Below the pieces are notes generated by a model. It worked only from the letters and a program-made list of their open reading frames with translations. It ran no database searches and had not been told where the DNA came from. From Candidatus Magasanikiibacteriota bacterium (GTDB lineage: Bacteria > Patescibacteriota > Patescibacteriia > Magasanikbacterales > UBA10003): a stretch of DNA of 53,515 bases. Below are positions 1-53,515 of the stretch, in pieces. Numbering within the stretch: position 1 is the first letter of the stretch; every line of letters begins with the position of its first letter. The position numbers were made by a program, and so were the translations under genes. The DNA is taken from contig JACROI010000032.1 in the NCBI GenBank assembly GCA_016214465.1, positions 1-53,515 of the forward strand, given 5' to 3'.

Positions 1-1026
1 AAATTATTTTTAACCACGCGCCAGTGGAGTGTGGATGGTTTTGTTAAAATTTTTAAGGATTTGGATGTTAAACACCGGACGACATTTTTTGAAAAAGATG
101 TAAAAGATATTGGTCAAAAAATGGTGGACGAATTATTAAAGAAAAAAATCGCGCAGGTTGGCGATGGCGGAGCGATTATTGTGGATTTGAAAAAATTTGG
201 ATTGGATATTGGACTTTTGCGCAAGAGCGACGGAGCGGGATTGTATTTGACAAGTGATTTAGGTCTGGCTAAAGTCAAGGCCAAAAAATTTCCTCAAGTG
301 ACGCAGAGTGTCAATCTCACCGGTACTGAACAGAATTTTTACTTTAAACAATTATTTAAAATTTTGGAGTTGTCAGGATTTAAATACAAGATGACTCATG
401 TCTCATATGAATTGGTGTCGTTGCCCGAAGGTAAAATGTCATCACGGTTAGGCAATGTTGTTTTATACGAGGACTTGCGCGATGAAGCATTTACTTTGGC
501 GGAGGAAGAAACTAAAAAACGTCACGCCGATTGGAGTGTTGCTAAAATCAAACGCACTGCTCTGGCTTTGGCTCTGGGCGCATTAAAATTCAGTATGGTC
601 AAAATCGGGCCGAAGCAGACAATTATTTTTAATATCAAAGAGGCCTTGTCTTTTGACGGTTTTACCGGACCGTATTTACAATATAGTATCGCGAGAATGA
701 ATAGTATTTTGAAAAAAGCCAGCGTCAAGATCGGGAGTAAAAATTTGGCGATTTTGAAGTCCGCGGTTGAAAAACAATTGATTTTGAAACTGGCCGGCTT
801 GGCTGATAGCGCGTCCGTGTCAGCAATGCAGAACGATCCGTCGCGGTTGGCTAAATATCTTTATGAATTGGCAAAATTATTTAGTAATTTTTATGAACAG
901 TGTCCGGTGCTGAAAGCGGACAGCGCAAAATTGCGCAACGCGCGATTGGAATTGGTAAAAGCAACAAAATTGGTAATGGAAAATGGCCTGCGGATTTTAG
1001 GCGTGCCGGTGGTTGAGGAGATGTAG
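1..1026 (+). CDS. argS: Arginyl-tRNA synthetase, C-terminal part (5' end outside window)
   Basis: The frame is open from base 1 with no upstream stop. ArgRS-like motifs are present (SDGAGLYLTSDLGLA, FTGPYLQYSIARMNSILKK). There is a helical anticodon-binding-type C-terminal region ending ...GVPVVEEM, with a terminal Met as in ArgRS. Confidence 0.85.
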   Translation, partial: KLFLTTRQWSVDGFVKIFKDLDVKHRTTFFEKDVKDIGQKMVDELLKKKIAQVGDGGAIIVDLKKFGLDIGLLRKSDGAGLYLTSDLGLAKVKAKKFPQVTQSVNLTGTEQNFYFKQLFKILELSGFKYKMTHVSYELVSLPEGKMSSRLGNVVLYEDLRDEAFTLAEEETKKRHADWSVAKIKRTALALALGALKFSMVKIGPKQTIIFNIKEALSFDGFTGPYLQYSIARMNSILKKASVKIGSKNLAILKSAVEKQLILKLAGLADSASVSAMQNDPSRLAKYLYELAKLFSNFYEQCPVLKADSAKLRNARLELVKATKLVMENGLRILGVPVVEEM

Positions 1027-1095
1027 GTGCTGTAAAATTTTATAATATAATTGAAGGGGAGCGGTTATCACTTTTTTTATTACTTGTGCGTGGAG

Positions 1096-1124
1096 TTGAC
1101 ATTTTTTATCGAATTTTGTATTAT
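1096..1124 (+). promoter_or_regulatory. Sigma70-like promoter TTGACA-17-TATTAT
   Basis: ttgaca (1096-1101), a 17-nt spacer, then tattat (1119-1124). It lies upstream of the GC-rich cassette that starts at 1234. Confidence 0.4.
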
Positions 1125-1233
1125 ACAGTGTCGTTCTTTAACATAATCAGTGGCGATTGTTGTCCTGATTTTGAACGCGAGATTCAGTGTTTGAAATCAG
1201 GGCAATAACGCCCGTGAGTTAAAAGGAGAAACA

Positions 1234-1509
1234 ATGAACCCGAGGAGAGGAACGGCCCGTTTACTGGCCCAGGTTGTTAGTAATGGCAATGCGGAAGAAG
1301 CGCTTGAACAAGTAGCCATCTTGGCCGAGACCATCAAGACGACGAAGGAGGATGACTCTCTGGCCATTGACTTTTCGCTCTTGCTAAATCGTGACGCTTT
1401 GGAAATGATGGCCGCTGATGATGCTCTACGCTTGTTGGGCCGTGCCCAAGGTGTGGATTTATCGTCTTTTCCTGCATCTTTTCCGCCGTCCGTTTGTGAT
1501 AGAATCTGA
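1234..1509 (+). CDS. Hypothetical protein (91 aa); possibly the frameshifted N-terminus of the following methyltransferase
   Basis: The ATG is preceded by the Shine-Dalgarno-like aaaggaga. GC is visibly higher than the neighbourhood. It overlaps the next ORF (1418-2368) in another frame. Confidence 0.4.
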   Translation: MNPRRGTARLLAQVVSNGNAEEALEQVAILAETIKTTKEDDSLAIDFSLLLNRDALEMMAADDALRLLGRAQGVDLSSFPASFPPSVCDRI

Positions 1510-2368
1510 GGACAGGGACAATGCGTCACTGAAGGAGTATGCCAAGCATTGGCTATTGGGGCCGCAAAATGCGCTGTGGTTGTTTGACAGTCATTGGCTT
1601 GGTCAAATGGTTCGCAACGGCGTGACTACCTCCGAGGCGCTGGATGGAATCAACGCGATTCCAGTGATGCATCGCCGCGGCCAGCTTGACACCTTTGGTG
1701 GACAGTTGGTCAATTTCTGGCTGAATCAGCCCGATGCTCAAGCAGTGCGCAATCGCCTACGAATAACTTATAAGGAGATTTTACAAGAATTCTGTCGGCT
1801 GTGGGAATCGCGCCAACCCGGACAGCGGATTCGCGTGCTTTCATTGGCTTGCGGTTCAGCTCAGGCCACTATTGAGGCCTTGTCCATTTTCCTTGCCGCT
1901 TATTCTGAAGCCAGAGGTCAGGTGGAATTGCATCTGGTGGACTTAAGTGGTTCTTCTCTGATGAGAGCAACTCATCTCGCCCAAATACGCGGTGTCCAGT
2001 CGTGTGTCTTCATACACATAAAGGATGTGAAATCCTTTGTCAGGGAGCAGCCTGACAGCGCTTGGGACATTGTGGAAATGGTCGGTTTTCTGGATTATCG
2101 TCCATGGAAGTCGGCCGAGAACATTTGCCGCGAGATAAGGCGGATTATGTTGGTCAATGGCCTGTTTATCAGCGCGCATATTGGGCCAAGTCCTTGGTCC
2201 TTCGTGGTGCGCTGGGTCACCAACTGGCCGTTGCTTATTCGTCGCACTGTCAAGGAATACAGGCAGATACTCTTTGGAGCGGGATTTACCGACCGGGAAA
2301 TTGAGATGCGGGACGAACCTCATCGTATCCATCCAGTCGGCGTTTGCCGTAAATTGGTCAACTTCTGA
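1418..2368 (+). CDS. Class I SAM-dependent methyltransferase (start uncertain)
   Basis: Motif I-like RVLSLACGSAQATIEAL is followed by LVDLS and VEMVGFLDY strands typical of Rossmann-fold methyltransferases. The first ~30 codons look non-coding-like, so the true start may be GTG near 1494 or the gene may be fused to 1234-1509 by a frameshift. Confidence 0.6.
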   Translation: MMLYACWAVPKVWIYRLFLHLFRRPFVIESEDRDNASLKEYAKHWLLGPQNALWLFDSHWLGQMVRNGVTTSEALDGINAIPVMHRRGQLDTFGGQLVNFWLNQPDAQAVRNRLRITYKEILQEFCRLWESRQPGQRIRVLSLACGSAQATIEALSIFLAAYSEARGQVELHLVDLSGSSLMRATHLAQIRGVQSCVFIHIKDVKSFVREQPDSAWDIVEMVGFLDYRPWKSAENICREIRRIMLVNGLFISAHIGPSPWSFVVRWVTNWPLLIRRTVKEYRQILFGAGFTDREIEMRDEPHRIHPVGVCRKLVNF

Positions 2369-2407
2369 TTTCTGCGGGCAGGATCTTAAAATGGGTTTTG
2401 TTGCGCG

Positions 2408-2440
2408 ACGAGCGTCATAACTTTGGCGCTCGTTTTTTTT
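2408..2440 (+). terminator. Rho-independent terminator
   Basis: Stem acgagcg (2408-2414) pairs with cgctcgt (2427-2433) and is followed by a run of 8 T. Confidence 0.6.
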
Positions 2441-2458
2441 ATGATATAATGTTGTTGT

Positions 2459-4072
2459 ATGAATTCTTCAATTTGGTTTTTTCCAGCGTCAGCCCTGATT
2501 AACGCCGTTATCAGCACGGTTTTTGGATTTTATCTCATTTTCACCGGTTTTAACAAACGGGTGGCTCGACATCTTTTATTTTTTTGCGTGTCAGCGGCTG
2601 CTTGGAGTTATGGTTACTTTTTTTGGCAGATTTCCACTAATGCTGATTCAGCGCTGTTTTGGGCGCGCGCTTTGATGTTTGGCGCGATTTTTACCTCTAT
2701 TTCTTATTTGCATTTGGTGCTTGTTTTTCTTAAACTGGACACTTTAAAATTTTACAAAATTACCATTGCTATTTTTTATGTTTTTTCCCTGTTCTGGGTG
2801 ATAGCCAATTTTACGCCGTACTTTGTGGCTGGAGTAACCGCGCGTTCTTATTTTAAATTTTGGCCTTTGCCAGGCCCTTTTTATACTCCCTATTTGGTAG
2901 CTTTTTTTGCGCATGTTGTCTATGCTTCCGTTTTATTGTTTAAAAATTATCGCCAATCGCGCGGTTCGCAAAAAATTTCTTCATTTTTATTATTAATCGG
3001 CCTGGTGGTCGCTTTTATAGGCGGCTCAACCAATTATCCATTGTGGTATGGCATTGATATCGCTCCTTGGGGCAATGTGTTGGTCGGCGTTTATGTTGTC
3101 CTGACGGTCTACGCGATGTTGAAATATAAATTAATGGATATTAAAGTTGTTTCGGCCGAGTTATTCACCGGTCTTTTGGCCATTATACTTTTAACCGATT
3201 TATTTTTATCGAAAAATTCCACGGAAATTCTTTTCAGAACTTTAGTGGTGGCTGCCTTTGGTGTATTTGGCATTATGCTGATTCGTTCGGTCAGGCGCGA
3301 AGTTCAACGACGCGAAGAAACCCAAAAGTTAGCCGAACAATTGAAAGAAGCCAACGCAAAATTGCAAGAATTAGACAAACTAAAAAGTGAATTTCTTTCC
3401 ATTTCAGCTCATCAACTGCGCACTCCGCTCACGGTAATCAAGGGCTATGTGTCTATGATTCAGGAAGGCGATTATGGAAAATTGAACAATCCCAAGATTG
3501 AAATGGTGTTGGATAATGTTTACAAAAGCAACGAGCATTTGATTTATTTGGTAAATGATTTTTTGGATGTGTCGCGCATTGAAGGCGGCCGCACCAGTTA
3601 TACTTTTGTAAAAACTGATTTGAAAAAAGTGGCGGAAGAATTGGTAACTGAAATTTCTTTGCCGGCAAAAGAAAAAGGACTGCAATTCAAAGTGGCCATT
3701 GCGAAAAATTTACCGAACATCACAGTGGATATGGAAAAAATTCGTAATGTGATGTTGAATTTTTTAACCAATGCCATCAAGTATACGCCAAAAGGTTGGT
3801 TGAAAATGGAATTATTTATCAAAGGCCGGCAGATTATTTATCAGGTTTCGGATAATGGCATCGGCCTGACCAAGTTTGATTTAGAAAATGTTTTTCAAAA
3901 ATTTTATCGCGCTGAAGAGGCGAAAAAAATTACCGCCACAGGCGTTGGACTGGGATTGTTTGTTGTTAAAAAATTCATTGAAGCGCATGATGGCGAAGTG
4001 TTTGTCACAAGCCCTGGTCCTGGTCAAGGCGCGACTTTTGGGTTTAAGTTGCCAATAAAGCGCGTAGGTTGA
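2459..4072 (+). CDS. Sensor histidine kinase with multi-TM N-terminal domain (no adjacent response regulator)
   Basis: About 7-8 hydrophobic helices are followed by a coiled coil. H-box SEFLSISAHQLRTPLTVIKGY, N-box NFLTNAIKYTP, G1 VSDNGIGL and G2 GVGLGLFVVKKF are all present. Confidence 0.88.
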   Translation: MNSSIWFFPASALINAVISTVFGFYLIFTGFNKRVARHLLFFCVSAAAWSYGYFFWQISTNADSALFWARALMFGAIFTSISYLHLVLVFLKLDTLKFYKITIAIFYVFSLFWVIANFTPYFVAGVTARSYFKFWPLPGPFYTPYLVAFFAHVVYASVLLFKNYRQSRGSQKISSFLLLIGLVVAFIGGSTNYPLWYGIDIAPWGNVLVGVYVVLTVYAMLKYKLMDIKVVSAELFTGLLAIILLTDLFLSKNSTEILFRTLVVAAFGVFGIMLIRSVRREVQRREETQKLAEQLKEANAKLQELDKLKSEFLSISAHQLRTPLTVIKGYVSMIQEGDYGKLNNPKIEMVLDNVYKSNEHLIYLVNDFLDVSRIEGGRTSYTFVKTDLKKVAEELVTEISLPAKEKGLQFKVAIAKNLPNITVDMEKIRNVMLNFLTNAIKYTPKGWLKMELFIKGRQIIYQVSDNGIGLTKFDLENVFQKFYRAEEAKKITATGVGLGLFVVKKFIEAHDGEVFVTSPGPGQGATFGFKLPIKRVG

Positions 4073-4097
4073 CATTTTTAGTGATTTTTCATAAAAT
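4069..4097 (+). promoter_or_regulatory. Sigma70-like promoter TTGACA-17-TAAAAT
   Basis: ttgaca (4069-4074, overlapping the kinase stop codon), a 17-nt spacer, then taaaat (4092-4097). It lies upstream of the bactofilin gene. Confidence 0.45.
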
Positions 4098-4129
4098 ACA
4101 ATCACTTAATTAAATCCTAAATTTTCAAT

Positions 4130-4540
4130 ATGAGCGACAAAAAAACGCTTCCTGGAGGAGACGAGGTAGAAACAATAGTTGGTCCTTCAGTCAAAGTGGA
4201 GGGGGAATTTGTATCCGAGGGTAATATAGTTATTGAGGGCCAAGTGAGCGGCACGGTGAAAACCGGCAAGCACTTGCGCATGGAGGAAGGGGCAAAAATT
4301 AACGCCAATGTCGCCGCCGAGTCGGCTTTGGTTTCGGGTGAAGTGCATGGCAATATGAAAATCGGCTCAACTTTGGAACTGACGCCTACAGCCAAAATTT
4401 ACGGCGATGTGGAAACAAAAACCGTTATTGTCGCCGCCGGCGCGGTCCTTCACGGCCGCTGCATTATGGATGAGAATGAAAAAGGCCGCAAAGTAAAAGG
4501 CAAGGGTGAAGGATATGACGAAAACGCGCCCAACTCTTAA
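4130..4540 (+). CDS. Bactofilin-family polymer-forming cytoskeletal protein
   Basis: A repetitive beta-helix signature is present (VKVEGEFVSEGNIVIEGQVSGTVKTGKHLRMEEGAKINANVAAESALVSGEVHGNM). The C-terminal tail is charged and Lys/Gly-rich. Confidence 0.8.
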   Translation: MSDKKTLPGGDEVETIVGPSVKVEGEFVSEGNIVIEGQVSGTVKTGKHLRMEEGAKINANVAAESALVSGEVHGNMKIGSTLELTPTAKIYGDVETKTVIVAAGAVLHGRCIMDENEKGRKVKGKGEGYDENAPNS

Positions 4541-5438
4541 GAAATCTTTGAGGAGCGCCGAAAAAATTGACATTGAAAAAAAGCCCGTCGCGATTAAAAA
4601 GACGCTTTATCAGTTAGTCAAACGCGAGGCGGCGCGTCGTTCTGAAATTAATCGCACTCCCAAAGAGTCGTATTTGTATCTTTACGATAATTATCTGAAA
4701 GAACGTCCTTTTCAGTCTGTTGTTTCAATAATAGAAACTCGGTTAGGGGATTTTGAAATTGTCGGCAAAATTATTCGTTTATCCACTTTTACCAATCCTC
4801 GGGTTTTGGTTGAAGATGAAATGCGCCACGGCGTGAAGAATGTGGTGATTGTAGGCAATGATGACACTTTGGCGCGGATTTTAACTCGTACCGCGGATTT
4901 GGATGTGACTTTTGGATTTTTGCCAATTGGGCAAAAGAAAAATTATCTGGCGAAAATTTTGGGTTTGCCAATTAATGAAAAATCAGTGGAAGCGTTGGCC
5001 GCGCGCAAAGTGGAAAAGATTGATTACGGTATTATCAATAGAAACAGATTTTTTCTTTCTTATTTGTATATTCCTGGCGCGCGGGTAAAAATCGCTTGCG
5101 ACCAAAGCTTCACCGTGAGTCCCGGGCGCGACAAATTTGAGATCGCCATTGCTAATCTTTTGCCGCCGCCTTTTGAGAGCGACAAATTTATGCTTCAGCC
5201 GCAAGACGGCCAGATGGAGGTGTATTTCCAACCGACCGAGCGCGGGCTTTTGTCCAAATTGGTTAATGGTCGCGAGAGTAAAGTCACCAGCATGTTTCCT
5301 TTTCAGCATCTTTTGATTACGAGCGATAAAATTATTACCGTCCTGGCAGACGGCAAAGAAACGCAGGAGGCGGCGGTGGAGATTGAGGTGTCAAAGAAAA
5401 AATTGAAAATGGTGGTAGGAAGGGGGAGGCAGTTTTGA
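4515..5438 (+). CDS. Diacylglycerol/lipid kinase (YegS/BmrU-like) catalytic-domain protein with degenerate GGDGT motif
   Basis: VVIVGNDDTLARILT ... FGFLPIGQKKNYLAKILGLP ... IDYGIINRNRFF follows the DAGK_cat pattern (GGDGT ... PxGTxNDFAR ... iDlg.vn). The nucleotide-binding GGDGT is replaced by GNDDT. The ATG at 4515 is preferred over the GTG at 4506. Confidence 0.55.
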   Translation: MTKTRPTLKKSLRSAEKIDIEKKPVAIKKTLYQLVKREAARRSEINRTPKESYLYLYDNYLKERPFQSVVSIIETRLGDFEIVGKIIRLSTFTNPRVLVEDEMRHGVKNVVIVGNDDTLARILTRTADLDVTFGFLPIGQKKNYLAKILGLPINEKSVEALAARKVEKIDYGIINRNRFFLSYLYIPGARVKIACDQSFTVSPGRDKFEIAIANLLPPPFESDKFMLQPQDGQMEVYFQPTERGLLSKLVNGRESKVTSMFPFQHLLITSDKIITVLADGKETQEAAVEIEVSKKKLKMVVGRGRQF

Positions 5439-5454
5439 TAGTTGCACGTTTTTT

Positions 5455-5528
5455 GGGCAGCTAGCTCAGTTGGTTAGAGCGAACGGTTTACATCCGTTAG
5501 GTCAGGGGTTCAAATCCCTTGCTGCCCA
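5455..5528 (+). tRNA. tRNA-Val (anticodon TAC)
   Basis: A cloverleaf can be drawn by hand. The acceptor stem is GGGCAGC/GCTGCCC, the D-loop AGCTCAGTTGGTTAGAGC, the anticodon stem AACGG/CCGTT with loop TTTACAT, and the T-arm GGGGTTCAAATCCCT. CCA is not encoded. Confidence 0.9.
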
Positions 5529-5559
5529 AGTTGAGTTTTTATTAATATCTTGATAATGA

Positions 5560-5643
5560 GCCGCGGTGGCGAAATTGGTATCCGCATTACCTTGAGGTGG
5601 TAACGCCCGCAAGGGCTTGAGGGTTCGAGTCCCTCCCGCGGCA
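5560..5643 (+). tRNA. tRNA-Leu (anticodon GAG), class II with long variable arm
   Basis: The acceptor stem is GCCGCGG/CCGCGGC. The anticodon stem is TTACC/GGTAA with loop TTGAGGT. The variable arm is GCCCGCAAGGGC and the T-arm GGGTTCGAGTCCC. Confidence 0.85.
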
Positions 5644-5681
5644 TTTTGTCTTTTTATTTTTTTTTGGTATAATACACATAT

Positions 5682-5930
5682 ATGCAGTTACTTTGGTTAA
5701 TTGGTGTGGGGTTGGGGTTTTTGATAATTTGGAAATCAGAATGGCTTTATCAGAATTTTGGCACTGTGGCCTGGGCCGAGGAACATTTGGGCACTGAAGG
5801 CGGCAGTCGTTTGTTTTATAAATTATTTGGTTTAATAATTATTTTTATTTCTTTTTTGGGAGTGAGCGGACTTTTGGGCGGAATGATTTTGGGGATTTTT
5901 AGCGGAATGTTTAAAGGAATGGTAAAATGA
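5682..5930 (+). CDS. Small membrane protein (2 TM), hypothetical
   Basis: Two hydrophobic helices are present. An extended -10 (tggtataat, 5665-5673) lies 8 nt upstream of the ATG. Confidence 0.5.
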   Translation: MQLLWLIGVGLGFLIIWKSEWLYQNFGTVAWAEEHLGTEGGSRLFYKLFGLIIIFISFLGVSGLLGGMILGIFSGMFKGMVK

Positions 5931-5963
5931 CGGCGTAGCCGTCATCCCCGTGGAAGCGGGGAT
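5928..5963. repeat. Two back-to-back hairpins: terminator-like stem plus a GTCATCCCCG...CGGGGAT palindromic unit
   Basis: tgacggc-gta-gccgtca (5928-5944) is followed by tccccg-tggaag-cgggga (5945-5962). The second is related in form to the gtcattcc...ggaatga unit at 14081-14105. Confidence 0.5.
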
Positions 5964-5976
5964 CCATTTTATTTCT

Positions 5977-6528
5977 ATGTTAGAAATTACCGGCGGCAAC
6001 AAATTAATTGACCCAGTGATGGTTTTGCAAAAGGCCGGTTTGAAAGAAAAAATGCAAGTGGCTGATTTGGGTTGCGGGGCGGTTGGTCATTATGTTTTTC
6101 CTGCGGCCAAAATGGTTGGCAAGGAAGGAAAGGTTTTTGCTGTTGACATTTTGAAGTCGGTGTTGGAGAATATTGAAAAGCGGGCGAATTTGGAAAATTT
6201 GAGTAATATAGTGACGGTATGGAGCGATTTGGAAAGATATGGCGCCGCGAAAATTGCGAGCAACAGTTTAGACGCTGATTTTTTGCTTAACACTCTTTTT
6301 CAAACCAAAGATCGAGCTGGAGTGCTTAAAGAAGCCGCGCGGCTTTTGAAGGTCGGCGGCAAGCTGGTGGTAGTGGATTGGCTTATGACTGACGCGTTGT
6401 TCGGCCCGCCAGTGGAGGGTCGCGTTGGCCACGCTTTTATTGAGACCGAGGCGGATAAATTGGGTTTGCGCTTGATGAATCGTTTCAGCGCCGGCAAGTA
6501 TCATTATGGGTTAGTATTTGAAAAATGA
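5977..6528 (+). CDS. Class I SAM-dependent methyltransferase
   Basis: Motif I VADLGCGAVGHY, then VFAVDI and GGKLVVVDW. The ATG at 5977 is preferred because 5950-5963 is part of the palindromic element. Confidence 0.7.
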   Translation: MLEITGGNKLIDPVMVLQKAGLKEKMQVADLGCGAVGHYVFPAAKMVGKEGKVFAVDILKSVLENIEKRANLENLSNIVTVWSDLERYGAAKIASNSLDADFLLNTLFQTKDRAGVLKEAARLLKVGGKLVVVDWLMTDALFGPPVEGRVGHAFIETEADKLGLRLMNRFSAGKYHYGLVFEK

Positions 6529-6549
6529 CATCGCCATCAGGCGATGTCA
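6526..6549 (+). terminator. 10-bp perfect hairpin at gene end (no clear T-run)
   Basis: tgacatcgcc-atca-ggcgatgtca overlaps the stop codon of 5977-6528. Confidence 0.4.
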
Positions 6550-6587
6550 TTCTGATGGAGCGAAGCGACTGAAGGATCTATTTATAT

Positions 6588-6989
6588 ATGTACTCAATAA
6601 AAAATATTTTCAATTTGCGTTATTGGTTTTCCGAGCCGCCTTATCAAAATCCGGTGGCTATGAAAGTGGCTTTGGTATTTTTTGTCTTAATGCTCGCGGC
6701 CGTGGTAGTGCTGGCAATTTTGTCCCAAAAAGAAAAATTCGGGGCTTATCTTAAGAGATTGTTTGCGAAAATTGCTTCGTTGTTTGGGTGGATGGGCGTT
6801 ACGGCTTTTATTTTGTTATTTTTTCGTTATGAGGCCACGCCGTTTTTGGCTCGTAGATTTTGGTACGCGTTTTGGTTTATTGGTTTAGTCGTCTGGGTTG
6901 TTTACATTCTGCGTTATTGGTATAAACAAGTGCCGCAAAAACGGCAACGGCAAGCTGAAAAGGAGCGGTTAAAAAAATATCTGCCCTAA
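6588..6989 (+). CDS. Membrane protein (3 TM) with basic C-terminal tail, hypothetical
   Basis: Hydrophobic segments are followed by a KQVPQKRQRQAEKERLKKYLP tail. Confidence 0.55.
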   Translation: MYSIKNIFNLRYWFSEPPYQNPVAMKVALVFFVLMLAAVVVLAILSQKEKFGAYLKRLFAKIASLFGWMGVTAFILLFFRYEATPFLARRFWYAFWFIGLVVWVVYILRYWYKQVPQKRQRQAEKERLKKYLP

Positions 6990-6993
6990 ACAT

Positions 6994-7359
6994 GTGGACA
7001 GGAGAAAACTTGGTCAATATGGGGAAAATATCGCGGCGCAATTTTTAGAGCGCCGCGGTTTTAGTATTGTCTGGCGCAATTTCCAAACGCGCTGGGGGGA
7101 AATTGATTTAGTCGCGGAAAAAGATAGTCGTTTGCATTTTGTGGAGGTGAAAACTCGTTCTGGTGTTGATTACGGAGCCGGTGAGGAAGCCATCGGTCGT
7201 TTTAAACAATTGCGGCTTCTTGGAGCGGCTAAAATGTACATTGCCAAGTTTCAGCCAGTGGAAAAATTTTATCAAATTGATTCCATTAATGTGTTGCTTA
7301 ATAAGGCGCAGAAAACAGCAAAATTCAGATATTTGGAAAATATTGTGTCTGAGAGTTGA
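6994..7359 (+). CDS. yraN: YraN-family (UPF0102) endonuclease-like protein
   Basis: GENIAAQFLERRGFSIVWRNFQTRWGEIDLVAEKDSRLHFVEVKTR matches the YraN signature, a PD-(D/E)xK-like ExD...E.K pattern. Confidence 0.8.
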   Translation: MDRRKLGQYGENIAAQFLERRGFSIVWRNFQTRWGEIDLVAEKDSRLHFVEVKTRSGVDYGAGEEAIGRFKQLRLLGAAKMYIAKFQPVEKFYQIDSINVLLNKAQKTAKFRYLENIVSES

Positions 7360-7428
7360 CTTTTTTATGACTTTTTAGCCGTTTTAGTGTATAATAAAGG
7401 CAGAAATAATTTAAATAAAATAAAGTAT

Positions 7429-10143
7429 ATGTCAAAAAAGACATACGCGATTTTTATAACGCTGGCAATGTCGGTTATTTTAGGCGTGGTTCTGCCGGTA
7501 CAAGCGGCCGGGTGGGTGGCGCAGAGTTCGGGGACAACTCAGGCACTGAATGGTGTGAATTTTACTGACTATTGGAATGGTCTGGCTGTTGGGTATAACG
7601 GCACCATTTTAGATTTTATTAGTAATGGCTGGGTAGCACGGAATTCCGGGGTTGAGAACACTCTTCAAGATGTTGACGTGTATGGCGGCAGTATGGCTTT
7701 GGTTGTGGGAGACAATGGTACGATTTTGAAGACGACCAATGGTGGAAGTACTTGGGAGCCACAAAATTCCGGAGTGACTGCTATTTTATATGGGGTGAAA
7801 ATAATAAATAGCAGTATTGCTTATGTTGTTGGTCAGTGGGGCACGATTTTGAAAACCACTAATGGCGGCGCTACTTGGTTGCCATTGACATCAGGGACTT
7901 TCAAAGATTTGCACGATATTACCGTTTCTCCCAATTCAAACTCTGTGCTATGGGCGGTTGGGAAAAATAGCATTGTGCTTTACTCAAATAATGCCGGTTT
8001 TACCTGGAATGAGTATGCGGTATCCACAGATAATAGAGCCTTAGCTGCCGTTCGCAGTCTTTCTTCTTCTATCTTACTGGCGGCCGGCAGTACTGGCAAT
8101 CCTGCGGATTACAAGATTTCACGTAGTATTGATGCCGGCGCCACCTGGAGTCAAGCCGCGAGCGATGTTGCGATAACCGGTTTTGTTGAGGATATTGACA
8201 TGAATGGTTTGTTTGGGTTTGCTGTCGGTTATGGCAGTAACACGTTTAAGACTAGCGACGGTGGATTAAATTGGAGTAAGATTAATATTGCGCCAGGTAA
8301 TAATTTTTATGGTGTAGATGTACTGGGCGCGGCGGCAGTAGCGGTTGGGTATGGCGGACAGATTATGAAATATGATGAAACAGCGCCGAATGCGCCAACT
8401 AATCTTATCAAAACAACCGCTGACAGCATTAATATACCGGAGTTTACATGGAGCGCGGCGAATGATGACTCTTTTGGCACAGGCATTGCCAAATATCAAT
8501 ATTCTTTAGATGGTTCCCTGTCTTATGTCAATGTCGATATTGGCACTTCAGCCACCGTCACCAGCGCTCTTTCTAACGGACCTCACACCATATCTGTTCG
8601 CGCTGTTGATAAGGCGGATAATAATAGTGTTTCGGCGACATTGAGTTTTACCATCGGCGCGCCTGATACTACTCCTCCAACCGTTGGCGCTGTCACGCAA
8701 ACTACTGCCACGGTTGGGTCTGCTCAAACTTTTTCCGCCGCATATTCCGATAACGTTGGCGTAACCAATTGTTGGTTTTATGTCAATGACGCGCTTCAAG
8801 ATGGAAGTATGAATTTAAGTAATGGTTTGGCCAGCAAATTATATACTTTTACATCAGCGGGCAGTTATTCTGTGAAAGTCGCTTGTACTGATGGCGCTAA
8901 TGATGGTTGGGGAACACCAGTTACTGTCGTAGTTTCAGCCGCGGCCGGGCCTGACACTACCGCACCTGACACAATTATAAATAGCAAACCGTCATTGAGT
9001 ACAGTCAGCACCTCGGCAACTTTTGGATTTTTCGCCAACGAATCAGCTACTTTTGAATGTAAATTAGATACTGGAATTTTTGCCGTTTGCACAAGTCCTA
9101 AAATTTATGACGGTTTGTCAGTTGGCAGCCATACTTTTCAAGTGCGCGCGATTGACACCGCCGGCAATGTTGACGCCACTCCGGATTCCTATACTTGGAC
9201 AATAACCACCGCGCCGGCAGTGGCGGCAGACACCGTGGCTCCATCAACACCTTCGGGCTTGCAAAAAATAAGCAATGAGGCAGACGCAACCCCGACTTTT
9301 GTTTGGAATTCCACGAGCGATAATGTTGGCGTAACTTCGTATTTGATTCAAATTGACAACGGCTCTTTGATTGATAATGGCGGATCCACCAGCTATACCA
9401 TTCCCAGTAATTTGAGCAACGGCTCACACTCATTCAAAGTTTTGGCCAAAGACGCGGCTGGCAACACCAGTCTGACCAGTTCTTTCACTTTTACTGTTAA
9501 TGCCAGCGCCGCGGCTGTTTCCTGCCCGTTAAACACGCAAAAGGCCTATAAAAGTTCCGCTTCCAAAGCGGTCTTCTACATCACCGCCGATTGCACCAAG
9601 CGGCCATTTAAAAATGGCCCGTCTTTTTTCACCTATTTTGATTCTTGGTCTGAAGTAATCACCACCACTAAAACAATTCTGGATTCCATTGCCAATGACC
9701 AGCTCGGTTTCACGCCGGCCGGACCAAAATATGATCCAAAATATGGCGCGTTGGTGAAAATTGTCACTGACCAGAAAGTGTATTTGCTTTTGGGCACTGA
9801 AAAATATTGGATTATTTCCGAATCGGTTTTCATTGGCTTGAAATACGATTGGAAATGGATTGAAGATGTGGACGCGGGCTTGCTTGATAAATATTCCATT
9901 GGCTCGGAAATCACCTATACTGACCACCACCCGAATTACACTATTGTTAAATATGCCGGCTTTGCCAATACTTATCGCTTGGAGCCGGATCCTGATGATT
10001 ATTCCAAACAAGTGAAGCGTTGGATTAAAAATGAAAAGATTTTCAATGCCTTGAAATTCCGCTGGGACCGCATTGTCACCGTGCCCAATAATGAGACCTA
10101 CAAAGACGGAAAAGTAATGGATGAAAGTGAAGTGAATCTTTAA
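7429..10143 (+). CDS. Large secreted protein: BNR/Ycf48-like beta-propeller plus Ig-like repeats
   Basis: The signal peptide is MSKKTYAIFITLAMSVILGVVLPVQA. S/T-x-D/N-G-G-x-T/N-W motifs recur (TTNGGSTWEP, TTNGGATWLP, SIDAGATWSQ, TSDGGLNWSK). Repeated about 100-aa segments then follow with DTTPP/DTTAP/DTVAP linkers. The ATG at 7429 is preferred to the ORF-track start. Confidence 0.7.
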   Translation: MSKKTYAIFITLAMSVILGVVLPVQAAGWVAQSSGTTQALNGVNFTDYWNGLAVGYNGTILDFISNGWVARNSGVENTLQDVDVYGGSMALVVGDNGTILKTTNGGSTWEPQNSGVTAILYGVKIINSSIAYVVGQWGTILKTTNGGATWLPLTSGTFKDLHDITVSPNSNSVLWAVGKNSIVLYSNNAGFTWNEYAVSTDNRALAAVRSLSSSILLAAGSTGNPADYKISRSIDAGATWSQAASDVAITGFVEDIDMNGLFGFAVGYGSNTFKTSDGGLNWSKINIAPGNNFYGVDVLGAAAVAVGYGGQIMKYDETAPNAPTNLIKTTADSINIPEFTWSAANDDSFGTGIAKYQYSLDGSLSYVNVDIGTSATVTSALSNGPHTISVRAVDKADNNSVSATLSFTIGAPDTTPPTVGAVTQTTATVGSAQTFSAAYSDNVGVTNCWFYVNDALQDGSMNLSNGLASKLYTFTSAGSYSVKVACTDGANDGWGTPVTVVVSAAAGPDTTAPDTIINSKPSLSTVSTSATFGFFANESATFECKLDTGIFAVCTSPKIYDGLSVGSHTFQVRAIDTAGNVDATPDSYTWTITTAPAVAADTVAPSTPSGLQKISNEADATPTFVWNSTSDNVGVTSYLIQIDNGSLIDNGGSTSYTIPSNLSNGSHSFKVLAKDAAGNTSLTSSFTFTVNASAAAVSCPLNTQKAYKSSASKAVFYITADCTKRPFKNGPSFFTYFDSWSEVITTTKTILDSIANDQLGFTPAGPKYDPKYGALVKIVTDQKVYLLLGTEKYWIISESVFIGLKYDWKWIEDVDAGLLDKYSIGSEITYTDHHPNYTIVKYAGFANTYRLEPDPDDYSKQVKRWIKNEKIFNALKFRWDRIVTVPNNETYKDGKVMDESEVNL

Positions 10144-10175
10144 ATCGTTTTAACTATTTTAATTATTTAAACTAT

Positions 10176-10904
10176 ATGAAAATATATTTGCGAAAGATAT
10201 TAATGGTGGTGATGGTTTTGGGTTTATTCGCGGCTCAAAATGTTTTTGCCGCCTTGCCAAAACCAGCGCCGAAATATCTAAATATCACTACCGGCAATCC
10301 GCAAGTGATGAAAAACGATAAATTTTTTGTCAGTATCAATTTATCCAACGCCAATAAAAATCAAAAGACAGAAATAAAAATGGATGGCCAAGTGATTAAA
10401 ACATGCGGCGTTGTTTATACTTGCAAAGGCACAATAGGTCCTTTTTCTGATGAAGAAATTGGTGAACATTTTTTTTCTTTCTTGATAACTGGTAAAAATG
10501 GAATGACTTCTGAACCGTGGGGCAAATTTGAAGTAGTTGACGGAGATAAAGACCAGTATGGGGATTGGTTTCAGAAAATTCGCATTGTCGTTCCGAGCTA
10601 TCAATATGAAATTGGGAAGAAATTTAACATCCTACTTTACATCACTGATAAAAAATCGGTCTACTATATGGATGCGGCCATTGATAATGAAGAATTAATG
10701 GATATGGGTTTTTTTGACAAAAATCAGAATTTGGGCGCGAAGACTTATTCTTCAGGTCGTTCATTGCCGGCTTTTAAAAAGGCGGATATTGGCGAGCACA
10801 CTTTTTCTTTCACAGTTAAGGCCCCTAATGGCGATTTGATTGAATTAAGTAGCAGTTTTTGGATAGTGGACAAGGGGCAGGTAATGCCGCCGCCGGTTGA
10901 ATAA
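10176..10904 (+). CDS. Secreted hypothetical protein with internal duplication
   Basis: A signal peptide is present (MVVMVLGLFAAQNVFA). Two similar halves each carry an IGEH(F/T)FSF motif. Confidence 0.6.
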   Translation: MKIYLRKILMVVMVLGLFAAQNVFAALPKPAPKYLNITTGNPQVMKNDKFFVSINLSNANKNQKTEIKMDGQVIKTCGVVYTCKGTIGPFSDEEIGEHFFSFLITGKNGMTSEPWGKFEVVDGDKDQYGDWFQKIRIVVPSYQYEIGKKFNILLYITDKKSVYYMDAAIDNEELMDMGFFDKNQNLGAKTYSSGRSLPAFKKADIGEHTFSFTVKAPNGDLIELSSSFWIVDKGQVMPPPVE

Positions 10905-10911
10905 TGATAGC

Positions 10912-10939
10912 TTGACTTTTTGTAGGTTTTTATTACAAT
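10912..10939 (+). promoter_or_regulatory. Sigma70-like promoter TTGACT-16-TACAAT upstream of the first DGR target gene
   Basis: ttgact (10912-10917), a 16-nt spacer, then tacaat (10934-10939). Confidence 0.4.
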
Positions 10940-11019
10940 ATAAGCACTATGCCGTTACATAAAATTGGTCTGCCGGAATTTGCTCAAATTGAACCATCGC
11001 CGGATTCTCCGCCCAGCAG

Positions 11020-13827
11020 ATGTGGGATATTTTTCAAGATTTGAAAAAATCTTGGAGTGATTTTTTGCGCGCGAGCAACGCGAAGAAAAAATCCAGTGAG
11101 TCAGACGAGGATGAACGCGACTCGTTTAACATTTTGTTTGAAAAAGATAATCCAATCGCTGAGCAATTTCGCGCTTCCGCCACTTTTAAAAATCTTCAGC
11201 CGTGTCTGCACGCAATTTATAGCGACCCGGAAGCGCGTTTGGCTTGGGAGCAAGGTATGCAAAGACACAGCTCACAGTGGGAAAATGTTAATGGCAACTG
11301 GATCGAGTATCGCTTAATTGACGGCCGCCGTAAAGCGCTGGAAAAAAATTATGACGAGCTTCAGCAGGAAAAGTTTAATGCGCGTGCGAAACCGGCGCGG
11401 GAACGCCGCCGCACTTTGCAAGATGATTTAGCTGCCAAAGAATTGGAGCTGGCAGTGGTACGCTCAGAACAAGAAGTTCTGCGTCAAAAGTCGCCGGAGC
11501 TGGCCGCGAAAATTCTCGCGTCTGAACTTGAAGCTCGCCGCAAAGAATTACAGACCAAAGACGGGTTTATGTGGTTTCCTTCTCGGCGCGCCATTTTGGA
11601 AACCATTGAGGCACGCATGGCGGATAAAAATACTCTACGGCTTATCACGCTTGAAGGTCAAGCCGGTACTGGCAAAACATCATTTGTCCGCGCTTTGGCC
11701 AATAAATTTACCAAAGAAAACCCGGTTGAGGTAACGGTAAAAAGTAAAACAAAAGTGGACCGCCAACTTTTGGCCGACGAGACCTTGGACAGTAGCCATC
11801 CGGTTGTTTATCGTCCTATTCTTAAAGCCATTACCGGCAAAGCGCGTCCGGAAGACAAACCAACTGGGGACGGCAGGATTGCTTTTGTTGATGAGTTGAA
11901 CAAAGGCGATAATGACGAGATTGGCGACCTGGCCACTGTGCTTGATGGCTTGAAAGTCGGCGGCGTCACTCATTATGAGGGAATGGGAGCCAATCCCAAT
12001 GATAAAGTTTTGCCAAACGCGCTGGTGCTGGCAGCTCAAAATCCGGCTGGTGCCCGTTTTCTCAACCGCACCAAGTTCACTCCGGAGGTTCAGCGTAAAA
12101 TGGACATGATTCAACTTGATTATTTTCCTCAAACCAATGATAATCCTGAGCTATATGAGGCCTTTTTGGTCGCGCTAATGGATCAAGACGGCCGTATTCA
12201 AGCAAAAAAGTCGGAAATGTCTCCAGTCTGGGTCGCTCAATCAATCAAAGATAACAATGGACAAGAAATCGGTGTTCAGGATTCGCTCGTAACCGATGTC
12301 AAACATGGCGGTATGTTATGGCGTGTCGCGGAGATGCTTCATCAGTCATATGAAAATTTGGCCAAACGGAAAAATGCGCTTACCGATTCCAATTCCGACG
12401 CGCATATTCAAGGCCGCGTGCTTCCACCCGGAGATATTATGGCTTGGCTGGCCATGTATCGCAAAGAAGTTAAAAAAGGAATATCGCTTGAGCATTTTAT
12501 TTCCACGAAATTTTTTGATTGGCTTGAATCAAGTTTCACGGCCGACCATGATCAAGAGGACAAACGGCTGTATTTGGAATTGGCGGAAAAATATAGCATA
12601 ATACAAAAAACAGCCGCCGGTGAATATCAGGCAATGCCTCAAAATAAAATTGAAATTGACACGCTTACTCAACGGGATGTAGCTGAGCTTTCTCCGCGCG
12701 TTCCCCGCCATTTTATTCCTAAAGAGAAAGAAGCGCGTCCGTCTGATTACGCGCGCGGCATAATTGATTGGACAGCGCCGGATGGCAGGATTCATCGCCG
12801 TGTTGAATTTCGTTATGAGAAAATCGCGTTGCCGAAATTTTTCCGTTTGCCAGATTCAAAAGACGACGCGCCGATGTATCAAATTGTTGGAACAATAAAG
12901 GAATGTGAAAGTTTGCCGGAATTGATCGGTAAGCCGTATTTTAAAAAAGTTGAAAAAGATACAAATCAAGAATCTCCCACCTCTTTCATTGTCCGCGATT
13001 CACTCAACCCCTATCGCGAAGCCCTCTTGGCCGGCGGCATTGTCGCGTCTGATCCTGCTGTGGCAGAACGCAAGGATATGGCGATTGATTTAATTCAGCT
13101 TTTATCACAAGATCAATCATCATATCAAGCCGCCGGTCTGGCTGAATGGGCTAAATCATTGAATAATCTGGAAAGCCGTTTATCAGCCCTTTCTCCTGAA
13201 AAAAGAAAAATAGTGGAGCAAGAAATCAAAGACGGCTCCATCCCGGTCTTTATGCCAGGCAAAGACATCCAGTTTAGTTTGACCGTGGAGCAACTAACCA
13301 AACAACTCAAACCGCTGTGGATAAAAAACAGCCAAGCTCAAACTGTGGCCGACGGTTATTTGGAATTGGATTATTTTATCAATCTTATTCAAACCAAAGC
13401 CAAAGAATTACTGGTTGATGTGCCGGCTAACCCATATATTCTGCTGACCAAGCCGACTCAAGCTCCTGATGTCCGCACTTGCGACAAAACTCTAGACCTG
13501 CAAAAAGCCGAACTCCAAGCCATCAACAAAGAAAGAAAAAAACAAAACCAAGCCACTGCCTATTCCATGAATCCGCACGAATACGCGGCTCTTCAAGTCC
13601 TGTTCACCAAACGAACCCAATCAGAATCCGCCGTTCCTCTTACCGATTTAACCCCCTTAGACAGCAACACATGGACAAGATTTATTCATCTCCCGTTCTC
13701 TTCTGGCGGCAGTGTTCCGAGCGGTTGCTTCTACCCCGATGACCGCCGGCTTGGGTTCGGCTGGGGCGGTGCCGCGGGCGCGGATGCCGGGGGCGGCTTC
13801 CGCCTCTCGGTGAGGACAGAAATTTAA
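11020..13827 (+). CDS. DGR target protein 1: AAA+ (MoxR/AAA_5-like) ATPase fused to a C-terminal variable ligand-binding domain (VR1)
   Basis: Walker A GQAGTGKTS, Walker B RIAFVDELNKG and sensor-1-like LVLAAQNPAG are present. No signal peptide or TM segment is seen. The last ~290 aa are paralogous to ORF 18346-19281. The C-terminus ...GGSVPSGCFYPDDRRLGFGWGGAAGADAGGGFRLSVRTEI is encoded by VR1. Confidence 0.85.
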   Translation: MWDIFQDLKKSWSDFLRASNAKKKSSESDEDERDSFNILFEKDNPIAEQFRASATFKNLQPCLHAIYSDPEARLAWEQGMQRHSSQWENVNGNWIEYRLIDGRRKALEKNYDELQQEKFNARAKPARERRRTLQDDLAAKELELAVVRSEQEVLRQKSPELAAKILASELEARRKELQTKDGFMWFPSRRAILETIEARMADKNTLRLITLEGQAGTGKTSFVRALANKFTKENPVEVTVKSKTKVDRQLLADETLDSSHPVVYRPILKAITGKARPEDKPTGDGRIAFVDELNKGDNDEIGDLATVLDGLKVGGVTHYEGMGANPNDKVLPNALVLAAQNPAGARFLNRTKFTPEVQRKMDMIQLDYFPQTNDNPELYEAFLVALMDQDGRIQAKKSEMSPVWVAQSIKDNNGQEIGVQDSLVTDVKHGGMLWRVAEMLHQSYENLAKRKNALTDSNSDAHIQGRVLPPGDIMAWLAMYRKEVKKGISLEHFISTKFFDWLESSFTADHDQEDKRLYLELAEKYSIIQKTAAGEYQAMPQNKIEIDTLTQRDVAELSPRVPRHFIPKEKEARPSDYARGIIDWTAPDGRIHRRVEFRYEKIALPKFFRLPDSKDDAPMYQIVGTIKECESLPELIGKPYFKKVEKDTNQESPTSFIVRDSLNPYREALLAGGIVASDPAVAERKDMAIDLIQLLSQDQSSYQAAGLAEWAKSLNNLESRLSALSPEKRKIVEQEIKDGSIPVFMPGKDIQFSLTVEQLTKQLKPLWIKNSQAQTVADGYLELDYFINLIQTKAKELLVDVPANPYILLTKPTQAPDVRTCDKTLDLQKAELQAINKERKKQNQATAYSMNPHEYAALQVLFTKRTQSESAVPLTDLTPLDSNTWTRFIHLPFSSGGSVPSGCFYPDDRRLGFGWGGAAGADAGGGFRLSVRTEI
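12970..13091 (+). repeat. 122-nt near-identical DNA block shared by the two DGR target genes (copy A)
   Basis: It matches 18427-18548 with 3 mismatches by hand alignment. It encodes ESPTSFIVRDSLNPYREALL.GG.VASDPAVAERKDMAIDL. The sequence between this block and the VR is far more diverged between the paralogues. Confidence 0.8.
13697..13816 (+). repeat. DGR variable repeat VR1
   Basis: It aligns to TR 14295-14414. The 8 mismatches are all at TR adenines (VR1 positions 13706, 13712, 13721, 13727, 13732, 13748, 13753, 13762). Confidence 0.92.
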
Positions 13828-13839
13828 GTTTGATAATTG

Positions 13840-13911
13840 AAATGAGCGAGACAAAAGAAAAGTATTTTCTTTTGCGAGCGAATGAAATTATATGGCGAAG
13901 CCATATAATTG
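13840..13911 (+). other. 72-nt insertion in the VR1 3' flank (absent from the VR2 flank) with two perfect hairpins and 7-nt direct repeats
   Basis: The flanks tttgat(a/g)attg and ggattttttaagttttaagttttggttttcgattc are shared with 19271-19330. The insert is bounded by ataattg (13833-13839 and 13905-13911). The hairpins are caaaagaaaa-gta-ttttcttttg (13852-13874) and aattatatggc-gaa-gccatataatt (13886-13910). Confidence 0.7.
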
Positions 13912-14054
13912 GGATTTTTTAAGTTTTAAGTTTTGGTTTTCGATTCACTTTTTTTCCGCTTTTTTTGGTAGGAGCTGAAAAATGGTTAATAGAACCTTGC
14001 GCAATGCGCAAATGGTTTACCAGCTGATGTGACCGACTTGGCAGAGTCCAAAAT

Positions 14055-14132
14055 GGGTCTGTCGCCAAATAGTGTCTTTTGTCATTCCAGCGAAAGCGGG
14101 AATGATAATTTTGCTCATTTGGCGACAGTCCC
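14055..14132. other. Nested palindromic element (possible structured RNA or REP/MITE-like unit) between VR1 and TR
   Basis: The outer stem gggtctgtcgccaaat (14055-14070) pairs with atttggcgacagtccc (14117-14132) with one mismatch. It encloses the inner hairpin tcattcc-agcgaaagcg-ggaatga (14082-14105). Confidence 0.5.
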
Positions 14133-14293
14133 AAAAGATTAAATTTTTTGGAGAGGCCGTCGGCGCATCGTTTTGATGATTTAGTTGTGATTGTTGCATT
14201 GAAAGAAAATGTCCTCACGCGCGCGGCATAATATCGGCAGAGACGCAGTTGCGGCCGGGTTGATGTTTGCCGTGTTTTTCGGAGGCGGCGCCG

Positions 14294-14414
14294 CTCTCTT
14301 CTGACGGCAATGTTCCGAACGGTTACTTCAACCCCGATGACCGCCAGCTTAGGTTCGGCAGGGGCGGTGCCGCGGGCGCGGATGCCGGGGGCGGCTTCCG
14401 CCTCTCGGTGAGGA
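14294..14414 (+). repeat. DGR template repeat (TR)
   Basis: This is the 121-nt master copy of VR1/VR2. It contains 16 adenines, 9 of which are substituted in at least one VR. The 3' 54 nt are GC-rich and identical in all three copies (IMH-like). No functional N-terminal coding context exists upstream. Confidence 0.9.
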
Positions 14415-14423
14415 TGAATTTAC

Positions 14424-14801
14424 TTAATTTGATCCGGCTCGCACGCTGGCCAGCCATCCTCCGGCCATGCGAGAAAGTTCCTCCACCTGGTCGCTCCACG
14501 CAAAAAATTGATGTTCGTTGATAATATTTTCGTCAAGAGCCAGACGAATGAACAATTGTACTGTTTGAATTGTGCCGATAATTTTTAGGATATGAGGTTC
14601 TTTAAGAGGTTGGCGGGCGTAAAGAGCTTGGCCGGTCTGTTCCACAATTGTTAAAATTGCGGTTTGCAGTTTTTCTCCAAGACCATAACGCCATGGTTTT
14701 TTAAAATTTTGCGCGGCGGACGCTATTGGGCGATAAAGAAGATAACTTTTGAATATGAGCGGCGTTGAAGCAAAAATTGAATCCTGCGATGTAGAAGGCA
14801 T
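14424..14801 (-). CDS. avd: Avd-like accessory variability determinant (four-helix-bundle protein)
   Basis: The 125-aa product is YLLYRPIASAAQNFKKPWRYGLGEKLQTAILTIVEQTGQALYA...IQTVQLFIRLALDENIINEHQFFAWSDQVEELSRMAGGWLASV. It follows the helix pattern of Bordetella phage Avd and of 'four helix bundle / 23S rRNA-intervening-sequence' proteins. The start is taken at Met39 of the ORF-track entry. It lies on the opposite strand to TR and RT. Confidence 0.75.
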   Translation of the reverse strand: MPSTSQDSIFASTPLIFKSYLLYRPIASAAQNFKKPWRYGLGEKLQTAILTIVEQTGQALYARQPLKEPHILKIIGTIQTVQLFIRLALDENIINEHQFFAWSDQVEELSRMAGGWLASVRAGSN

Positions 14802-15756
14802 ATCGTTTGAAAAATTAATTACGCGCGAAAATCTCCTGCGGGCCTGGCGCTTATTTTTACGAGGAAAATCCAGACAACCGGCGGTGCGCAGATTTTGGTT
14901 GCACCTTGAGCGCAATTTGACCGCATTATATCATGATTTGATAAATAACGGCTACACGCACGGCGCTTATAAACATTTTACGGTTAATGACACCAAAAGA
15001 CGCGATATTTATGTGGCGCGCGTCAGGGATCGGGTAGTACACCAGCTTTTGGCTTCTTGCATTGAAGAAATTTATCAGCCAATTTTTATTCCGCACTCGT
15101 TCGCGGCGCAGAAAGGAAAGGGCGTAACCGCCGCGCGCCGGTACGCGTTTGATGTTATTTCCAGTATTCAAAAACAAGGCCATGTTTGGATTGGAAAAAT
15201 GGATGTGGAAAAATATTTTGCGAATATTGACCACGGAATCCTGCTTAACTTGTTGAGCCGGCGCGTAAAAGACGCGAAAATTCTAAATCTTTGCGAAATG
15301 ATTATAAATAGTTTTGGCAACGACAGGCATGGTCTGCCGCTTGGCAATCTCACCAGTCAGTGGTTTGCTAATATCTATTTGCATGAACTTGATTGGCACG
15401 CGCGGCATACTCTTGATATCCGTCATTATATGCGGTATAATGATGATGTGCTGATGATGTGCTCCAAAGAAGTTGAAGCGCGCCAGCGTACGGAAGCGAT
15501 TGTAAAATTTGTAAACGAGAAATTGCGTTTAACAATTCCCGAGTGTAAAACGGAGATTGTCAGCGTGCCCGGTAGTTCGGTGGATGTGCTTGGAATTGGC
15601 ACCGATGGATTTAAGCGATGGGTAAGGATAGCAACCGCGAAACGAGCCGCGCGTTTGCTGGATCAAAAATATGAACGACAAACTCCGGAATTTTTGGATA
15701 CGGCCTGTTCATATTTGGGATACGGAATAATCAGCGATGTCGCGTTTTCATTTTAA
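14755..15756 (+). CDS. DGR-type reverse transcriptase
   Basis: RT motifs are RRDIYVARVRDRVVHQLL, KMDVEKYFANIDH, the DGR-diagnostic LPLGNLTSQWFANIYL ([ILV]GxxxSQ) and the catalytic box YMRYNDDVLMM. The size of about 333 aa is typical of DGR RTs. It is adjacent to the TR. Confidence 0.9.
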   Translation: MSGVEAKIESCDVEGISFEKLITRENLLRAWRLFLRGKSRQPAVRRFWLHLERNLTALYHDLINNGYTHGAYKHFTVNDTKRRDIYVARVRDRVVHQLLASCIEEIYQPIFIPHSFAAQKGKGVTAARRYAFDVISSIQKQGHVWIGKMDVEKYFANIDHGILLNLLSRRVKDAKILNLCEMIINSFGNDRHGLPLGNLTSQWFANIYLHELDWHARHTLDIRHYMRYNDDVLMMCSKEVEARQRTEAIVKFVNEKLRLTIPECKTEIVSVPGSSVDVLGIGTDGFKRWVRIATAKRAARLLDQKYERQTPEFLDTACSYLGYGIISDVAFSF

Positions 15757-18340
15757 TAAATATATGCCGCGAAAACATATTTTGCCAAAAAGAGAAACAC
15801 AAAAATTTTTAGAAACCTCGTCGGAAAAGGGAGGCGACAAAACCGCGGCGGAAAAACGGGAACGTTTTGTTTCCGCGCGATTATCATCCGAAACGGATAT
15901 TGAAGCGCAAAAGCGTTGGCAAAAAGAAGACGGCGCGGTGGAGCGGCGCGCAAAAACAATGTTTGATAAAATCGCGGCGGATTTGGCAAGCGGAAAACAA
16001 GAAACAAGCGTATATCGTGAGTTGGGATTGCCTGAGACAGACAGTTTGATTTCAGATTTAACGCGGGCATCGCAAGACGCGGTATTTATTCCGTCTGACG
16101 ACTGGCATCGCGAAGTGGTGGACAAATTGCGGCATTACCGCGCTAAAGATAGCGAAACGGAGACCGATGTGTTGCGATTTTTGGTCTCGCCGGATACACC
16201 GGCGTCAACCCGTCTTGAATTTTTTGAAAAAGAAATACAGGGGCTTTTAGAGTACACTGCGGGAATAGATATGGCGAAGTTGCGAGAAATTGCGCCAACC
16301 GGTTCGAGCAAAGAAACAGAAAAAAAGGAAGACGAAAATATACCGCCATTGGAACTCCCGCCGCCGTCGCAAGATGAAATGAACACCAGTATGGACGAAA
16401 TGCAAGAAAAAAAAGAAGGCGGAACCGGCGGGTATTTTTCAGTGCATCCGTTTTGGGGAGGATATTATCGGGAGCAAATTTATGAGAATCATAAAGGTGG
16501 CGCTCGCTGGGGGCAGGCGGCGCGCGCGTATGGCCGGCCGACGGCGATTGGCGCGTTGAAAGAAGAACGAGTGATGCGTGGTTTGGCTCGTGGCAACGCG
16601 GTTACTGATTTACCAATGCCCTATGGTTTTGCGCCCAATCCAGCGTCATTCAAATCCATCGGAGCGCTGCTTGTTCAGTCAGCCGAGGGTTTGTGGCGTG
16701 TGGTAACAACAGGCGCAGCGCCGATTGATTTTACGGTTATGATTGGGAAAACAGATGTTCACCGTCACGCTGTTTTTTCATCCGAGGCGGAAGAAAAAAA
16801 AATGGCAGTGAATGATACTTGTGCCGGCGTGGAAGCTAAAAAAATGCTTCAATGGCTTGCCGGTTCCACCATTGAAAAAGCCCGCGTGATTAAGCGATTT
16901 GTAAAGGGCTTATTAAGATATTCGCAAGAAAACGCGCTTAACGCGGTGTATGAGAACGACCCTGACGGTTATTTTGCCGCGATTGAAAAGAACAAAAAAG
17001 CTGATTGCGATGTGGCTAATGCGTATTATTTAAATTTGCTTTCACGCGTTGAAATAAAAGCGCGGCTGGCCGTGGGCCATTATGTAAAAATGAAGGACGC
17101 AAATGGATCGGCGGTTATGGGAAGCGGCAGTCGACATGCCTGGAGTGAGGTGTGGGATGAGGCGGGACGGCAATGGATTGTATTTGACGCGACTCCGCCG
17201 GGAGACCCGACTATTGATGAAGAACCACCGGATGAAAAATCCGAAGATGACGCCGGGCCTGGTGATTATGGCGAGCAAGAAGCCCAGCCAATCATCGAAG
17301 AGGAATTTTTGAAATTCAAAGAAAAAATTGCCGAGGCCAAACGAAAAGCCGCGGAAGAAACAGCCACGCCGGAAGAGCGCGCGTCGCGCGAGTTTGCCAA
17401 ATCAGCCGGCTGCACGCCGGAGCAAGCGCGTCGCGTAATGGCTAAAATCGCCGAGGCCAGAAATGTCCGCGACGCGCGCGGACGAGTTGTCCGCGATGGG
17501 TTGGCTGATGAATTTCAGAAAATAGTGGAAACAAATTTTAAGGATGTGCCGGAGTATCGCGGTCCGGTTATGCGCTCGCAAGGGGATGAGATGGATGATA
17601 AAGTAATGATTGGCAAAGAGGTTCGTTTAGGAGTCGCGGATCCTTTGGGATATGCCAGAGAAATTTTACAACAGAAAATAACGCAAGAATATGGAGGAAT
17701 GGATGTGTGGCTGGTGTTTGACCGCAGCGGCTCAATGGATGAAATAGATACGACAACCAATCGTCCAAAAAAAGAAGAACAGCAACTGGCCGGATTTTTA
17801 ACGCTGGACGGCATCAATGCTTTTTCCTATAAAACAGAATCCGCGGCGCGGCAGGATTTATTGATTTCTCCGCTTTCCGTGCGTTCTTCAGTGATTGCTT
17901 TTCAGGGTAATAACGCCGATGCTTTAAAATCTTTAGGCGCGAGCTGGACGCCCAAGGAGCAATATGATATTTGGAGCGGTCTTGAGTCCAATATCGGCGG
18001 CGGCACTCCGGCGCATTTGGGAATTATGAAAGCGCGCGCTGAAATTGAACGAGCGATAGCGCTAGATAAGAAAAATAAAGGTTTTTTAAATGAAAAGAAA
18101 CGGTTGCGGGTGGTGATGGTTTTTATGGATGGAGTTGTGGATAATGAGACAGCATATTTAGCCGAACAAAAAAAGCTGGAGGATTTGGAAGTATTTGTGT
18201 CAAGCTGGGGCATGACTGAATCCGCGCGCCAAGTTGATGCTTATTCCGAAGGGCACTGCGTGCCATCAGCGAGAGATATGATTGAACCGGTGGCCAAGCA
18301 TATTGTTGCCAAAGCTCAATTATTAAAATTAAAACAATAA
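15737..18340 (+). CDS. Transglutaminase-like cysteine protease/cross-linking domain plus vWA (MIDAS) domain protein
   Basis: The TGase core is KKADCDVANAYYLNLLSRVEIKARLAVGHY ... SRHAWSEVWDEAGRQWIVFDATP (Cys-His-Asp). The vWA MIDAS motif is DVWLVFDRSGSMDE, followed later by VVMVFMDGVVDNE. There are acidic low-complexity linkers and no signal peptide. The start overlaps the RT stop; an alternative ATG lies at 15764. Confidence 0.8.
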   Translation: MSRFHFNKYMPRKHILPKRETQKFLETSSEKGGDKTAAEKRERFVSARLSSETDIEAQKRWQKEDGAVERRAKTMFDKIAADLASGKQETSVYRELGLPETDSLISDLTRASQDAVFIPSDDWHREVVDKLRHYRAKDSETETDVLRFLVSPDTPASTRLEFFEKEIQGLLEYTAGIDMAKLREIAPTGSSKETEKKEDENIPPLELPPPSQDEMNTSMDEMQEKKEGGTGGYFSVHPFWGGYYREQIYENHKGGARWGQAARAYGRPTAIGALKEERVMRGLARGNAVTDLPMPYGFAPNPASFKSIGALLVQSAEGLWRVVTTGAAPIDFTVMIGKTDVHRHAVFSSEAEEKKMAVNDTCAGVEAKKMLQWLAGSTIEKARVIKRFVKGLLRYSQENALNAVYENDPDGYFAAIEKNKKADCDVANAYYLNLLSRVEIKARLAVGHYVKMKDANGSAVMGSGSRHAWSEVWDEAGRQWIVFDATPPGDPTIDEEPPDEKSEDDAGPGDYGEQEAQPIIEEEFLKFKEKIAEAKRKAAEETATPEERASREFAKSAGCTPEQARRVMAKIAEARNVRDARGRVVRDGLADEFQKIVETNFKDVPEYRGPVMRSQGDEMDDKVMIGKEVRLGVADPLGYAREILQQKITQEYGGMDVWLVFDRSGSMDEIDTTTNRPKKEEQQLAGFLTLDGINAFSYKTESAARQDLLISPLSVRSSVIAFQGNNADALKSLGASWTPKEQYDIWSGLESNIGGGTPAHLGIMKARAEIERAIALDKKNKGFLNEKKRLRVVMVFMDGVVDNETAYLAEQKKLEDLEVFVSSWGMTESARQVDAYSEGHCVPSARDMIEPVAKHIVAKAQLLKLKQ

Positions 18341-18345
18341 TTTCT

Positions 18346-19281
18346 ATGCCCCCCCGCGACCACGGTCCAACTTATCCCGAATACATCATCGCTTCTTTTG
18401 AAGATATGGAAGAGGTTCATCCTCCTGAATCTCCCACCTCTTTCATTGTCCGCGACTCACTCAACCCCTATCGCGAAGCCCTCTTGGTCGGCGGCGTTGT
18501 CGCGTCTGATCCTGCTGTGGCAGAACGCAAGGATATGGCGATTGATTTGGATAAAATTCTGGAAAGTGACATTGTTTCTTACCGAGCTTCCAATCTTTTG
18601 CGCTGGGCCTCTGCCTTGGAATCAGTCAAAGGCGATCTCCGTCTGACTCCTGAAAAACGCGCCATTATTGAGCAGGAAGTTAAGGAAGGAGCCATTATTA
18701 TCTTTATGCCAGGCCGCGCCACTCAACTTGAAACCACTGTTGATGAATACCAACAACTGCGACCAAAATGGATAAAAGACAGTCAACCTCAAACCCTTGA
18801 TGATACCTATATTTGGGACCATCTCGCCTCTCTTATTTCCAACAAAGATCAATCCCTGGTCCAAGCTGTGCCTGTTCGTCCATATTTTATGCTTATCAAA
18901 CCAACTGCCACAGTAGAGCCGCGCACCGTCAGTAAAACAGTAGACCTACAAAAACAAGAACTTGTCAAAATCAACCAAGAACGAAAAACGGCCGGCCTCG
19001 CTCCTGCGCAAGTTGTAAATCCGGCTGAATACGCCGCTTTTATGCAACTGGCCACAGAGCGCGTCCAACAGTTATCCTCGCAACCTCTTAACAATCTCAC
19101 CCCGCCTGATGATGTGAATGTTTCATACAACAGTTTTATCAATCTCCCTCTCTCTTCTGGCGGCAATGTTCCGCGCGGTTACTTCTACCCCGATGACCGC
19201 CGGCTTAGGTTCGGCTGGGGCGGTGCCGCGGGCGCGGATGCCGGGGGCGGCTTCCGCCTCTCGGTGAGGACAGAAATTTAA
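18346..19281 (+). CDS. DGR target protein 2: stand-alone paralogue of the target-1 C-terminal domain (VR2)
   Basis: It aligns along its whole length to the last ~290 aa of ORF 11020-13827. The C-terminus ...GGNVPRGYFYPDDRRLRFGWGGAAGADAGGGFRLSVRTEI is encoded by VR2. Confidence 0.85.
   Translation: MPPRDHGPTYPEYIIASFEDMEEVHPPESPTSFIVRDSLNPYREALLVGGVVASDPAVAERKDMAIDLDKILESDIVSYRASNLLRWASALESVKGDLRLTPEKRAIIEQEVKEGAIIIFMPGRATQLETTVDEYQQLRPKWIKDSQPQTLDDTYIWDHLASLISNKDQSLVQAVPVRPYFMLIKPTATVEPRTVSKTVDLQKQELVKINQERKTAGLAPAQVVNPAEYAAFMQLATERVQQLSSQPLNNLTPPDDVNVSYNSFINLPLSSGGNVPRGYFYPDDRRLRFGWGGAAGADAGGGFRLSVRTEI
18427..18548 (+). repeat. 122-nt near-identical DNA block shared by the two DGR target genes (copy B)
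   Basis: See copy A (12970-13091). Confidence 0.8.
19150..19270 (+). repeat. DGR variable repeat VR2
   Basis: It aligns to TR 14294-14414. The 6 mismatches are all at TR adenines (TR 14304, 14318, 14319, 14330, 14346, 14360). Confidence 0.92.
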
Positions 19282-19335
19282 GTTTGATGATTGGGATTTT
19301 TTAAGTTTTAAGTTTTGGTTTTCGATTCGGATTTG

Positions 19336-19364
19336 TTGCCAGGAATTATAAGTTGTGATAATAT
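19336..19364 (+). promoter_or_regulatory. Sigma70-like promoter TTGCCA-17-TAATAT
   Basis: ttgcca (19336-19341), a 17-nt spacer, then taatat (19359-19364) preceded by TG. Confidence 0.35.
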
Positions 19365-19390
19365 GTAGGTGTGGATAAAAATTAAAAAGT

Positions 19391-19735
19391 ATGGATAAAC
19401 AAACAAAAAAAGAGTTTGAAAATTTGGTATGGATTATTAAGGAGAGTTTTGATGCAATAGAAATTAGATTCAATGGTTTGGAGAAGAGATTTGACGGCCT
19501 GGAAATTAGATTCAATGGTTTGGAGAAGAGATTTGATAGATTGGAAGATAAAGTAGACAACGGTTTTATTTTTGTTAATCAAGAATTGGTTGACATCAAG
19601 GAAAGAATCAGCCGATTGGAAAAAAGAACCATTGAAGATTCTGACGCGCAAGCAGAGGAAATTTTGAAACTTAAAAAAAGAATTGATTGGTTGGAAAAGC
19701 AATTTAAACGAATTCAACCGGCGTTTGCGCATTAA
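19391..19735 (+). CDS. Small coiled-coil protein with 14-aa tandem repeat
   Basis: Heptad-like repeats EIRFNGLEKRFDGL occur twice, followed by LEDKV...RISRLEKR...RIDWLEKQFKR. Confidence 0.6.
   Translation: MDKQTKKEFENLVWIIKESFDAIEIRFNGLEKRFDGLEIRFNGLEKRFDRLEDKVDNGFIFVNQELVDIKERISRLEKRTIEDSDAQAEEILKLKKRIDWLEKQFKRIQPAFAH
19460..19543 (+). repeat. 42-bp tandem direct repeat (2 copies) inside the coiled-coil CDS
   Basis: gaaattagattcaatggtttggagaagagatttga occurs at 19460 and 19502. The first 35 nt of each unit are identical. Confidence 0.85.
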
Positions 19736-19737
19736 AG

Positions 19738-19766
19738 TTGACAGTTTTGAACAGATGTGGTATAAT
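19738..19766 (+). promoter_or_regulatory. Consensus sigma70 promoter TTGACA-17-TATAAT (extended -10 TGg)
   Basis: ttgaca (19738-19743), a 17-nt spacer ending in tgg, then tataat (19761-19766). Confidence 0.5.
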
Positions 19767-19769
19767 ATA

Positions 19770-19802
19770 AAAAGAATCAGTTGAATAAACTGGTTCTTTT
19801 TT
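19770..19802 (+). terminator. Intrinsic terminator-like hairpin in the nusA leader
   Basis: The 13-bp stem aaaagaatcagtt/aactggttctttt has one G-U pair and a loop gaata, and runs into a T tract. An A tract upstream makes it potentially bidirectional. Confidence 0.55.
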
Positions 19803-19828
19803 ATTAACTAATGTATAATACAATCAAT

Positions 19829-21085
19829 ATGGCGTCACCAATAACACAGGCAATCAAGCAAATTTGCGAAGAAAAAAATCTTTCATATGAGGCGGTTTTG
19901 GAAACCGTTCAAACAGCGTTAGCCGCGGCTTATCGCAAGGATTTTGGTGAAAAAAATCAAAATGTGCAGGTGGAATTTAATCCGGAAACCGGTGAAATGA
20001 AGGTCTTTGACGTGAAAACCGTGGTGGAAGATGTTGATTTGGAAGCAGAGACAGTTGAGTGGGAAAAAGTAAAAGCCGAGCACGATGAGTTGATTAAAAA
20101 GGCGGAAGAAAATGGCGAACCAATGCCTGAACCATTGGCTTTTAAAAGATTTAATCCTAAAACCGAATGGATGATTGCCGAGGCCAAAAGCGAGTATCCC
20201 AAAGCGAAATTGGAAGAAGTGATTCGTCGTCCTTTGGAAATTCCAACGGCTTTTGGCCGCATGGCAGCTCAAACAGCCAAGCAGGTGATTATTCAGAAAT
20301 TGCGCGAAGCTGAACGAGATATGGTTTATCAAGAATTTAAGGGCCGTGAGGGTGAGTTGTTGGTGGGCACAGTCGGACGGCGTGAAGGCCGATTGGTGCT
20401 GGTTGATGTTGGTAAAGCCACAGCGGTTTTGCCGCAGGAAGAACAGATTGAAATGGAGTGCTATAATCCAGGCAGTAAAATTAAGGTCTATGTGTTGGGC
20501 GTGAACTTGACTCAGCGCGGTTCGGAAATTCGCGTGTCCCGCACTCATCCGGAAATGGTAAAAAAGATTTTTGCAACGGAAATTCCGGAAGTGGCCAGCG
20601 GCTCGGTGGAAATCAAAGGCATTGCTCGCGATGCCGGCAGCCGCTCTAAGGTGGCGGTATTGGCTAAAGAAGAAAATATTGATCCGATCGGTTCTTGTAT
20701 TGGTCAGCGCGGCAGCAGAATACAGACAATTATTTCCGAATTGGGCGGAGAAAAAATTGATATTATCGCTTTTGATGAAAATCAGGAAAAATACATCGCG
20801 AACGCTTTGTCTCCGGCCAAAGTTTTGTCAGTTAATCTGCATGAAGAATCAAAATCCGCCATGGTGCAGGTGGCGCCTGATCAGTATTCATTGGCTATCG
20901 GTCGCGGCGGACAAAATGTTCATTTGGCGTCGCGTTTAACCGGTTGGCAGGTAATGGTGGAGCAGGTTGGCGTGGAAGCGCCGATAGAAGAGGCGGCTGT
21001 CGTCGCCGATACAGCGCCAGTTGAAGTTGTTGAACCGGAAGTAAAAGAAGAAGCAAAATCAGAAGAAACGAAAAACGTTGAATAA
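19829..21085 (+). CDS. nusA: Transcription termination/antitermination factor NusA
   Basis: The N-terminal domain is ITQAIKQICEEKNLSYEAVLETVQTALAAAYRK. An S1-like segment and two KH motifs follow (GSCIGQRGSRIQTIISELGGEKIDII, LAIGRGGQNVHLASRLTGW). The ATG at 19829 is preferred because 19812-19819 reads as an extended -10 (tgtataat). Confidence 0.9.
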   Translation: MASPITQAIKQICEEKNLSYEAVLETVQTALAAAYRKDFGEKNQNVQVEFNPETGEMKVFDVKTVVEDVDLEAETVEWEKVKAEHDELIKKAEENGEPMPEPLAFKRFNPKTEWMIAEAKSEYPKAKLEEVIRRPLEIPTAFGRMAAQTAKQVIIQKLREAERDMVYQEFKGREGELLVGTVGRREGRLVLVDVGKATAVLPQEEQIEMECYNPGSKIKVYVLGVNLTQRGSEIRVSRTHPEMVKKIFATEIPEVASGSVEIKGIARDAGSRSKVAVLAKEENIDPIGSCIGQRGSRIQTIISELGGEKIDIIAFDENQEKYIANALSPAKVLSVNLHEESKSAMVQVAPDQYSLAIGRGGQNVHLASRLTGWQVMVEQVGVEAPIEEAAVVADTAPVEVVEPEVKEEAKSEETKNVE

Positions 21086-21091
21086 TAAAAT

Positions 21092-21802
21092 ATGTTTTCT
21101 CAAATTTTTTACGCTGTTCTTTATCAGCCCTTGCTGAATATCTTGGTTTTTTTCTACAATATTATTCCCGGGCATGATTTTGGCGTGGCTATTATTATTT
21201 TGACTATCATTATCAGATTGATACTTTGGCCATTATCCAAAAAAGCCATTGCCGGACAAAAAGCCATGTCTTCGCTCCAGCCAAAGATTAAGGAATTGCA
21301 AGTAAAATTCAAAGATAGCAAGCAGGAATTGGCCAAAGCCACCATGGAATTGTATAAAAATGAGAAAGTAAATCCCTTGGCGTCTTGTTTGCCGATGCTG
21401 GTACAGTTGCCCATTTTGATTGCTTTGTATTGGGTATTGATGGCGGTTTTGAAATCGGAAAAATTTGACTTGCTTTATCCTTTTATTCAAAATCCCGGCA
21501 CGATCAAAACTCTGGCGTTTGGTTTTTTGAATCTGGCGGATAAGAGTTGGGTGTTGGCGATTTTGGCCGGCGCGGCCCAATATTGGCAGACCAAGATGTT
21601 GCCCATGACTCCGCCAGTAGTGAAAGGCGAGGGCAGCAAGGACGAAGGTATGGCGGTGATGATGAATAAGCAGATGCTTTATATGATGCCTTTAATGACT
21701 GTATTTATTGGAGGCACTCTGCCGGGCGGACTTACTTTTTATTGGTTAATCACGACTTTAGCCACCGGGTTTCAGCAATGGTTGATGTTTAGAAAAAAGT
21801 AA
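21092..21802 (+). CDS. yidC: Membrane protein insertase YidC (short form)
   Basis: GVAIIILTIIIRLILWPLSKKAIAGQKAMSSLQPKIKELQVKFKD...ELYKNEKVNPLASCLPMLVQLPILIALY is the conserved YidC/Oxa1 core. Confidence 0.88.
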   Translation: MFSQIFYAVLYQPLLNILVFFYNIIPGHDFGVAIIILTIIIRLILWPLSKKAIAGQKAMSSLQPKIKELQVKFKDSKQELAKATMELYKNEKVNPLASCLPMLVQLPILIALYWVLMAVLKSEKFDLLYPFIQNPGTIKTLAFGFLNLADKSWVLAILAGAAQYWQTKMLPMTPPVVKGEGSKDEGMAVMMNKQMLYMMPLMTVFIGGTLPGGLTFYWLITTLATGFQQWLMFRKK

Positions 21803-21803
21803 T

Positions 21804-22094
21804 ATGTTATTGTTGTTTTCCAAATTGAAAAATTTACCTGTTTTTACGCAAAGCGGAGTTAAGCTTGGCCAAATTATTGATGTTGAAATTGATTTGGATT
21901 CGCAATCAATTTTGCGTTACGCAATCAAGCGCGGGATTGTGAGTCGCGGCGTTTTGCTAATTCATCGCAGTCAGGTTGTTGCGATTACCGATGAAAAAAT
22001 GACAGTGGAAGATGCGATGATTAAAAAAAGCCAGACAATGAACATAAAAGAGGCGGTAGTTCAGCCAGCTACTGGAATTTCCGCCCGCGAATGA
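21804..22094 (+). CDS. PRC-barrel domain protein (YlmC/YmxH-like)
   Basis: LKNLPVFTQSGVKLGQIIDVEIDLDSQSILRYAI follows the PRC-barrel pattern. Confidence 0.6.
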   Translation: MLLLFSKLKNLPVFTQSGVKLGQIIDVEIDLDSQSILRYAIKRGIVSRGVLLIHRSQVVAITDEKMTVEDAMIKKSQTMNIKEAVVQPATGISARE

Positions 22095-22095
22095 T

Positions 22096-23040
22096 ATGGA
22101 TTTAGGAGAGGCAGTCAAAAAGACCTTGGCATTTTTTGAGCTTTTTAAGCATCCTCTGACCAGTTTTGAATTACACAAGTTGCTTTATTGCGAAAAAAAA
22201 ATTGATCTGTCGGAAATTGTTTTACAAGTGAAGCAAGCGGGAATTCAAGAAGCCAACGGCTTCTTTTTTTTATCTTCCGGTTCATCGGATTTACATTTAG
22301 AGCGTCAAGATCGCGCCATTAGCAATGATAGAAAATTTGTTTTGGCTCGCCGCGCGGCTCGGCTGATCAGTTGGGTGCCGTTTGTGCGGTTAGTCGCTGT
22401 TTGCAACACTTTAAGTTTTGAAGCGGCGGATAAGGGCAGTGATATTGATTTTTTTATTATTACCCGTTCTTGCCGGATTTGGCTTGCTAGATTTTTGGTG
22501 TCGGCAATTTTGTCAATTTTTAATTTACGTCGGCGCGGTTACGATGTTACTGACAAAATTTGTTTGAGTTTTTTTATCAGTGATGATGATTTAGATTTGA
22601 GAAAAATAGCTTTACCAATTGACGCTCAAGGCAATCCGGATATTTATTTGGTTTATTGGATTTCCAATCTGATTCCTTTGACAAACAGAGGAAAAACTTT
22701 GGAGAAATTTTGGCAAGCCAACGATTGGGCGTTCGCGTATTTGGCTGATTTTGATTGGCAAGAAAAAATCAAAAATTTGCGTGAAATAAACATTTGGCGC
22801 GGGTTGAATTGGACACAGGATTGTTTGGAGCGTAATTTGGGTAATTATTTTGGCGATTGTCTGGAAAAGTTTTTAAAAAAAATTCAATTATTTAAAATCC
22901 TTCGCCACCAACAAAGCCGGTATTTTGAACAAGGCACGGCCGTGGTGGTGAATGATAAAATGTTGAAATTTCACGAAGAAGATCGGCGTGAATTTTTTAG
23001 AAATAAATGGAGAGAAATATGCGTTGGATTGAATATCTGA
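22096..23040 (+). CDS. Hypothetical protein, possible Pol-beta-type nucleotidyltransferase fold
   Basis: The motif GSDIDFFIIT (G-S ... D-x-D) is present. No other recognisable signature was found. Confidence 0.4.
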   Translation: MDLGEAVKKTLAFFELFKHPLTSFELHKLLYCEKKIDLSEIVLQVKQAGIQEANGFFFLSSGSSDLHLERQDRAISNDRKFVLARRAARLISWVPFVRLVAVCNTLSFEAADKGSDIDFFIITRSCRIWLARFLVSAILSIFNLRRRGYDVTDKICLSFFISDDDLDLRKIALPIDAQGNPDIYLVYWISNLIPLTNRGKTLEKFWQANDWAFAYLADFDWQEKIKNLREINIWRGLNWTQDCLERNLGNYFGDCLEKFLKKIQLFKILRHQQSRYFEQGTAVVVNDKMLKFHEEDRREFFRNKWREICVGLNI

Positions 23041-24326
23041 TTTATTTTTTTCTTTTTCTTTTGCCGTGGCAGACGCGAATGATTTTGCGCTCGGGAGTTT
23101 TGAATAATGGTAATTGGGAATACGGAATTGTTGGGATTTACGCTACGGAGATTTTGTTGTGGTTTTTGGTATTGCTAAATATCAAACGATTGATATCGGC
23201 CAAAAAAATTTTATTAGGCCTGTTGATTTTCGTCTTTCTTTCTATTTTTTTTACTGCCGACCGCCTTATCGCGTTTCAACAATTCATCCACATTTTTGAA
23301 GCCATTGCCATTTTTATATTCTTAACTAAATTACCGATTGATCGACTAAAAGCCGCTTATGCGTTTTTGGCCGGGCTGGCTTTGCAAGCAATTTTAGGAA
23401 TTTATCAATTTTTAACTCAATCTACTTTTGTCTCGCAATGGCTTGGCCTGACTTTGCACGACCCCGCTTTCAGCGGCGCATCGGTTTTAGAAAATTTAGA
23501 CGGCCGTTGGTTGCGGGCGTATGCAGGTTTGCCTCATCCAAATATCTTTGGCGGATATATGGCCGTAGGCATTTTGTTGATTGCTGTTTTGCTGGCTTGT
23601 CATTTGATTGGCAAGCCAGCGCGGATCCTTTTGTTGGTTACAAATTGTTTTTTATTGATTGGATTATTTTTTTCTTTTTCTCGTTCGGCTTGGCTCGGTT
23701 TGATTATTAGTTTGGCATTTTTTTGGTTTTTTAATCGACGTCGGTTAATTCCAAATGGGAGTTGGCAATTATTTTTTTTATCCGGCGCCGTTCCACTTGC
23801 TATTCTTTCTTTGTTATACACTCCGTTATTGACAAATCGAATTTCAAGCCAAGGTCGACTGGAAACGAAAGCAATAGAAGAGAGAGTTGTTGGATATGAT
23901 GAGGCCCGGCAATTATTTATCAAATATCCATTTTTTGGAGTTGGATTAGGAAATTATACTTTAGCAATACATGATAAAATAGATCAGTCGCTGCCAGCCT
24001 GGGGTTACCAACCGGCGCATAATGTTTTTTTGTTGATATTTGCGGAATTGGGCATTATTGGGGTTTTGGTTATTTTGTTGTTTTTTTATTATCAAGTGAG
24101 CGAGCGAAGAGCAAATTCGTTTGCTCTTCCGAGCGAGCGCAGATATCAAAGGGTCAATACCCTTTATTTTAGTGGCTGGCGTTTTAATCGTGATTTGTTA
24201 CCGATATTTGTATTATTTTTTCTTTTGGCTATTTTTGATCATTATCTTTGGACTCTTTACAGTGGATTGATATTAGTCGGAGTTGGCGTTGGGCTATTGA
24301 CGATAATGGCAAAAGATGATAAATAG
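23019..24326 (+). CDS. O-antigen ligase (Wzy_C) family polytopic membrane protein
   Basis: About 10-12 TM segments are present, with the loop motif FSFSRSAWLGLIISL and a later AHNVFLLIFAELG. The start could be 23007 or 23019. Confidence 0.7.
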   Translation: MRWIEYLIYFFLFLLPWQTRMILRSGVLNNGNWEYGIVGIYATEILLWFLVLLNIKRLISAKKILLGLLIFVFLSIFFTADRLIAFQQFIHIFEAIAIFIFLTKLPIDRLKAAYAFLAGLALQAILGIYQFLTQSTFVSQWLGLTLHDPAFSGASVLENLDGRWLRAYAGLPHPNIFGGYMAVGILLIAVLLACHLIGKPARILLLVTNCFLLIGLFFSFSRSAWLGLIISLAFFWFFNRRRLIPNGSWQLFFLSGAVPLAILSLLYTPLLTNRISSQGRLETKAIEERVVGYDEARQLFIKYPFFGVGLGNYTLAIHDKIDQSLPAWGYQPAHNVFLLIFAELGIIGVLVILLFFYYQVSERRANSFALPSERRYQRVNTLYFSGWRFNRDLLPIFVLFFLLAIFDHYLWTLYSGLILVGVGVGLLTIMAKDDK

Positions 24327-24327
24327 T

Positions 24328-24365
24328 TTGACATTATTTACGACGAAGTCATATAATATGTAGTA
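24328..24365 (+). promoter_or_regulatory. Promoter TTGACA-18-TATAAT with candidate BlaI-family operator TATGTAGTA at the -10/+1 junction
   Basis: ttgaca (24328-24333) and tataat (24352-24357). The 9-mer tatgtagta (24357-24365) recurs in the same position relative to the -10 at 25840-25848. Confidence 0.5.
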
Positions 24366-24373
24366 TTAACGCT

Positions 24374-24757
24374 ATGACTTTTTTAAAACAGCCCTTTTTC
24401 GGCGGCTTAGAAGCCGCGGTAATGGAGACAATTTGGGATTTGCGCGAAGCCGCCGTCAGAGATGTCTTGAAAAAAATAGGAAAAAAGAAAAAATTGGCCT
24501 ATACCACCGTGATGACGGTAATGAGCCGTCTTTTTGCCAAGGGTTTTTTAAAACGCAAACTGGACCAAAAAGGCGCTTATCTTTATACTCCCTGTCAAAA
24601 TAAAGAATCATTTTTGGCTTCTGCTTCCAAAAAGGTCGTTAATGATTTACTCAAAGAATATGGAGATATGGCTGTTGCTCAATTTATTGATGCAGTGGAG
24701 AGCGGCAATTTGAAAAAAACAGCTCAATGGAAGGAAAAGCTTAAAAAAATTAAATAA
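24374..24757 (+). CDS. BlaI/MecI/CopY-family winged-helix transcriptional repressor
   Basis: LEAAVMETIWDLREAAVRDVLKKIGKKKKLAYTTVMTVMSRLFAKGFLKRK is the family signature. Confidence 0.85.
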   Translation: MTFLKQPFFGGLEAAVMETIWDLREAAVRDVLKKIGKKKKLAYTTVMTVMSRLFAKGFLKRKLDQKGAYLYTPCQNKESFLASASKKVVNDLLKEYGDMAVAQFIDAVESGNLKKTAQWKEKLKKIK

Positions 24758-24758
24758 T

Positions 24759-25805
24759 ATGAGGTCAATGTCGCGGTCGGTTAATCTGATTTTTTTCCAA
24801 GTTCTTGGCGCGGGCTTGGCAGTTTTGGCAATAATATCTTTTTTGGCCATTAAATTTTATCCGATTTTTTCAACGCTTTGGAGTGGTTTAGCGCAACAAT
24901 TGACAATGATTTGCGGTTGCGCCAATCATTGGCATTTTGCCAATCACCCGATTATTTTTTCTTTTTTTATCGGCGTTGGTTTAATAGCTACGGTTTTATT
25001 TTGCTTTGTTTTGTTTAAAACCGGCAAAATGATTTGGCAAACGCGTCGGTTTGTGAAAGATAATTTGAAAAAAAAGAAAAGAGGATTTTCATTTAAATTA
25101 TCCAGAATTGTGCGGCAAGTCGGTTTGGCAGGGCAAATTACGGAGATTAAAAAAGACCAGCCAATTGTTTTTTGCCACGGGTTTTTTCAACCGCGGATTT
25201 GCGTTTCTGCTGGACTGGTCAATCGTTTGAGCGAAACGGAATTGCGCGCTGTGCTGTTGCATGAAAAATACCATCTGTTGTCACGCGAGCCGATTAAAAC
25301 TTTGGTTGTCAAAATTTTGGCTGCGTTTTTTTTCTTTTTGCCGGGATTCAGCTCTTTAGCGAAAAAATATCTGGCTTATGCCGAGCTGGCGGCCGATGAA
25401 CACGCCACTGTTGGTTTTCGAGAGAAAATGCCTTTGGCGCGAGCCCTTTACAAAACAATCAAATGTCGAGAGTTAATGGCTATCAAACAGCAATTAGCTT
25501 TATCTTTTTTCAGCCAAGTGACCGAAGAGAGAATAAACAAGTTGGCTGACAGCGCTTATATTCCAAAAATAAAAGTTTTAAATTGGAAAATGATTTTTAG
25601 TTCCGCGGTTTTTGTTTTAGTTATATTTTCTTTTTGGTCTGTTTTAAATTCACCAATGTTGGCGCTGGCGGAAAAGGAAACAAGTATCTGCCTAGCAACT
25701 CCGGTTGCCGGTTCGCATCATCGTGAACAATGTGTTTTAGAAATGCCGAATAATTCTTGTTTGATTCCCAATTATTCTTTGTCGGCGAATGATAGCTGTG
25801 GATAA
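24759..25805 (+). CDS. BlaR1/MecR1-like M56 peptidase signal transducer lacking a penicillin-binding sensor domain
   Basis: TM segments are present with the zinc motif LLHEKYHLLSREP (HExxH) and EL(A)ADEHA downstream. The C-terminal extracytoplasmic tail is Cys/His-rich (SICLATPVAGSHHREQCVLEMPNNSCLIPNYSLSANDSCG). Confidence 0.8.
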   Translation: MRSMSRSVNLIFFQVLGAGLAVLAIISFLAIKFYPIFSTLWSGLAQQLTMICGCANHWHFANHPIIFSFFIGVGLIATVLFCFVLFKTGKMIWQTRRFVKDNLKKKKRGFSFKLSRIVRQVGLAGQITEIKKDQPIVFCHGFFQPRICVSAGLVNRLSETELRAVLLHEKYHLLSREPIKTLVVKILAAFFFFLPGFSSLAKKYLAYAELAADEHATVGFREKMPLARALYKTIKCRELMAIKQQLALSFFSQVTEERINKLADSAYIPKIKVLNWKMIFSSAVFVLVIFSFWSVLNSPMLALAEKETSICLATPVAGSHHREQCVLEMPNNSCLIPNYSLSANDSCG

Positions 25806-25811
25806 CTTTAT

Positions 25812-25848
25812 TTGACATAATTTTTTTGTTCTACTATACTATGTAGTA
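25812..25848 (+). promoter_or_regulatory. Promoter TTGACA-17-TATACT with second copy of candidate operator TATGTAGTA
   Basis: ttgaca (25812-25817), tatact (25835-25840) and tatgtagta (25840-25848). It is embedded in the inverted repeat ctacta-N7-tagtag (25831-25849). Confidence 0.5.
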
Positions 25849-25869
25849 GGATAACAGATTATTTTTAAT

Positions 25870-26619
25870 ATGCTGGATTTACGCCAGGAAAAATCTTTAT
25901 TTTTCTTTTTAAATTTGGGCCTCATAGTTTTGATTTTAGGTTTGTTCGGCGTTAATCAGATTGTCATGGCAAAAACTATGAATGCCATGGGAATGAAAAA
26001 TAATAGCATGTTTAATTTATCCTCTTTTGATAAATCTTTGAATAAAGATGGCACTGTTGATTTGACCGGCGACATTGGAAAAGATGCAGTTTCTTTAGCG
26101 CTTTTTTCCGGCCAACCAAAAATTTACGGCGCGGAACTGAACATTGCTTTTGATCGGGCGGCCGCGGCTATGAATGCGATGAAAGTTTTTGATCCGACTT
26201 ACGGCAGTCAGAAAATCACTTTATCCGGCGCTGATTTACAGCGATATACTGATGTTGGTTTGCGAATTGCCTGCGAATTTTGTTGCGGCGCCAAAGCGCT
26301 TATTGACAAAAATGGCCAGGCGGCTTGCGGTTGCGCTCATTCGCAAGCCATGCGCGGTTTGGCGGCCTATCTGATTCAAAAGCACGGCGCCGAGTATACC
26401 AATGATGAAATTTTGCGCGAGTTGGCGCGTTGGAAAGGAAGGTATTTTCCAAAACAAATGATTAAAAAAATATCTGAACAATTGCAAAGCGGGCAGTACA
26501 CGCCGGATATCGCGGCTTTGGTGCTGAATTTGAAACTTCCCAAATACAGCGCTTCCAACGTCGGTGCCCCACTACCTTCGGAAATAAAAGATCTGCCAAG
26601 TATGGTTGGCGGATGCTGA
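25870..26619 (+). CDS. N-terminally anchored Cys-cluster protein (CEFCCG...CGCAHS) ending in LPSMVGGC
   Basis: An N-terminal TM is present. The Cys cluster IACEFCCGAKALIDKNGQAACGCAHSQ is reminiscent of PCYCGC-motif proteins (low confidence). The extreme C-terminus is ...EIKDLPSMVGGC. Confidence 0.65.
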   Translation: MLDLRQEKSLFFFLNLGLIVLILGLFGVNQIVMAKTMNAMGMKNNSMFNLSSFDKSLNKDGTVDLTGDIGKDAVSLALFSGQPKIYGAELNIAFDRAAAAMNAMKVFDPTYGSQKITLSGADLQRYTDVGLRIACEFCCGAKALIDKNGQAACGCAHSQAMRGLAAYLIQKHGAEYTNDEILRELARWKGRYFPKQMIKKISEQLQSGQYTPDIAALVLNLKLPKYSASNVGAPLPSEIKDLPSMVGGC

Positions 26620-26644
26620 CATAATAAATTTTAATTTAATCTTT

Positions 26645-26959
26645 ATGGATATTCAACACAACGAACACGCTGCGCCTGAACATACGTCGGAAACGCCAAT
26701 TACGCCGGCGCCGAGCGATTTGGAAATTTTGAAAACACAGATATTGGCCGAATTACAGCCGCAAAAGACCAATCGAGTTCCTCTGGCTTGGGGTAGTTTG
26801 TTGGTTACCATTGTTTTGAGTATTTTGGCTGTGGTTTCCATTGTTCAAGCAGTGCAATCAGCGCAGATTTTAAGCAAAGTTAAAAGCGGTAATTTTGGCG
26901 CTGCTTCCGCTCCGGCGTCTAATTTGGAAAATTTGCCCAATATGGTGGGCGGCTGTTAA
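26645..26959 (+). CDS. Small single-TM protein ending in LPNMVGGC
   Basis: The ATG at 26645 is preferred over the overlapping alternative start at 26606. There is one TM (LAWGSLLVTIVLSILAVVSIV). The C-terminus is ...NLENLPNMVGGC. Confidence 0.6.
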   Translation: MDIQHNEHAAPEHTSETPITPAPSDLEILKTQILAELQPQKTNRVPLAWGSLLVTIVLSILAVVSIVQAVQSAQILSKVKSGNFGAASAPASNLENLPNMVGGC

Positions 26960-26962
26960 AAT

Positions 26963-27784
26963 ATGGTGGATTCATTTAAGAAAATTAATCTTAATTTTTG
27001 GCTTTTTGCTACGTTGGCCATTGTCATTTTAGCGAGTTTAATTATTGTTTCAATTAATTTTTTGCGCGTCAATTTGACTCTGAACGGAAAAATCGCTTTG
27101 GCTGAAGAAATAAAACGTCCGGCCGAAGTGGAGGCGATAATTGTTAAAGAGTCATCTTGCGTGGAGTGCGTGGATGTCGCGCCGATTTTGGAAAAGATAA
27201 AACAAAATAATGTTAACATTAAATCAATCAAGACCGTGGAGCGAATGAGCGAGGAGGGTGACGGTTTGATTAAAAAATATAGTTTGGAGAAAATTCCTTC
27301 CTTTATTTTGACCGGTGAAATAGACAAGGGCGAATTTTTGAAAAAAATACTACCGGCCTTGGGTGAAATCAAAGATAATGCTTTTATTCTGAAAAATATC
27401 GGCGGCCCGTTTGTGGCTGTGGCTGACGGCCAAATTAAGGGCAAGGCAAAATTGATTTTATTAACTGATTCAACTTGTCCGCAGTGTTATGACGCGGTTG
27501 TGCATCAAGCGATTGTCAAACAATTCGGCTTGAATCCGACAATAGAAACGGTTGACAGTCAATCCTTGGTCGGTAAAAAATTCATCAGCGCTTACAGAAT
27601 ACAATTATTGCCAACCATAATTATTCAGGGCGATTTGGGAGTTTATCCGCAGTTGAAAACCGTTTGGCCGCAGGTGGGCGATATTGCCAAAGACGGCGCT
27701 TATGTTTTTAGGCAAGGTGTCAAAGGCATGGGAGTTTATCATGATTTAGCCAGCAATAAAATAATTGAGCCGCAGAAAAAATAA
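26963..27784 (+). CDS. Membrane-anchored double thioredoxin-fold protein disulfide oxidoreductase-like protein (two CxxC)
   Basis: An N-terminal TM is followed by CVEC (ESSCVECVDVAPILEKIK) and CPQC (TDSTCPQCYDAVVHQ) in two similar halves. This arrangement resembles two-domain glutaredoxin-like PDOs. Confidence 0.65.
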   Translation: MVDSFKKINLNFWLFATLAIVILASLIIVSINFLRVNLTLNGKIALAEEIKRPAEVEAIIVKESSCVECVDVAPILEKIKQNNVNIKSIKTVERMSEEGDGLIKKYSLEKIPSFILTGEIDKGEFLKKILPALGEIKDNAFILKNIGGPFVAVADGQIKGKAKLILLTDSTCPQCYDAVVHQAIVKQFGLNPTIETVDSQSLVGKKFISAYRIQLLPTIIIQGDLGVYPQLKTVWPQVGDIAKDGAYVFRQGVKGMGVYHDLASNKIIEPQKK

Positions 27785-27789
27785 TTTTT

Positions 27790-28623
27790 ATGGATAAACA
27801 GACAAAAATTGTTTTAGTTATTATTGTTATTTTGGTCATCGGCGGCATTGCCGCGGCCGTAATGGCGACGGTTAAAGAAAAAGGACAGAACGGTGTGCCA
27901 AAATTGGTTTTGGAAATGAATAGTTTTGATTTTGGCGATGTAGCCATGGCTGACGGCAAAATTACAAAAAATGTGAAAATTAAAAATGACGGCAATGGCG
28001 ATTTAAAAATTTCTAAAATTATCACTTCTTGCATGTGCACCGAGGCGTTTTTGGAAGTCGACGGTAGAAAGAGCCCTGCTTTTGGCATGCCCGGGCATGG
28101 CAACGGCCCTCTGTTTTGGTCGGAAATTATCAAGCCCGGTGAAGAAGGCAATTTGGAAATTGTTTTTGACCCTAACGCTCATGGGCCTGACGCGGTCGGG
28201 CCAATTACGAGAAATGTCATCATCACCAGCAATGACGGCGGAGAGAGCGGTTCAACCAAGACGATTACTTTTGACGGCAATGTTGTCAAAGGCGAGGTGA
28301 AAAAGACCGAGCCGGTGAACGTGGACGCGGAAATTTTATCCGTTTCGCAAAGCGGCGTGGAGGTGCGGGTGGCGAAGGTGACAAAACAAGGCGGTAAAAC
28401 AATCGTGGAGTTCACCGCTGACAACCATGCTGTTGATTTATCAACTTTTGATGTTAAAAACCAATCAAGTTTAGCCGGACAACCGGCTAGCAATTATGTG
28501 ATTAAAGATGGTGGCGGAGGCGGGCATCATTTGTCTGCGGAATTGATTTTTAACAAGGAATTGTCAGGCGCGTTGATTATCGGATTTAATAAAAATTTGA
28601 TTTTTAATTTAGTGATTAAATAA
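27790..28623 (+). CDS. DUF1573-domain protein with C-terminal extension
   Basis: An N-terminal TM is followed by FDFGDVAMADGKITKNVKIKNDGNGDLKISKIITSCMCT, which is the DUF1573 signature. Confidence 0.7.
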   Translation: MDKQTKIVLVIIVILVIGGIAAAVMATVKEKGQNGVPKLVLEMNSFDFGDVAMADGKITKNVKIKNDGNGDLKISKIITSCMCTEAFLEVDGRKSPAFGMPGHGNGPLFWSEIIKPGEEGNLEIVFDPNAHGPDAVGPITRNVIITSNDGGESGSTKTITFDGNVVKGEVKKTEPVNVDAEILSVSQSGVEVRVAKVTKQGGKTIVEFTADNHAVDLSTFDVKNQSSLAGQPASNYVIKDGGGGGHHLSAELIFNKELSGALIIGFNKNLIFNLVIK

Positions 28624-29075
28624 TGAAAAATTATTCTCCCTTGGTTTGGGGTTTGGGCGGAGCCATTAGTATTGTCGTTATTTTTTATTTGGTACAGGCC
28701 TGGGGCATGCAAAGCTGGGTTGGGCCGCTGTATCAATTTCAATATAAATGGTATTTTATTGTGCCTTTAATTGTCGGTTTTGGCATTCAGGCCGGATTGT
28801 TTCGGGCTATTCACCTTAAAGCCAAGCGCGGAGGCGGCGGAACCATGGCGGCTTCCGGCGGCGTTTCCACCCTAGCCATGGCTGGTTGTTGTTTGCATAA
28901 TTTTGCCGCGTTGTTGCCGATTTTGGGAATTTCCGGTTTGGCTATTTTTGTTTCCACCTATCAGAGTTATATTTTTTTAGTAAGCATCGTTTTTGTGACC
29001 GGCGGAGTGATTTACATGGTTAGAAAATATCTAAAAATGGATTCGTGTTGCGGTCTTCCAAATAATGAAATATGA
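28623..29075 (+). CDS. Four-TM membrane protein with intramembrane and C-terminal vicinal cysteine pairs
   Basis: It carries AMAGCCLHNFAALLP inside a predicted helix and ...MDSCCGLPNNEI at the C-terminus. The start overlaps the upstream stop (taATGa). Confidence 0.55.
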   Translation: MKNYSPLVWGLGGAISIVVIFYLVQAWGMQSWVGPLYQFQYKWYFIVPLIVGFGIQAGLFRAIHLKAKRGGGGTMAASGGVSTLAMAGCCLHNFAALLPILGISGLAIFVSTYQSYIFLVSIVFVTGGVIYMVRKYLKMDSCCGLPNNEI

Positions 29076-29566
29076 AAAGAAACCTTTTTATCGGCCTTAT
29101 TGTCGTTATTGCAGCTTTGGTTGTTTTTTTAATAATTAAAGGAGTGTCTGAATTTGAGCCTTTGGGCGAAATCGTGCCAATCATGGGCAACAATCATATT
29201 CAAGTTAACGCACCGCACGAACCATACAATTCCAATCCGCCCACTTCCGGGCCACATGCCGAAGATGTTGATTGGGGAATTTATCAAGAAGAAATTCTTG
29301 ATGAAAATGTTATTCATAATTTAGAGCACGGCGGTGTTTGGATTACTTATCAAGATAAAAATAATCAGGAATTAGAAACTAAATTGGAAGAATTGGTGAA
29401 ACAATATAAATCCAAAGTTATTTTATCGCCGCGTTCGGCCAATGATAGTCCCGTCGCCGTTGTTTCCTGGGGACGGATTATGAAATTGAATGATTTTGAC
29501 GCGGAGAAAATAAATAGATTTATCAAGCAGTATAAAAATAAAGGGCCGGAATTTATTCCGGATTAA
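29072..29566 (+). CDS. DUF3105-domain protein (membrane-anchored)
   Basis: PPTSGPHAEDVDWGIYQEEILDENVIHNLEHGGVWITYQ matches the DUF3105 motif (PxSGxH ... HxLEHG). Confidence 0.7.
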   Translation: MKRNLFIGLIVVIAALVVFLIIKGVSEFEPLGEIVPIMGNNHIQVNAPHEPYNSNPPTSGPHAEDVDWGIYQEEILDENVIHNLEHGGVWITYQDKNNQELETKLEELVKQYKSKVILSPRSANDSPVAVVSWGRIMKLNDFDAEKINRFIKQYKNKGPEFIPD

Positions 29567-29568
29567 GT

Positions 29569-30009
29569 ATGTTTTATAAATGGCAGTTTTGGTTGATAGT
29601 CGCTTTGATTATTTTGGGCAGTTTAAGTGTTTATGGTTATTTTAAGGCGATCCCTCCGGTAATAGATAAAAATCAAGCGATTCCCAAAATTGAAATCACG
29701 CCGACTTTTTTTGATTTTGGCAAATTGGATTTTGGCAAAATTGCGGAGAAAATTTTTATCGTGAAAAACATTGGCCAACAAGTTCTGGAAATTAAAAGAG
29801 TAACCACTTCTTGCAGTTGCACCTCTGCTCAAGTCAGCAAAGAAACCATTAATCCTGGCGAAGAAGCGGAATTGCAAGTGCGCTATGACACGGCGGCCAT
29901 GGGTTCTGGTTCGCACGGCAAAGGCCAGCAAGACCGGATTATTTACATTAAAAGCAGCGACCCAACGCGTCCGCAAGTGGAAATAATCATCAGCTCTTTT
30001 GTCAAATAA
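29569..30009 (+). CDS. DUF1573-domain protein
   Basis: FDFGKLDFGKIAEKIFIVKNIGQQVLEIKRVTTSCSCTSAQV. Confidence 0.7.
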   Translation: MFYKWQFWLIVALIILGSLSVYGYFKAIPPVIDKNQAIPKIEITPTFFDFGKLDFGKIAEKIFIVKNIGQQVLEIKRVTTSCSCTSAQVSKETINPGEEAELQVRYDTAAMGSGSHGKGQQDRIIYIKSSDPTRPQVEIIISSFVK

Positions 30010-30015
30010 TTATTT

Positions 30016-30717
30016 ATGATACCATCTTTTATCACGCTTTCTCCAGCTACTGCCGTTCCTTTGATTGCTATTACAGGTTTTATTGACGGCATTCATCCAT
30101 GCGCCATTGCCATTTTGGTTTTTTTTATTGCTTTTTTGCTCACGCTTCAGCGTAGTTTTAAGAAAATTTTTGCTTTGGGAATGGTTTATGTTTTTGTTAT
30201 TTTTTTGACTTATTTGGCCATTGGCGTGGGTCTGCTTTCCGGCATAATGTTTTTTGGACAACATCATTTTTTTGCTAAGGTTGGTTCATGGCTGTTGATT
30301 TTGTTGGGTCTGTTTAATTTGCGCGATATTTTTTTGCCACAATTGAAATTAGGCATAAAATTGCCGCGCGTTTCCAATGATAAAATTCGCGAACTTTTAT
30401 CAACCGCCACTTTTCCTACAGTAGCAATTGCCGCTTTTTTAGTCGGACTTTGTTCCGTGCCTTGTTCAGGTGGAATTTACGCCGCCATCACCGCTCTTTT
30501 GGCCTCACAAACATCATTTTTTACAGGTTTCCTCTATTTACTGCTTTACAATTTTATGTTTGTGTTGCCGTTAATAATTATTTTGGCCATTTCCACCAAT
30601 CCTTACACTTTGGTTAAATTGGGCGATTGGCAACAAAGAAACAAAAAAAGCCAAAAAATTATTATGGGTGTTGCTATGATAATTTTAGGCGCTGGAATTT
30701 TAATTTTTATTGTTTAA
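30016..30717 (+). CDS. CcdA/DsbD-family thiol-disulfide transmembrane electron transporter
   Basis: Six TM segments are present, with one Cys in each half ([13 protein letters not shown] and [14 protein letters not shown]). Confidence 0.7.
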
Positions 30718-30721
30718 AGAT

Positions 30722-30949
30722 ATGTATAATATGATAGGCTATGGCGCCGGCGCTTGGGGTGGCTGGATTTTTATGATTTTATTTTGGATTTTAGTGATTC
30801 TCGGCGTGGCGGCTTTAATCAAATGGCTTTCTGGCAATGCTTTGGGCGAGCGCAGAAATTCAGCTTTGGAAATTCTTCAGGAACGATTTGCCAAAGGCGA
30901 GATTGACCAGGCGGAATTCGTTGCCAAAACCAAGATTTTGAAAAAATAA
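30722..30949 (+). CDS. SHOCT-domain small membrane protein
   Basis: One or two TM segments are followed by [22 protein letters not shown] (SHOCT motif). Confidence 0.6.
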
Positions 30950-30967
30950 TAAAGATTCTGTGAAAGT

Positions 30968-31465
30968 ATGATTGACCAGCAACCAATGCGACAATTTTTA
31001 GACAAAGTGGAAAAATTGAAAAAAGAGCATCAGTGGGATTTGTCATCTGATGAAGATTTGTCCATTGCCGTGATGAATTTGGTAAGTTTGGAAGAACATT
31101 TTTTCTTTACCGGCGCCAAAACCGGCAAAGGAGAATACTATGATTTGCTGACGCAGGTGAGGGAAGTGCGGAAAGATTTATTAAAAAAAATTGTGAAAGA
31201 ACCGGAAGGGGAAGTGTGGTGCATTTCCAAACATCTTTTGGCCGCGAGCATGCGATTGATTGAGGTGGGTACGAAATTATTAAATCAAAAAAGAAAAGAG
31301 GACGCCGAGGAATTATTTACCAAGGCCTATAATTTGTATTCTTTATTTTGGGGACTTAATTTAAAAGTGGTACCATTGGGCGACATTAAGAAAAAAGAAG
31401 ACAACGAGTTAACCGGCAAATTAGACGATTTAGTTGAAAAATTAATTGATTGTTGTAAAGAATAA
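30968..31465 (+). CDS. Cytoplasmic helical hypothetical protein ending in ...IDCCKE
   Basis: The ORF has good coding character and no TM. A vicinal Cys pair sits near the C-terminus. Confidence 0.5.
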   Translation: MIDQQPMRQFLDKVEKLKKEHQWDLSSDEDLSIAVMNLVSLEEHFFFTGAKTGKGEYYDLLTQVREVRKDLLKKIVKEPEGEVWCISKHLLAASMRLIEVGTKLLNQKRKEDAEELFTKAYNLYSLFWGLNLKVVPLGDIKKKEDNELTGKLDDLVEKLIDCCKE

Positions 31466-32697
31466 TGCATGCTTTTATGAGAAAGAGCGGGCATAAGAAT
31501 GAACAACCGCCAACGAAAGAAGAAATAAAAAGTAATTATAATTTTGTTTATCGTCCATTTTTATTGGCGTTGGTGTCTTTAGTAGTTTTGGTTGTTCCAA
31601 AAACCGTTTCTGCCGCAGAAAATTTCACTCCAACAGAAAAGTCATTTTTAGCCAAAGTAATGGCAGTGGTGGGAGAACAAAAAAAGATAGACGGAAATGG
31701 CAAAGAGTATGCAGTTCAGGCCTTGAAATTAAAAGGATTGGAAGGGGAATGGAAAGATAAAGAAATAAATTATAATAGTCAAAATTTGTCGGCGGATATT
31801 ATTGGTTTGCCGGCTTTTAAAGTCGGGGATAAAGTGGTGGTAAATAGAAATGTTGATAAAGAGGATAGAGAAACTTTTTATATCACTGATTACGCGCGCA
31901 CTGGCAGGTTGTATTTTTTGTTGGCGCTTTTTTTCGGTTTAGTTATTCTTATCGGCAAAAAACAAGGTGGCAAAGCGATTATCGGCTTGGTGTTCACTTT
32001 TTTTGTCTTGATGAAGTTTATTATTCCGCAGATACTTGACGGAGCAAATCCGATTATGATTAGCATTATTGGCTCGTTCGTTATTCTCGTGGTATCATTA
32101 TATTTAGTGCATGGCTTTAACGCCAAAACCAGCGTAGCTTTGGCCGGAACTTTTTTAAGTTTGGCATTTACTGGAATTTTATCTTTTGTATTCGTTCAAT
32201 TTACTCGCTTAACAGGCTTTGGCGACGAGAGTGCGGCTTTTTTGGTAAACACAGGACAGAATGTCTTGAACATAAAAGGAATCCTCTTGGCCGGCATGAT
32301 TATCGGCGCTCTGGGTGTCTTAGATGATATCACAATTAGTCAAGCATCGGTAGTGGAGCAGATTTATAGAGCCAATGCCAATTTAAGCCCACGGGAAATT
32401 TATCAACGGGCGATGAAAGTGGGCGTGGATCATGTGAGCTCCATTGTCAATACTTTAGTTCTGGCCTATGCCGGAGCATCACTCCCCGTCTTGCTTCTGT
32501 TTTCTCTTGATTCGTCGCTTTCTTTGTCAACCGCGCAAATTATAAATAATGAAATCATAGCCACCGAGATTGTCAGGACCATTGTTGGGAGCATGGGGCT
32601 TGTGGTAGCAGTGCCACTGACTTCGCTTATTGCCGCGTATTTTTTGAAAAATAAAATTTTGCGGCTGGACAGTGGAGCGGCAGAGCATATTCACTAA
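31465..32697 (+). CDS. YibE/F-family membrane protein
   Basis: An N-terminal extracytoplasmic domain is followed by a polytopic region with GKAIIGLVFTFFVLMKFIIPQILDGANP and ...DDITISQASVV..., typical of YibE/F. Confidence 0.65.
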   Translation: MHAFMRKSGHKNEQPPTKEEIKSNYNFVYRPFLLALVSLVVLVVPKTVSAAENFTPTEKSFLAKVMAVVGEQKKIDGNGKEYAVQALKLKGLEGEWKDKEINYNSQNLSADIIGLPAFKVGDKVVVNRNVDKEDRETFYITDYARTGRLYFLLALFFGLVILIGKKQGGKAIIGLVFTFFVLMKFIIPQILDGANPIMISIIGSFVILVVSLYLVHGFNAKTSVALAGTFLSLAFTGILSFVFVQFTRLTGFGDESAAFLVNTGQNVLNIKGILLAGMIIGALGVLDDITISQASVVEQIYRANANLSPREIYQRAMKVGVDHVSSIVNTLVLAYAGASLPVLLLFSLDSSLSLSTAQIINNEIIATEIVRTIVGSMGLVVAVPLTSLIAAYFLKNKILRLDSGAAEHIH

Positions 32698-32721
32698 TTA
32701 TTTATTTTTTAATTTAAATTT

Positions 32722-33600
32722 GTGGATTTATTAGTCAGCACATCAATGGTGGCGGCGTTTATTGCTGGTTTGGCGGCGTTGTTTGCTCCGTGTTGCATCA
32801 CTGTCCTGCTGCCATCCTATCTGGCTTCGGTTTTCCGTGAAAAAAGAACGGTTTTTTTAATGACTTTTATTTTCTTTTTGGGAATTCTTTTGGTTTTTCT
32901 GCCGCTCGGTCTGGGAGCGGCGTTTTTTGGGCAATTTTTGAGCAAATACCATAACGCAATTTTTATTGTTGGCGGGGCCTTTTTGTTATTTTCCGGCTTA
33001 GTTTTACTCTTGGGGAAGCATTATTCTTTGCCATTTCACATTAATCCCGCTTTGAAAAATCATCATGCTGTTTCAGTATTTACTTTAGGCATATTTTCCG
33101 GAATCGCAACTACTTGCTGCGCTCCGGTTTTGGCCGGGGTTTTGGCTTTGGCTGTTTTGCCTGGCTCGATTTTTTTGGGCGTGGCTTACACTTTGAGCTA
33201 TGTTCTGGGTATGGTGGCGCCGCTTTTTTTCATTTCCGCTTTTTTGGACAAAACAAACATTACGCGCAAATTCATGGGCACAAGAAAGCGGTTGGAGTAT
33301 TCCCTATTCGGCCGTCGGATTTCAGTGACTATTGCCGAGGTCATTGCCGGCATAATGTTTGTGGCGATGGGTTTATTGACCTCAATTTTGGCTTTCACCA
33401 ATAAATTACAAATGCGCTCGTCTTATCAAATTGATATTAATATTTTTTCCGCTAAGCTGTTCAATGCCATTAGGGCAGTGGTGATAATTATTCCGGAATG
33501 GGCCTGGGGTTTGTTTTTTTTAGCGATTTTAATTGGATTAATTATTAAAGTGTTTTATTTATTTAAAAAAGAAAGGCAAAAATATGGAAAAGAAGAATAA
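32722..33600 (+). CDS. DsbD/CcdA-superfamily-like membrane protein with vicinal Cys pairs in both halves
   Basis: LFAPCCITVLLPSYL lies in TM1 and GIATTCCAPVLAGVL in a later TM. The GTG start at 32722 or the ATG at 32746 are both possible. Confidence 0.6.
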   Translation: MDLLVSTSMVAAFIAGLAALFAPCCITVLLPSYLASVFREKRTVFLMTFIFFLGILLVFLPLGLGAAFFGQFLSKYHNAIFIVGGAFLLFSGLVLLLGKHYSLPFHINPALKNHHAVSVFTLGIFSGIATTCCAPVLAGVLALAVLPGSIFLGVAYTLSYVLGMVAPLFFISAFLDKTNITRKFMGTRKRLEYSLFGRRISVTIAEVIAGIMFVAMGLLTSILAFTNKLQMRSSYQIDINIFSAKLFNAIRAVVIIIPEWAWGLFFLAILIGLIIKVFYLFKKERQKYGKEE

Positions 33601-34240
33601 CACAGCGACGGCGGTTGTTATCACGGCTGTTATCATGTTGATCATATTCGGCTTGGTATTAGCGGCTTTCCGGCAATTTTCACCAAGCGAGCAAAAAAAA
33701 GTAGCCGTTGCCGATGATATGTCTGGCCATCATGGTGGTGGCGCGCAACCAGTGCCGCAAGCTGGCGCGGCTTTGAATGATTTGGTTGGCAAGCCCATGC
33801 CGGATTTTTCTATGACTGATATCAATGGTCGGGAATATACAGCCAAAGATTTACAGGGAAAAAAGATAGTAATGTTTTTTAATGAAGGTCTGATGTGTTA
33901 TCCGGCTTGCTGGAACCAAATAGTGGCGTTGGCAAAAGATGAGCGTTTAAAAAGTGATAACACAGTAGTTTTTTCCGTGGTAGTGGATGCGGCCAAAGAT
34001 TGGCAGAAAGCGATTGACAAGATGCCGGAATTAGGACTGGCGCTGGTTGTTTTTGATAAGAATGCCACTTTAGCTGGCAAATTGGGCTTATTGACAGTTG
34101 CATCATCAATGCACTATGGCTCTTTACCCGGGCACACTTATCTGGTTATTGATAAACAGGGGGTGATTCGGCACATTTTTGACGACCCAAATATGGCTTT
34201 GCATAATGAGCAATTGGTTGAGGAACTGATTAAATTATAA
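33584..34240 (+). CDS. Membrane-anchored redoxin/AhpC-TSA-family thioredoxin-fold protein
   Basis: An N-terminal TM is followed by PMPDFSMTDINGREYTAKDLQGKKIVMFFNEGLMCYPACWNQI (CxxC in redoxin context). Confidence 0.7.
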   Translation: MEKKNNTATAVVITAVIMLIIFGLVLAAFRQFSPSEQKKVAVADDMSGHHGGGAQPVPQAGAALNDLVGKPMPDFSMTDINGREYTAKDLQGKKIVMFFNEGLMCYPACWNQIVALAKDERLKSDNTVVFSVVVDAAKDWQKAIDKMPELGLALVVFDKNATLAGKLGLLTVASSMHYGSLPGHTYLVIDKQGVIRHIFDDPNMALHNEQLVEELIKL

Positions 34241-34262
34241 AAAGTTATTCACAAGCCATTCC

Positions 34263-34291
34263 TTGACACTCATACCCCCCTATGGTATAAT
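34263..34291 (+). promoter_or_regulatory. Consensus promoter TTGACA-17-TATAAT with CsoR-type operator ATACC-N7-GGTAT in the spacer
   Basis: ttgaca (34263-34268) and tataat (34286-34291). The inverted repeat atacc cccctat ggtat (34272-34288) carries a C tract. The ATG of csoR lies 7 nt after the -10. Confidence 0.6.
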
Positions 34292-34298
34292 AAAAATT

Positions 34299-34568
34299 AT
34301 GAAGGACGCCATTAAGAAAAATATTCTTCATCGACTAAAAATTATAGAAGGCCAAGTGCGCGGCCTGCAAAAGCTGACTGAGGAAGATACATATTGTGTG
34401 GATATTATTTCACAATCAGCGGCAGTCAAAAATGCCATTTCCGGTATAGAGAATTTAGTGTTGGATAATCATTTGTCCACGCATGTGGTAGAGCAAATAA
34501 AAGCTGGTAAAGAAAATCAAGCGATTAAGGAAATCCTGGCAGTTTATAAGTTATCAAAAAGACGGTAG
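34299..34568 (+). CDS. csoR: CsoR/RcnR-family metal-sensing transcriptional repressor
   Basis: ILHRLKIIEGQVRGLQKLTEEDTYCVDIISQSAAVKNAISGIENLVLDNHLSTHV is present. The family signature R.+GQ..G+ ... C.D...Q..A is met, with Cys and His ligand positions present. Confidence 0.85.
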   Translation: MKDAIKKNILHRLKIIEGQVRGLQKLTEEDTYCVDIISQSAAVKNAISGIENLVLDNHLSTHVVEQIKAGKENQAIKEILAVYKLSKRR

Positions 34569-34602
34569 AGGATTGTAATTCGGAAAGAAAGAAGGTGATT
34601 TT

Positions 34603-34884
34603 ATGGAAGATGTAAAATGCAATTATTGGCGCTGTGCCAATCGTATCGGGCTATTTTTAGCGATTTTGTTCGTTTTTTGTTTTGTGTTTCATTATTTTCG
34701 TCCGGTGGACGCGGAATTGCGCGTTAAGTTGTTTCAGATGGCTTTTCTCGGCTTTTCCGGCATGAATTTTGCCAGCTTTGTTCTCGGTTTGATTCAAAGT
34801 TATATCTACGCTTATATCGGGTTTGGTTTGTGGTTTTTGGTTGGATGTTGTATTAAAAGCGGAGCGGAGTGTGAGAAGAAATAA
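34603..34884 (+). CDS. Small membrane protein (2-3 TM), hypothetical
   Basis: Hydrophobic helices are present. Cys residues occur near both ends (VKCNYWRC..., ...GCCIKSGAECEKK). Confidence 0.45.
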   Translation: MEDVKCNYWRCANRIGLFLAILFVFCFVFHYFRPVDAELRVKLFQMAFLGFSGMNFASFVLGLIQSYIYAYIGFGLWFLVGCCIKSGAECEKK

Positions 34885-34909
34885 TTTTAATTTTTTGAAA
34901 TCTAAACAT

Positions 34910-35098
34910 ATGGTATTCGGATTATTTAAAAAACACTGCTCCACCTGTGGGATGGATGTTGAAAAAGAAAAAGCGATAAAAAGATTCGGCGAATATTTTT
35001 GTTCAGAAGAACACGCGGAAGGATATCGTCAGAAAATGGCGACAGAAGAGTCAAAAACAGCAAAACAAGGCGGCGGCGGGTGTTGCGGTGGGAAATAA
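34910..35098 (+). CDS. Small YHS/TRASH-like metal-binding protein ending in GGGGCCGGK
   Basis: CSTCGMDVEKEKAIKRFGEYFCSEEH follows the CxxC...FCS pattern of YHS/TRASH domains. The ATG at 34910 is preferred to the long overlapping ORF-track start. Confidence 0.55.
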   Translation: MVFGLFKKHCSTCGMDVEKEKAIKRFGEYFCSEEHAEGYRQKMATEESKTAKQGGGGCCGGK

Positions 35099-35954
35099 AG
35101 ACAGTTATGCGCTGAATGCTGGAAGAAAGTCAAAAGCTTTTGAAATAGGAAAAAAACACTATGACATTGGCAATGATTTGTTCCGCGCCATGCTTGATAA
35201 ACGTTTAACTTATACTTGTGGTTATTGGAAAAATGCCGGGAATTTGGCTGACGCGCAGGAGGCAAAGCTTGATCTGGTTTGCAAAAAAATTGGTCTCAAA
35301 TCAGGACAAAAAATACTTGATATTGGTTCTGGCTGTGGGAGTTTTATGGGTTACGCCGCTGAAAAGTATGGCGTAAGCGCGCTTGGGGTTACTGTTTCAA
35401 ATGAGCAAAAAGAATTAACTGATAAAGTATACAAAAATTTTCCAATAGAAACCAAACTCCAGGATTATCGCAGTATCAATGGAAAGTTTGACCACATTGT
35501 CTCTTTGGGGATGTTTGAACATGTTGGAGCAAAGAACTATAAAGGGTATATGAAAGTCGTTCACAGGTGTCTTAATAATGGCGGTATTTTTCTTCTACAC
35601 ACGATATGGTGCAATAAGTCCGACCAAGTTGGAGACCCATGGTTTGATAAGTATATTTTTCCTGGAGGAAAACTTCCTTCGATAAAGCAGATCGCGGAAG
35701 TCATTGAAGGACTATTTGTGATGGAGGATTGGCAAAATTTTGGAGCTGATTACGATAAAACATTAATGGCGTGGTATAATAATTTTAACGAGAATTGGGA
35801 CAAAATAAAATCAAATTATAATGAAAGATTTCGTCGGATGTGGAGATATTATTTATTAGCTTGCGCGGGGTCATTTCGAGCAAGAAAAAATCAATTGTGG
35901 CAGGTCGTCTTATCCAAAAAAGGAGTTCGGGGAGGGTATCAATCAATTAGATAA
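35088..35954 (+). CDS. Cyclopropane-fatty-acyl-phospholipid synthase (CMAS)-family SAM-dependent methyltransferase
   Basis: HYDIGNDLFRAMLDKRLTYTCGYW...AQEAKLDLVCKKIGLKSGQKILDIGSGCGSF...FDHIVSLGMFEHVG is the CFA-synthase signature. The start is GTG. Confidence 0.75.
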   Translation: MGNKDSYALNAGRKSKAFEIGKKHYDIGNDLFRAMLDKRLTYTCGYWKNAGNLADAQEAKLDLVCKKIGLKSGQKILDIGSGCGSFMGYAAEKYGVSALGVTVSNEQKELTDKVYKNFPIETKLQDYRSINGKFDHIVSLGMFEHVGAKNYKGYMKVVHRCLNNGGIFLLHTIWCNKSDQVGDPWFDKYIFPGGKLPSIKQIAEVIEGLFVMEDWQNFGADYDKTLMAWYNNFNENWDKIKSNYNERFRRMWRYYLLACAGSFRARKNQLWQVVLSKKGVRGGYQSIR

Positions 35955-35980
35955 TTAAAAATTAATATAAAATTAAACAT

Positions 35981-36184
35981 ATGAGTTGTTGCGGCGGTAA
36001 TTCTAATAATCGTTCGGAACAGGGTTTAAAAAAAAAGTCCAATCTGCAGACGGATTCGCATCACGCGGCGGATGCGTCAAATACCGGATCAGGTCACGGC
36101 GCAAATAAGTGGTTCCATATTATTCATTGGATTATTATGTTCGGCTTTGTAGTGTATTTTATTGTGAGTGGTTTGAAGAAATAA
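35981..36184 (+). CDS. Small protein starting MSCCGG with C-terminal TM
   Basis: N-terminal vicinal Cys pair, a His-rich middle (DSHHAADASNTGSGHG), and a C-terminal hydrophobic helix. Confidence 0.45.
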   Translation: MSCCGGNSNNRSEQGLKKKSNLQTDSHHAADASNTGSGHGANKWFHIIHWIIMFGFVVYFIVSGLKK

Positions 36185-36266
36185 AATAATAGTGTTTTAG
36201 CGATTTCATATGTGCGCAAGGTCTATCGGTATCGTCTTAATATCGGTGGCGATTCTCTATTAAGAT

Positions 36267-37961
36267 ATGGGAAAAACATCTTTTTATTTAATTTTTACAG
36301 TTGTTATAGGCGTTGCTCTTGTCTCATTTTGGTCATACCAAAAGTATTTTAATAAAGTAGAGCCAGAGCCGCTTTTGTTTAAGGTTGAAAGAGGGCCTAT
36401 TAAAGAAATAGTAAAAGTAAGGGGAGAAGTCGTATCGCAAAAAAATTTTGATTTGGGGTTTCTCTTTTCCGGTTTTGTGGAAAAAATTTTTGTAAAAGAT
36501 GGGCAACAAGTCAATCAGAATGATCCTTTGTTAATGCTAGAAACAACCGATTTTGAATTAGAAATTAGGGAACTGGTCGCTTTGCTGGCTTTGTCCAATG
36601 CAAATGTAAAATCCCAGCAAGCGAAATTGGATGAACTGAAAAAAGGTATACGCGTTGAAGAAATTCAAATAGTTGAAACAAAATTAGTTAATTCTGAAAA
36701 ATCGCTACAAGATGCAGCTGACAACCTTGAAAAAATTAAAGAAAAAGCTCAAGCAGATTTGGATGACGCTTACAGTAACGCTCTTACTGCTATTCAAAAA
36801 GCAGTGATTGTTGGGAAAAATGCTCTTTTGACTCTAACTGACATTCAATACGCTCATCTTTTAGGCACTGATCAAGACGCGATAGCAGTGGCTGAAAAGA
36901 AAGCAATTGCGGTGAAAGCGCTCTTGGGTGCTGACAGTGCCGGCAGAATGTTTTCAAATTCTTTAAGCATCTTGAGCGGCGGAGCTTACAGCACTGTTCA
37001 AAAGGCGGCAGTCAATCCCGTATATGTGAATATTGATTCGGCGTCTCTGGAAACTTTAGATGCTTTACAAAAGGTAAAATCGGCTCTGGAATCGGTTCCT
37101 GTGACTTTTGAATGGACATCAACTGAAAAAATAAATATGAGCGCGGAAAAAAATAATGTTAGCGCGGAAATTTCAACAATTTCAAACAGGCAAAAAACAA
37201 TCATAACTCAAAAGTCAGCTAATGCCAGTAGTATTTCTTCCGCGGAAGCAGGTGTTACTGGCGCAAAAAATACTTTAGCGACAGCCACGGATGAATTAAT
37301 TCTTAAAAGAGCAGGAAGCACTAAAGAGCAAATTACCGCGCAGGAGGCGATTGTAGAATCAGGCCAAGCAAATGTTCAAAGTGTTCAAGCGAGAATTGCT
37401 GGGGTTTGGGAAAAAATCAAAAAATCAACTCTCTACGCTCCGGCAGACGCCAAGATCACCAAAGTTTGGTTTGAAAAACAAGAACTGGCAAGACCGGGAC
37501 AAACCGCCGTAACTCTTGAAACTTCCGGTCATAAAATTCAAGCTGATGTTTCTGAATTGGAAATAGGGAAAATAAGAGAGATAAATGGCAACAAAGTCCT
37601 GATTCAATTTGATTCTTTTCCTGATTTGAACTTCAATGGCGAAATTATATCCGTTGAACCAAAGGAAATTGTCAAAGAAGGTGACAAATACTATCGGGTA
37701 AATGTGTTTATAGAGCCGCATGATTTAGAAATTCGCTCCGGGATGAGCGCTGATTTGACAATTTTAATTTTATCAAAAGATAATATCTTGAAAATTCCGG
37801 AACTTACCATTTATAAAAAAGACGGTAAAAAATTCGTAACGATTTTTGAAGAAAGTAGACAAAAAGAAGTGGAGATCAAAACAGGTATCTCCAACGGTGA
37901 ATCAATTGAAATAATCAGCGGACTTAATGAAGGACAGATTGTAGCGCTTTTTGCCGACTAA
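36267..37961 (+). CDS. HlyD/MacA-type periplasmic adaptor (membrane fusion protein) with long coiled coil
   Basis: An N-terminal TM is followed by a lipoyl-like segment (GFVEKIFVKDGQQVNQNDPLLML), a long helical hairpin, and a beta-barrel segment near the C-terminus. Confidence 0.75.
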   Translation: MGKTSFYLIFTVVIGVALVSFWSYQKYFNKVEPEPLLFKVERGPIKEIVKVRGEVVSQKNFDLGFLFSGFVEKIFVKDGQQVNQNDPLLMLETTDFELEIRELVALLALSNANVKSQQAKLDELKKGIRVEEIQIVETKLVNSEKSLQDAADNLEKIKEKAQADLDDAYSNALTAIQKAVIVGKNALLTLTDIQYAHLLGTDQDAIAVAEKKAIAVKALLGADSAGRMFSNSLSILSGGAYSTVQKAAVNPVYVNIDSASLETLDALQKVKSALESVPVTFEWTSTEKINMSAEKNNVSAEISTISNRQKTIITQKSANASSISSAEAGVTGAKNTLATATDELILKRAGSTKEQITAQEAIVESGQANVQSVQARIAGVWEKIKKSTLYAPADAKITKVWFEKQELARPGQTAVTLETSGHKIQADVSELEIGKIREINGNKVLIQFDSFPDLNFNGEIISVEPKEIVKEGDKYYRVNVFIEPHDLEIRSGMSADLTILILSKDNILKIPELTIYKKDGKKFVTIFEESRQKEVEIKTGISNGESIEIISGLNEGQIVALFAD

Positions 37962-37972
37962 TTGTATAGATT

Positions 37973-38833
37973 ATGCGGTCAAAAGACACTCAATTGAAAG
38001 TTGATCCTGTTTGCGGCATGGATTTGTCCGAATACACGGATGTTGTTGAAATTTTTCATCAAGAAAAAGGGTTTTACTTTTGTGGAAAAGGATGCGAAGA
38101 TAGATTTAAAAAAAATCCAAGCAGATTTCAAGGAGAGCCGCTTATTAAGTTGGATAATATTTGGAAGATTTTTAAGCTTGGTGAGACAGAGACCAAAGTT
38201 CTCACGGGTTTAAATCTTCATATTTGGGAAGGTGATTTTGTGGCCATTATTGGCTCGAGCGGTTCCGGCAAAAGTACCGCTTTAAATATGATAGGTCTTT
38301 TAGATCGGCCGACTTCCGGTCGGATTTTTTTAAATGGCGAAGATGTGTCTTTATTGAACGATGATAAAAGGAATGGACTCCGTTCTAAAACTTTCGGTTT
38401 TGTGTTTCAGCAGTATAATTTAATATCGTGGCTGACTGCCTATGAAAATGTAAATCTTCCGCTTGTCTTCTCCGGAAAAAAAATTGAAATGAAGAAATTA
38501 GAAGCTCGTTTTGAAAAAATGGGCCTGAAAGAGCGTCTGACCCACCGTTCTTTTGAACTTTCCGGCGGAGAACAGCAACGCGTTGCGCTTTTGCGTGCTT
38601 TAGTAAACGATCCGGAAATAATTCTAGGAGACGAGCCGACCGGCAATTTGGATTCAGCAACCGGTAATAAAATTTTAGAAATACTGATTGATTTGAATAG
38701 AAATCGTAAAAAAACGCTCATCATAGTTACCCACGACGCCGATATAGCTGAGAAGGCCGATCAAGTCATTACTTTTAAGGACGGACATTTAGTGCGAGAC
38801 CATCAGGCGCATAAAAAAGCATATACGGAATAA
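37973..38833 (+). CDS. MacB/LolD-type ABC transporter ATP-binding protein with N-terminal YHS domain
   Basis: The YHS motif is DPVCGMDLSEYTDVVEIFHQEKGFYFCGKGCEDRFKKNPSRF. It is followed by Walker A GSSGSGKST, Q-loop, signature LSGGEQQRVALLRAL and Walker B IILGDEPTGNLD. Confidence 0.85.
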   Translation: MRSKDTQLKVDPVCGMDLSEYTDVVEIFHQEKGFYFCGKGCEDRFKKNPSRFQGEPLIKLDNIWKIFKLGETETKVLTGLNLHIWEGDFVAIIGSSGSGKSTALNMIGLLDRPTSGRIFLNGEDVSLLNDDKRNGLRSKTFGFVFQQYNLISWLTAYENVNLPLVFSGKKIEMKKLEARFEKMGLKERLTHRSFELSGGEQQRVALLRALVNDPEIILGDEPTGNLDSATGNKILEILIDLNRNRKKTLIIVTHDADIAEKADQVITFKDGHLVRDHQAHKKAYTE

Positions 38834-38848
38834 ATATCAACAAGAAAT

Positions 38849-40051
38849 ATGCTGAAAAATTTTCTCATTTTAACCTTAAAGAGTATTAGACATCGCTCAA
38901 CCAGAAGTTGGTTGACGATTTTAGGCATTGTCATCGGCATAATGTTGGTAGTCATTATTTTGGCATTAAGTTCCGGTATTAAAAATACGATTGCCGGGGC
39001 ATTGCAGACATTCGGATCGGATTTGATTATAATTTTTCCCGGTAAAGAAAATAATCCCATTGTTGGATTTTTGGCCGGGCAAAAATTCAGAGAGAAAGAT
39101 CTGGTAGATCTTGAGAAAATAAATGGCGTTAAATTCGCCGTACCAATGGGTATTGGCAATTTAAATATTGAACATAATGGAGAAGTAAAATCAACAATGA
39201 TTCATGCCGCCAATTGGAAAAAATATGTAGAGGTATTAGAATCGTCTCAGGGTATTAAGCTTGAGACCGGTCGATGGCCTGAAAATGATGAAGTGTCCGA
39301 GGTAGTTTTCGGCCACTTGGCCGCTAAAACATTTTTTAAAAAAGAAGTGATGGTTGGAGACGAGGTAATTATCAAATCAAAAAGATTTAAGGTTGTTGGC
39401 AATCTTTCCGAAATCGGCGAACAGATGATTGATAATGTTATTTTTGTTTCTTTGGATAGACTTGACAGTTTAACCGATTCTCGCGGCGTTTCCAGCGCTT
39501 TAGTAAAAGTAATGCCAGGAGCGAATATCAATTTGGTGGCCCAGCAAATAAAATTTCAGCTTTCCAAACAAGAAGTCATTCGCGATTTTTCAGTTTTAAC
39601 TCCAGAAAAAGCTGATCGTTTAATTGATAATGTTATTTCAATCGTTGAGTTGGTTTTAATGATCATCGCGTTAGTGTCTTTGGTAGTGGGAGCGGTAGGC
39701 ATTATGAACACTATGTATACTTCAGTTTTGGAACGAACTAAACAGATTGGGGTTATGAAGGCAATCGGTGCTTCTGACGACGCCATTCTCTCGCTATTTC
39801 TGATAGAGTCTGGTTTTATCGGTTTAGTTGGAGGAATTTTAGGAATTTTTTTTGGAATACTTTCGGCGTATTTCATTGGTTTAACTGCCGCTGGCTTCGG
39901 GATTAGAGGATTATTTTCTTTCGCATCATTGGATTTCTTCGGACTTTTTGTCATTTTGTTTCTTACTTTCATTATTGGAGTTCTATCAGGCGTATTGCCT
40001 GCAAAGCAAGCTTCTCGCATGGAGCCGGCTGAGGCATTGCGTTATGAATGA
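38849..40051 (+). CDS. MacB/FtsX-type ABC transporter permease
   Basis: TM1 is followed by a large extracytoplasmic domain and three C-terminal TMs with the GVMKAIGASD motif typical of the FtsX/MacB fold. Confidence 0.8.
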   Translation: MLKNFLILTLKSIRHRSTRSWLTILGIVIGIMLVVIILALSSGIKNTIAGALQTFGSDLIIIFPGKENNPIVGFLAGQKFREKDLVDLEKINGVKFAVPMGIGNLNIEHNGEVKSTMIHAANWKKYVEVLESSQGIKLETGRWPENDEVSEVVFGHLAAKTFFKKEVMVGDEVIIKSKRFKVVGNLSEIGEQMIDNVIFVSLDRLDSLTDSRGVSSALVKVMPGANINLVAQQIKFQLSKQEVIRDFSVLTPEKADRLIDNVISIVELVLMIIALVSLVVGAVGIMNTMYTSVLERTKQIGVMKAIGASDDAILSLFLIESGFIGLVGGILGIFFGILSAYFIGLTAAGFGIRGLFSFASLDFFGLFVILFLTFIIGVLSGVLPAKQASRMEPAEALRYE

Positions 40052-40075
40052 AATAATTATTTTTAAATAAAATAT

Positions 40076-42370
40076 ATGAAAAAAGAAGATTTTAAAATAC
40101 AAGGAATGCATTGCGCCAGTTGCGCCACCAATATTGAGAACCTTTCAAAAACCCTACCAGGAGTAAAATCGGTGATTGTTGATTATGCAACGCAAAAAGG
40201 AGTTGTTTCTTTTGACGAAAACATTACAACTGTTGCAGCAATCGGGAAAAGCATCACTGATGCGTTGGGATATAAGATTACCTCCGTAGTGGAAAGAAAT
40301 TTGGAAGAAGAAAATCGTTCCTATCAAAAAGAAATTAAACAGCAAAAAAATTACACAATTTTCTCTTGGCTTGTGGCCATTCCGATTATGCTTGGAACGT
40401 TTCAAGAATATTGGATTTTGAGTTCATTTGTGCCGGTATTTTTAGCAAATAGTTATGTATTATGGCTATTAACTACGCCTTTAATGCTTGGGCCCGGACG
40501 GCAATTTTTTATCGGCACTTATCGCGGATTGAAGCATGGTTTTACAGATATGAATCTTTTGGTTTCCACAGGCACTGGCGCGGCCTATCTGCTTGGTGTA
40601 GTTAATACACTTTTCCCCAACCTTGGCTTTGGTGGCAGTGAAGTGGCCTTTTTCGAAACTGCAGCTCTTTTGATCGCTTTTCTTGTTTTAGGGCGATATC
40701 TTGAAGTTTTAACCAGAGGAAAGGCATCCGAAGCAATTAGAAAATTAATGGGATTAAAGGTAAAAATTGCCAGAGTAATTCGAAATGAAGTTGAACAAGA
40801 AATTTCCATAGAAGAAATTATCGTTGGCGATTTGATTGTGGTGAAGCCGGGGGAAAAATTTCCGGTGGATGGCGTTATTCGATTCGGTTATTCGGCGGTG
40901 GACGAATCCATGATTACAGGAGAGAGTATCCCGGTTGAAAAAAAAGAAAACGACACGATTATCGGCGCCACCATCAATTTAACTGGCCTTATTAAATTTG
41001 AGGCGACAAAAATTGGGAAAGACACGATGCTTTCTCAAATTATTAAATTTATTGAAGACGCCCAGTTGGCTAAACCAAAAATTCAAAAATTAGCCGATAA
41101 AGTTTCCGGCAATTTTATTTTAATTATTCATATTTTAGCTCTTTTTGTCTTTTTATTTTGGTTTTTTGTCGGATATGATATTTTCTTTACACCAGGAAGT
41201 CAATTTTTGCTTTCCAGCATTTCTTTGTCTTCGGTGCCAATTTCAGTTTTTGCCGTATTACTGAGCATAACGGTATTGATTATTTCCTGTCCTTGCGCCG
41301 TAGGATTAGCCACTCCAAGCGCTATTGCGGCCGGCACGGCTAAGGGAGCGGAATATGGGATTTTAATAAAAGGAGGGGATGCCTTGGAGCGCGCCTCAAA
41401 AGTTAATACAGTGGTTTTGGATAAAACTGGAACTTTAACTAAAGGTAAACCTGCGGTAACGGACATCCTGAATGTCGGATCATTGGATTCCAATCAAATA
41501 TTACAGATAGCCGCTTCAGCTGAAAAAGGTTCCGAACATCCTTTGGGCGAAGCCATGGTCAAAAACGCGCTAGAAAAAAATCTTGTCCTTAGTCCGATAG
41601 ACCATTTCCAAGCCATTCCCGGTCATGGCATTGAAGTGATAATTGACGGAAAGAAAATTTATTTGGGTAATCGCCAATTAATGAGTATTCAAAAAATAAC
41701 CATAAGTGATTTTGTTGAAGAGAAGATGCAAAAGCTTGAAGAAGACGGCAAAACGGCAATGATTTTGGCAGTAGATGGAACAATTGAAGGATTGATTGCC
41801 GTGGCTGACACATTAAAAGAGAATTCAGCTGCAGCAGTTTCTGCTTTGCAAAAAATGGATTTTGAAGTGTTGATGATCACAGGCGATAATTGGCGCACTG
41901 CGGAAGCCATTGCCAAACAGATAGGCATTCAAAATGTGCTAGCTGGAGTGTTGCCTGAAAATAAAGCGTTAGAGGTAAAAAAATTACAAGAACAAGGCAA
42001 AGTAGTAGCAATGGTTGGTGATGGCATTAATGATGCGCCGGCTTTAACGCAAGCGGATGTCGGCATTGCGATTGGAAGTGGCTCTGATATTGCCAAAGAA
42101 GCTGGACAGATAGTATTGGTGAAAGAAGATTTAAGAGACATCATCAATGCGTTTGAATTAAGCAAAAAAACGATGAGGAAGATAAAAGAAAATCTTTTTT
42201 GGGCGTTCATATATAATGCGCTTGGGGTGCCTTTGGCTGCTGGTGTATTATATCCGTGGTTTAAGTTCTTAGTCAGTCCGGAATTGGCGGCTTTGTTTAT
42301 GGCCTTTAGTTCTGTTTCGGTAACGTTAAATACACTGCTTTTAAAACGGTATAAATTTAAATATATATGA
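40076..42370 (+). CDS. copA: Copper(I)-translocating P1B-type ATPase
   Basis: HMA domain [14 protein letters not shown] motif [12 protein letters not shown] (CPC), phosphorylation site DKTGTLT, hinge GDGINDAP, and MxxSS in the last TM. Confidence 0.88.
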
Positions 42371-42570
42371 AAAATGCGCCCAAAAATTTTTTTATTATTT
42401 CTCTTGCATTAGCCGGTTTTTTTAGTTTTTTGTTTATTTTAACAGCTAATAATCAAAGAGGAGTTGAAAAATTTGACATATACTTGGGAATGATATGGAT
42501 TTTCGTTTTATCATTTATTGTTGCCTTATCCTTAGCGCATATGTTTAAAAAAGATAAACAAAATGAATAA
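42367..42570 (+). CDS. Small membrane protein (2 TM), hypothetical
   Basis: Two hydrophobic helices are present. The start overlaps the copA stop (ATGA). Confidence 0.45.
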
Positions 42571-42592
42571 AAAGAGAATAAATTGAGATAGT

Positions 42593-43291
42593 ATGCAATA
42601 CGCTTGGCTAATTTGGAGTTTACTATTAATAATAATCTGGCTCATGGTTTATTTTTCACTGAACGGCAAATATAAAAAGCGTGAGATGTTGATTGTGAGT
42701 TTGTGGACATCCGCCATTGGTCTTACTGAACCACTATTTGTTCCTGAATATTGGAGTCCACCGTCTCTTTTTAATTTAGCGTTACGCACTGGTTTTGATA
42801 TTGAAAGTCTTATTTTTTCATTTGGCATTGGCGGGATTGCGGTTATAATTTATGAACTGATTTTTAAAACAAAACATGAAAAAATCAGCTCTCATGAACG
42901 GCACTCGCTACACCATCGCTATCATTTGGTAGCGCTTCTTTCCGCGCCGATCATTTTTTTCTTGCTTCTTGTAATAACTTCTATCAATCCAATCTATATT
43001 GCGATAATCGCAATGACTGGCGGCGGGTTGTTTCCATGGTATTGCCGTCCCGATTTAAAGAAAAAAATGATCACCAGCGCGGTAATATTTTTAGGGATAT
43101 ATTTTGTATATTTTCTTACGCTTATTGCTATGTATCCGGGTTATGTGGAAAAAGTTTGGAATTTAAAAGTTATTTCTGGAATTTTGATTCTCGGAGTTCC
43201 CTTTGAGGAACTACTGTTTGCACTAAGTTTTGGCTTTATTTGGTCTAGTGTATACGAACATTTAACATGGCGTAAAATAAAGACAGTATGA
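42593..43291 (+). CDS. Polytopic membrane protein, hypothetical
   Basis: About 6 TM helices are present. No motif was recognised with confidence. Confidence 0.5.
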   Translation: MQYAWLIWSLLLIIIWLMVYFSLNGKYKKREMLIVSLWTSAIGLTEPLFVPEYWSPPSLFNLALRTGFDIESLIFSFGIGGIAVIIYELIFKTKHEKISSHERHSLHHRYHLVALLSAPIIFFLLLVITSINPIYIAIIAMTGGGLFPWYCRPDLKKKMITSAVIFLGIYFVYFLTLIAMYPGYVEKVWNLKVISGILILGVPFEELLFALSFGFIWSSVYEHLTWRKIKTV

Positions 43292-43372
43292 AACAAAAAA
43301 AGAGATTGATCAAATAATTCAAAATATTATCAATAACGTGAAATAAATTTACGCAGAGTAAATAATAAAAAT

Positions 43373-44341
43373 ATGGAAGGAAAACCTCTAATTATTCAAA
43401 ATGGCAATAAGTTCCAGTTATACACCTACAAGTCAGAGAAAGAGCTGGAAAATATAGTGACTCAATATACCGCAGAAATATTCGGGAAAGATTCTGTTTA
43501 TATTAATTTAAAAAGGAAAATAACCAGTGTTAAGGGCATTTCAGGAATACCCGATGGATTTGTGTTAGATTTTGAAAGAAAAAAACTCTTTATAGTTGAA
43601 GTTGAGTTGATCTCACACCATATTATTGACCACATTACAAGACAGCTCCTTTGTTTCAAGATTGCCATGAATAACCCTGAACTCAAGGATAAACTGGCGC
43701 AAGAATTTTATGAAAAAATTATTAGAGATGATTTAAAAAAAGAAATAACCTTACTTGATGTTCAGAATATTATAGGAAAAAATTTTGGGATAGCAATATT
43801 AATTGATAATATTTCGGAACAGCTGGTTGAAATAGTTAATATGCTTTCACAAGACGGGACAGATGTATTAGCTATTCCGTTTGAAATGTATATAGATCAA
43901 AAAAGTAATAAAATTTTTAAATTTACTACTTTCACAAAGACGGCTCTTGAGAAAGAATCAAAAAAATGGACTTTCAAGTGGACTACGGTTCCGCTCGAGA
44001 AACATCTTGAAAAAGGTGAAAATAATCTCGAAAAAATCTTTTCACTATTGAATTCAGAAATCTGCTCTATCGCGGGTGTGTCTCAAAAATCAAGAAAAAA
44101 TTGGGTGACTTATCAAACATCCCCTTTAAAAAATTTTTGTACTATCAAATTTCTTCCAGATTCTTTAGAAGTTAACTTAAAATGCAATCATCAATTTCAG
44201 GACGAGAAAGATATTTCAAAAACGATAAAACGAACTCCTTCTTGGACATTTGATAGAGTATTTAATGTAAGGTCAGAAAATGAAGTTGAATACGCAATGT
44301 ACCTGATAAGACAAGCCCACAGGTGCATTTGTGATAAGTAA
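43373..44341 (+). CDS. Hypothetical protein with PD-(D/E)xK nuclease-like N-terminal motif
   Basis: GIPDGFVLDFERKKLFIVEVELISH resembles a D...E.E/K restriction-endonuclease-fold core. The C-terminal half is unassigned. Confidence 0.45.
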   Translation: MEGKPLIIQNGNKFQLYTYKSEKELENIVTQYTAEIFGKDSVYINLKRKITSVKGISGIPDGFVLDFERKKLFIVEVELISHHIIDHITRQLLCFKIAMNNPELKDKLAQEFYEKIIRDDLKKEITLLDVQNIIGKNFGIAILIDNISEQLVEIVNMLSQDGTDVLAIPFEMYIDQKSNKIFKFTTFTKTALEKESKKWTFKWTTVPLEKHLEKGENNLEKIFSLLNSEICSIAGVSQKSRKNWVTYQTSPLKNFCTIKFLPDSLEVNLKCNHQFQDEKDISKTIKRTPSWTFDRVFNVRSENEVEYAMYLIRQAHRCICDK

Positions 44342-44358
44342 AATTAAACAAATTGAAT

Positions 44359-45762
44359 ATGAATAGATATAATTTAATAATCATCGGCGGAGGAGCAGGC
44401 GCATTTGCGGCCGCTATCCGCGCCAACGAGCTGAAAGCCAAAACGGCGATCGTGAACGCAGGGCTTCCGATCGGTGGCACTTGCGTCAATGTCGGATGCG
44501 TGCCGTCAAAAATACTTCTCTATGCCGGTGAAGTTTTGCACCACGCCAAACATCACGGCATTCCCGGTGTTGAGCTTGAAGTGAAGAATTTTGATTTTCA
44601 AAAAGTCGTGCAAGACGAACTCTCGCTGGTGGAAAAATTGCGTCAAGAAAAATACGAAAAAGTACTAAAAAATTTAGAGTATGTAACGCTCGTTGAGGGA
44701 AAGGCAAAATTTGTTTCTCAAAACGAGGTGGAAGTGAACGGCGAAAAATTGATTGCGGAAAAATTTATTATCGCCACGGGTTCCACCGCCAATGTGCCAT
44801 CGATTGAAGGTATCCACGAAGTCGGATTTGTTACGCACATTGGAGCATTCCGCCTTGAAAAACAACCGAAAGAATTAGTCGTTATCGGTGCAGGCCCAGT
44901 CGGTTTGGAATTTGCACAAACGTTCAGCCATTTTGATACAAAGGTAACTGTTTTACAACGTGGAGATTCAATTTTTCCGCACTCCGAAAAAACGCTTACC
45001 GACCGACTAGCCGAAGTGTTGACAAAAGAAGGAATCACTATCAAGACGAATGTTGAAGTGAAAAGCGCGCAAAAGGGAAACGATAAAAAAATAATCTCGT
45101 ATCTTATAAATGGAAAATCGGAGGAAGTATCGGGCGATGAAATACTTTTAGCGGCAGGCAAAACACCCAACACGCAAGAACTTGGTCTTGATGTAGTTGG
45201 TGTTGAAATAAGCAAACAGCAGGCAGTTGTCGTCAATCAGTATTTCCAAACTTCAAACAAAAATATTTTTGCAGTCGGTGATGTTACCAACGCTCCCGTG
45301 CGTCTTGAGACAACCGCCGGACGCGAGGGCACGCTTGCCGCTGAAAATGCGCTCAAAGGCACGCAATTGTTTATTGATTACAATACAGTGCCTTACGCTA
45401 TTTTTACCGACCCACAGCTTGCTGGTGTTGGTTTTACCGAAGACGAGCAAATGAAACAAATGGGAGTTTGCGCCTGCCGAACTGTTTCGTTTGCCGATGT
45501 TCCTAAGGCGATCATCATACATCGCACCGAGGGAATGATAAAAATGGCGATTCATCCGCAAACAAAACAAATTCTCGGCGTGCATATTCTCGCGCCAAAT
45601 GCGAGCGAGCTTATCGCCGAGGCGATGATGCTCGTCAAGAACAAAAATACAATTGACGATGTGGTCAATTCTCTCCCAATGTTCCCGACACTTTCCGAGG
45701 CGATTAAAATTGTGGCATTATCTTTTATCAAAGACATTAGTAAATTAAGTTGTTGTATATGA
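44359..45762 (+). CDS. merA: Mercuric reductase-like pyridine nucleotide-disulfide oxidoreductase (no NmerA domain)
   Basis: FAD motif IIIGGGAGAFAAA, redox-active GGTCVNVGCVPSK, NAD motif VIGAGPVGLEFA, and a C-terminal vicinal pair ...ISKLSCCI, as in the MerA C-terminal Hg-binding CC. Confidence 0.7.
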   Translation: MNRYNLIIIGGGAGAFAAAIRANELKAKTAIVNAGLPIGGTCVNVGCVPSKILLYAGEVLHHAKHHGIPGVELEVKNFDFQKVVQDELSLVEKLRQEKYEKVLKNLEYVTLVEGKAKFVSQNEVEVNGEKLIAEKFIIATGSTANVPSIEGIHEVGFVTHIGAFRLEKQPKELVVIGAGPVGLEFAQTFSHFDTKVTVLQRGDSIFPHSEKTLTDRLAEVLTKEGITIKTNVEVKSAQKGNDKKIISYLINGKSEEVSGDEILLAAGKTPNTQELGLDVVGVEISKQQAVVVNQYFQTSNKNIFAVGDVTNAPVRLETTAGREGTLAAENALKGTQLFIDYNTVPYAIFTDPQLAGVGFTEDEQMKQMGVCACRTVSFADVPKAIIIHRTEGMIKMAIHPQTKQILGVHILAPNASELIAEAMMLVKNKNTIDDVVNSLPMFPTLSEAIKIVALSFIKDISKLSCCI

Positions 45763-46186
45763 ATGAACACCCACAAATTAAAACGCTGGAATACAGTTAT
45801 ATCGCCGATGGCATTTACATTGGTACGAATCAATGCTGTCAGACGCACTTTGACGAGAAATTGAGAAAAGAAGGTATAACTGCCAATATTTCTTTGGAAG
45901 AAGAACGAATTGACGCGCCTTTTGGCGTAGAATTTTTTATTTGGATTCCAATAAAAAATTTTCTGTTTTAGAGAAATTAGTTTCACTGAAGAAAAAGATT
46001 TATGTCCATTGTAAAAACGGACATGGCAGAGCGCCGACATTAGTGGCCGCTTACTTAATTAGGCAAGGCAAAAGCCCTGATAAAGCAATAACATTTATTA
46101 AAGCAAAACGGCCGTCAATACACTTGGAAGACGTTCAAAGACAAGCATTGGTTGAATTTTCCGCGAGAATGAGCAAAAATGAGTGA
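45759..46186 (+). pseudogene. Dual-specificity/tyrosine phosphatase (CX5R) interrupted by a frameshift at an A6 run
   Basis: The N-terminal part (45759-45971) and the C-terminal part (frame of 45941-46186, VHCKNGHGRAPT = HCX5R) are joined by a -1 shift at aaaaaa (45953-45958). The start overlaps the merA stop (ATGA). Confidence 0.6.
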
Positions 46187-48536
46187 AAGTTATTTATTTG
46201 TTAAACCTATGAACCATACATACAATCACAACAATCAAGATCAGTCATCCGCCGGCGGGCAAAATAAATGCGCTAATGATTGCGTGTGCTCCGTTTGCGA
46301 ATCTGAAAAACTATCCGTCAATTGCGGCTGTGAAATGGAAGCCAAGCAGTATGAATATAATTTAGTGGGTAAGTTGCGGCATGAAGAACATGGACGCGCG
46401 CCCGATAAAAAAACTAAACAAGAGCCAGTCGATCATAACCAGATGAAGAATCACGCGGAGCATGACCCCTCGACTTCGCTCGGGGCAAGTATGTCCAAAA
46501 TGCCTGCCCCGAGCGGAGTCGAGGGGAGCCACCAAGATCATGAGACGGCGATGACCAATCCCCAGATGGCGAAAGCGATGGAAGCGGAGATGCGCCGCCG
46601 GTTTTGGATTTCTTTAATTTTATCCATTCCCATTTTTTTATATTCGCCGGTTGGCATAAACTTTTTCAAACTTTCTCTGCCAACGCCTGTTCCTGTTAAT
46701 TGGCTGCTTTTTATTCTCACCACGCCGATTGTTTTTTGGGCCGGCTCAATTTTTATTACCGGAACTTATTATTCGCTCAAAAGCAGAAAACTGAATATGT
46801 CGGTTCTAGTATCAACCGGCGTTTTGGCGGCATATTTTTTTAGCGTTGTTTTAACCATAACCGGCGGCGAAGAGACATTTTATGAAGCGGCGGCGCTTTT
46901 ATTAACTTTTGTTTTGTTCGGCCATTGGATGGAAATGAAATCCCGGCGCGGCACTTCGGAGTCGTTGCGGGCTTTATTTGATTTAGTCCCTCCGCAAGCA
47001 AGGGTCTGGCGTGACGGACAGGAAGTTATAATTCTCAGCGCTGAAATTGTGGCCGGAGATATTGTCATACTTAAACCCGGTGATAAAGTTCCGGTTGACG
47101 GTGAAGTTATGGAAGGCGAATCTTCAATAGATGAATCACTGGTTACGGGCGAATCAATTCCCGTTACAAAAAAAATCAACGACAAAGTTATCGGCGGATC
47201 AATAAATCAAACTGGCGCGATTAAGTTTAAAGCAGTCAAAGTTGGAGGAGAAACGGTTTTAGCCCAAATTATTAAAATGGTGGAAACCGCGCAAAATTCC
47301 AAAGCGCCCGGGCAAAGAATCGCCGACAAAGCAGCCGGTTGGCTTGTTGTTTTGGCGATCGGCTCGGGACTGATGACTTTTTTCGGTTGGTATTTTATTG
47401 CCGGAGCAACTCTTATCTTAGCTCTTACTTTCGCTGTTTCCACTATTGTGATTGCCTGCCCGGATGCTTTGGGACTGGCCACGCCAACCGCCGTTGCCGT
47501 GGGTACGGGTCTCGGGGCTAAGCACAACATCCTTATCAAAGACGCGGCCACGCTGGAAAATACATCAAAATTAACCGCTATTGTTCTTGATAAAACAGGG
47601 ACGCTTACAGAAGGGAAACCAAGAGTGACAGAGATTGTGGCGGCAGAAGGCTATAATCAAAATCAGGTTTTAGAAATAACCGCGATCGTAGAGATCAATT
47701 CTAATCACCCTATCAGTGCCGCTCTCATTAAAGAAGCCGAAAATAAAAGAGTGGAGTTTAGAAACAAAAAAACTGAAAAATTTGAAGCCATTGGCGGGCA
47801 TGGAGTAAAAGCGGTAATTGACGGGAAAGTCGTCTTGGCCGGGACCGAGCGTTTAATGATTGACAATAAAATTGATTTTGGAAAAATGAAAGCGGAAATA
47901 GACCGCCTTTTGTCTAACGGAAACACTATCAGCATCTTGGCGGTTGATGGAAAAATTATCGGCGCGGTTGGTATCGCCGACGAGGTCAAACCAACGGCAA
48001 AAACCGCGGTGGCTAAATTGCAGGAGATGGGAATTGAAGTGGCAATGATAACCGGAGATCATGAAGAGGTGGCGAAAAAAGTCGCCAATGATTTGGGAAT
48101 AAAACGGTATTTTGCGCAGGTTCTGCCGGAAGACAAAGCAAAATATGTTAAGAAACTTCAGGAAGAAGGAAAATTTGTGGCAATGGTCGGCGATGGCATT
48201 AACGATGCCCCGGCGTTAGCTCAAGCGGATATCGGAATTGCTATCGGCGCTGGTACCGATGTTGCCATAGAAACCGGCAATATTGTGCTGATGAAATCCG
48301 ATCCGTACGATATTGTGGCGGCAATCCGTTTAAGCAGGGCGACTGTTGTTAAGATGAAGCAAAATCTTTTTTGGGCGGCGATTTATAATGTTTTGGCTAT
48401 TCCGGTGGCAGCGGGAGTATTTTACACTTCTTCCGGCATTTCACTGCGTCCGGAAATTTCCGCTCTTTTGATGTCCGCTTCTTCTATCATTGTTGCCACT
48501 AACGCGGTATTATTAAAGCGCGTTGAGTATTATTAA
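46179..48536 (+). CDS. copB: CopB-like P1B-type heavy-metal ATPase with Cys/His-rich N-terminus and CPD transmembrane motif
   Basis: The N-terminus carries CANDCVCSVCESEKLSVNCGC and His-rich stretches. The TM motif is IACPDALGLATP (codon gat, Asp). [15 protein letters not shown] and MSASSIIVATNAVLL (CopB-type last TM) are present. Confidence 0.8.
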   Translation: MSESYLFVKPMNHTYNHNNQDQSSAGGQNKCANDCVCSVCESEKLSVNCGCEMEAKQYEYNLVGKLRHEEHGRAPDKKTKQEPVDHNQMKNHAEHDPSTSLGASMSKMPAPSGVEGSHQDHETAMTNPQMAKAMEAEMRRRFWISLILSIPIFLYSPVGINFFKLSLPTPVPVNWLLFILTTPIVFWAGSIFITGTYYSLKSRKLNMSVLVSTGVLAAYFFSVVLTITGGEETFYEAAALLLTFVLFGHWMEMKSRRGTSESLRALFDLVPPQARVWRDGQEVIILSAEIVAGDIVILKPGDKVPVDGEVMEGESSIDESLVTGESIPVTKKINDKVIGGSINQTGAIKFKAVKVGGETVLAQIIKMVETAQNSKAPGQRIADKAAGWLVVLAIGSGLMTFFGWYFIAGATLILALTFAVSTIVIACPDALGLATPTAVAVGTGLGAKHNILIKDAATLENTSKLTAIVLDKTGTLTEGKPRVTEIVAAEGYNQNQVLEITAIVEINSNHPISAALIKEAENKRVEFRNKKTEKFEAIGGHGVKAVIDGKVVLAGTERLMIDNKIDFGKMKAEIDRLLSNGNTISILAVDGKIIGAVGIADEVKPTAKTAVAKLQEMGIEVAMITGDHEEVAKKVANDLGIKRYFAQVLPEDKAKYVKKLQEEGKFVAMVGDGINDAPALAQADIGIAIGAGTDVAIETGNIVLMKSDPYDIVAAIRLSRATVVKMKQNLFWAAIYNVLAIPVAAGVFYTSSGISLRPEISALLMSASSIIVATNAVLLKRVEYY

Positions 48537-48546
48537 AGCGCGTTGA
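48507..48546 (+). repeat. Perfect 20-bp tandem duplication spanning the copB-like stop codon
   Basis: gtattattaaagcgcgttga occurs at 48507-48526 and again at 48527-48546. Confidence 0.85.
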
Positions 48547-48583
48547 ATCACATTTGAAAAGATAATTATATTTTTAATGATTT

Positions 48584-48958
48584 ATGTCAATTAATAATAA
48601 AAGTACAGACAAACAATTAAACAAAGTAAAACAAGTCTATTCTTTCTGGGGTCGATTTCCATTATTTTATATGTGGCAGGATTATATTACTTTTATTGGC
48701 CGGCCGAGTTTTATTCGCGGCCTGGCGATCAAGCAGTTGAATTTACGACCTGGAAGTAAAGTGTTGGAAGTTGCTTGCGGTTCGGGCCGGAATTTTTCTT
48801 TTATTATGGAGGTCATTGGCAGAGATGGAGTATTGGTTGGTTTTGATTACAGCCAAGAGATGCTTGATGCGGCGCAAAAGTTGTGTCAAAAGAAGAATTG
48901 GGATAACACAAAATTGATTCGAGGCGACGCGGCTGAGTTAAAAGCGGTTAAACATTGA
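48584..48958 (+). pseudogene. Truncated class I SAM-dependent methyltransferase (N-terminal half only)
   Basis: Motif I VLEVACGSGRN, then LVGFDYSQEML and IRGDAAEL. The ORF then stops, so about 80-100 aa of the Rossmann fold are missing. The downstream sequence is a terminator and then rpmB. Confidence 0.45.
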
Positions 48959-48974
48959 TAAATTAGATTGTTTA

Positions 48975-49003
48975 AAAATATCCTCTATTTAGGAGGATAT
49001 TTT
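48975..49003. terminator. Bidirectional hairpin terminator between convergent genes
   Basis: aaaatatcctc-tatttag-gaggatatttt is an 11-bp stem flanked by A/T tracts on both sides. Confidence 0.6.
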
Positions 49004-49015
49004 GTTTGTTATGCG

Positions 49016-49189
49016 TTATTTCGCTTTAGCCAAGGTCTTTAGGCATTTGGTGCAGATTTTCATTTTTTTGCCATTGACTTTTTGCCATTGCAAATTGACA
49101 AAGACGCGGCGTTTGGTCTTGATGTTGGAGTGACTGCGAGTAGCGCCTTTAATCGCCCCGCGGCCGCATTTAGAGCATTTTCTAGCCAT
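49016..49189 (-). CDS. rpmB: 50S ribosomal protein L28
   Basis: MARKCSKCGRGAIKGATRSHSNIKTKRRVFVNLQ... is the L28 signature. The start is taken at the internal Met of the ORF-track entry. Confidence 0.85.
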   Translation of the reverse strand: MARKCSKCGRGAIKGATRSHSNIKTKRRVFVNLQWQKVNGKKMKICTKCLKTLAKAK

Positions 49190-49251
49190 ATAGTAATGAT
49201 TAAATAAGTGTGGTATGATTCTATCATAGAATTTATTAATTGGCAAGTATT

Positions 49252-49875
49252 ATGGATTTTCTTTCTTTAATTTTTTATTTTATCATTATTATTCCGTCGG
49301 CTATTATTCATGAATACGCGCACGGTTGGATGGCTTGGATGCTTGGAGATCCGACTGCCAAATACGCCGGCCGATTATCATTGGACCCGCGCGTGCATAT
49401 TGATAAATGGGGCACGATTCTTTTGCCGATTTTTTTGTATTTTGTCTCCGGAGGAAGTTTTGTTTTCGCTTATGCCAAGCCAGTGCCGTACAATCCTTAC
49501 AATTTGAAAGATCAAAAATGGGGGCCGGCGATGGTGGGACTGGCCGGGCCAATGGCGAACATTGCCACTGCCTTGTTTTTTAGTATTTTTATTCGCGTAG
49601 CTGGCATTCCTTCATCGTCTTTTATTTTTTCCGTTATCAGTTTTTTCACTTTGATTGTCTATGCCAACATTGTTTTGGCGATTTTTAATTTAATGCCTAT
49701 TCCGCCATTGGATGGTTCAAAAATTTTATACGCTGTTTTGCCAAACAGCGCTTACAAAGTGCGCGAATTTTTGGAAAGGTATAGTATTTTTTTGCTTTTT
49801 TTCTTTATTTTTTTCGCGTTTGAAATAATAAGGCCAGTGATTGAGGCAGTGTTTAGATTAATGGTAGGAAGTTGA
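49252..49875 (+). CDS. Site-2 protease (M50) family membrane metalloprotease
   Basis: HEYAHGWMAWMLGD (HExxH) in TM1, with NLMPIPPLDGSKIL (LDG motif) later. Confidence 0.8.
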   Translation: MDFLSLIFYFIIIIPSAIIHEYAHGWMAWMLGDPTAKYAGRLSLDPRVHIDKWGTILLPIFLYFVSGGSFVFAYAKPVPYNPYNLKDQKWGPAMVGLAGPMANIATALFFSIFIRVAGIPSSSFIFSVISFFTLIVYANIVLAIFNLMPIPPLDGSKILYAVLPNSAYKVREFLERYSIFLLFFFIFFAFEIIRPVIEAVFRLMVGS

Positions 49876-49900
49876 CAGATTTTTGGCTTTGATATAGAAT
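49872..49900 (+). promoter_or_regulatory. Promoter TTGACA-17-TAGAAT upstream of the str operon
   Basis: ttgaca (49872-49877, overlapping the M50 stop codon), a 17-nt spacer, then tagaat (49895-49900). Confidence 0.5.
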
Positions 49901-49966
49901 ATCTTCAAGTAAACTTTGGTGACAGATCCTAAATCTCCTTGTGTTTTTTTGTTCAAAATTCTAAAT

Positions 49967-50383
49967 ATGCCTACAATTCATCAATTGATTAAAAAAGGAC
50001 GGCATTCTATTAAAAAGAAAAGTAAGGCCCCGGCTATGCAACATGGGCTTGATACCTTACATCGTCGTCGCACTGATTTGGCAGGCGGTCGGCCGTTTTT
50101 GCGTGGAGTGTGCGTGAAGGTAACAACCATGACCCCGAAAAAACCAAACTCAGCGTTGCGCAAGATTGCTCGCGTGCGCTTGTCAAATGGCATGGAAGTG
50201 ACTGCTTATATTCCCGGAGTCGGTCATAATTTGCAAGAACATTCCATCGTAATGTTGCGCGGCGGACGCGTTAAGGACTTGCCTGGCGTGCGCTATCACA
50301 TTGTGCGCGGCATTTATGATACACAAGGCGTGGCCAATAGGAAACGCAGCCGTTCTTTATACGGCGCGAAGAAAGGAAAATAA
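49967..50383 (+). CDS. rpsL: 30S ribosomal protein S12
   Basis: [12 protein letters not shown]...[60 protein letters not shown]. Confidence 0.95.
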
Positions 50384-50387
50384 ATAT

Positions 50388-50858
50388 ATGCGTGGAAAAC
50401 AAGCGCCAAAAAGAAATATATTGCCGGATCCGAAATATCAAAATATTTTGTTAGCCAAATTTATTAATTTTGTCATGCGCAAAGGAAAGAAAATCACGGC
50501 GCAGAAAATTGTCTACGGAGCTTTTGACTTGATTAAAGAAAAAACCAAAAAAGATCCTTTGGAAACATTTGACGAAGCAATAAAAAATGTGAGTCCGCAA
50601 ATGGAAACCAAGTCCCGTCGTGTTGGCGGAGCCAATTATCAGGTGCCTATGCCTGTTAGAGGCGAGCGCCGTAATGGTTTATCTTTTCGTTGGATTATCG
50701 CCGCATCACAAGCGCGTAAAGGCAAACCAATGCACATAAATTTAGCAGAGGAACTTATGGCCGCCGCCCAAAATCAGGGTGAAGCAGTTAGAAAAAAACA
50801 AGATATGCACCGTATGGCCGAAGCCAATCGCGCTTTTGCTCATTTTGCCAGATTTTAA
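50388..50858 (+). CDS. rpsG: 30S ribosomal protein S7
   Basis: [35 protein letters not shown]...[14 protein letters not shown]... Confidence 0.95.
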
Positions 50859-50867
50859 GCTTTATTT

Positions 50868-52946
50868 ATGCCCAGAGAATATTCATTGGAAAAGACCCGT
50901 AATATCGGCATTATTGCTCATATTGACGCCGGTAAAACCACTGTTTCCGAGCGTGTTTTGTTTTATACCGGAAAAAAACATAAAATCGGCGAGGTGCACG
51001 AAGGAGCCACCACTATGGATTGGATGGAGCAAGAACGGGAGCGCGGTATTACCATTACTTCGGCCGCTACCACTTGTTTTTGGAAGGACTGCCGAATTAA
51101 TTTGATTGACACTCCCGGGCATATTGATTTTACCGTTGAGGTGAAACGGTCTTTGCGTGTTTTGGACGGAGCGGTGGTAATTTTTGACGGCGTGGCCGGA
51201 GTGGAGCCGCAATCGGAAACCAACTGGCGCTATGCTGATGAATATAAAGTGCCGCGCATTTGTTTCATTAATAAATTGGACAGAATGGGCGCGAATTTTT
51301 TCAATGATGTTAAATCCATTCACGAACGACTTACAAAAAATGCCATACCATTGCAATTGCCAATCGGCACAGAGGCAAATTTTAAAGGAGTGGTTGATTT
51401 GCTTACCAATAAATCCTATGTCTATATGGATGACATGGGCAAAGAGATTGTGGAGGGCGAAGTTCCGGATGACATGAAAGAAATTGTCGGGCAGTATCGC
51501 GCCGATTTGATAGAAAAAATTTCTGAGAACGATGAAAAACTTTTGAATAAATATTTGGCCGGTGAAGAAATTCCGGTTGAAGATTTGAAAAGGGTTTTGC
51601 GTCAAGCCGTGGTCAATTTTGAAATTGTGCCGATTCTTTGCGGTTCGGCTTTGAAAAACAAAGGCGTGCAGTTTATGCTTGACGCGGTGGTTGATTATTT
51701 GCCAACTCCTTTGGATGTGGCAGCTCCGCATGGTTTTGATCCGAACCATAAAGAAAATGACATTGAAGTTAAAGTAACTGATGACGCGCCATTTGTGGCT
51801 CTGGCTTTTAAAATCGCGGCTGATCCTTTTATTGGTAAATTGGCTTTTTTTCGCGTTTATTCAGGCAAATTGCAAGCCGGATCTTATGTGTTTAATACCA
51901 CTACCGGTGAGCGCGAACGCATTGGCCGTTTAGTGAGGATGCATGCCAATCATCGTGAAGATATTGATGAAGTCTACGCTGGGGATATCGCGGCCGCAGT
52001 CGGGTTGAAAAATACTTTTACCGGCCACACGCTTTGCGATCCCGAACATCCTATAATGTTGGAATCAATCATATTTCCAGAACCGGTTATTTCAATTGCC
52101 ATTGAACCAAAAACCAAAGTTGATCAGGAAAAAATGGGCATGGCCATGCAGAAATTGGCTGAAGAAGATCCGACTTTTCGCATTAAAACCGATGAAGATA
52201 CTTTGCAAACAATTATTTCCGGCATGGGTGAATTGCATTTGGATATTATTGTTGACAGAATGAAGCGTGAATTTAAAGTTGAAGCCAATGTTGGCCGGCC
52301 GCAAGTTGCTTACAAAGAAGCGATTAAGCACGAGGCCGAGGGCGAAGGTAAATATATTCGTCAATCGGGCGGTCGTGGTCAGTATGGCCATTGCTGGTTG
52401 AAAATTGAGCCAATGGAGCGCGGCAAGGGTTTTGAATTTGTTGATGAAATCAAGGGCGGAGTTGTGCCAAGAGAATATATTCCTGCAATTCAAAAGGGTG
52501 TGAAAGACGCGCTGGATAAGGGCGTGCTCGCCGGATATCCTTTGGTTGATATCAGGGCTACTGTTTTTGACGGTTCATATCATGAAGTTGATTCTTCGGA
52601 AATGTCTTTTAAAATGGCCGGTTCTTTTGCTTTGCAAGAGGCGGTTAAAAAAGCCGGACCAATGATTTTGGAGCCGGTGATGAAAGTGGAGGTTATCACC
52701 TCCGAACAATTTATGGGCGATGTGATTGGTAATTTGAATTCCAAACGCGGACAAATTATGGAAATGCGTGATCGTCCGGGCGTGAAAATAATTGACGCCA
52801 TGGTGCCTTTGGCAGAAATGTTCGGCTATGCCACTGATTTGCGCTCTATGACCCAAGGCCGTGCTTCATATTCCATGGAATTTGCCAATTACGCGGAAGT
52901 GCCGCAGAATGTGGCCAAAGAAATTATTGAAGGAAAGAGGAAATAA
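50868..52946 (+). CDS. fusA: Translation elongation factor G
   Basis: G1 [28 protein letters not shown] and NKLDR are present, followed by the full EF-G domain II-V pattern. Confidence 0.97.
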
Positions 52947-53049
52947 TAATCACGGCTTTGTTTTAGCGGTTTTTACGCTGTCATTTAGCAAGACCATTAA
53001 AATAAAGCTGGGAATTGGTCCTGGTATATAACAACCAAGGAGGTTCGTC

Positions 53050-53515
53050 ATGTATCGCAAGTTATCTTTCTGGTTCTGGACATCGGCCTTGCTGGCAGTC
53101 TGGGTCGGTATTGTCTATGTTATTATCATCGCCTGTGTTGGCAATTGCTCGGAGAAAGGCCGGCTTGAGCGGAAAGCTAAGAGCGAGGCAGACAAGATCG
53201 TCGCCTCGTACGGCTACACGGTGGTGGAAGATGTTGCACCGACACTCAAATCGGTCAGCGACCTCGAACTCGTTTCCTTCTTGGAGCCGGGCGAGCCCTT
53301 CGTCACCGGCTCGGTGATACGCCAACGCGCCGTCACCCTCAAGGCTAATCTTGGCCTTGTCGATGCCAAGTACCTGCTGGATCACCAATCGGAAATCCCG
53401 ACTGAATTCAGAAGCAATTTACTCGTGTTCGCCGGTACACTTTTGCGCGACTCGTACGGCCGCCTGCCTTTGGCCTATCTTTGCTGGCCGGGAGGCCGCT
53501 GGCGCTTGGACTTCC
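53050..53515 (+). CDS. GC-rich hypothetical membrane-anchored protein (3' end outside window)
   Basis: It is not in the ORF track because it has no stop in the window. A strong RBS aaggagg (53037-53043) lies 6 nt before the ATG at 53050. The frame is open to the window end. Hand translation gives MYRKLSFWFWTSALLAVWVGIVYVIIIACVGNCSEKG..., with an N-terminal TM. Confidence 0.6.
   Translation, partial: MYRKLSFWFWTSALLAVWVGIVYVIIIACVGNCSEKGRLERKAKSEADKIVASYGYTVVEDVAPTLKSVSDLELVSFLEPGEPFVTGSVIRQRAVTLKANLGLVDAKYLLDHQSEIPTEFRSNLLVFAGTLLRDSYGRLPLAYLCWPGGRWRLDF

Follow-up and report, generated by a model that had tools for sequence, protein, structure and literature searches.

The locus described here is, with a probability of about 0.9, a complete diversity-generating retroelement (DGR) in which both variable repeats (VR1 and VR2) have been rewritten. 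It is located on the chromosome of a Candidatus Magasanikbacteria MAG and comprises one template repeat (TR), two VRs, a reverse transcriptase (RT) and Avd; what it rewrites is the end of an AAA-ATPase protein and that of a short paralogue. This set of components had already been proposed in a preliminary description of the window (the whole stretch of DNA analysed, 53,515 nt) and is borne out by the repeat alignment and by RT and Avd profile matches. The tests run on TR/VR, RT and Avd all support this reading, and the element bears the signature of mutagenic retrohoming. The element is a new example of a known system, not a new kind, and its layout is standard for Candidate Phyla Radiation (CPR) bacteria: the gene order TR-(avd)-RT corresponds to the "B3" architecture as defined in PMC5758913, a layout that Wu et al. 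2018 (PMC5758913) found for 90% of the DGRs in CPR.

Template repeat and variable repeats

Repeat boundaries were determined through repeat finding, MAFFT and base-by-base comparison. The TR (14295-14414, + strand, 120 nt) contains 16 adenines; a small hairpin (14378-14401) is located in its GC-rich final 54 nt. VR1 (13697-13816, + strand) covers codons 893-932 of target 1 and VR2 (19151-19270, + strand) codons 269-308 of target 2, with the stop codon of each target ORF found 11 nt past the VR end. VR1 differs from the TR at eight positions (14304, 14310, 14319, 14325, 14330, 14346, 14351 and 14360) and VR2 at six (14304, 14318, 14319, 14330, 14346 and 14360), all of these being TR adenines: the distinct variable columns fall on adenines in 9/9 cases (hypergeometric P 1.1e-9, given 16 A in 120 nt), and all 104 non-A positions of the TR are the same in the three copies. 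The two VRs differ from each other at four positions, again exclusively TR adenines (P 2e-4). In five of the six VR2 substitutions the new base matches that in VR1 (P about 0.004-0.01 under independence); rather than two free draws, this points to selection, a shared history or cross-talk during assembly. As the paralogues are only ~55-60% identical outside of the VRs, the TR must have overwritten the VRs after the duplication.

The 54-nt 3' block is present in exactly three exact copies in the window, compared to zero expected, and none of its three adenines is changed in either VR, versus 14/26 upstream; this fits an IMH-like protected zone. From 14415 onward the TR departs from the VRs, whilst at the other end 4 nt of extra homology (14291-14294) exhibit non-A mismatches (14294 C>T in VR1, 14293 G>T in VR2), marking the 5' edge of the repeat there. 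In the VR reading frame the TR encodes ...SSDGNVPNGYFNPDDRQLRFGRGG..., with the 15 adenines that lie within complete codons all at codon position 1 or 2; a stop codon cannot be reached by A-mutagenesis of the TR codons. The adenine content is relatively low, with the 16 adenines affording at most 3.7e8 protein variants.

Most of what the preliminary description stated about the repeats was reproduced: the VR1 coordinates, the mismatch counts (eight and six, all 14 on TR adenines), the reading frame of the TR, the identity of the 3' 54 nt in three copies and the divergence right after the repeat. Its 121-nt TR (14294-14414) and its VR2 (19150-19270) keep their 3' ends and now start at 14295 and 19151 (120 nt), and its statement that no TR C, G or T is mismatched holds for 14295-14414 (104/104).

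Reverse transcriptase and Avd

The RT (14755..15756, + strand, 333 aa) exhibits LPLGNLTSQWFANIYL, a YNDD box and a match to Pfam RVT_1 (3.3e-17); exactly the same protein is found on a Logan contig, and many of its 815 homologues are named from CPR MAGs. Its best match in the PDB is the DGR RT of the Bordetella phage, bRT (8ub7, 3.1e-26), with group II intron RTs next (2e-20). Together with the DGR-type LGxxxSQ motif and RVT_1, this match upholds the earlier assignment of a ~333-aa DGR-type RT. The YNDD box, which had been thought to look unusual, is instead typical of this subclade: it is carried by most of the listed subclade RTs (identity 46% or more), two having YTDD, and distant CPR RTs mostly have YADD.

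The avd accessory gene is encoded on the minus strand (14424..14798; ATG 14798, stop codon 14426-14424; 124 residues plus the start Met), a strand that had gone unnoted when it was first identified as a 125-aa Avd-like ORF. The identification itself is supported by matches to Pfam bAvd (7.2e-9, profile positions 15-106 of 107) and NCBIfam DivGenRetAVD (4.8e-11, positions 3-103 of 104), both scoring under the curated cut-offs though near full length. The gene overlaps the RT 5' end by 44 nt with its own 5' end and converges on the TR 3' end, leaving a gap of 9 nt; in L006, L007, L008, L009 and L015 an avd that is 57-64% identical occupies the same place and orientation.

Target genes and the transglutaminase-vWA gene

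Target gene 1 (11020..13827, + strand, 935 aa) encodes an AAA_5 (MoxR/dynein-like) ATPase followed by a C-terminal variable module of ~290 aa; in NCBI it has a TTG start at codon 8 (928 aa, MBI5022994.1), and it is the same as P0129 except for the start. The ATPase (Pfam AAA_5 6.9e-9, residues 211-346) displays Walker A (GQAGTGKT at 213), Walker B (IAFVDE at 287) and an AAQNP sensor motif. Target gene 2 (18346..19281, + strand, 311 aa; AF2 model pLDDT 94.4) is a stand-alone paralogue of the target 1 C-terminal module (58% amino acid identity), meaning that the variable module exists in two forms, one fused to the ATPase and one free-standing. The confident model of the ~290-aa module (pLDDT 94) matched no known fold, the C-type lectin fold expected of DGR targets included, and a Pfam-recognisable variable domain was not detected in the target. 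The diversified residues occupy alternating positions of a predicted beta-hairpin within the module. This cargo had been called unusual; ATPase-fused targets are, however, reported as the commonest CPR target architecture (Dore et al. 2024, PMC10907252, with reference to Paul et al. 2017), and UVR4 targets are tied to Midasin-type AAA domains (Wu et al. 2018, PMC5758913).

Between the TR and VR2 there are three accessory genes rather than the two described before, the omitted one being an 867-aa ORF (15737..18340, + strand) whose first 20 nt overlap the end of the RT gene. This ORF contains a transglutaminase domain (Transglut_core 9e-8) with an intact Cys-His-Asp set and a vWA domain (VWA_2 0.031, nearly the whole profile covered) with the MIDAS motif DRSGSM...GGGT...MDG, and its product is the probable partner of the AAA target. 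The RT, transglutaminase-vWA and target-2 genes abut or overlap. Hydrophobic segments are absent from target 1, target 2 and the transglutaminase-vWA protein, and these proteins as well as those of the DGR look cytoplasmic.

Flanking and non-coding regions

The post-VR1 flank (13817..13839, + strand), which holds the last three codons and the stop, is the same as 19271-19293 in 22/23 nt. It is common to both targets, the gene bodies of which are ~55-60% identical, and is absent after the TR; it is a candidate for target-versus-donor discrimination (the IMH versus IMH* difference). After VR1 only, there follows a 72-nt insertion (13840..13911, + strand) with ATAATTG repeats at its borders and two perfect hairpins (13852-13874 and 13886-13910; DNA fold z = -5.5), the latter being terminator-like in that a T run follows. 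The motif GAGCGAGA-hairpin-CGAGC has two more copies in the relative L009, with a different stem. The post-VR2 flank (19271..19337, + strand) is collinear with 13817-13839 plus 13905-13955 and contains no hairpin (z = -0.8).

The region upstream of the TR (13923..14290, + strand) is 85-91% identical to L011, compared to 80% for the target CDS, and an 85-nt indel in L011 indicates that it is non-coding; we infer that the TR transcript probably has its promoter and its 5' portion here. RNA structure in this region and around the TR did not exceed chance (predicted TR-flanking RNA, z = -0.6).

Conservation of the module in relatives

Seven other lineages, with RTs only about 50% identical, conserve the module AAA_5 target / TR / (avd) / RT / transglutaminase-vWA. 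Amongst the eight other lineages (RT identity about 46-85%), a transglutaminase-vWA gene is found downstream of the RT in seven (L006, L007, L009, L011, L016, L017 and L018), L015 being the sole exception. It follows the RT directly in L006, L007, L017 and L018 and is separated from it by a toxin-antitoxin pair in L016; only its first 43 codons are visible in L011, and in L009 just the VWA half is kept. Upstream, L007, L009, L016, L017 and probably L018 carry an AAA_5-type target, with this side being off the contig in L006 and L011, and AAA_5 is present in all ten long members of the target family. In L007, L009, L015, L016, L017 and L018 (RT about 46-51% identical), a VR is found at the 3' end of a homologous target and the TR just upstream of the minus-strand avd or the avd-RT gap; mismatches fall on TR-side adenines in 13/14, 14/16, 19/20, 14/15, 17/19 and 13/13 cases, respectively.

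Present-day activity and alternative explanations

The reading frames of the RT, avd and the two targets are all intact, with catalytic motifs present, and to judge from sequence the DGR is probably active today. It is unlikely, though less so than the other alternatives, that past homing shaped both VRs and that the element is now immobile with its VRs fixed. Such a relic would be in keeping with the five identical substitutions common to both VRs, with a TR that is adenine-poor relative to L011 and L007, with losses in relatives (the TR 3' end, avd and the RT 5' end in the closest relative, L011; the whole cassette in L012-L014) and with the finding that the protein collection searched held no sequence variants of target 1 or 2. 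Besides the intact genes, however, the complete lack of non-A differences over 104 positions in each of the two VRs, in spite of paralogues at ~55-60%, indicates that the last homing was recent relative to neutral drift; the VR of cassette-less L012, by contrast, exhibits many non-A differences from its relative's TR.

Less probable again is a partial assembly artefact, in which the VRs would be consensus mosaics or swapped through short reads not bridging 120-nt near-identical repeats. An independent Logan assembly of this sequence does break exactly inside the TR (~14385) and inside a 97.5% identical island (~18486), in L011 a target-2-like gene is followed by a downstream region of the VR1 type, and read cross-mapping could account for the shared substitutions. 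Against this, VR1 and VR2 still differ at four positions and are preceded by distinct 5' flanks, a Logan contig matches the 53.5-kb contig collinearly over 4.1 kb (100% protein identity), and the exact VR states are irrelevant to the existence of the element.

The same island (12970..13091, + strand, 122 nt; 97.5% identical to 18427-18548 in target 2, whilst the L011 orthologue is only 77% identical across it) is, on its sequence, a gene-conversion tract between the paralogues and not TR-templated. With the near-identical post-VR flanks, it could hint at plain duplication and gene conversion, the three copies being recombination-maintained remnants that arose without retrohoming. We regard this as highly improbable: it leaves unexplained that all differences lie at TR adenines (P 1e-9), that the third copy is non-coding and beside RT and avd, and that six relatives show the same A-biased pattern, and the recomputed alignment, with no non-A mismatches, contradicts it. 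That the RT stems from another retroelement (group II intron, retron or defence RT) and is unrelated to the repeats can practically be dismissed, since its NCBI name ('group II intron reverse transcriptase domain-containing protein') and an NCBIfam group II match (3e-37, yet far under the cut-off) are outweighed by bRT as best structural-sequence match, the LGxxxSQ motif, the lack of a maturase/endonuclease domain and of Rfam intron or retron RNA, and the adjoining Avd and TR.

Proposed mechanism and role

By analogy with the Bordetella phage element, + strand transcription would pass through the TR and probably onward via antisense avd into the RT, transglutaminase-vWA and target-2 genes. The RT with Avd would then copy the TR RNA to cDNA, misincorporating opposite adenines, and this cDNA would replace the last ~40 codons (before the final three) of the two paralogous genes. 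As the GC-rich 3' 54 nt do not differ between donor and recipient, the distinction between the two probably depends on the next ~23 nt, which are present in both targets and not in the TR.

The ATPase target, the DGR core and the transglutaminase-vWA protein are co-inherited across distant relatives and all lack a signal peptide or membrane segment, which makes an intracellular diversifiable ligand sensor the most likely role. Tentatively, such a sensor might act with an AAA+/vWA remodelling pair and a thiol-peptidase/transglutaminase output, a model drawn from gene linkage and from analogy. The analogue is provided by the DGR-linked vWA-MoxR conflict systems of multicellular bacteria.

Comparison with known systems

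The B3 DGRs of CPR/DPANN (Wu et al. 2018, PMC5758913; Paul et al. 2017, as cited elsewhere) have the same gene order, strands and CPR host, and likewise exhibit a Midasin/AAA-type ATPase target, as in the UVR4 group and the 'CLec fused to AAA ATPase' class (reported to be the most common one in CPR), without a Pfam-recognisable variable domain. Nothing essential is different; additional here are the second, free-standing paralogue target downstream, the YNDD box and the conserved transglutaminase-vWA gene nested after the RT. Nested ORFs are regarded as not conserved (Wu et al. 2018, PMC5758913).

The DGR of Bordetella phage BPP-1 (mtd-avd-TR-brt) is alike in its homologous RT (3e-26), Avd, A-only TR/VR changes, VR at the target 3' end and GC-rich repeat 3' end with unmutated adenines. 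It differs in being phage-borne rather than chromosomal and in its tail-fibre target, as opposed to a cytoplasmic one. Here avd is inverted and downstream of the TR, and hence the spacer RNA (the cDNA primer in BPP-1) would be antisense to avd; TR and VRs are identical to the repeat end and thus lack the internal IMH/IMH* differences of BPP-1; and in place of a GC-rich cruciform there are AT-rich hairpins after VR1 only.

The vWA-MoxR (VMAP) ternary conflict systems of cyanobacteria and gammaproteobacteria (Kaur et al. 2020, PMC7159879; Dore et al. 2024, PMC10907252) are also DGR-linked. No VMAP protein, Trypco or EAD adaptor was found at our locus, the peptidase-like domain (transglutaminase) is here on the vWA protein, and the variable domain is on the ATPase rather than on the vWA protein; their RTs belong to clade 5, compared to a CPR lineage RT in a CPR host here. 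In both, nevertheless, a binding domain diversified by the DGR is linked to a MoxR-like AAA+ ATPase, to a vWA protein and to a domain of peptidase type, with a predicted cytoplasmic location and, as in clade 5A loci, a long and a short target per locus.

Template and variable repeats

A 120-nt sequence was recovered three times on the forward strand by repeat search, MAFFT alignment and base-by-base comparison, which confirms the three copies of the preliminary description: once as a non-coding template repeat (TR, 14295-14414, plus strand) and twice as variable repeats, VR1 (13697-13816, plus strand) at the end of the 935-aa ORF 11020-13827 (target 1) and VR2 (19151-19270, plus strand) at the end of the 311-aa ORF 18346-19281 (target 2), both stopping 11 nt short of the target stop codon. 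Realignment gave eight changes in VR1 and six in VR2, which occupy nine columns, and the earlier claim of adenine-only mismatches stands: all nine are TR adenines (hypergeometric P = 1.1e-9, given 16 adenines in the 120-nt TR), the 104 non-adenine positions are identical across TR, VR1 and VR2, and the four positions at which the VRs differ from each other are again all TR adenines (P 2e-4). Homology to the TR extends for 4 nt on the 5' side (14291-14294), where the first non-adenine mismatches mark the 5' edge of the repeat. Read in the VR frame, the 15 adenines within complete TR codons lie at codon position 1 (six) or 2 (nine) and never at position 3; no stop codon can be reached by adenine substitution, and each VR has access to at most 3.7e8 protein variants. 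ORF 14267-14521 was dismissed as a gene because it is no more than an in-frame reading of the TR.

The GC-rich 3' 54 nt show no difference among the TR and both VRs, and the window contains exactly three copies of this 54-mer where none would be expected. Within it none of six adenine sites is altered (three adenines in two VRs), compared with 14/26 upstream, a pattern that an IMH-like protected zone would give. The copies diverge only from 14415 onwards. Since TR and VR agree up to the very end of the repeat, a distinction between donor (IMH*) and recipient (IMH) would probably have to sit just downstream: here the 23 nt that follow the VRs are shared by both at 22 positions and are absent after the TR. 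Cases with TR and VR identical to the repeat end have been described (Wu et al. 2018, PMC5758913).

Remnants of a plain gene duplication would be an alternative source of such repeats, and target 2 is indeed a paralogue of the final 295 residues of target 1 (58% amino acid identity). At the DNA level, however, the two targets are only ~55-60% identical, except for a 122-nt island and for the VR with ~65 nt downstream of it, whereas VR1 and VR2 match the TR at every non-adenine site; both have thus been overwritten from the TR after the paralogues diverged and, judged from the sequence, the repeats are a product of retrohoming and not a duplication remnant. The 122-nt island (12970-13091 versus 18427-18548) is 97.5% identical between the targets and is unrelated to the TR; as the orthologue in L011, the closest relative, is just 77% identical there, it looks like a local tract of recent gene conversion.

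One caveat concerns INDEPENDENCE: VR2 agrees with VR1 in the substituted base at five of its six changed positions, for which P is ~0.004-0.01 if the draws were independent. At one such site, the TR codon AAC at 14330, relatives also carry an aromatic or histidine residue (Y in L011, F in L007, H in L009, all loci from other genomes), which points to selection behind the shared substitution. A common history of the two VRs is a possible explanation, as is cross-talk during short-read assembly; an independent Logan assembly of the same sequence breaks exactly inside the TR and inside the 97.5% island. VR-variant proteins of either target were not found in protein clusters, where both targets form singleton clusters and the entry P0129 is target 1 itself with another start, and pattern scans of JGI metagenomes gave 0 matches both for the TR with N at all adenines and for a conserved 27-mer.

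Reverse transcriptase and Avd

The RT gene (14755-15756, plus strand) encodes 333 aa that match RVT_1. Its best PDB match is the Bordetella phage DGR RT bRT (8ub7, 3e-26), versus 2e-20 for group II intron RTs. It carries LPLGNLTSQWFANIYL, and the presence of LPLGNLTSQ (LGxxxSQ type, motif 4) together with a YxDD box, here YNDD, would place it in the DGR lineage. The preliminary description had taken YNDD for a peculiarity, which does not hold: among the listed RTs that are at least 46% identical most share YNDD and two have YTDD, while remoter CPR RTs mostly have YADD. Scanning a genome collection with the RT returned only distant DGRs of Clostridia and Treponema (31-38% identity) and none from the source lineage.

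The gene of the accessory variability determinant, avd (14798-14424, minus strand), was identified through Pfam bAvd (7e-9) and NCBIfam DivGenRetAVD (5e-11); the matches span almost the full length of both profiles, yet score below the curated cut-offs. Its orthologues are recorded as PF22296, and relatives at 57-64% identity have the same position and orientation; a PDB sequence search with Avd gave nothing useful. The avd stop lies 9 nt from the 3' end of the TR, and the avd and RT starts overlap head-to-head by 44 nt (14755-14798), a length also found in the related locus L009 (10001-10044): as both N-termini are conserved, the overlap appears to be real. With TR and VRs, RT and Avd all in place, the locus had been interpreted correctly as a complete DGR.

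Layout, setting and cis elements

The order TR (plus), avd (minus), RT (plus) is architecture B3, which was reported to account for 90% of the DGRs of CPR and to be nearly absent elsewhere (Wu et al. 2018, PMC5758913). On this 53,515-nt contig of a Candidatus Magasanikbacteria MAG the neighbouring genes include ArgRS, tRNAs, NusA and YidC, and such housekeeping genes indicate that the element is chromosomal. Directly before target 1, 7387-10143 encodes a 918-aa BNR/Big-domain protein and 10176-10904 a 242-aa protein whose N-terminus is signal-like and for which no family was assigned. Between target 2 and nusA, a 114-aa coiled-coil ORF (19391-19735), for which no family assignment was obtained, contains a 42-nt tandem repeat (19440-19523) encoding (E/K)RFDxxEIRFNGL units. 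Far from the DGR, a 125-nt direct repeat (41976-42100 and 48149-48272, 78% identical) is found between two large ORFs. The minus-strand ORF 13919-14218 was rejected as a gene on account of an 85-nt indel at this place in L011.

Hairpins or cruciforms downstream of the VR are present in about one third of DGRs and are not obligatory. In the present case VR1 is followed by a 72-nt insertion (13840-13911) bounded by ATAATTG and containing two perfect, AT-rich hairpins 36-94 nt past VR1, the second of them terminator-like; downstream of VR2 no hairpins were found. The motif GAGCGAGA-hairpin-CGAGC recurs in L009 with a different stem, after the VR and after the TR (9053-9092, 9550-9589), and the VR1 insertion that carries it could be either a small mobile element or a conserved functional hairpin of the DGR. 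Folding of the putative TR transcript (14225-14600) revealed no structure beyond chance (z = -0.6), and an Rfam scan of the window returned two tRNAs only.

The transglutaminase-vWA gene and the ATPase target

An 867-aa ORF (15737-18340), omitted from the accessory genes of the preliminary description, has a 20-nt overlap with the RT stop and leaves a gap of 5 nt to target 2. Its product combines a transglutaminase-like core, in which the Cys-His-Asp triad is intact, and, at the C-terminus, a vWA domain whose MIDAS motif is complete. The ATPase of target 1 is of the AAA_5 (MoxR/dynein) type, and its Walker A, Walker B and AAQNP motifs are intact. PDB sequence searches with the transglutaminase-vWA protein and with the N-terminal 647 aa of target 1 gave nothing useful, and PADLOC and NCBIfam found no match for the targets or the vWA protein. 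Neither target nor the vWA protein exhibits a hydrophobic segment or a signal-like N-terminus, and hence the system is predicted to be cytoplasmic.

Loci with RTs ~46-85% identical were compared from eight other lineages, and seven of these have a transglutaminase-vWA gene downstream of the RT: L006, L007 (also seen as L008), L009 (also as L010), L011, L016, L017 and L018. The L009 partner is vWA only, its transglutaminase core being replaced, and the L011 contig holds just the first 43 codons of the gene. In L016 a DUF6922/AbiEii toxin-antitoxin pair (9074-9967) has been inserted after the RT and separates it from the transglutaminase-vWA gene. The exception, L015, lacks a vWA gene, and its target is short. 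An AAA_5-type target of ~950-1020 aa stands upstream of the TR in L007, L009, L016 and L017; in L018 a 1000-aa gene with no Pfam match on record takes the place of target 1 and carries the VR, and in L006 and L011 the side upstream of the TR is off the contig. Both repeats are present in L007, L009, L015, L016, L017 and L018, with the VR ending the target gene and the TR upstream of avd and RT, and mismatches fall on TR-side adenines at 13/14, 14/16, 19/20, 14/15, 17/19 and 13/13 positions, respectively. L007 (14954-18403) and L017 (11947-15734) each contain a second, unrelated DGR with its own RT, bAvd, TR and ~630-660-aa target, 4-7 kb from the AAA_5-type one.

The cassette itself varies within this group. 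In L011, whose RT is 85% identical, a deletion (1254-1340), with GCGGGC as the microhomology at the junction, fuses TR nt ~80 to RT codon ~28; avd is gone, as are the 3' end of the TR and the 5' end of the RT with its start, and as read from this deletion, the cassette is decayed. L012-L014 represent the L015 chromosomal locus lacking the avd/TR/RT cassette: at least three samples share one and the same cassette-less target, whose former VR departs from the TR of L015 at positions other than adenine as well. Together, the L011 deletion and the cassette-less loci show that the cassette is gained, lost and decays within the group.

The variable module

An exhaustive HMMER search assigned 97 cluster representatives at 50% identity to the family of the variable module, which splits into short (~280-460 aa) and long (~910-1060 aa) forms; AAA_5 was present in each of the ten long forms tested. 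The part of the module that TR adenines encode is hypervariable among family members and is flanked by the conserved motifs TRFIxLPxSxxGxVP and GFRLxVRVE. None of 62 family members matched a Pfam family relevant to DGR targets, the family profile had no match among PDB sequences, and hhalign against the FGE-sulfatase-type DGR targets of two other loci (L002, L003) gave a probability of 0.1. AlphaFold2 modelled target 2 with a pLDDT of 94.4 over its 311 aa and 94.8 over the last 140 residues, and places the variable residues at alternating positions on two C-terminal beta-strands. Three Foldseek searches against PDB and BFVD found no match (best E above 1). The modelled element order beta-alpha-alpha-beta-beta-beta-beta and the terminal GFRxxxR recall the C-type lectin fold, and the module may possibly be a very divergent member of it; given this order and the GFR motif, we take the fold as unassigned and not as proven new.

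We give roughly one chance in five to the following reading: that the ~290-aa module, with about 100 clusters at 50% identity and either free-standing or fused to AAA_5, represents a third type of scaffold for DGR display besides C-type lectin and Ig, and that inside CPR cells it acts as the sensor of an AAA+/vWA/transglutaminase system, not described before, which serves in conflict or quality control and has evolved together with its own DGR.

Comparison with known systems

As a DGR the locus adds little, since the abundance of exactly this layout, ATPase-fused targets included, is already established for CPR. What makes it valuable is a clean, fully assembled, 53-kb chromosomal context in which one TR serves two targets of different architecture, and the main points are the conserved AAA/vWA/transglutaminase linkage, the cytoplasmic prediction and a confidently modelled variable scaffold without a fold match. 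The locus makes three questions testable: whether this target type, the commonest among CPR DGRs, operates in the cytoplasm together with a vWA-transglutaminase partner of its own, which if true would make it an adaptive sensor and not an adhesin; which fold bears the variable residues; and how a DGR works with the RNA downstream of its TR antisense to avd.

The literature searched, which did not extend to Paul et al. 2017, contained no description of a conserved transglutaminase-vWA partner in CPR DGRs, and we do not claim novelty for it. UVR4 targets have been matched to Midasin AAA domains (Wu et al. 2018, PMC5758913), and Dore et al. 2024 (PMC10907252), with reference to Paul et al., name the ATPase-fused target as the commonest CPR architecture and suggest that the ATPase relays a signal which the C-terminus senses. 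DGRs are also embedded in the vWA-MoxR (VMAP) ternary conflict systems of multicellular bacteria, with the variable domain on the vWA protein (Kaur et al. 2020, PMC7159879; Dore et al. 2024, PMC10907252). Members of that class have three components, a MoxR ATPase, a VMAP protein and a vWA protein that bears the DGR-diversified FGS domain. The present locus, with its AAA_5 ATPase and vWA protein, may work in a similar manner but lies outside the class: there is no third, VMAP-like gene, and the variable domain is carried by the ATPase.

Follow-up and report, generated by a model that had tools for sequence, protein, structure and literature searches.

A DGR-diversified AAA_5/MoxR-class ATPase and its transglutaminase-like/vWA partner in a Candidatus Magasanikbacteria contig

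AAA-ATPase fusions have been reported as the commonest DGR targets of CPR bacteria (Paul et al. 2017, as summarized by Dore et al. 2024), and Wu et al. 2018 (PMC5758913) catalogued CPR targets that carry P-loop NTPase or 'Midasin' AAA domains (category g1, UVR4; cassette subtype B3). CPR RTs have been reported as a separate clade. Two further groups of systems are related. Zhang & Aravind 2012 (PMC3495828) described a MoxR-vWA-transglutaminase operon, proposing that the vWA protein recruits, the ATPase unwinds and the transglutaminase-like (TGL) protein cleaves, and Kaur et al. 2020 described MoxR-vWA ternary systems diversified by DGR.

The locus analyzed here, which lies in a window of 53,515 nucleotides of contig JACROI010000032.1, is a member of the CPR AAA-fused target class and differs from it in nothing essential. 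As that class is presented in the available summary and text (Paul 2017 via Dore 2024; Wu 2018), it shares with our locus a CPR host, a C-terminal VR behind a Midasin/AAA_5-type ATPase, the CPR-typical unusual avd/TR arrangement, the lack of a signal peptide or membrane segment, and a VR-bearing domain whose fold cannot be assigned by sequence. The original prediction had taken both the ATPase-fused target and the association of a DGR with MoxR, vWA and transglutaminase genes to be possibly new; the former is a class already described in these sources, and systems related to the latter appear in Kaur et al. 2020 and Zhang & Aravind 2012 (PMC3495828). The searchable literature, in which Paul 2017 is represented by a summary, does not describe an obligate TGL-vWA partner of CPR targets, and the accessible descriptions of the class include neither a stand-alone paralogous target nor DGR-free versions of the module.

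The MoxR-vWA-YebA/TgpA operon (PMC3495828) links the same MoxR-class AAA+, vWA and TGL (Cys-His-Asp) components, and the present TGL domain, as modeled, appears most similar to TgpA. Here, however, it belongs to a soluble TGL-vWA fusion without transmembrane helices, whereas YebA/TgpA has approximately eight, and the ATPase carries long extra domains, one of them DGR-diversified, with the retroelement inside or beside the operon. The VMAP/iSTAND ternary systems (Kaur 2020; Dore 2024) likewise combine a MoxR-type ATPase, a vWA domain and a DGR-hypervariable domain, and are likewise predicted to be cytoplasmic, with a proposed role in conflict or antigen sensing. They differ in their hosts (multicellular cyanobacteria, actinobacteria and Chromatiales rather than CPR bacteria), in the placement of the variable FGS(CLec) domain, which is fused to the vWA protein instead of being carried on the ATPase or free, and in a defining third component with a peptidase or cyclase, which our locus lacks, its peptidase-like TGL being on the vWA protein. 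Among solved structures, the ATPase as modeled appears to come closest to NorQ and CbbQ2, and the modeled vWA domain to Rea1-MIDAS and NorD, at very low sequence similarity (11-16% identity); NorQ-NorD, CbbQ-CbbO and Rea1 are maturation or remodeling chaperones of one fixed client that, unlike the present pair, have neither a TGL domain nor diversification.

The retroelement and its targets

The retroelement and the two genes that carry its VRs are as follows.

11020..13827, + strand: T1, a 935-aa AAA_5/MoxR-class AAA+ ATPase (Pfam, alignments, AF2, Foldseek)
12967..13827, + strand: VR-bearing domain of T1 (residues ~650-935), paralogous to T2 at 57-59% identity
13693..13816, + strand: VR1, equal to T1 residues 892-932
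14291..14414, + strand: TR, with 16 adenines; its 12 A-containing codons allow no more than 3.7e8 amino-acid combinations
14424..14801, - strand: Avd (NCBIfam DivGenRetAVD 8e-11, Pfam bAvd 1.2e-8)
14749..15756, + strand: DGR RT (RVT_1 E = 3e-17), with LGNLTSQ at residues 198-204 and YNDD at 230-233
18346..19281, + strand: T2, a stand-alone VR-bearing domain of 311 aa, starting 5 nt past the stop of the preceding 867-aa gene, as predicted
19147..19270, + strand: VR2, equal to T2 residues 268-308

The DGR is genuine. All nine internal positions at which TR and VR disagree fall on TR adenines (16 A in 120 nt; hypergeometric P = 1.1e-9), and outside the A sites each VR matches TR except for one difference at its 5' edge, two in total. 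The 3' invariant block of TR occurs in three copies only within the window. The RT is 29% identical to BPP-1 Brt (E = 3e-32). In layout, TR is followed by avd and then by RT, with avd on the strand opposite to that of TR, RT and the targets; the Avd frame is open to 14915, its likely start being Met39 at 14801, and the same Avd(-)/RT(+) layout recurs in approximately 20 related loci. In this one assembled sequence, the VR1 and VR2 targets have both been rewritten by the DGR, because the VRs are nearly identical to TR while the remaining T1 and T2 sequence has diverged to the identity given above.

In a domain of ~290 aa, the rewritten part comprises the ~40 residues at the C-terminus. We infer that this domain binds a ligand from its status as a DGR target. 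The C-type-lectin fold that had been anticipated for it could not be demonstrated: it has no match in Pfam or among PDB sequences and no similarity to Mtd, and the Foldseek matches of the full-length T1 model were all AAA+, with none for the fold of the VR-bearing domain.

The ATPase and its TGL-vWA partner

The conserved parts of the ATPase and the domains of the 867-aa protein are listed below; these open reading frames and all of the motifs quoted in the original prediction were found in the sequence as given there.

11650..12057, + strand: AAA_5 core of T1 (residues 211-346; Pfam, conserved alignment columns)
15737..18340, + strand: 867-aa protein, comprising a helical domain, a beta-sandwich, a transglutaminase-like core, a helical linker and a vWA domain
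16865..17191, + strand: transglutaminase-like core (residues 377-485; Pfam, alignment, Foldseek)
17534..18340, + strand: vWA domain (residues ~600-867), with the MIDAS residues D662-x-S664-x-S666, GGGTP at 754-758, and D798

T1 consists of a helical N-terminal region, the AAA_5 core (36.3 bits against a Pfam cut-off of 22), a beta-rich middle domain and the VR-bearing C-terminal ~290 aa. The core contains GQAGTGKTS (213-221), RIAFVDELNKG (286-296) and LVLAAQNPAG (335-344), and alignments show family-wide conservation of Walker A K219, Walker B D291-E292, sensor-1 N341 and the arginines R350/R359. Its AF2 model (pLDDT 88.1) matched dynein AAA modules, NorQ (TMt 0.67), CbbQ2 (TMt 0.64) and MoxR-like viral ATPases in Foldseek. 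The claim that a DGR diversifies an AAA_5/MoxR ATPase fusion, together with a stand-alone paralogue, is thus borne out.

So is the presence in the same operon of a protein joining a TGL core to a vWA/MIDAS domain. The 867-aa protein carries KKADCDVANAYY (420-431), SRHAWSEVWDEAGRQWIVFDATP (465-487) and VWLVFDRSGSMDE (657-669); it matches Transglut_core at 32.8 bits (cut-off 23), and its TGL core matches TgpA in Foldseek at 2.9e-9. Across 51 homologues the TGL triad (C424, H467, D484) and D662, S666 and D798 of the MIDAS are invariant, suggesting a catalytically intact Cys-His-Asp domain fused to vWA/MIDAS. Of the three domain types assigned originally, AAA_5 and Transglut_core scored above cut-off, whereas a Pfam search of the 867-aa protein itself gave no vWA match. 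The vWA assignment is backed by other means, since 21 of the 51 full-length homologues match VWA_2 and 18 match VWA, a family profile run on PDB sequences agrees, and the AF2 model (pLDDT 84.7) matches Rea1-MIDAS, TEM8, TRAP and NorD, the last in the NorQD complex. From its called start this gene overlaps RT by 20 nt, as had been noted; the public annotation gives 858 aa, a length that fits the next ATG at 15764, and from that start the overlap would vanish.

Following the TGL-vWA family through 58 species-level genomes or loci, we found the locus to be one copy of a cassette that is widespread in CPR bacteria, the core of which is a two-gene module of a MoxR/AAA_5-class AAA+ ATPase and a TGL-vWA protein. 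The neighborhood survey proposed originally thus gave a positive answer: an ATPase homologue lies beside the TGL-vWA gene in 47 of the 58 loci, directly downstream (gap <400 nt) in 34, 862 nt downstream in one, and upstream in 12, where the DGR or another gene separates the two. Conversely, all four loci found through the ATPase that have enough flank (L001, L002, L004, L005) encode a TGL-vWA protein. RT and Avd are present in 24 of 58. Their position inside the operon was correctly described before, but it recurs among loci and is no singular case. The ATPase bears the VR in 17 loci, and stand-alone proteins of ~290-400 aa bear it in eight, of which L061 has both. The present window has one of each (T1 and T2). 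Of 18 amply flanked loci, five are without a DGR, which indicates that the module works without local diversification. That the TGL-vWA gene is a mere neighbor or a DGR accessory, uncoupled from the ATPase target, could be argued from the finding that genes sandwiched among DGR components are mostly uninformative (Wu 2018; PMC5758913). This is close to refuted, however, by the adjacency in 47 of 58 loci, in two gene orders and many CPR lineages, by its persistence in DGR-free loci, and by AAA_5 plus vWA/MIDAS being an established functional pair.

Cellular setting and proposed function

T1, T2 and the TGL-vWA protein contain no hydrophobic segment by hydropathy (their maximum KD19 does not exceed 1.07, whereas three secreted or membrane control proteins reach 2.2 or more), in keeping with the earlier statement that T1 has no signal peptide or TM segment, and we predict that all components are cytoplasmic. 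The genes flanking the window's locus are housekeeping genes; directly upstream are genes for secreted BNR/Ig-like proteins. A search of IMG/VR returned no relatives, and we regard the locus as non-viral.

A very doubtful proposal is that the proteins act outside the cell, leaving by a non-classical route or being delivered into the host of an episymbiont, where the variable domain would bind host molecules. Paul's 2017 work is said to have listed attachment among the possible roles of CPR DGR targets. Characterized DGR targets are mostly surface or tail proteins, CPR bacteria are regarded as episymbionts, and the upstream secreted genes could be seen in the same light; yet those genes are not kept with the module in related loci, all three proteins lack a signal peptide or membrane segment by hydropathy, and a variable domain fused to an ATPase requires an ATP-containing compartment.

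The function that we consider most likely, with moderate confidence, is that of an ATP-driven machine in the cytoplasm that serves recognition and processing and is hypervariable in its specificity; the locus had been read in a like manner before. We favor it on the strength of how MoxR-vWA pairs (NorQ-NorD, CbbQ-CbbO, the Rea1 ring and MIDAS) behave and of the operon model of Zhang & Aravind 2012; Kaur 2020 and Dore 2024 offer further precedents for its logic. By analogy, the ATPase would assemble as a ring onto which the vWA domain of the partner may dock via its MIDAS. Ring-tethered hypervariable domains, along with free T2 copies, would catch a protein ligand, and DGR mutagenesis could change which ligand this is; ATP would then be hydrolyzed to remodel or unfold the caught ligand, or the partner, and the TGL domain, again by analogy, might then cleave, cross-link or deamidate. 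The least certain step is the role, perhaps in intracellular conflict against fast-evolving phage or host-derived proteins. The conserved partner suggests a testable "programmable protein-processing machine" in an ultrasmall (CPR) bacterium.

It is improbable that the pair is instead an assembly or maturation chaperone that remodels a specific cellular complex, as do NorQ-NorD, CbbQ-CbbO and RavA-ViaA, its diversified domain tracking a fast-varying client such as the cell's own surface or pilus proteins before export. The nearest structural matches are indeed maturation chaperones (NorQ, NorD, CbbQ2), and some genomes have the DGR-free module; nevertheless, a single-client chaperone has no obvious need of binding variants on the ~1e8 scale, the invariant TGL triad implies covalent chemistry beyond remodeling, and the neighborhoods of related loci contain no conserved client gene.

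Possible, though on balance unlikely, is an abortive or alarm system in which the hypervariable domain serves as antigen sensor, and ligand binding switches the ATPase and so activates a self-directed TGL-vWA effector; cellular proteins would be cleaved or cross-linked, leading to dormancy or death, while the bound ligand itself stays unprocessed. This is the sensor-transducer-effector model of Dore et al. 2024 for DGR-diversified MoxR-associated targets, extended there to CPR AAA-CLec targets, and toxin-antitoxin or abortive-infection genes do occur in or beside some loci: L002/L010 have AbiEii between their ATPase and TGL-vWA genes, L003 has two AbiEii genes upstream, and L001 has an MNT/HepT pair upstream. 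On the other hand, our locus lacks VMAP or another third sensor component, it has no recognized death effector or adaptor domain, PADLOC has no matching model for it, and its housekeeping surroundings are not a defense island. Sequence data do not separate this model from the processing machine.

The two ends of the T1 gene

Two further features border T1.

10949..11044, + strand: short ORF encoding MPLHKIGLPEFAQIEPSPDSPP... (three-frame translation compared with homologue N-termini)
13839..13904, + strand: 66-nt insertion 3' of VR1, with two perfect hairpins

T1 homologues share MPLHKIGLPEFAQIEPSPDSPP as their conserved N-terminal peptide, which is here out of frame with the T1 body; the 5' end of T1 therefore probably carries a 1-nt frameshift, or an assembly error. 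A promoter-like site (10912-10939) precedes the short ORF. The insertion, which has no counterpart 3' of VR2, is bounded by ATAATTG direct repeats, and its second hairpin, with the adjoining T-run, is terminator-like.

The DGR and its two targets

The locus is a soluble module of a MoxR-class ATPase and a protein in which a transglutaminase-like (TGL) core is fused to a vWA/MIDAS domain, and its ATPase bears a domain diversified by a diversity-generating retroelement (DGR). The original prediction, made from the sequence alone, had the arrangement and general logic of this module right: the domains, the DGR and their linkage were confirmed, as were all of its ORF positions. The features of the locus are as follows.

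Features of the locus (positions in the window)
11020-13827, plus strand: T1, the 935-aa ATPase with a C-terminal domain bearing a variable repeat
14424-14801 (ORF up to 14915), minus strand: Avd, matched by NCBIfam DivGenRetAVD and Pfam bAvd
14749-15756, plus strand: RT, matched by RVT_1 at 3e-17
15737-18340, plus strand: the TGL-vWA protein, an 867-aa ORF
18346-19281, plus strand: T2, a stand-alone 311-aa paralogue of the variable domain of T1, starting 5 nt past the preceding stop codon

A single template repeat (TR, 14291-14414) aligns without gaps to two variable repeats, VR1 in T1 (13693-13816) and VR2 in T2 (19147-19270), each located at the C-terminus of its target ORF; no further VR was found in the window. 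Nine positions within 14295-14414 differ between TR and either VR, and all nine are adenines in TR (hypergeometric P = 1.1e-9, with 16 A in 120 nt); two more differences, at positions other than A, lie at the 5' edge of the repeat. VR1 and VR2 differ from each other at A sites, and elsewhere they equal TR except for one edge position each, while the remainder of the two variable domains shares only 57-59% amino-acid identity. Because the VRs are nearly identical to TR away from the A sites and the domains around them have diverged, both targets have been overwritten from TR; the DGR is genuine and has rewritten two targets. There are 12 A-containing codons in TR, three of them AAC or AAT, allowing at most about 3.7e8 protein variants.

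The [I/L]GxxxSQ motif is diagnostic of DGR RTs; the RT of this locus carries LGNLTSQ together with the catalytic YNDD and is 29% identical to Brt of the Bordetella phage BPP-1 (E = 3e-32), in an alignment that pairs the SQ motifs. The Avd matches fall below the respective thresholds (DivGenRetAVD, 8e-11, 42 bits, equivalog cut-off 80; bAvd, 1.2e-8, 35.8 bits, cut-off 40), and the layout of Avd on the minus strand and RT on the plus strand is shared by about 20 related CPR loci. Essentially all long ORFs of the window are on the plus strand, the only genuine-looking minus-strand features being avd (ORF 14424-14915) and one ORF overlapping nusA; a TR-RT transcript would have to pass antisense through avd.

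A GC-rich block that is the same in TR and both VRs, and that bears on a possible IMH/IMH* boundary, stops abruptly at 14414, 13816 and 19270. No hairpin common to both VR flanks was found, and the hairpins after VR1 fall inside a 66-nt insertion (13839-13904) that is missing from the otherwise matching VR2 flank. This insertion is bordered by ATAATTG direct repeats and contains two perfect hairpins, one of 10 bp and one of 11 bp. A T-run follows the second hairpin, which resembles a terminator, and the insertion as a whole may be a miniature mobile element. The VR1-to-TR spacing is 598 nt, about 80-230 nt above that of related loci, and accommodates a minus-strand 99-aa ORF (13919-14218) with no Pfam or PADLOC match. 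A hairpin within this ORF (14079-14108; TTGTCATTCCAGC/GCGGGAATGATAA), with a 13-bp stem and a GAAA loop, occurs only once in the window.

At the 5' end of the locus, the peptide conserved at the N-terminus of T1 homologues (MPLHKIGLPEFAQIEPSPDSPP) is found at 10949-11044, in a different frame from the T1 ORF at 11020. The body of T1 starts ...AQQMWDIF, and a 1-nt indel near 11005-11013 would connect it to the upstream peptide; the frame break reflects an error of assembly or else a genuine 5' truncation. An upstream start of T1 would fit the promoter-like site at 10912-10939. At the 3' end, T2 is directly followed by a 114-aa coiled-coil-like ORF (19391-19735), with weak coiled-coil matches only in Pfam and an imperfect 42-nt tandem duplication (19440-19523), and then by a consensus promoter for nusA (19738-19766).

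Public sources name the contig Candidatus Magasanikbacteria, one of the CPR/Patescibacteria lineages. The flanking genes encode ArgRS, methyltransferases, a histidine kinase, two tRNAs, NusA, YidC and an O-antigen-ligase-like protein, and Rfam models identified the two tRNAs and nothing else in the window, which is ordinary chromosome with no recognisable prophage. A phage origin of the module was rejected, because no relatives of T1 or of the TGL-vWA protein were found among the viral contigs of IMG/VR.

Domains of the ATPase and its partner

T1 is an AAA_5/MoxR-class ATPase with conserved active-site residues. It matches Pfam AAA_5 at 36.3 bits (cut-off 22), its Walker A, Walker B, sensor-1 and arginine residues are conserved family-wide, and a Foldseek search with its AF2 model (pLDDT 88.1) retrieved dynein AAA modules, NorQ (TMt 0.67) and the MoxR ATPase CbbQ2 (TMt 0.64), as well as viral proteins in BFVD labelled COG0714 MoxR-like. 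Sequence searches against the PDB were less informative; nothing meaningful was returned for T1 or the 867-aa protein as single sequences, and a profile built from the T1-homologue alignment gave a P-loop match to TRIP13 only. The ATPase family is small and distinct, with 251 matches at E <= 1e-3 among 1.84 billion representative proteins.

The 867-aa protein matches Transglut_core at 32.8 bits (cut-off 23). Its vWA domain, which forms the C-terminal end of the protein and is fused to the TGL domain, has no Pfam vWA match in the protein itself; among 51 full-length homologues, VWA_2 is matched in 21 and VWA in 18, and the family profile retrieves vWA chains from the PDB. With the AF2 model (pLDDT 84.7), the best Foldseek match is TgpA (2.9e-9); Rea1-MIDAS (1.7e-8) and the vWA domains of TEM8, TRAP and CMG2 are also matched, as is NorD within the NorQD complex. 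C424, H467, D484, D662, S666 and D798 are invariant in the 51 homologues and S664 is nearly so; from this conservation, both the Cys-His-Asp triad of the TGL domain and the MIDAS site look functional. The motifs originally cited are present at residues 213-221, 286-296 and 335-344 of T1 and 420-431, 465-487 and 657-669 of the 867-aa ORF, and the three domain assignments held, AAA_5 and Transglut_core above cut-off and vWA by way of homologues, the PDB profile and the AF2 model.

The variable domain, which had been assumed to be lectin-like, did not yield to the same approach. T2 and residues ~650-935 of T1 constitute a small family without a Pfam assignment. Pfam searches at E up to 10 with T2, the T1 C-terminus and five stand-alone targets of related loci gave no support for a C-type-lectin fold, nor did Pfam searches with any of the 45 members of a variable-domain alignment. 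Two family profiles found nothing among PDB sequences, a set that includes solved DGR variable proteins; hhalign of one of the two family alignments against BPP-1 Mtd returned a probability of 0.1; and Foldseek with the full-length T1 model against the PDB and BFVD gave AAA+ proteins only among the 50 matches listed. In the AF2 model, the last ~110 residues are predicted to form two helices and then four strands, with the VR spanning the last three strands, an order that is compatible with a CLec fold and is not diagnostic of it. The same impasse over fold was reached for the CPR 'UVR' classes in Wu et al. 2018 (PMC5758913).

Could the diversified proteins be displayed on the cell surface or secreted? 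T1, T2 and the 867-aa protein contain no hydrophobic stretch (maximum 19-residue Kyte-Doolittle score <= 1.07, against >= 2.2 for three secreted or membrane proteins from the window used as controls), and we therefore rejected a surface or secreted target.

A cassette conserved across CPR genomes

To survey gene neighborhoods, a single genome of each species was scanned with the TGL-vWA alignment, which identified 80 loci, nearly all in CPR-labelled lineages; the six-frame ORFs of these loci were then searched with the window proteins, and 58 of them encode the full TGL-vWA family. A homologue of the T1 ATPase region lies alongside the TGL-vWA gene in 47 of these 58 species-level loci, and most of the remaining 11 end at a contig edge on the relevant side. 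Sampling in the reverse direction, through T1 homologues, found a TGL-vWA gene in 4/4 loci with enough flank, a result that rests on those four loci only. Because the adjacency of TGL-vWA and ATPase genes is conserved, we rejected the reading of the TGL-vWA gene as a chance neighbor. A metagenome scan with an ATPase alignment gave at least two relevant loci, the matches listed being otherwise generic P-loop patterns. Another CPR family of ~1050-aa transglutaminase-core proteins (L070-L088) shares the core motifs and has neither a vWA match nor an ATPase neighbor, making it a natural outgroup for the linkage.

RT and Avd are both present in 24 of the 58 loci, and RT in 13 of the 18 with ample flanks. 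Two gene orders were observed. In the first, the ATPase (with its VR) is followed by TR, Avd on the minus strand, RT on the plus strand and TGL-vWA; it is found in the window, in L001 (the closest full-length relative) and in 12 loci of the genome scan. In the second (34 loci), the ATPase comes immediately after TGL-vWA, with Avd(-)/RT(+) placed before or after the pair.

In 27 related loci, DGR repeats were picked up by a TR/VR finder based on adenine bias. Of these loci, 17 carry the VR at the C-terminal end of the ATPase protein and eight on stand-alone proteins of about 290-400 aa, with both forms in L061; the ATPase and the variable domain have undergone fusion and fission. Variations on this theme include an ATPase ORF of 1242 aa in L067 (4333-8058) that contains two VRs, at 7175-7282 and 7939-8043, implying tandem variable domains. 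In L025 a second VR (13248-13363) falls exactly on the 5' edge of the ATPase ORF and probably belongs to the end of a separate target located upstream. Two distant relatives, L004 and L005, encode the same components unfused: a TGL-vWA-like protein (~877 aa), a stand-alone target, an ATPase (665-705 aa), a second stand-alone target and RT on the minus strand. In L004 both stand-alone targets have VRs, and Avd is also present, on the plus strand.

Relation to known systems and a proposed mechanism

The main claim of novelty in the original prediction was mistaken, as fusion of an ATPase to a DGR variable domain has already been described in CPR. It is the most commonly observed CPR target architecture as described by Dore et al. 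2024, citing Paul et al. 2017, and Wu et al. 2018 reported P-loop NTPase and 'Midasin' CPR targets together with a CPR-specific arrangement of avd and TR. With the class defined by the descriptions in Dore et al. 2024 and Wu et al. 2018, the window locus corresponds to the CPR AAA-fused DGR target class (Paul 2017; Wu 2018 g1/UVR4) in its CPR host and in the position of the VR C-terminal to AAA_5. Full-text searches of the literature on DGRs with transglutaminase, vWA, MoxR, AAA ATPase or CPR, a scope that did not extend to Paul 2017, found no description of a TGL-vWA partner of CPR targets.

Kaur et al. 2020 described DGR-diversified MoxR-vWA systems in which the vWA protein bears the variable domain and a third component, VMAP or iSTAND, is defining. 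Here, in contrast, the ATPase and a separate protein carry the VR domains, and the vWA protein does not. The operon contains no additional gene, and Pfam and PADLOC models revealed in it no VMAP with an N-terminal peptidase, cyclase or adaptor domain, though a very divergent VMAP region may escape such models. We rejected membership in the VMAP ternary systems because these two defining features were not found.

A further parallel is the MoxR-vWA-TGL operon, for which Zhang & Aravind 2012 (PMC3495828) proposed that the vWA protein recruits, the ATPase unwinds and the TGL protein cleaves. The locus shares with the MoxR-vWA-YebA/TgpA operon a Cys-His-Asp TGL domain linked to a MoxR-class ATPase and a vWA domain. 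It differs in that its TGL protein lacks a hydrophobic segment and has the vWA fused to it, whereas YebA/TgpA is polytopic (about 8 TM), with the vWA separate or fused to MoxR (PMC3495828). With MoxR-class ATPase/vWA pairs in general it shares the AAA_5 core and a conserved MIDAS-bearing vWA neighbor.

By analogy with these systems, the most likely mechanism is an ATPase ring that would bind the vWA domain of its partner, as in NorQ-NorD, CbbQ-CbbO and the Rea1 ring with its MIDAS domain; the hypervariable domains would choose the ligand, and ATP hydrolysis would link ligand binding to covalent action of the TGL domain, a step modeled on the MoxR-vWA-TGL operon of Zhang & Aravind. The captured ligand may be destroyed or cross-linked, or may instead set off a response directed at the cell itself, as Dore et al. 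2024 propose in their sensor model. A bolder possibility, to which we give tentative and limited credence, is that the commonest CPR DGR target class is the subunit that recognises substrates in a soluble MoxR-vWA-transglutaminase machine. This machine would be an ATP-dependent protease or cross-linker, with a retroelement rewriting its substrate specificity, and would serve protein-level anticipatory immunity or host manipulation. If so, it would be an immune or host-manipulation system of the CPR, organisms mostly without CRISPR, and a natural 'programmable degrader'.

DGRs are unusually abundant in CPR, their targets are reported mostly to lack recognisable domains (Roux 2021), and the function of these targets is the question at stake. 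The ATPase fusion will not surprise a specialist; the conserved partner provides the main CPR DGR target class with a hypothesis that can be tested by reconstitution. The AAA-fused targets form a fixed pair with a TGL-vWA(MIDAS) protein that is, judging from its residues, catalytically intact, and the pair resembles the MoxR-vWA-TGL operon, NorQ-NorD and Rea1-MIDAS machines, so that what was a vague 'ATPase-lectin fusion' becomes a defined system of three proteins amenable to reconstitution in vitro. Should the mechanism be right, DGR diversification of intracellular sensors would extend from multicellular bacteria to ultrasmall episymbionts, and the module could be a scaffold for engineered, evolvable protein targeting; should it be wrong, the locus simply belongs among the ordinary members of a CPR DGR class that has already been catalogued.

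No PADLOC model matches T1, T2 or the TGL-vWA protein. A role in conflict is plausible, since toxin-antitoxin or abortive-infection genes adjoin several relatives and L004 and L005 are in a mobile-element context. Both of the latter adjoin Replic_Relax, and L005 also DUF87 and a serine recombinase, suggesting an integrative mobile element. Two AbiEii genes lie upstream of the module in L003 (6352-9660), and in L002/L010, an ATPase/TGL-vWA pair without a DGR, an AbiEii gene sits between the two (13676-14353). In L001 a MNT/HepT pair is immediately upstream of the module (9367-9996), and 3.5 kb downstream there is a second, different DGR (18607-22257) with RT on the minus strand and Avd on the plus strand, whose TR spans 21935-22065 and whose VR lies at the end of an unannotated 632-aa ORF.

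Follow-up and report, generated by a model that had tools for sequence, protein, structure and literature searches.

The stretch of DNA analysed here, referred to as the window, covers the 53,515 nucleotides (positions 1 to 53,515) of contig JACROI010000032.1 from a Candidatus Magasanikiibacteriota bacterium; all the features located below are on its forward (+) strand. At 25870–26619 lies the gene of a 249-amino-acid protein, A, with the C-terminus ...APLPSEIKDLPSMVGGC-stop, and at 26645–26959 that of a 104-amino-acid protein, B, with the C-terminus ...SAPASNLENLPNMVGGC-stop: both end with LP[SN]MVGGC-stop. A preliminary description of this DNA had reported the two ORFs and their common tail, at positions that our re-reading of the window confirmed. 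A six-frame scan found MVGGC at these two ends only, and the degenerate DNA pattern encoding MVGGC-stop has two matches in the window for 0.00 expected from 100 shuffles. The five synonymous differences initially counted over the eight shared codons (ctg/ttg, cca/ccc, gtt/gtg, gga/ggc, tgc/tgt) were found again, together with one non-synonymous difference, agt/aat (S/N). The common motif is thus real, but its length was underestimated: the similarity between A and B spans about 16 residues, AP.(P/A)S.(I/L)..LP.MVGGC, rather than 8. Outside this tail A and B are unrelated proteins, as had been claimed. Recoding or read-through of the stop codons was considered and rejected: the genes end with TGA and TAA, and table 11 fits the whole window.

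Protein A (25870–26619), as described from its ORF, its homologues and an AF2 model, consists of an N-terminal signal-anchor helix, a helical domain predicted to be extracytoplasmic, with a Cys5-His cluster, and the terminal-Cys tail. The transmembrane anchor (residues 9–28; 25894–25953) is placed by an AF2 helix at 7–39, by conservation and by positive-inside counts; the nearly invariant N29-Q30 follows, each residue being at least 90% conserved. The Cys cluster, C135-E-F-C138-C139 ... C153-G-C155-A-H157 (26272–26340), had been noticed as CEFCCG...CGCAHS, and it is highly conserved: C135, E136, C138, C139, C153, G154, C155, A156 and H157 are invariant in 96 CPR sequences of A, the motif is invariant in the archaeal members too, and it is found in 147 of the 150 family representatives. 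Many residues of A that are not cysteines are invariant (E136, R125, R162, W188, K189, Y86 and others), a pattern more in keeping with an enzyme than with a simple chaperone. The tail, APLPSEIKDLPSMVGGC (26566–26616), is predicted from the pLDDT to be flexible in its last four residues.

Neither Pfam nor NCBIfam holds a family for A, whose 648 homologues are without Pfam domain. The AF2 model is confident (pLDDT 87.8, falling below 50 at residues 246–249) and helical, with Cys knuckles. A profile search of PDB sequences with A gave a best E of 1.4, and Foldseek searches of the PDB with the models of A and of an archaeal A gave no match with E < 1; the modelled fold of A is thus one not seen before. 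The CGC-x-H of the cluster resembles the PCYCGC-motif proteins (Pfam PF13798), but this family does not match A at E up to 0.1. Two further candidates were rejected: a heme-binding site, CxxCH being absent, and an exported Fe-S cluster, there being no Tat signal. In archaea the domain of A is fused to a four-helix membrane domain with a Cys pair, GCPxCG; the low pLDDT of this membrane part (45–80 in AF2) makes VKOR-like, DsbB-like and MerF-like folds indistinguishable. In the tail region the archaeal model has a mean pLDDT of about 85–92, and it suggests that the archaeal tail docks in cis.

Protein B (26645–26959) is made of a His-rich N-terminus predicted to be cytoplasmic, one transmembrane helix, a Ser/Ala/Gly-rich linker and the tail. 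Sequence, hydropathy, positive-inside counts and motif counts place the helix at residues 47–71 (26783–26857), with a conserved VQAVQ at its outer end and 45 His-rich residues before it. The initial view that both proteins have a single N-terminal helix therefore fails for B, but the extracytoplasmic location of the tails agrees with the positive-inside counts: N-in is indicated for 85% of A proteins and 58% of B proteins, N-out for 2% and 8% respectively. Both tails are thus predicted to be outside the cell. The tail of B, APASNLENLPNMVGGC (26909–26956), carries the sole Cys of the protein, and 59 of 62 family members similarly have no other Cys, a second one occurring in three. Within the family Q-x-x-Q closes the helix in 90% of cases, linkers of 24–83 amino acids are Ser/Ala/Gly-rich, and some proteins have Met/His-rich inserts (ETYEEMMARMHPDQ) or His/Cys-rich N-termini. 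No family exists for B in Pfam or NCBIfam. A word index retrieved just seven homologues, because B evolves quickly, and it took a DNA pattern scan to recover the family. Apart from the membrane anchor, the tail is the one functional feature of B.

Upstream of the pair lie the genes of a BlaI/CopY-family repressor (24374–24757; Pfam Penicillinase_R, PF03965, 4.7e-24), a probable regulator of the cluster in CPR which occupies the same position in loci L001, L003, L124 and L125, and of a 348-amino-acid BlaR1-like M56 metallopeptidase with HEKYH (24759–25805; Pfam Peptidase_M56, PF05569, 4.4e-12). These two genes (24374–25805) associate an M56 domain bearing HExxH with a BlaI-family repressor, as in BlaR1/BlaI; the M56 protein has CGC near its N-terminus and a Cys/His-rich C-terminal end, and it has no penicillin-binding sensor domain (NCBIfam blaR1_generic scores 22 for a cut-off of 400). 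Downstream, a membrane-anchored double thioredoxin-like protein, PDO-like, with CVEC and CPQC (26963–27784), is predicted from Pfam Thioredoxin_9 (25.0 bits for a cut-off of 25); the other thioredoxin-family matches, among them Thioredoxin_3 and NCBIfam PDO_seleno_TRX (25 bits for a cut-off of 185), are below their cut-offs. Then come a membrane-anchored DUF1573 protein with a C-x-C, SCMC, that recurs in CPR loci (27790–28623; Pfam PF07610, 8.3e-13), a membrane protein with Cys pairs (AGCC, and SCCG at its C-terminus; 28623–29075), which resembles MerT without being a member (NCBIfam merT_RC607, E 0.0064, 16.9 bits for a cut-off of 130), a DUF3105 protein (29072–29566; Pfam PF11303, 2.1e-30), a second DUF1573 protein with SCSC (29569–30009; Pfam PF07610, 1.3e-18), a CcdA/DsbD-like membrane thiol-disulfide transporter with weak matches to SfLAP, DsbD and ArsG (30016–30717), from which the outside probably receives its reducing power, and a conserved protein of 165 amino acids, f9, which ends with DCCKE, has no Pfam match and recurs in CPR and DPANN loci (30968–31465). 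The window also encodes a CopA with GMHCASC, CPC, YN and MxxSS motifs, a CsoR-family repressor with C-H-H in place of the C-H-C of the Cu type, an ABC ATPase with a YHS domain and a metallothionein-like ORF.

The tail is conserved far beyond the window. The C-terminus is [MQ]VGGC in 118 of 120 CPR homologues of A and, with a query deprived of its tail, in all 120 archaeal homologues. The whole A family amounts to about 269 clusters in a set of 1.84 billion proteins; of its 140 complete representatives, 129 have the terminal Cys, and all 129 have Gly at -3. A motif scan over 119 loci met tail carriers in the A and B families only. DPANN archaea are at least as rich in tails as CPR, so that the motif is not specific to the latter, and the A-B gene pair with its common tail occurs throughout Patescibacteria and DPANN archaea. 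In other genomes, then, homologues of both proteins have the motif, and always in a conserved context, at variance with the two outcomes—absence from homologues, or random occurrence out of context—that the preliminary description held to be damaging. Conservation is very strict over the last five residues and extends to V and G, which are not ligands. Gly at -2 nevertheless gives way to another residue (S, D, E, A or K) in 19 of the 129 representatives. Met at -5 is Gln in about one quarter of the A family and, in a few cases, Trp, Phe or Ile; these swaps at -5 make it more likely a docking residue than a ligand. The LP of the tail is often AP, AD or missing. Some variants of A are without tail while the adjoining B keeps its own. 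Rare tail variants, MVGSC, WVGEC and MAGGC, were seen on contigs too short to show B. Searching the full-text literature for "MVGGC" returned unrelated matches only, and no description of the module was found in the literature on DUF1573, DUF3105, Patescibacteria, DPANN, thioredoxin and cysteine-rich proteins.

The two tails also vary together. In 75 distinct A-B pairs the residues at -5 are M/M 47 times, Q/Q 27 times and discordant once, and the switch from M to Q took place in at least 4–5 independent events. Tails of identical peptide sequence differ by 2.2 nucleotides on average over their 15 nucleotides, which supports the earlier statement that the peptide, not the DNA, is what is conserved. 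This agreement of M/M and Q/Q pairs despite synonymous DNA differences reflects one co-evolving constraint on both tails, and gene conversion is excluded because of these same differences. Among the columns that track the M-to-Q switch in A, only the tail column recurs; candidate columns in the multi-thioredoxin protein are confounded by phylogeny. The tail arm is thus the conserved and co-evolving element. That it would be shared by chance, by a recent DNA duplication or by gene conversion, with no common function, has in its favor the short length of the motif and nothing else. This reading is refuted by the shuffles of the window, which predict no match, by the synonymous differences seen in nearly all A-B pairs and by the conservation of the tail among the representatives and across two domains of life; its probability is negligible.

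Such a short and strict motif at the end of unrelated proteins could be a signal for processing or attachment: a peptidase or a transpeptidase would cleave the tail, and the new C-terminus would be released or ligated to a surface component, on the model of sortase LPXTG, of double-glycine leaders or of the ubiquitin/Atg8 precursors, A being maybe the enzyme and B the substrate. The strictness of the last five residues, V and G included, the LP at -8/-7 and the co-variation of the tails, as expected from a single recognition pocket, would agree with this, as would the enzyme-like conservation of A and the appearance of B, which resembles a small anchored substrate and is still tailed beside a tail-less A. 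Likewise LPXTG, the double-glycine leaders and the GG-CF of QbsE are short and strict LP or GG terminal motifs, carried by unrelated proteins and recognized by one reader. However, LP is often degenerate, as said above, and the sequence LP-x-M-V-G-G-C stops at its Cys, without the hydrophobic segment and charged, basic end that follow a sortase motif; the double-glycine leaders are N-terminal and precede a core peptide, whereas our motif is C-terminal and leaves a single residue behind GG. The neighbour families that recur in 74 loci include no sortase, C39, JAMM, rhombosortase or archaeosortase, and no C39-domain transporter was found in the window or the related loci. Nor are A and B ubiquitin-like sulfur carriers (ThiS, MoaD, CysO, QbsE): A is helical and B is a transmembrane helix with a linker, without beta-grasp, their tails are predicted to be outside, and E1-like adenylases and JAMM proteins are not among the neighbours. 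The more precise proposal of a cleavage at or after GG by the upstream M56 protease is not supported. M56 accompanies the A-B pair in 15 of 74 loci only, and BlaR1-type proteins have their protease domain on the cytoplasmic side; for the same two reasons we rejected the idea that the tails are cysteine-switch inhibitors of M56. In addition, since the Gly at -2 is replaceable while the terminal Cys is kept in 129 of 140 representatives, the Cys would be the functional group and not a leaving residue. We consider a processing signal improbable.

The same persistence of the terminal Cys could mean that it is a site of covalent modification or of cofactor loading, converted into a persulfide or a thiazoline, lipidated, or loaded with a carried group as on the C-terminal Cys of HypE; the modified arm would then be the active species. 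A terminal Cys preceded by Gly is a favoured substrate of several Cys-modifying chemistries, and the anatomy of the arm would suit a carrier. Against this, genes of the YcaO, MNIO/DUF692, radical-SAM, LanD-type, rhodanese and lipid-transferase types are not conserved beside the pair, and an ATP-dependent chemistry is impossible outside the cell, where the arm is predicted to sit. Nor do A and B look like precursors of RiPP metallophores (methanobactin, bufferins), since the modifying enzymes of these (MbnBC, MNIO/DUF692 and similar) are not among the recurrent neighbours. Modification of the Cys thus appears even slightly less probable than its processing.

More is learnt from the genes that do recur around the pair. 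The commonest neighbour downstream of A-B is a multi-thioredoxin gene, which 39 of 57 assessable loci have among the next three genes; its archaeal version has three domains, with Thioredoxin, Thioredoxin_2 and Thioredoxin_3 above their cut-offs. The 18 other loci have no such gene nearby and display CopG-like, HCPLC-membrane and f9 genes instead. DsbD-type membrane proteins were counted in about 30 of 74 loci (36 by clustering), the MerT-resembling Cys-pair membrane family in 11–12 loci and f9 in 10. AhpC/Redoxin proteins are also found, together with an archaeal family, f4, characterised by one CxxT site and a Cys close to the terminus. Among ten neighbour families scanned, f9, f10 and a GCxxCG membrane protein belong to no Pfam or NCBIfam family. 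As for metals, the setting of A-B includes Cu-ATPase genes beside the CcdA/DsbD-like, Cys-pair membrane and CopG-like ones; cupredoxin, HMA-ATPase, CsoR and DUF302 genes occur in related loci, and DUF411/CopG directly follows B in several DPANN loci. Redox-type neighbours are present in 61 of 77 loci and explicit metal genes in about 25 of 77, a count made on 8-kb views of which many are incomplete. The A-B pair is thus embedded among thiol-redox and soft-metal genes.

This environment evokes a pure thiol-disulfide relay, which is the main rival of the explanation we prefer. In such a relay the terminal Cys, a tethered monothiol, would shuttle disulfide equivalents between the Cys cluster of A, acting as redox centre, the multi-thioredoxin protein and CcdA/DsbD. 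Borne on a protein, it would play the part of glutathione, or that of the cysteines which act as shuttles in DsbB, VKOR, Erv2 and ribonucleotide reductase. Quinone-less CPR and DPANN would gain from it an extracytoplasmic pathway for forming or reducing disulfides, and the metal genes would adjoin only since copper stress accompanies thiol stress. The frequency of the multi-thioredoxin gene, the CcdA/DsbD-type and AhpC/Redoxin neighbours, the cysteines of f4, and the CxxC membrane domain of archaeal A, which recalls VKOR and DsbB, all speak for such a relay; the invariant polar residues of A suggest catalysis. It is also consistent with the ancestral absence of electron-transport chains in CPR and DPANN (PMC7507113). 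Redox shuttle tails (Erv2 CGC, thioredoxin reductase GCUG, class I ribonucleotide reductase, the loops of DsbB/VKOR) are comparable flexible segments that commute a thiol between a partner and a buried redox centre, and they can act in trans, as the arm of B would have to do for a tail-less A. By contrast they have two redox-active residues and a known cofactor, while A and B have a single Cys per tail, no recognisable cofactor site and a separate protein reduced to its arm. Furthermore the multi-thioredoxin gene is missing nearby in the 18 loci mentioned above, B has Met/His-rich and His/Cys-rich segments of a kind typically found where metals are bound and not in redox shuttles, no terminal acceptor or donor of electrons is identifiable, and the fold searches link A to no known thiol oxidoreductase. 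A relay restricted to disulfides is thus possible but rather unlikely. The same counts bear on the idea that the tail is a recognition tag for the adjacent double-CxxC oxidoreductase: it is plausible because of the frequent vicinity of the multi-thioredoxin gene, but is not universal, this gene being missing nearby in 18 of the 57 assessable loci.

Most likely, the A-B pair is a mobile thiol arm belonging to a cell-surface system, as yet undescribed, that handles copper-like metals or thiol redox. The form of it that we prefer, tentatively and at somewhat less than an even chance, is an extracytoplasmic arm whose thiolate relays a soft metal, probably Cu(I), while the products of the thioredoxin and CcdA genes keep it reduced. 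Together A and B would make up a two-protein module at the outer face of the cytoplasmic membrane, and both would present a flexible arm that ends with [MQ]-V-G-G-Cys-COOH, where the terminal Cys would act as a mobile thiolate. The bulky residue at -5 and the small V-G-G spacer might dock this Cys into one common site, either the Cys cluster of A or a shared partner, where it would bind and hand on a thiophilic cargo; Cu(I) is the most likely one, as guessed from the neighbours. Transfer could proceed between the cluster of A and the proteins of the Cys-pair membrane, CopG-like and DUF1573 types, with the Cu(I) ATPase system at the end of the chain. Keeping the exposed thiols reduced and repairing copper-induced disulfides would fall to the CcdA/DsbD-like transporter and the multi-thioredoxin protein. 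B would provide a second, freely swinging arm, which may be the sole one where A has lost its tail. Flexible C-terminal arms with Cys have precedents in MerA (CC), CTR1 (HCH), thioredoxin reductase (GCUG) and Erv2 (CGC).

A Met/Cys thiolate tail capturing Hg(II) or Cu(I) had been among the first proposals. Its soft-metal part becomes, by the genomic context, the leading reading. Met at -5, being Gln in about a quarter of the family, does not qualify as a conserved ligand of Cu, and a lone Cys in each arm makes a weak site by itself. The C-H-H of the CsoR-family regulator, the presence of explicit metal genes in only about 25 of 77 loci and the enzyme-like invariant residues of A also tell against a copper relay. 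Hg is not favoured over Cu: MerA, MerP and MerR are lacking—neither MerA nor MerR was found in the window cluster or the related loci—and the MerT match is far below threshold. The Mer relay is nevertheless a useful comparison, as there a chain of thiol ligands moves a soft metal from an outside binder, via Cys pairs of membrane helices, to a partner, and the flexible C-terminal Cys arm of MerA delivers the metal to a buried Cys site. Cys-pair membrane proteins are present in the window and the related loci, and archaeal A is even fused to one. The difference is that here one Cys per arm is carried, outside the cell, by two unrelated proteins, A having a new predicted fold; neither A nor B matches the curated MerT, MerF and MerP models. 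A second likeness is with the thiol systems of copper tolerance, ScsABCD of Salmonella, CopG/DUF411 and CcdA/DsbD, in which membrane-anchored thioredoxin-fold proteins fed by a DsbD-type protein are encoded with copper genes. CopG holds a Cu4 cluster through CxCC (PMC7558416), and CopG-like genes adjoin A-B in some DPANN loci. However, these systems have no conserved terminal-Cys tails, and no homologue of A or B is among them.

There is a bolder alternative, in which A-B would be the core of an unrecognised extracytoplasmic thiol chemistry peculiar to the ultra-small, quinone-less CPR and DPANN: A would be a metalloenzyme with a new fold and the arms its tethered monothiol co-substrates, a protein-borne surrogate for small thiols of the glutathione type that replaces the DsbB- or VKOR-type machinery. 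The arms might otherwise support an ATP-independent covalent chemistry through the terminal Gly-x-Cys, e.g. a thioester formed by N-to-S acyl shift. In either case the arm would have its own reader and would be more than a metal ligand. We regard this as unlikely, though less so than processing or modification.

Whatever the cargo, CPR and DPANN represent a large share of microbial diversity, but no function has been assigned to the majority of their conserved surface proteins. The module described here is common to two domains of life and combines a new predicted Cys5-His fold, a partner reduced to an arm and a co-evolving terminal-Cys tail; its sequence signature is clear and can be annotated at once. 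With the near-perfect agreement of M/M and Q/Q pairs between two unrelated proteins, nature has run an unusually clean experiment that can be used to find what reads a terminal motif. Should the arm turn out to be a shuttle for metal or redox equivalents, it would provide biochemistry with a short and testable peptide motif, and would show how cells devoid of periplasm and quinones, and with few small thiols, service or protect their exposed surface.

Protein A (25870-26619, + strand, 249 aa) ends in ...APLPSEIKDLPSMVGGC-stop and the adjoining protein B (26645-26959, + strand, 104 aa) in ...SAPASNLENLPNMVGGC-stop. A six-frame scan of the window finds MVGGC at no site outside these two tails, and the degenerate DNA pattern for MVGGC-stop has 2 matches in the window against 0.00 in 100 dinucleotide-preserving shuffles. 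The five synonymous differences that the preliminary description counted over the eight shared codons are there, with one non-synonymous difference (S/N) to be added; the shuffles and the synonymous differences exclude chance and DNA duplication as the source of the shared tail. The same description placed the tails correctly, but the resemblance between A and B spans about 16 residues instead of eight; its single N-terminal membrane helix is right for A, whereas that of B lies at residues 47-71, after a His-rich N-terminal segment. An alternative start of B, TTG at 26606 (segment 26606-26644), overlaps the end of A, and one homologue of 117 aa (P0122) is called from its counterpart; the ATG at 26645 agrees better with the remaining homologues.

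All 648 homologues of A (clustered at 90%) come from Patescibacteria-type metagenomes and none of them has a Pfam domain; of the 120 best ones, the last residues are MVGGC in 107 and QVGGC in 11. Seven homologues of B are detectable, each ending in LPNMVGGC. The motif, whose presence elsewhere had been made the touchstone of its significance, is thus found in homologues of both proteins (118 of the best 120 for A, 7 of 7 for B). The last nine residues of an archaeal A query were cut off to keep the motif from seeding the homologue search: all 120 best homologues end in [MQ]VGGC (117 M, 3 Q). A profile run against 1.84 billion representative proteins finds only 269 clusters with E no higher than 0.001, hence a small and sharply bounded family. 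Tail statistics were taken from the best 150 of these 269 cluster representatives; the C-terminal region is complete in 140, of which 129 have the terminal Cys (-1). In these 129, Gly at -3 is invariant, Val at -4 occurs in 118 and Gly at -2 in 110 (otherwise S, D, E, A or K), while the residue at -5 is M in 91, Q in 33, W in 3, F in 1 and I in 1; the family signature is therefore [MQ]-V-G-G-Cys-COOH. That the tail would be a processing or attachment signal is unlikely: the Gly at -2 can be replaced, 129 of 140 members keep the Cys at the end, and no cognate enzyme is conserved near the pair in 74 loci. Cleavage at or after GG by the M56 protease, as first proposed, agrees neither with this dispensable Gly nor with the presence of M56 in just 15 of the 74 loci. 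A modification of the terminal Cys itself, for which there is no supporting enzyme, seems no more probable.

The pattern CCN-NNN-ATG-GTN-GGN-GGN-TGY-stop, scanned in one genome per GTDB species, marks at least 119 loci. Among the matches listed, every one that ends a real ORF is A-like or B-like, which makes two families; the others are short ORFs that arose by chance in bacteria of other kinds, and those on Methanothrix or Methanotrichaceae contigs are chance ORFs as well. Every A-like protein (160-460 aa) has I-x-C-E-[FY]-C-C-[GS], 10-12 residues, then C-G-C-x-H-[SA]; the B-like proteins (60-115 aa) have an N-terminal helix ending Q-x-x-Q-L, a Ser/Ala/Gly-rich linker and LPS.L.NLP.MVGGC. Most carriers belong to the DPANN archaea (Woesearchaeota, including archaeon GW2011_AR20 with a complete genome, Aenigmatarchaeota, Nanoarchaeota, Pacearchaeota, Micrarchaeota and Diapherotrites), together with Patescibacteria, or CPR (Paceibacterota, Magasanikiibacteriota, Uhrbacteria and Peribacteria). 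A and B lie side by side in the same orientation in almost all loci uncut by a contig end. Some metagenomic labels are at odds with this spread: Methanosarcinales (loci L011, L018, L033, L048, L056, L060, L067, L077 and L095), Udaeobacter (L029), Binatia (L079) and Gammaproteobacteria (L105). These contigs, several of them short, look DPANN- or CPR-like and may be mis-binned episymbiont contigs.

The two tails vary together. In three CPR and three archaeal loci where A ends in QVGGC, so does B, and a second scan of metagenome contigs (LP.QVGGC-stop) provided a larger sample of Q pairs. Among 75 pairs that share less than 90% identity, the -5 residues are M/M in 47 and Q/Q in 27, and in one A has Q and B has M; the reverse, M in A and Q in B, is found in none of the 75. 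As the selection of each set looked at a single tail, the other one could have differed. The sole discordant pair (L161:1520-2465 and L163:4821-5766, one organism) combines an A ending ...LPSQVGGC with a B ending ...GTDMVGGC, this B being of the subtype with a Met/His insert. The Q state has at least four to five independent origins, since several Q sequences are nearest to M sequences. Peptide-identical tails differ at a mean of 2.2 nucleotides per 15, which rules out gene conversion as the cause of their agreement and bears out the initial claim that the peptide is conserved, not a recent DNA duplication. Both tails must be under one co-evolving constraint, either a common docking site or a mutual contact; correlated substitutions disclosed no reader of the tails in A or in the thioredoxin-like neighbour.

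The AlphaFold2 model of A, a confident one (pLDDT 87.8, pTM 0.75), shows a membrane helix at the N-terminus, a helical domain and, at residues 135-155, short knuckles bearing the Cys cluster; residues 246-249 have a pLDDT below 50 and are thus flexible. For an archaeal relative, the A domain is modelled at pLDDT 95-98 and ten-residue blocks over its shorter tail region average about 85-92; this model hints that the archaeal tail may dock back onto its own domain. Besides Cys, A has numerous invariant residues: E136, H157, R125, R162, E184, W188, K189, Y86 and the FDPTYG segment. Foldseek gave no PDB fold match for either model (best E 1.1-2.4), and a profile search against PDB sequences no matching solved structure; as modelled, A carries a new Cys5-His fold. 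Twelve A-like proteins are without tail, and most are fused to an N-terminal four-helix membrane domain with the Cys pair GCPxCG (L016:2191-3456, L025:6009-7316, L039, L059, L075); their neighbouring B is still tailed, and fused forms with a tail exist too. This membrane domain, without Pfam or NCBIfam match, also stands alone as a protein of 160-166 aa in CPR loci (L037:494-991).

In B, Q-x-x-Q marks the outer helix end in 90% of the members, the linker is 24-83 residues long, and 59 of 62 have no Cys but the one at the end. B proteins of CPR have an extra cytoplasmic N-terminus, His-rich and sometimes with a CC pair (HHHEH; SCCAHD), and some of DPANN a Met/His insert, ETYEEMMARMHPDQ, before the tail (G-ETYEEMMARMHPDQ; L031:420-656, L087:4744-5061, L104:1594-1836, L113:1722-2114). 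From positive-inside counts, the N-termini of A and B are predicted to be cytoplasmic and the tails outside. Two unrelated adjoining membrane proteins share a flexible, conserved, extracytoplasmic arm ending in Cys.

These arms are set in a thiol-redox and soft-metal gene context. The gene order in the window is a BlaI-like repressor, an M56 peptidase, A, B, a double thioredoxin-like protein (26963-27784), DUF1573 (C-x-C), a Cys-pair membrane protein, DUF3105, DUF1573 and a CcdA/DsbD-like protein. The BlaR1-like M56 peptidase (24759-25805) is without penicillin-binding sensor, has C-G-C-A-N-H-W-H near its N-terminus and a C-terminal end rich in Cys and His (CLATPVAGSHHREQC...NDSCG), and may belong to a variant BlaR1/BlaI switch that senses a metal or thiols. 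A metal island farther downstream encodes SHOCT, YibE/F, a second DsbD_TM protein, AhpC/Redoxin, a CsoR/RcnR-family repressor (34263-34568), a metallothionein-like ORF, an ABC ATPase (37973-38833) with an N-terminal YHS/TRASH-type metal-binding domain (DPVCGMDL), flanked by HlyD-like (36267-37961) and permease (38849-40051) genes, and CopA, whose motifs (GMHCASC, CPC, YN, MxxSS) make up the Cu(I)-type P1B-1 signature. The apparent ligands of the repressor are C-H-H (YCVD ... NHLSTH), not the Cu(I)-type C-H-C, so that the metal sensed may be other than copper. The metallothionein-like ORF (34823-35098), weakly matched at E 2.9e-4, below cut-off, ends in ...AKQGGGGCCGGK, another Gly-flanked Cys tail within the island; its start is uncertain because it overlaps the end of ORF 34603-34884.

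Distant CPR genomes repeat the gene order of the window and have cupredoxin, HMA-ATPase, CsoR and DUF302 genes alongside it. Among 74 tail-bearing loci surveyed, 57 had enough flank for assessing downstream genes: in 39 of these a multi-thioredoxin gene, with two domains in CPR and three in archaea, is one of the three genes that follow the pair, and in the other 18 its place is taken by a DUF411/CopG-like gene, an HCPLC membrane protein, f9 or DsbD-type proteins. BlaI occurs in 14 of the 74. It is also DUF411/CopG-like, HCPLC-membrane and f9 genes, not the multi-thioredoxin gene, that adjoin the B subtype with the Met/His insert. The family f9 (30968-31465 in the window, 165 aa, no Pfam match for the window protein) has a conserved WC(I/M)SKH motif and a C-terminal DCCKE, and lies beside the pair in both CPR and DPANN (10 loci). 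CopG binds a Cu4 cluster via a CxCC motif (PMC7558416). In many DPANN loci B is directly followed by the gene of a lipoprotein of 65-72 aa (L033:1742-1960; also L046, L056, L060, L066, L079, L114), with a lipobox ...LIGC, a Gln-rich linker and an internal Y-V-G-G-G-C-G-V-A-P, which resembles the M-V-G-G-C tail without being terminal.

We tentatively favour an arm that relays a Cu(I) cargo. Its working group would be the terminal thiolate, carrying a thiophilic cargo; docking would involve the -5 residue and the V-G-G spacer, and the products of the thioredoxin and CcdA genes would hold the thiols in the reduced state. Copper(I) is the best guess, given that CopA, CopG, cupredoxin and YHS genes lie nearby, that segments of B are rich in Met and His, and that A can be fused to the Cys-pair membrane domain. 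The main rival, somewhat doubtful, is a relay of disulfides alone, in which the arm would serve as a tethered monothiol shuttle: A is enzyme-like in look and, as far as one published account goes (PMC7507113), these organisms are without quinone-dependent DsbB or VKOR chemistry.

In its working the module comes closest to thiol relays whose Cys arms swing, namely the Mer system and the tails of Erv2, thioredoxin reductase and ribonucleotide reductase; thiol systems for copper tolerance in the envelope (Scs, CopG, CcdA with thioredoxin-like partners) are also similar. The module is outside all of these. Tests for the defining features of sortase, double-glycine, ubiquitin-like, Mer, PCYCGC and RiPP families found none of them in it, Pfam and NCBIfam hold no curated family for A or B, nor the PDB a solved relative by the A profile, and the searched literature makes no mention of it. 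The A-B module is best taken as a probable thiol-arm relay assembled from new parts; a new kind of extracytoplasmic thiol chemistry is less likely, yet a real chance.

Follow-up and report, generated by a model that had tools for sequence, protein, structure and literature searches.

A gene cluster rich in vicinal cysteines, most likely for copper-like metals, beside a putative mercury-operon remnant in a Candidatus Magasanikiibacteriota genome

The window, that is, the whole stretch of 53,515 nucleotides analysed here, contains a long run of genes at 24374-42370; all features described below lie on the forward strand. The run opens with a BlaI/CopY-family winged-helix repressor (24374-24757; Pfam Penicillinase_R, E 4.7e-24) and a BlaR1-like M56 membrane sensor-protease (24759-25805; Pfam Peptidase_M56, E 4.4e-12), whose conserved cysteines (CGC and others) are kept in 8-10 of 10 cases at most positions. 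The membrane protein p249 (25870-26619) has no Pfam or NCBIfam family and was recognised by conservation. It carries CxxCC...CxC and a C-terminal Cys tail and includes CEFCCG; all 24 homologues have C135, C138, C139, C153 and C155, and 18 of the 24 have the terminal Cys. A second membrane protein, p117 (26606-26959), identified by conservation and synteny with p249, ends in MVGGC and retains its terminal Cys in 13/13 homologues. It is followed by a membrane-anchored protein (26963-27784; weak thioredoxin Pfam matches) in which two CxxC motifs are thioredoxin-like. All four of its cysteines are found in 18/18 homologues, and two related loci (L038 and L040) have it as a fusion with DsbD_TM. Two DUF1573 proteins, the first Ig-like (27790-28623; Pfam DUF1573, E 8.3e-13) and the second at 29569-30009 (Pfam, E 1.3e-18), each keep their CxC in 19/19 homologues. 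Between them lie the four-TM protein p150 (28623-29075), discussed below, and a DUF3105 protein (29072-29566; Pfam, E 2.1e-30). Next come a DsbD-like 6-TM protein (DsbD-like233, 30016-30717; weak SfLAP, ArsG and DsbD matches, all below cut-off), with C29 and a CxxxC (C146, C150) conserved in 28-29 of 29 homologues, a small SHOCT-domain membrane protein (30710-30949; Pfam SHOCT, E 3.2e-7) and p165 (30968-31465). The latter is a soluble helical protein for which profile searches gave no family; it was recognised by conservation and has DCCKE at its C-terminal end, with C162 and C163 present in 10/10 homologues.

The second half of the run begins with a YibE/F-family membrane protein (31465-32697; Pfam, E 1.2e-74) and a DsbD/CcdA-type thiol relay (32722-33600) with CC in both TM1 and TM4. 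In the latter, C24 and C132 occur in 14/14 homologues, and C25 and C133 in 10/14, being lost together; these extra cysteines are a subfamily trait. The adjoining gene encodes a membrane-anchored AhpC/TlpA-like thioredoxin-fold protein with CxxxC (33584-34240; Pfam AhpC-TSA, E 2.6e-15), both cysteines of which are kept in 8/8 homologues, and the two genes are paired in 7 loci. This pairing resembles an ordinary CcdA/TlpA reductant relay. A sequence scan revealed a consensus sigma-70-type promoter (12/12, extended TG) at 34263-34291, which overlaps the listed TTG start of the next ORF, so the start is likely the ATG at 34299. The product (34299-34568; Pfam Trns_repr_metal, E 3.8e-24) is a CsoR/RcnR-family repressor with C45 in 13/13 homologues. 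Because its fingerprint is C45-H70-H74, that is, C-H-H in contrast with the C-H-C of Cu(I) sensors, copper as the inducer is not proven.

Three small proteins with CC were noted downstream. The 2-TM protein p93 (34603-34884; recognised by motif, GCCIKS) does not conserve its pair (2/3 and 1/3 homologues). The CC of p62 (34910-35098; C-terminal GGGGCCGGK, sub-threshold Metallothio_Pro and PP0621 family matches) is present in 4/4 homologues, and p62 is the only one of the small CC proteins with a TRASH/YHS-like, putatively metal-binding Cys motif. The tail-anchored p67 (35981-36184), which starts with MSCCGG, has a single related cluster among 1.84 billion representatives, 53% identical and with the CCGG and TM tail kept. 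Between p62 and p67 lies a cyclopropane-fatty-acyl-phospholipid synthase-like methyltransferase (35088-35954; NCBIfam NF008686, 461 bits, cut-off 400; profile positions 103-382 of 383). The run ends with a MacAB-type tripartite exporter (36267-40051; Pfam and NCBIfam), consisting of an adaptor, an ABC ATPase whose N-terminus bears a YHS-like domain (26.1 bits, below the cut-off of 30.3) and a MacB/FtsX permease, and with a P1B-1 Cu(I)/Ag(I)-type ATPase (40076-42370; TIGR01511, 577 bits, cut-off 397) bearing an N-terminal HMA domain (E 4.6e-14) and a CPC motif read from the translation.

The density of vicinal cysteines reported by the earlier note was borne out, all quoted motifs being found in the translations. 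The 26 proteins of the island (6,488 aa) contain 10 CC, as against 1.36 +/- 1.14 expected from residue shuffling within proteins (at least 10 in 0 of 5000 shuffles) and 0.82 predicted from the rest of the genome (Poisson P ~2e-8), a rate based on our own rough greedy ORF calling, which yielded 871 ORFs of at least 60 aa with 40 CC, some of these ORFs being spurious. Vicinal pairs are thus ~8-12x enriched, and since the Cys fraction of the island (1.09%) is close to that of the genome (1.01%), it is Cys pairing, not cysteine as such, that is enriched beyond chance. Most of the pairs are also kept in orthologues.

Downstream of the run, the window's low-GC section (0.335) occupies 42367-44341 and encodes, according to profile searches, a small membrane protein, a lycopene-cyclase-domain protein and p322 (no family). 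The reductase ORF that follows (44353/44359-45762) had been called MerA-like, and all comparisons agree with this. It scores 513.5 bits against the NCBIfam equivalog TIGR02053 (cut-off 454.45), its closest solved structures are the MerA entries 5x1y and 4ywo, and its translation contains CVNVGC and the C-terminal LSCCI. It has the equivalents of C207, C212, Y264, F605, C628 and C629 without exception; 12 non-MerA flavoprotein reductases of the class, with one archaeal dihydrolipoamide dehydrogenase, have neither Y264 nor the CC. In the tree, 13 MerA sequences form a single clade apart from 13 other reductases (support 96/95), and the ORF belongs to that clade. The earlier note would have been refuted by a reductase grouping with non-MerA enzymes or by CC motifs lost in orthologues; neither was seen. 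By sequence, the ORF encodes a true core MerA of archaeal type, without the NmerA domain. By family membership, Hg(II) would be captured by the C-terminal Cys465/Cys466 arm, transferred to the redox-active Cys42/Cys47 beside FAD and reduced with NAD(P)H to volatile Hg(0). A dual-specificity-phosphatase-like (DSP) gene with CX5R (45750-46186; Pfam DSPc on the C-terminal piece) lies directly behind merA, split over two frames in the present assembly, its N-terminal fragment (45750-45971) containing one further CC, and is followed by a second P1B ATPase (46179-48536; TIGR01525, 601 bits) with a Cys/His-rich N-terminus and, by reading, CPD instead of CPC.

The absence of canonical mer partners noted in the window extends to the genome in its entirety (826 kb in 63 contigs, 97.6% complete): MerT (PF02411) and MerC (PF03203) gave no match at E<=1, MerR_1 (PF13411) none at E<=0.1, and no free HMA protein was found, the sole HMA domain being the N-terminus of the CopA-type ATPase. 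In relatives the typical CPR mer operon is arsR-merA-(DSP)-X175-TlpA-like, of which the window retains merA and DSP, with arsR, X175 and TlpA missing and p322 in the position of arsR. In locus L131, a merA end 95% identical to that of the window is followed by an intact 153-aa DSP orthologue and then X175. An ArsR-family gene stands directly upstream of merA in all 8 other loci of the class and in L091, and the membrane protein X175 accompanies merA in 16 of 26 metagenome loci, usually in the order arsR-merA-X175-TlpA, and 4 of them have DSP; it should be noted that many of the metagenome loci come from one project. In the class sample, X175 occurs in 5/9 MerA genomes vs 10/392 others, counts drawn from related and hence not independent genomes. 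The regulator native to merA of this lineage is an ArsR-family protein, missing here, and we saw no sign that CsoR or BlaI, proposed by the earlier note in place of MerR, has taken over.

Synteny was assessed in 80 loci, each holding a p150 relative, with genes called as our own greedy ORFs. These loci include a P1B ATPase in 39 cases, DUF1573 in 35, DsbD-like233 in 29 (adjoining p150), p249 in 24, the double-CxxC protein in 21, CsoR in 13 and BlaI, which opens the cluster, in 12. Many CPR genomes share the gene order. Because the island is conserved in CPR together with Cu(I) ATPases and CsoR, and 79 of the 80 loci lack merA, it constitutes a cluster of its own and no mercury operon; the metals that its CC proteins handle are most likely copper-like.

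The four-TM protein p150 was characterised by family alignment, hhalign and AF2. Its translation has two CC, one at mid-membrane (Cys89-Cys90-x-His92) and one in the C-terminal tail. Across 24 sequences, C89, C90, H92 and P99 do not vary, and the AF2 model consists of four long helices (pLDDT 80.6). HMA is found on 9 of 43 database relatives, and among 21 long forms HMA occurs on 6 and YHS plus HMBD on 1, such N-terminal domains having been fused to the family several times. In the absence of a signal peptide, HMA at the N-terminus would lie in the cytoplasm, an arrangement compatible with export as well as import. Profile comparison (hhalign) matched the p150 and X175 families with 96.1% (E 3.6e-9, 141 columns), which shows p150 to be homologous to the mer-linked X175, as its paralogue. 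The searches proposed by the earlier note gave divided results: 32722-33600 passes the DsbD_TM model (35 bits, cut-off 27.1), whereas p150 fails the MerT models and has no Pfam match even at E<=1. By hhalign, p150 reaches 71.4% against the MerT profile (E 3.6e-5, 43 columns, CC pairs aligned), single MerT, MerC or MerF sequences in its place give 0.1-13%, and X175 against MerT gives 31.6%. As MerT has three TM helices and p150 four, the likeness to the MerT CC hairpin is only suggestive. We regard the p150 family as an apparently undescribed membrane-protein family whose sister, X175, travels with merA in related ultra-small bacteria. Given the invariant CC, the HMA, YHS and HMBD fusions, the homology to X175 and the weak likeness to the MerT hairpin, p150 is very probably a membrane carrier of thiophilic metals. 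The proposal that CC membrane proteins here are non-canonical Hg(II) or Cu(I) transporters is thus supported in part, for p150; the DsbD-like protein, with its DsbD_TM match and thioredoxin-fold partner, looks like an ordinary reductant relay.

Family memberships, conservation, synteny, fusions and homology are shown by these data; the substrate, the way in which it is transported and a connection of p150 with MerA are inferred. We favour, with somewhat better than even confidence, two systems side by side, and with it the view that the conserved vicinal cysteines are functional elements of the cluster proteins. The first (24374-42370) would handle thiophilic metals at and across the membrane and keep surface thiols reduced. 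Its parts would be the BlaI/BlaR1-type sensor pair, the two tail-cysteine membrane proteins, the double-CxxC thioredoxin-like protein, the DUF1573 CxC proteins, p150, the two DsbD-like thiol relays with the TlpA/AhpC-like partner, the CsoR-family repressor, the TRASH-like CC protein, the MacAB-type exporter with YHS and the Cu(I) P-type ATPase. The second (44359-46186) would be what remains of a mobile CPR-type mercury operon distinct from the cluster, reduced to merA and DSP. p150 most likely binds a soft metal ion, usually, it is probable, Cu(I), at its mid-membrane Cys-Cys-x-His and would pass it to or from the cytoplasmic C-terminal Cys pair, which a fused HMA, YHS or HMBD would replace in the handover in relatives. 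In this genome it is also the sole candidate for bringing Hg(II) to MerA by a dedicated route, a role that would be opportunistic, since true merA lies near p150 relatives in only one of the 80 loci (L091).

A possible, although clearly less likely, explanation overlaps with this one and differs only on whether p150 serves MerA: merA would have arrived as a cassette by recent transfer and have shed arsR, X175 and TlpA; it would lack a functional tie to the neighbouring cluster, be expressed by read-through if at all and act only on Hg(II)-thiolates entering without a dedicated transporter. Neither tblastn nor profile searches found an arsR or X175 relative in the genome. The occurrence of merA, in 9 of 401 genomes that belong to different families, is patchy, and the window's copy is 84% identical to that in a genome of another family. 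Two drinking-water runs contain ~90%-identical merA with different DNA on both sides, and in one run (X1) merA has a summed depth several times as high as its flanks. The merA module may be decaying, since no own regulator and no clear promoter were found for merA in the window and its DSP neighbour reads as broken. However, the merA frame is intact with every catalytic residue kept. In one contig of run X2, 37 extra letters at 45959/45960 bring both parts of DSP into frame with each other, and the interruption may thus reflect a strain difference or an assembly error. The passages of PMC8261052 and PMC3466566 on early lineages and Archaea describe merA as often occurring alone, without mer transporters.

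It is improbable, in our judgement, that p150 and X175 are instead membrane thiol-disulfide oxidoreductases, functionally analogous to DsbB or VKOR, that would carry no metal and would re-oxidise or reduce the TlpA-like and DsbD-like proteins nearby. Both are 4-TM bundles, X175 carries CxxC motifs, the DsbD-CC and AhpC-like genes adjoin p150 in 7 loci, and X175 and TlpA occur together in 18 of 26 metagenome loci. However, the domains fused to p150 are soft-metal-binding ones, vicinal cysteines as in its Cys-Cys-x-His make a poor redox disulfide, X175 adjoins merA under ArsR-type metal regulators, and with E below 1.6 Foldseek matched neither DsbB nor VKOR nor a solved fold of any other kind.

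We give equally little credence to the whole island being a non-canonical mercury resistance system, with CC membrane importers, small CC shuttles to MerA and CsoR/BlaI replacing MerR: MerA is genuine, the CC motifs are conserved, p150 is related to X175 and is found in 5/9 MerA genomes vs 32/392 others (again related genomes), and of 10 CPR merA loci, 4 (L038, L040, L091 and the window) have the merA module beside parts of the cluster, but the expected co-occurrence fails at the level of loci, the lineage's own regulator is of ArsR type, TACAnnTGTA, which we take to be a CopY-box-like motif, was not found anywhere in the window, and between merA and the cluster lie ~2 kb with unrelated genes. 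Locus L064 repeats the order of the window from BlaI to the ATPase without merA.

The gene at 44359-45762 had been read as a mercuric reductase in an earlier note on the basis of its cysteine motifs, and we found that equivalog score, signature residues and phylogeny all agreed with this assignment. The 467-aa protein exceeded the cut-off of the NCBIfam MerA equivalog TIGR02053 (513.5 bits against 454.45; 513.8 bits in the genome-wide search). Its best relatives of solved structure were the MerA structures 5x1y and 4ywo, the latter, from Metallosphaera sedula, being matched over the full length (E 3.9e-98). The two checks proposed in the same note, the MerA-specific Tyr residues and the phylogeny, pointed in the same direction. 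In the numbering of Bacillus RC607, which was carried over via a Bacillus cereus plasmid MerA in the alignment, the redox cysteine pair C207/C212 corresponded to C42/C47 of the window protein, Y264 to Y99 and the C-terminal vicinal pair C628/C629 to C465/C466; both Y264 and the C-terminal pair were missing from all 13 aligned non-MerA reductases. Position 605 was occupied by Phe (F442), the archaeal state common to all 10 CPR MerA proteins, and nine further CPR MerA carried the complete set C207, C212, Y264, F605, C628 and C629. These residue criteria (Tyr264, and Tyr in the bacterial or Phe in the archaeal state at 605) are quoted in PMC8261052, according to which Phe605 is also carried by 46 bacterial homologues (Christakis et al. 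2021, PMC8261052). A maximum-likelihood tree was built from 26 rows, without the fragmentary Bacillus and Thermococcus pieces; in it, 13 MerA rows including the window enzyme formed one clade against 13 other reductases (support 96/95), and the nearest neighbour of the window enzyme, 84% identical, came from a genome of another family. On the basis of score, residues, tree placement and the published criteria, the enzyme is, as judged from its sequence, a genuine MerA of known kind. The NmerA domain is absent, and nothing essential differs from the archaeal-type core MerA and the CPR MerA clade as presented in PMC8261052, where CPR MerA is the sister group of the MerA from Thermococci and Archaeoglobi, and where early lineages are said to tend toward merA alone. 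Because CPR MerA and merA without classical accessory genes have already been published, the reductase by itself is ordinary. As a member of this family, it would reduce Hg(II) with NAD(P)H, using the redox Cys pair and the C-terminal Cys arm.

Among plasmid-borne proteins, the window enzyme was most similar (44.7% identity) to one from a Thermococcus peptonophilus plasmid (L124), whose annotation splits MerA into two overlapping pieces named FAD-dependent oxidoreductases. An HMA gene and a gene with a YHS domain come before merA, an arrangement that resembles the TRASH-linked mer genes of Sulfolobus.

The absence of merR, merT and merP, previously noticed for the window, extended to the whole genome, an 826-kb CPR assembly that is 97.6% complete. 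A MerR-family protein (PF13411) was without match at E<=0.1, and neither MerT (PF02411) nor MerC (PF03203) was matched at E<=1 anywhere in the genome; a MerP-like free HMA protein was also lacking, the sole HMA domain in the genome being that inside CopA. Compared with the canonical Tn21 operon merR-merT-merP-merC-merA-merD-merE (L121), the central enzyme is alike and both systems appear to involve vicinal-Cys thiol relays, whereas MerR-family, MerT, MerC and MerP proteins are missing from the window genome and the N-terminal HMA domain of Tn21 MerA is missing from the window MerA.

Nine genomes of a class sample of 401 encoded MerA above cut-off, and they belonged to different families. An ArsR-family gene lay directly upstream of merA in all eight of the other class loci. 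Several of these loci continued with X175, a 175-aa merA-linked membrane protein of CPR genomes, followed by a membrane-anchored WCxxC thioredoxin-fold protein and sometimes by a CcdA-like protein. X175 was present in 5 of the 9 MerA genomes and in 10 of the 392 others, which are related rather than independent genomes. Among 26 metagenome loci encoding X175, many of them from one project and on short contigs, merA adjoined in 16, arsR in 15, a TlpA-like gene in 18 and a dual-specificity-phosphatase-like (DSP) gene in 4, and arsR-merA-X175-TlpA was the commonest order. We therefore define a CPR-type mer operon here as arsR-merA-(DSP)-X175-TlpA-like. Full-text literature searches gave no account of a CPR mer operon that includes X175 and TlpA-like partners, and these partners are not among the mer functions tabulated in PMC3466566; the supplementary operon tables of PMC8261052 and PMC3466566 might list them. 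An upstream ArsR-family gene is shared with the ArsR-regulated mer operons of Streptomyces, in which an ArsR/SmtB gene lies beside a merA (L122), and of Sulfolobus; both ArsR and TRASH are described for archaeal mer operons (PMC3466566). In contrast with these operons and with all CPR merA relatives examined, arsR is missing from the window genome: the best genome-wide tblastn match had an E value of 0.031, and there were no matches on the contig of the window. The TRASH protein of Sulfolobus mer is MerH, whereas the TRASH-like 62-aa protein of the window (p62) sits 9 kb from merA in a block headed by a CsoR-family gene. X175 could not be found either, since a profile search of the window genome gave no match at E<=1e-8 and the X175 query reached only a paralogue, the 150-aa protein p150 (E 3.5e-4).

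In our reading, merA and the DSP gene behind it (45750-46186) are what remains of a mobile mer operon of the CPR type. One of the ten X175-encoding genomes outside the MerA set (L131) has, at a contig end, a merA fragment 95% identical to that of the window, followed by an intact DSP gene and X175. The window DSP gene reads in two frames and is about nine residues short compared with this intact 153-aa orthologue. One contig from sequencing run X2 has 37 additional letters precisely at the break (45959/45960); as 37 is 1 mod 3, both halves would fall in one frame with this insertion, and the break may represent a strain variant or an assembly slip. The junctions of merA with the preceding gene for a 322-aa protein (p322) and of the DSP gene with the following ATPase gene were spanned by contigs from runs of one study, possibly including the source sample. 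In two drinking-water runs an approximately 90%-identical merA was flanked by different DNA on both sides. In run X1 the summed depth of merA was several times that of its flanks.

The stretch 42000-44341 has the lowest GC content of the window (0.335) and encodes a lycopene-cyclase-domain membrane protein and p322, which is of no family. It occupies the exact place of arsR in relatives and may mark a point of insertion or rearrangement. On the other side, the second P1B ATPase (46179-48536) combines an N-terminus rich in Cys and His with CPD in place of the CPC of Cu(I) pumps; a relative of 67% identity is located near arsR and X175 in another locus (L127).

Upstream of merA lies the cysteine-pair-rich island (24374-42370), and all genes from 24374 to 48536 are on the + strand. 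According to Pfam and NCBIfam, the order starts with a BlaI/CopY-type repressor and a BlaR1-like M56 sensor, followed by two membrane proteins of no family (p249 and p117, of 249 and 117 aa), a double-CxxC thioredoxin-like protein, DUF1573, p150, DUF3105, a second DUF1573, a DsbD-like protein, a SHOCT protein, the 165-aa p165 of no family and YibE/F. A DsbD_TM protein with CC in TM1 and TM4, an AhpC/TlpA-like protein and the CsoR-family repressor come next, and then the 93-aa p93, TRASH-like p62, a cyclopropane-fatty-acid-synthase-like methyltransferase, the 67-aa p67, a MacAB-type exporter with a YHS-like N-terminus on its ATPase, and a Cu(I)-type P1B ATPase with HMA. Three unrelated genes separate these from merA, the DSP-type phosphatase gene and the second P1B ATPase. 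For p322, p165, p249 and p93, Pfam at E<=1 yielded noise only.

All the motifs listed in the earlier note were found in the ORF translations, and the unusual density of vicinal Cys pairs that it had proposed was borne out by two measures. The 26 island proteins contain 10 CC, compared with 1.36 +/- 1.14 after within-protein shuffling (0 of 5000 shuffles reached 10) and 0.82 expected from the rate in the rest of the genome, while the Cys fraction of the island was not raised (1.09% versus 1.01%). Conservation of the pairs held for most but not all proteins: CC was kept in 10/10 homologues of p165 and 4/4 of p62, CxxCC..CxC in 24/24 homologues of p249, and the pairs of the DsbD_TM protein mostly, whereas that of p93 was not conserved (n=3). 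For p67, a search of the whole representative library gave a single relative, in which CC was kept.

When species genomes were scanned with the p150 alignment, 350 loci were identified, 80 of which were kept, with neighbour counts limited to the flanks available. The most frequent neighbours were P1B ATPases (39 loci), DUF1573 (35), DsbD-like233 (29) and p249 (24), followed by the double-CxxC protein (21), CsoR (13) and BlaI (12); in 10 of the 80 loci none of the query proteins was nearby. The order BlaI-BlaR-p249-p117-Trx-DUF1573(n)-p150-DsbD-like-(p165)-(YibE/F)-(SHOCT)-(CsoR)-ATPase was recurrent in many CPR genomes, and one locus (L064) matched the window in gene order, down to p93 and the pair of DsbD-CC and AhpC-like genes, but had no merA. 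Since the gene order recurs and the cysteines are kept in homologues, the island is a conserved cluster. The Cu(I)-type ATPases, the CsoR family and the HMA, YHS and TRASH domains in its company suggest that it deals with copper-like metals and with thiol chemistry outside the cytoplasm rather than with mercury. A true MerA was found in only one of the 80 loci (L091, in which BlaI-BlaR is followed by arsR-X175-merA). Thus, with such copper-type company, the view of the whole island as a mer island could not be maintained, although part of it stands for the four-TM protein p150.

The methyltransferase gene (35088-35954) is situated in the block headed by CsoR, and its match to the profile covers only positions 103-382 of 383. 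With an occurrence in just 1 of the 80 related loci, it is considered to be outside the conserved cluster.

It had also been suggested that CsoR or BlaI takes the place of MerR, and nothing supports this: the native regulator of these operons is of ArsR type and absent here, and the window lacks the TACAnnTGTA box, the operator of CopY/BlaI-type repressors (0 matches, 0.24 expected). The CsoR-family protein passed PF02583 (E 3.8e-24), and its best NCBIfam match was RicR (61 bits versus a cut-off of 175). Cu(I)-sensing CsoR proteins have a Cys-His-Cys fingerprint, which differs from the ligand residues C45, H70 and H74 found here. A perfect TTGACA-17-TATAAT promoter with extended TG (34263-34291) precedes the CsoR-family gene and overlaps the TTG start of the listed ORF (34263-34568), so the actual start is probably the ATG at 34299. 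Before merA, the promoter scan gave only weak 9-10/12 matches overlapping the start codon.

With regard to thiol chemistry, the protein encoded at 32722-33600 passed the DsbD_TM model (PF02683, 35 bits versus 27.1) and is directly followed by a membrane-anchored AhpC/TlpA-like thioredoxin-fold gene. The DsbD_TM match, the canonical TM1 and TM4 cysteines (C24 and C132, kept in 14/14 homologues) and the thioredoxin-fold partner resemble CcdA/DsbD relays with TlpA/ResA. In contrast to those relays, both TM cysteines are doubled to CC in this family, the extra cysteines being kept in 10/14 homologues and lost together, and the partner has CxxxC instead of the WCxxC of TlpA/ResA. In two CPR genomes a double-CxxC thioredoxin-like protein and DsbD_TM are fused into proteins of 608-637 aa (L038:14330-16156 and L040:12598-14511), which suggests a functional link between the separate window genes 26963-27784 and 32722-33600.

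A candidate metal carrier is p150 (28623-29075, + strand). C89, C90, H92 and P99 were invariant in its family, with CC in 24/24 sequences, and the C-terminal CC was kept in many relatives but not all. An AlphaFold model (pLDDT 80.6) predicts four long helices and places the CC halfway along helix 3 (residues 74-101), and basic residues following helix 2 and helix 4 suggest that both termini are cytoplasmic. No solved relative was found by a Foldseek search of this model against PDB; the best matches (E 1.6), V-ATPase c-subunits and designed helical bundles, were taken as generic helix packing. For both p150 and X175, Pfam at E<=1 yielded noise only. Besides CPR bacteria, the family is represented in Chloroflexota, Nitrospirota and archaea, and its members frequently carry fused HMA, YHS or HMBD domains and lie beside copper ATPases: an N-terminal HMA domain was present in 9 of 43 database relatives, and 21 long forms among the 80 loci included six with HMA and one with YHS plus HMBD. 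The nearest clusters in the ESM Atlas had no Pfam family, and those with HMA, HMBD or YHS are treated as leads only because their scores were just 0.77-0.80. In the class sample, p150 was found in 37 of 401 genomes (5/9 MerA genomes and 32/392 others; the genomes are related, not independent, and Fisher values are rough).

The earlier note had likened this protein to MerT, MerC and MerF. The family models failed, since p150 had no Pfam match to MerT at E<=1 and reached 16.9 bits with NCBIfam merT_RC607 (cut-off 130), but the vicinal CC inside a TM helix is indeed present. Comparisons with single sequences by hhalign were uninformative (Bacillus MerT 12.9%, Tn21 MerT 1.7%, MerC 0.1%, MerF 1.0%), and those with MerT were replaced by a 22-sequence MerT profile, with which the p150 family aligned at 71.4% (E 3.6e-5) over 43 columns only, the CC pairs being in register; X175 reached 31.6%. 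MerT and MerF are small Hg(II) importers with three and two TM helices, respectively, and a vicinal CC in the first. Similar to them, p150 shows an invariant CC within a glycine-rich TM helix that leads through an LGxSG-like turn into a second helix; the hairpin aligns to TM1-TM2 of MerT, a second Cys pair is on the predicted cytoplasmic side, and the HMA-fused relatives recall MerTP fusions. On the other hand, the CC of p150 lies in the third of four TM helices, the HMA of its fused relatives is N-terminal and probably cytoplasmic, and its genomic company is Cu-type, not mer. A more significant match was obtained between p150 and X175, whose family profiles aligned at 96.1% (E 3.6e-9) over 141 columns with coincident TM Cys sites and C-terminal Cys pairs; X175 relatives have an invariant TM motif AACSSC plus a C-terminal CxxC.

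On the basis of these features, p150 would hold a soft metal at the intramembrane Cys-Cys-x-His and swap it with the cysteines of the cytoplasmic tail or, in relatives, with a fused HMA, YHS or HMBD domain; if binding and exchange proceed as we infer, Cu(I) is the likeliest usual substrate. That p150 provides a dedicated Hg(II) path to MerA appears rather doubtful, even though it is the sole candidate in the window genome. Alternatively, MerA might act on Hg-thiolates that enter unaided, as is assumed for merA-only lineages (PMC3466566). With somewhat better prospects, yet still tentatively, we propose that p150 and X175 belong to a new superfamily of small thiol soft-metal carriers. In archaeal-type mer operons under ArsR control, X175 and the membrane-anchored WCxxC thioredoxin-like protein would form the missing arm for capturing and importing Hg(II), and p150 would be the copper-cluster counterpart that could replace X175 in the window genome. 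Members of such a superfamily would have in common four TM helices and two Cys pairs, one in mid-membrane and one in the cytoplasmic C-terminus, and might be very distantly related to MerT. Together with the layout of the CPR-type mer operon, this superfamily is the worthwhile product of the analysis, and the literature searches gave no prior description of either. The window adds a lead on substrate supply for minimal archaeal-type mer systems, in that X175, for which no model exists, and its thioredoxin-like partner accompany merA and arsR in CPR genomes. If p150 and X175 carry metals, the small set of known thiol-relay metal transporters would be enlarged, and part of a conserved Cys-pair-rich cluster of ultra-small bacteria would gain a function.

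Further cysteine-rich variants were observed in related loci. One CPR relative of p150 (L040:109-981, - strand; 290 aa) has an N-terminal rhodanese domain, a hint that part of the family may be involved in sulfur or persulfide chemistry. Small Cys-rich proteins also occur within CPR mer and arsR-X175 neighbourhoods, including a 147-aa membrane protein that contains PCCP and GACPAC motifs and is encoded between X175 and the TlpA-like gene (L036:6939-7382 and L161) and a 62-aa protein with nine Cys between arsR and X175 (L136:5404-5592).
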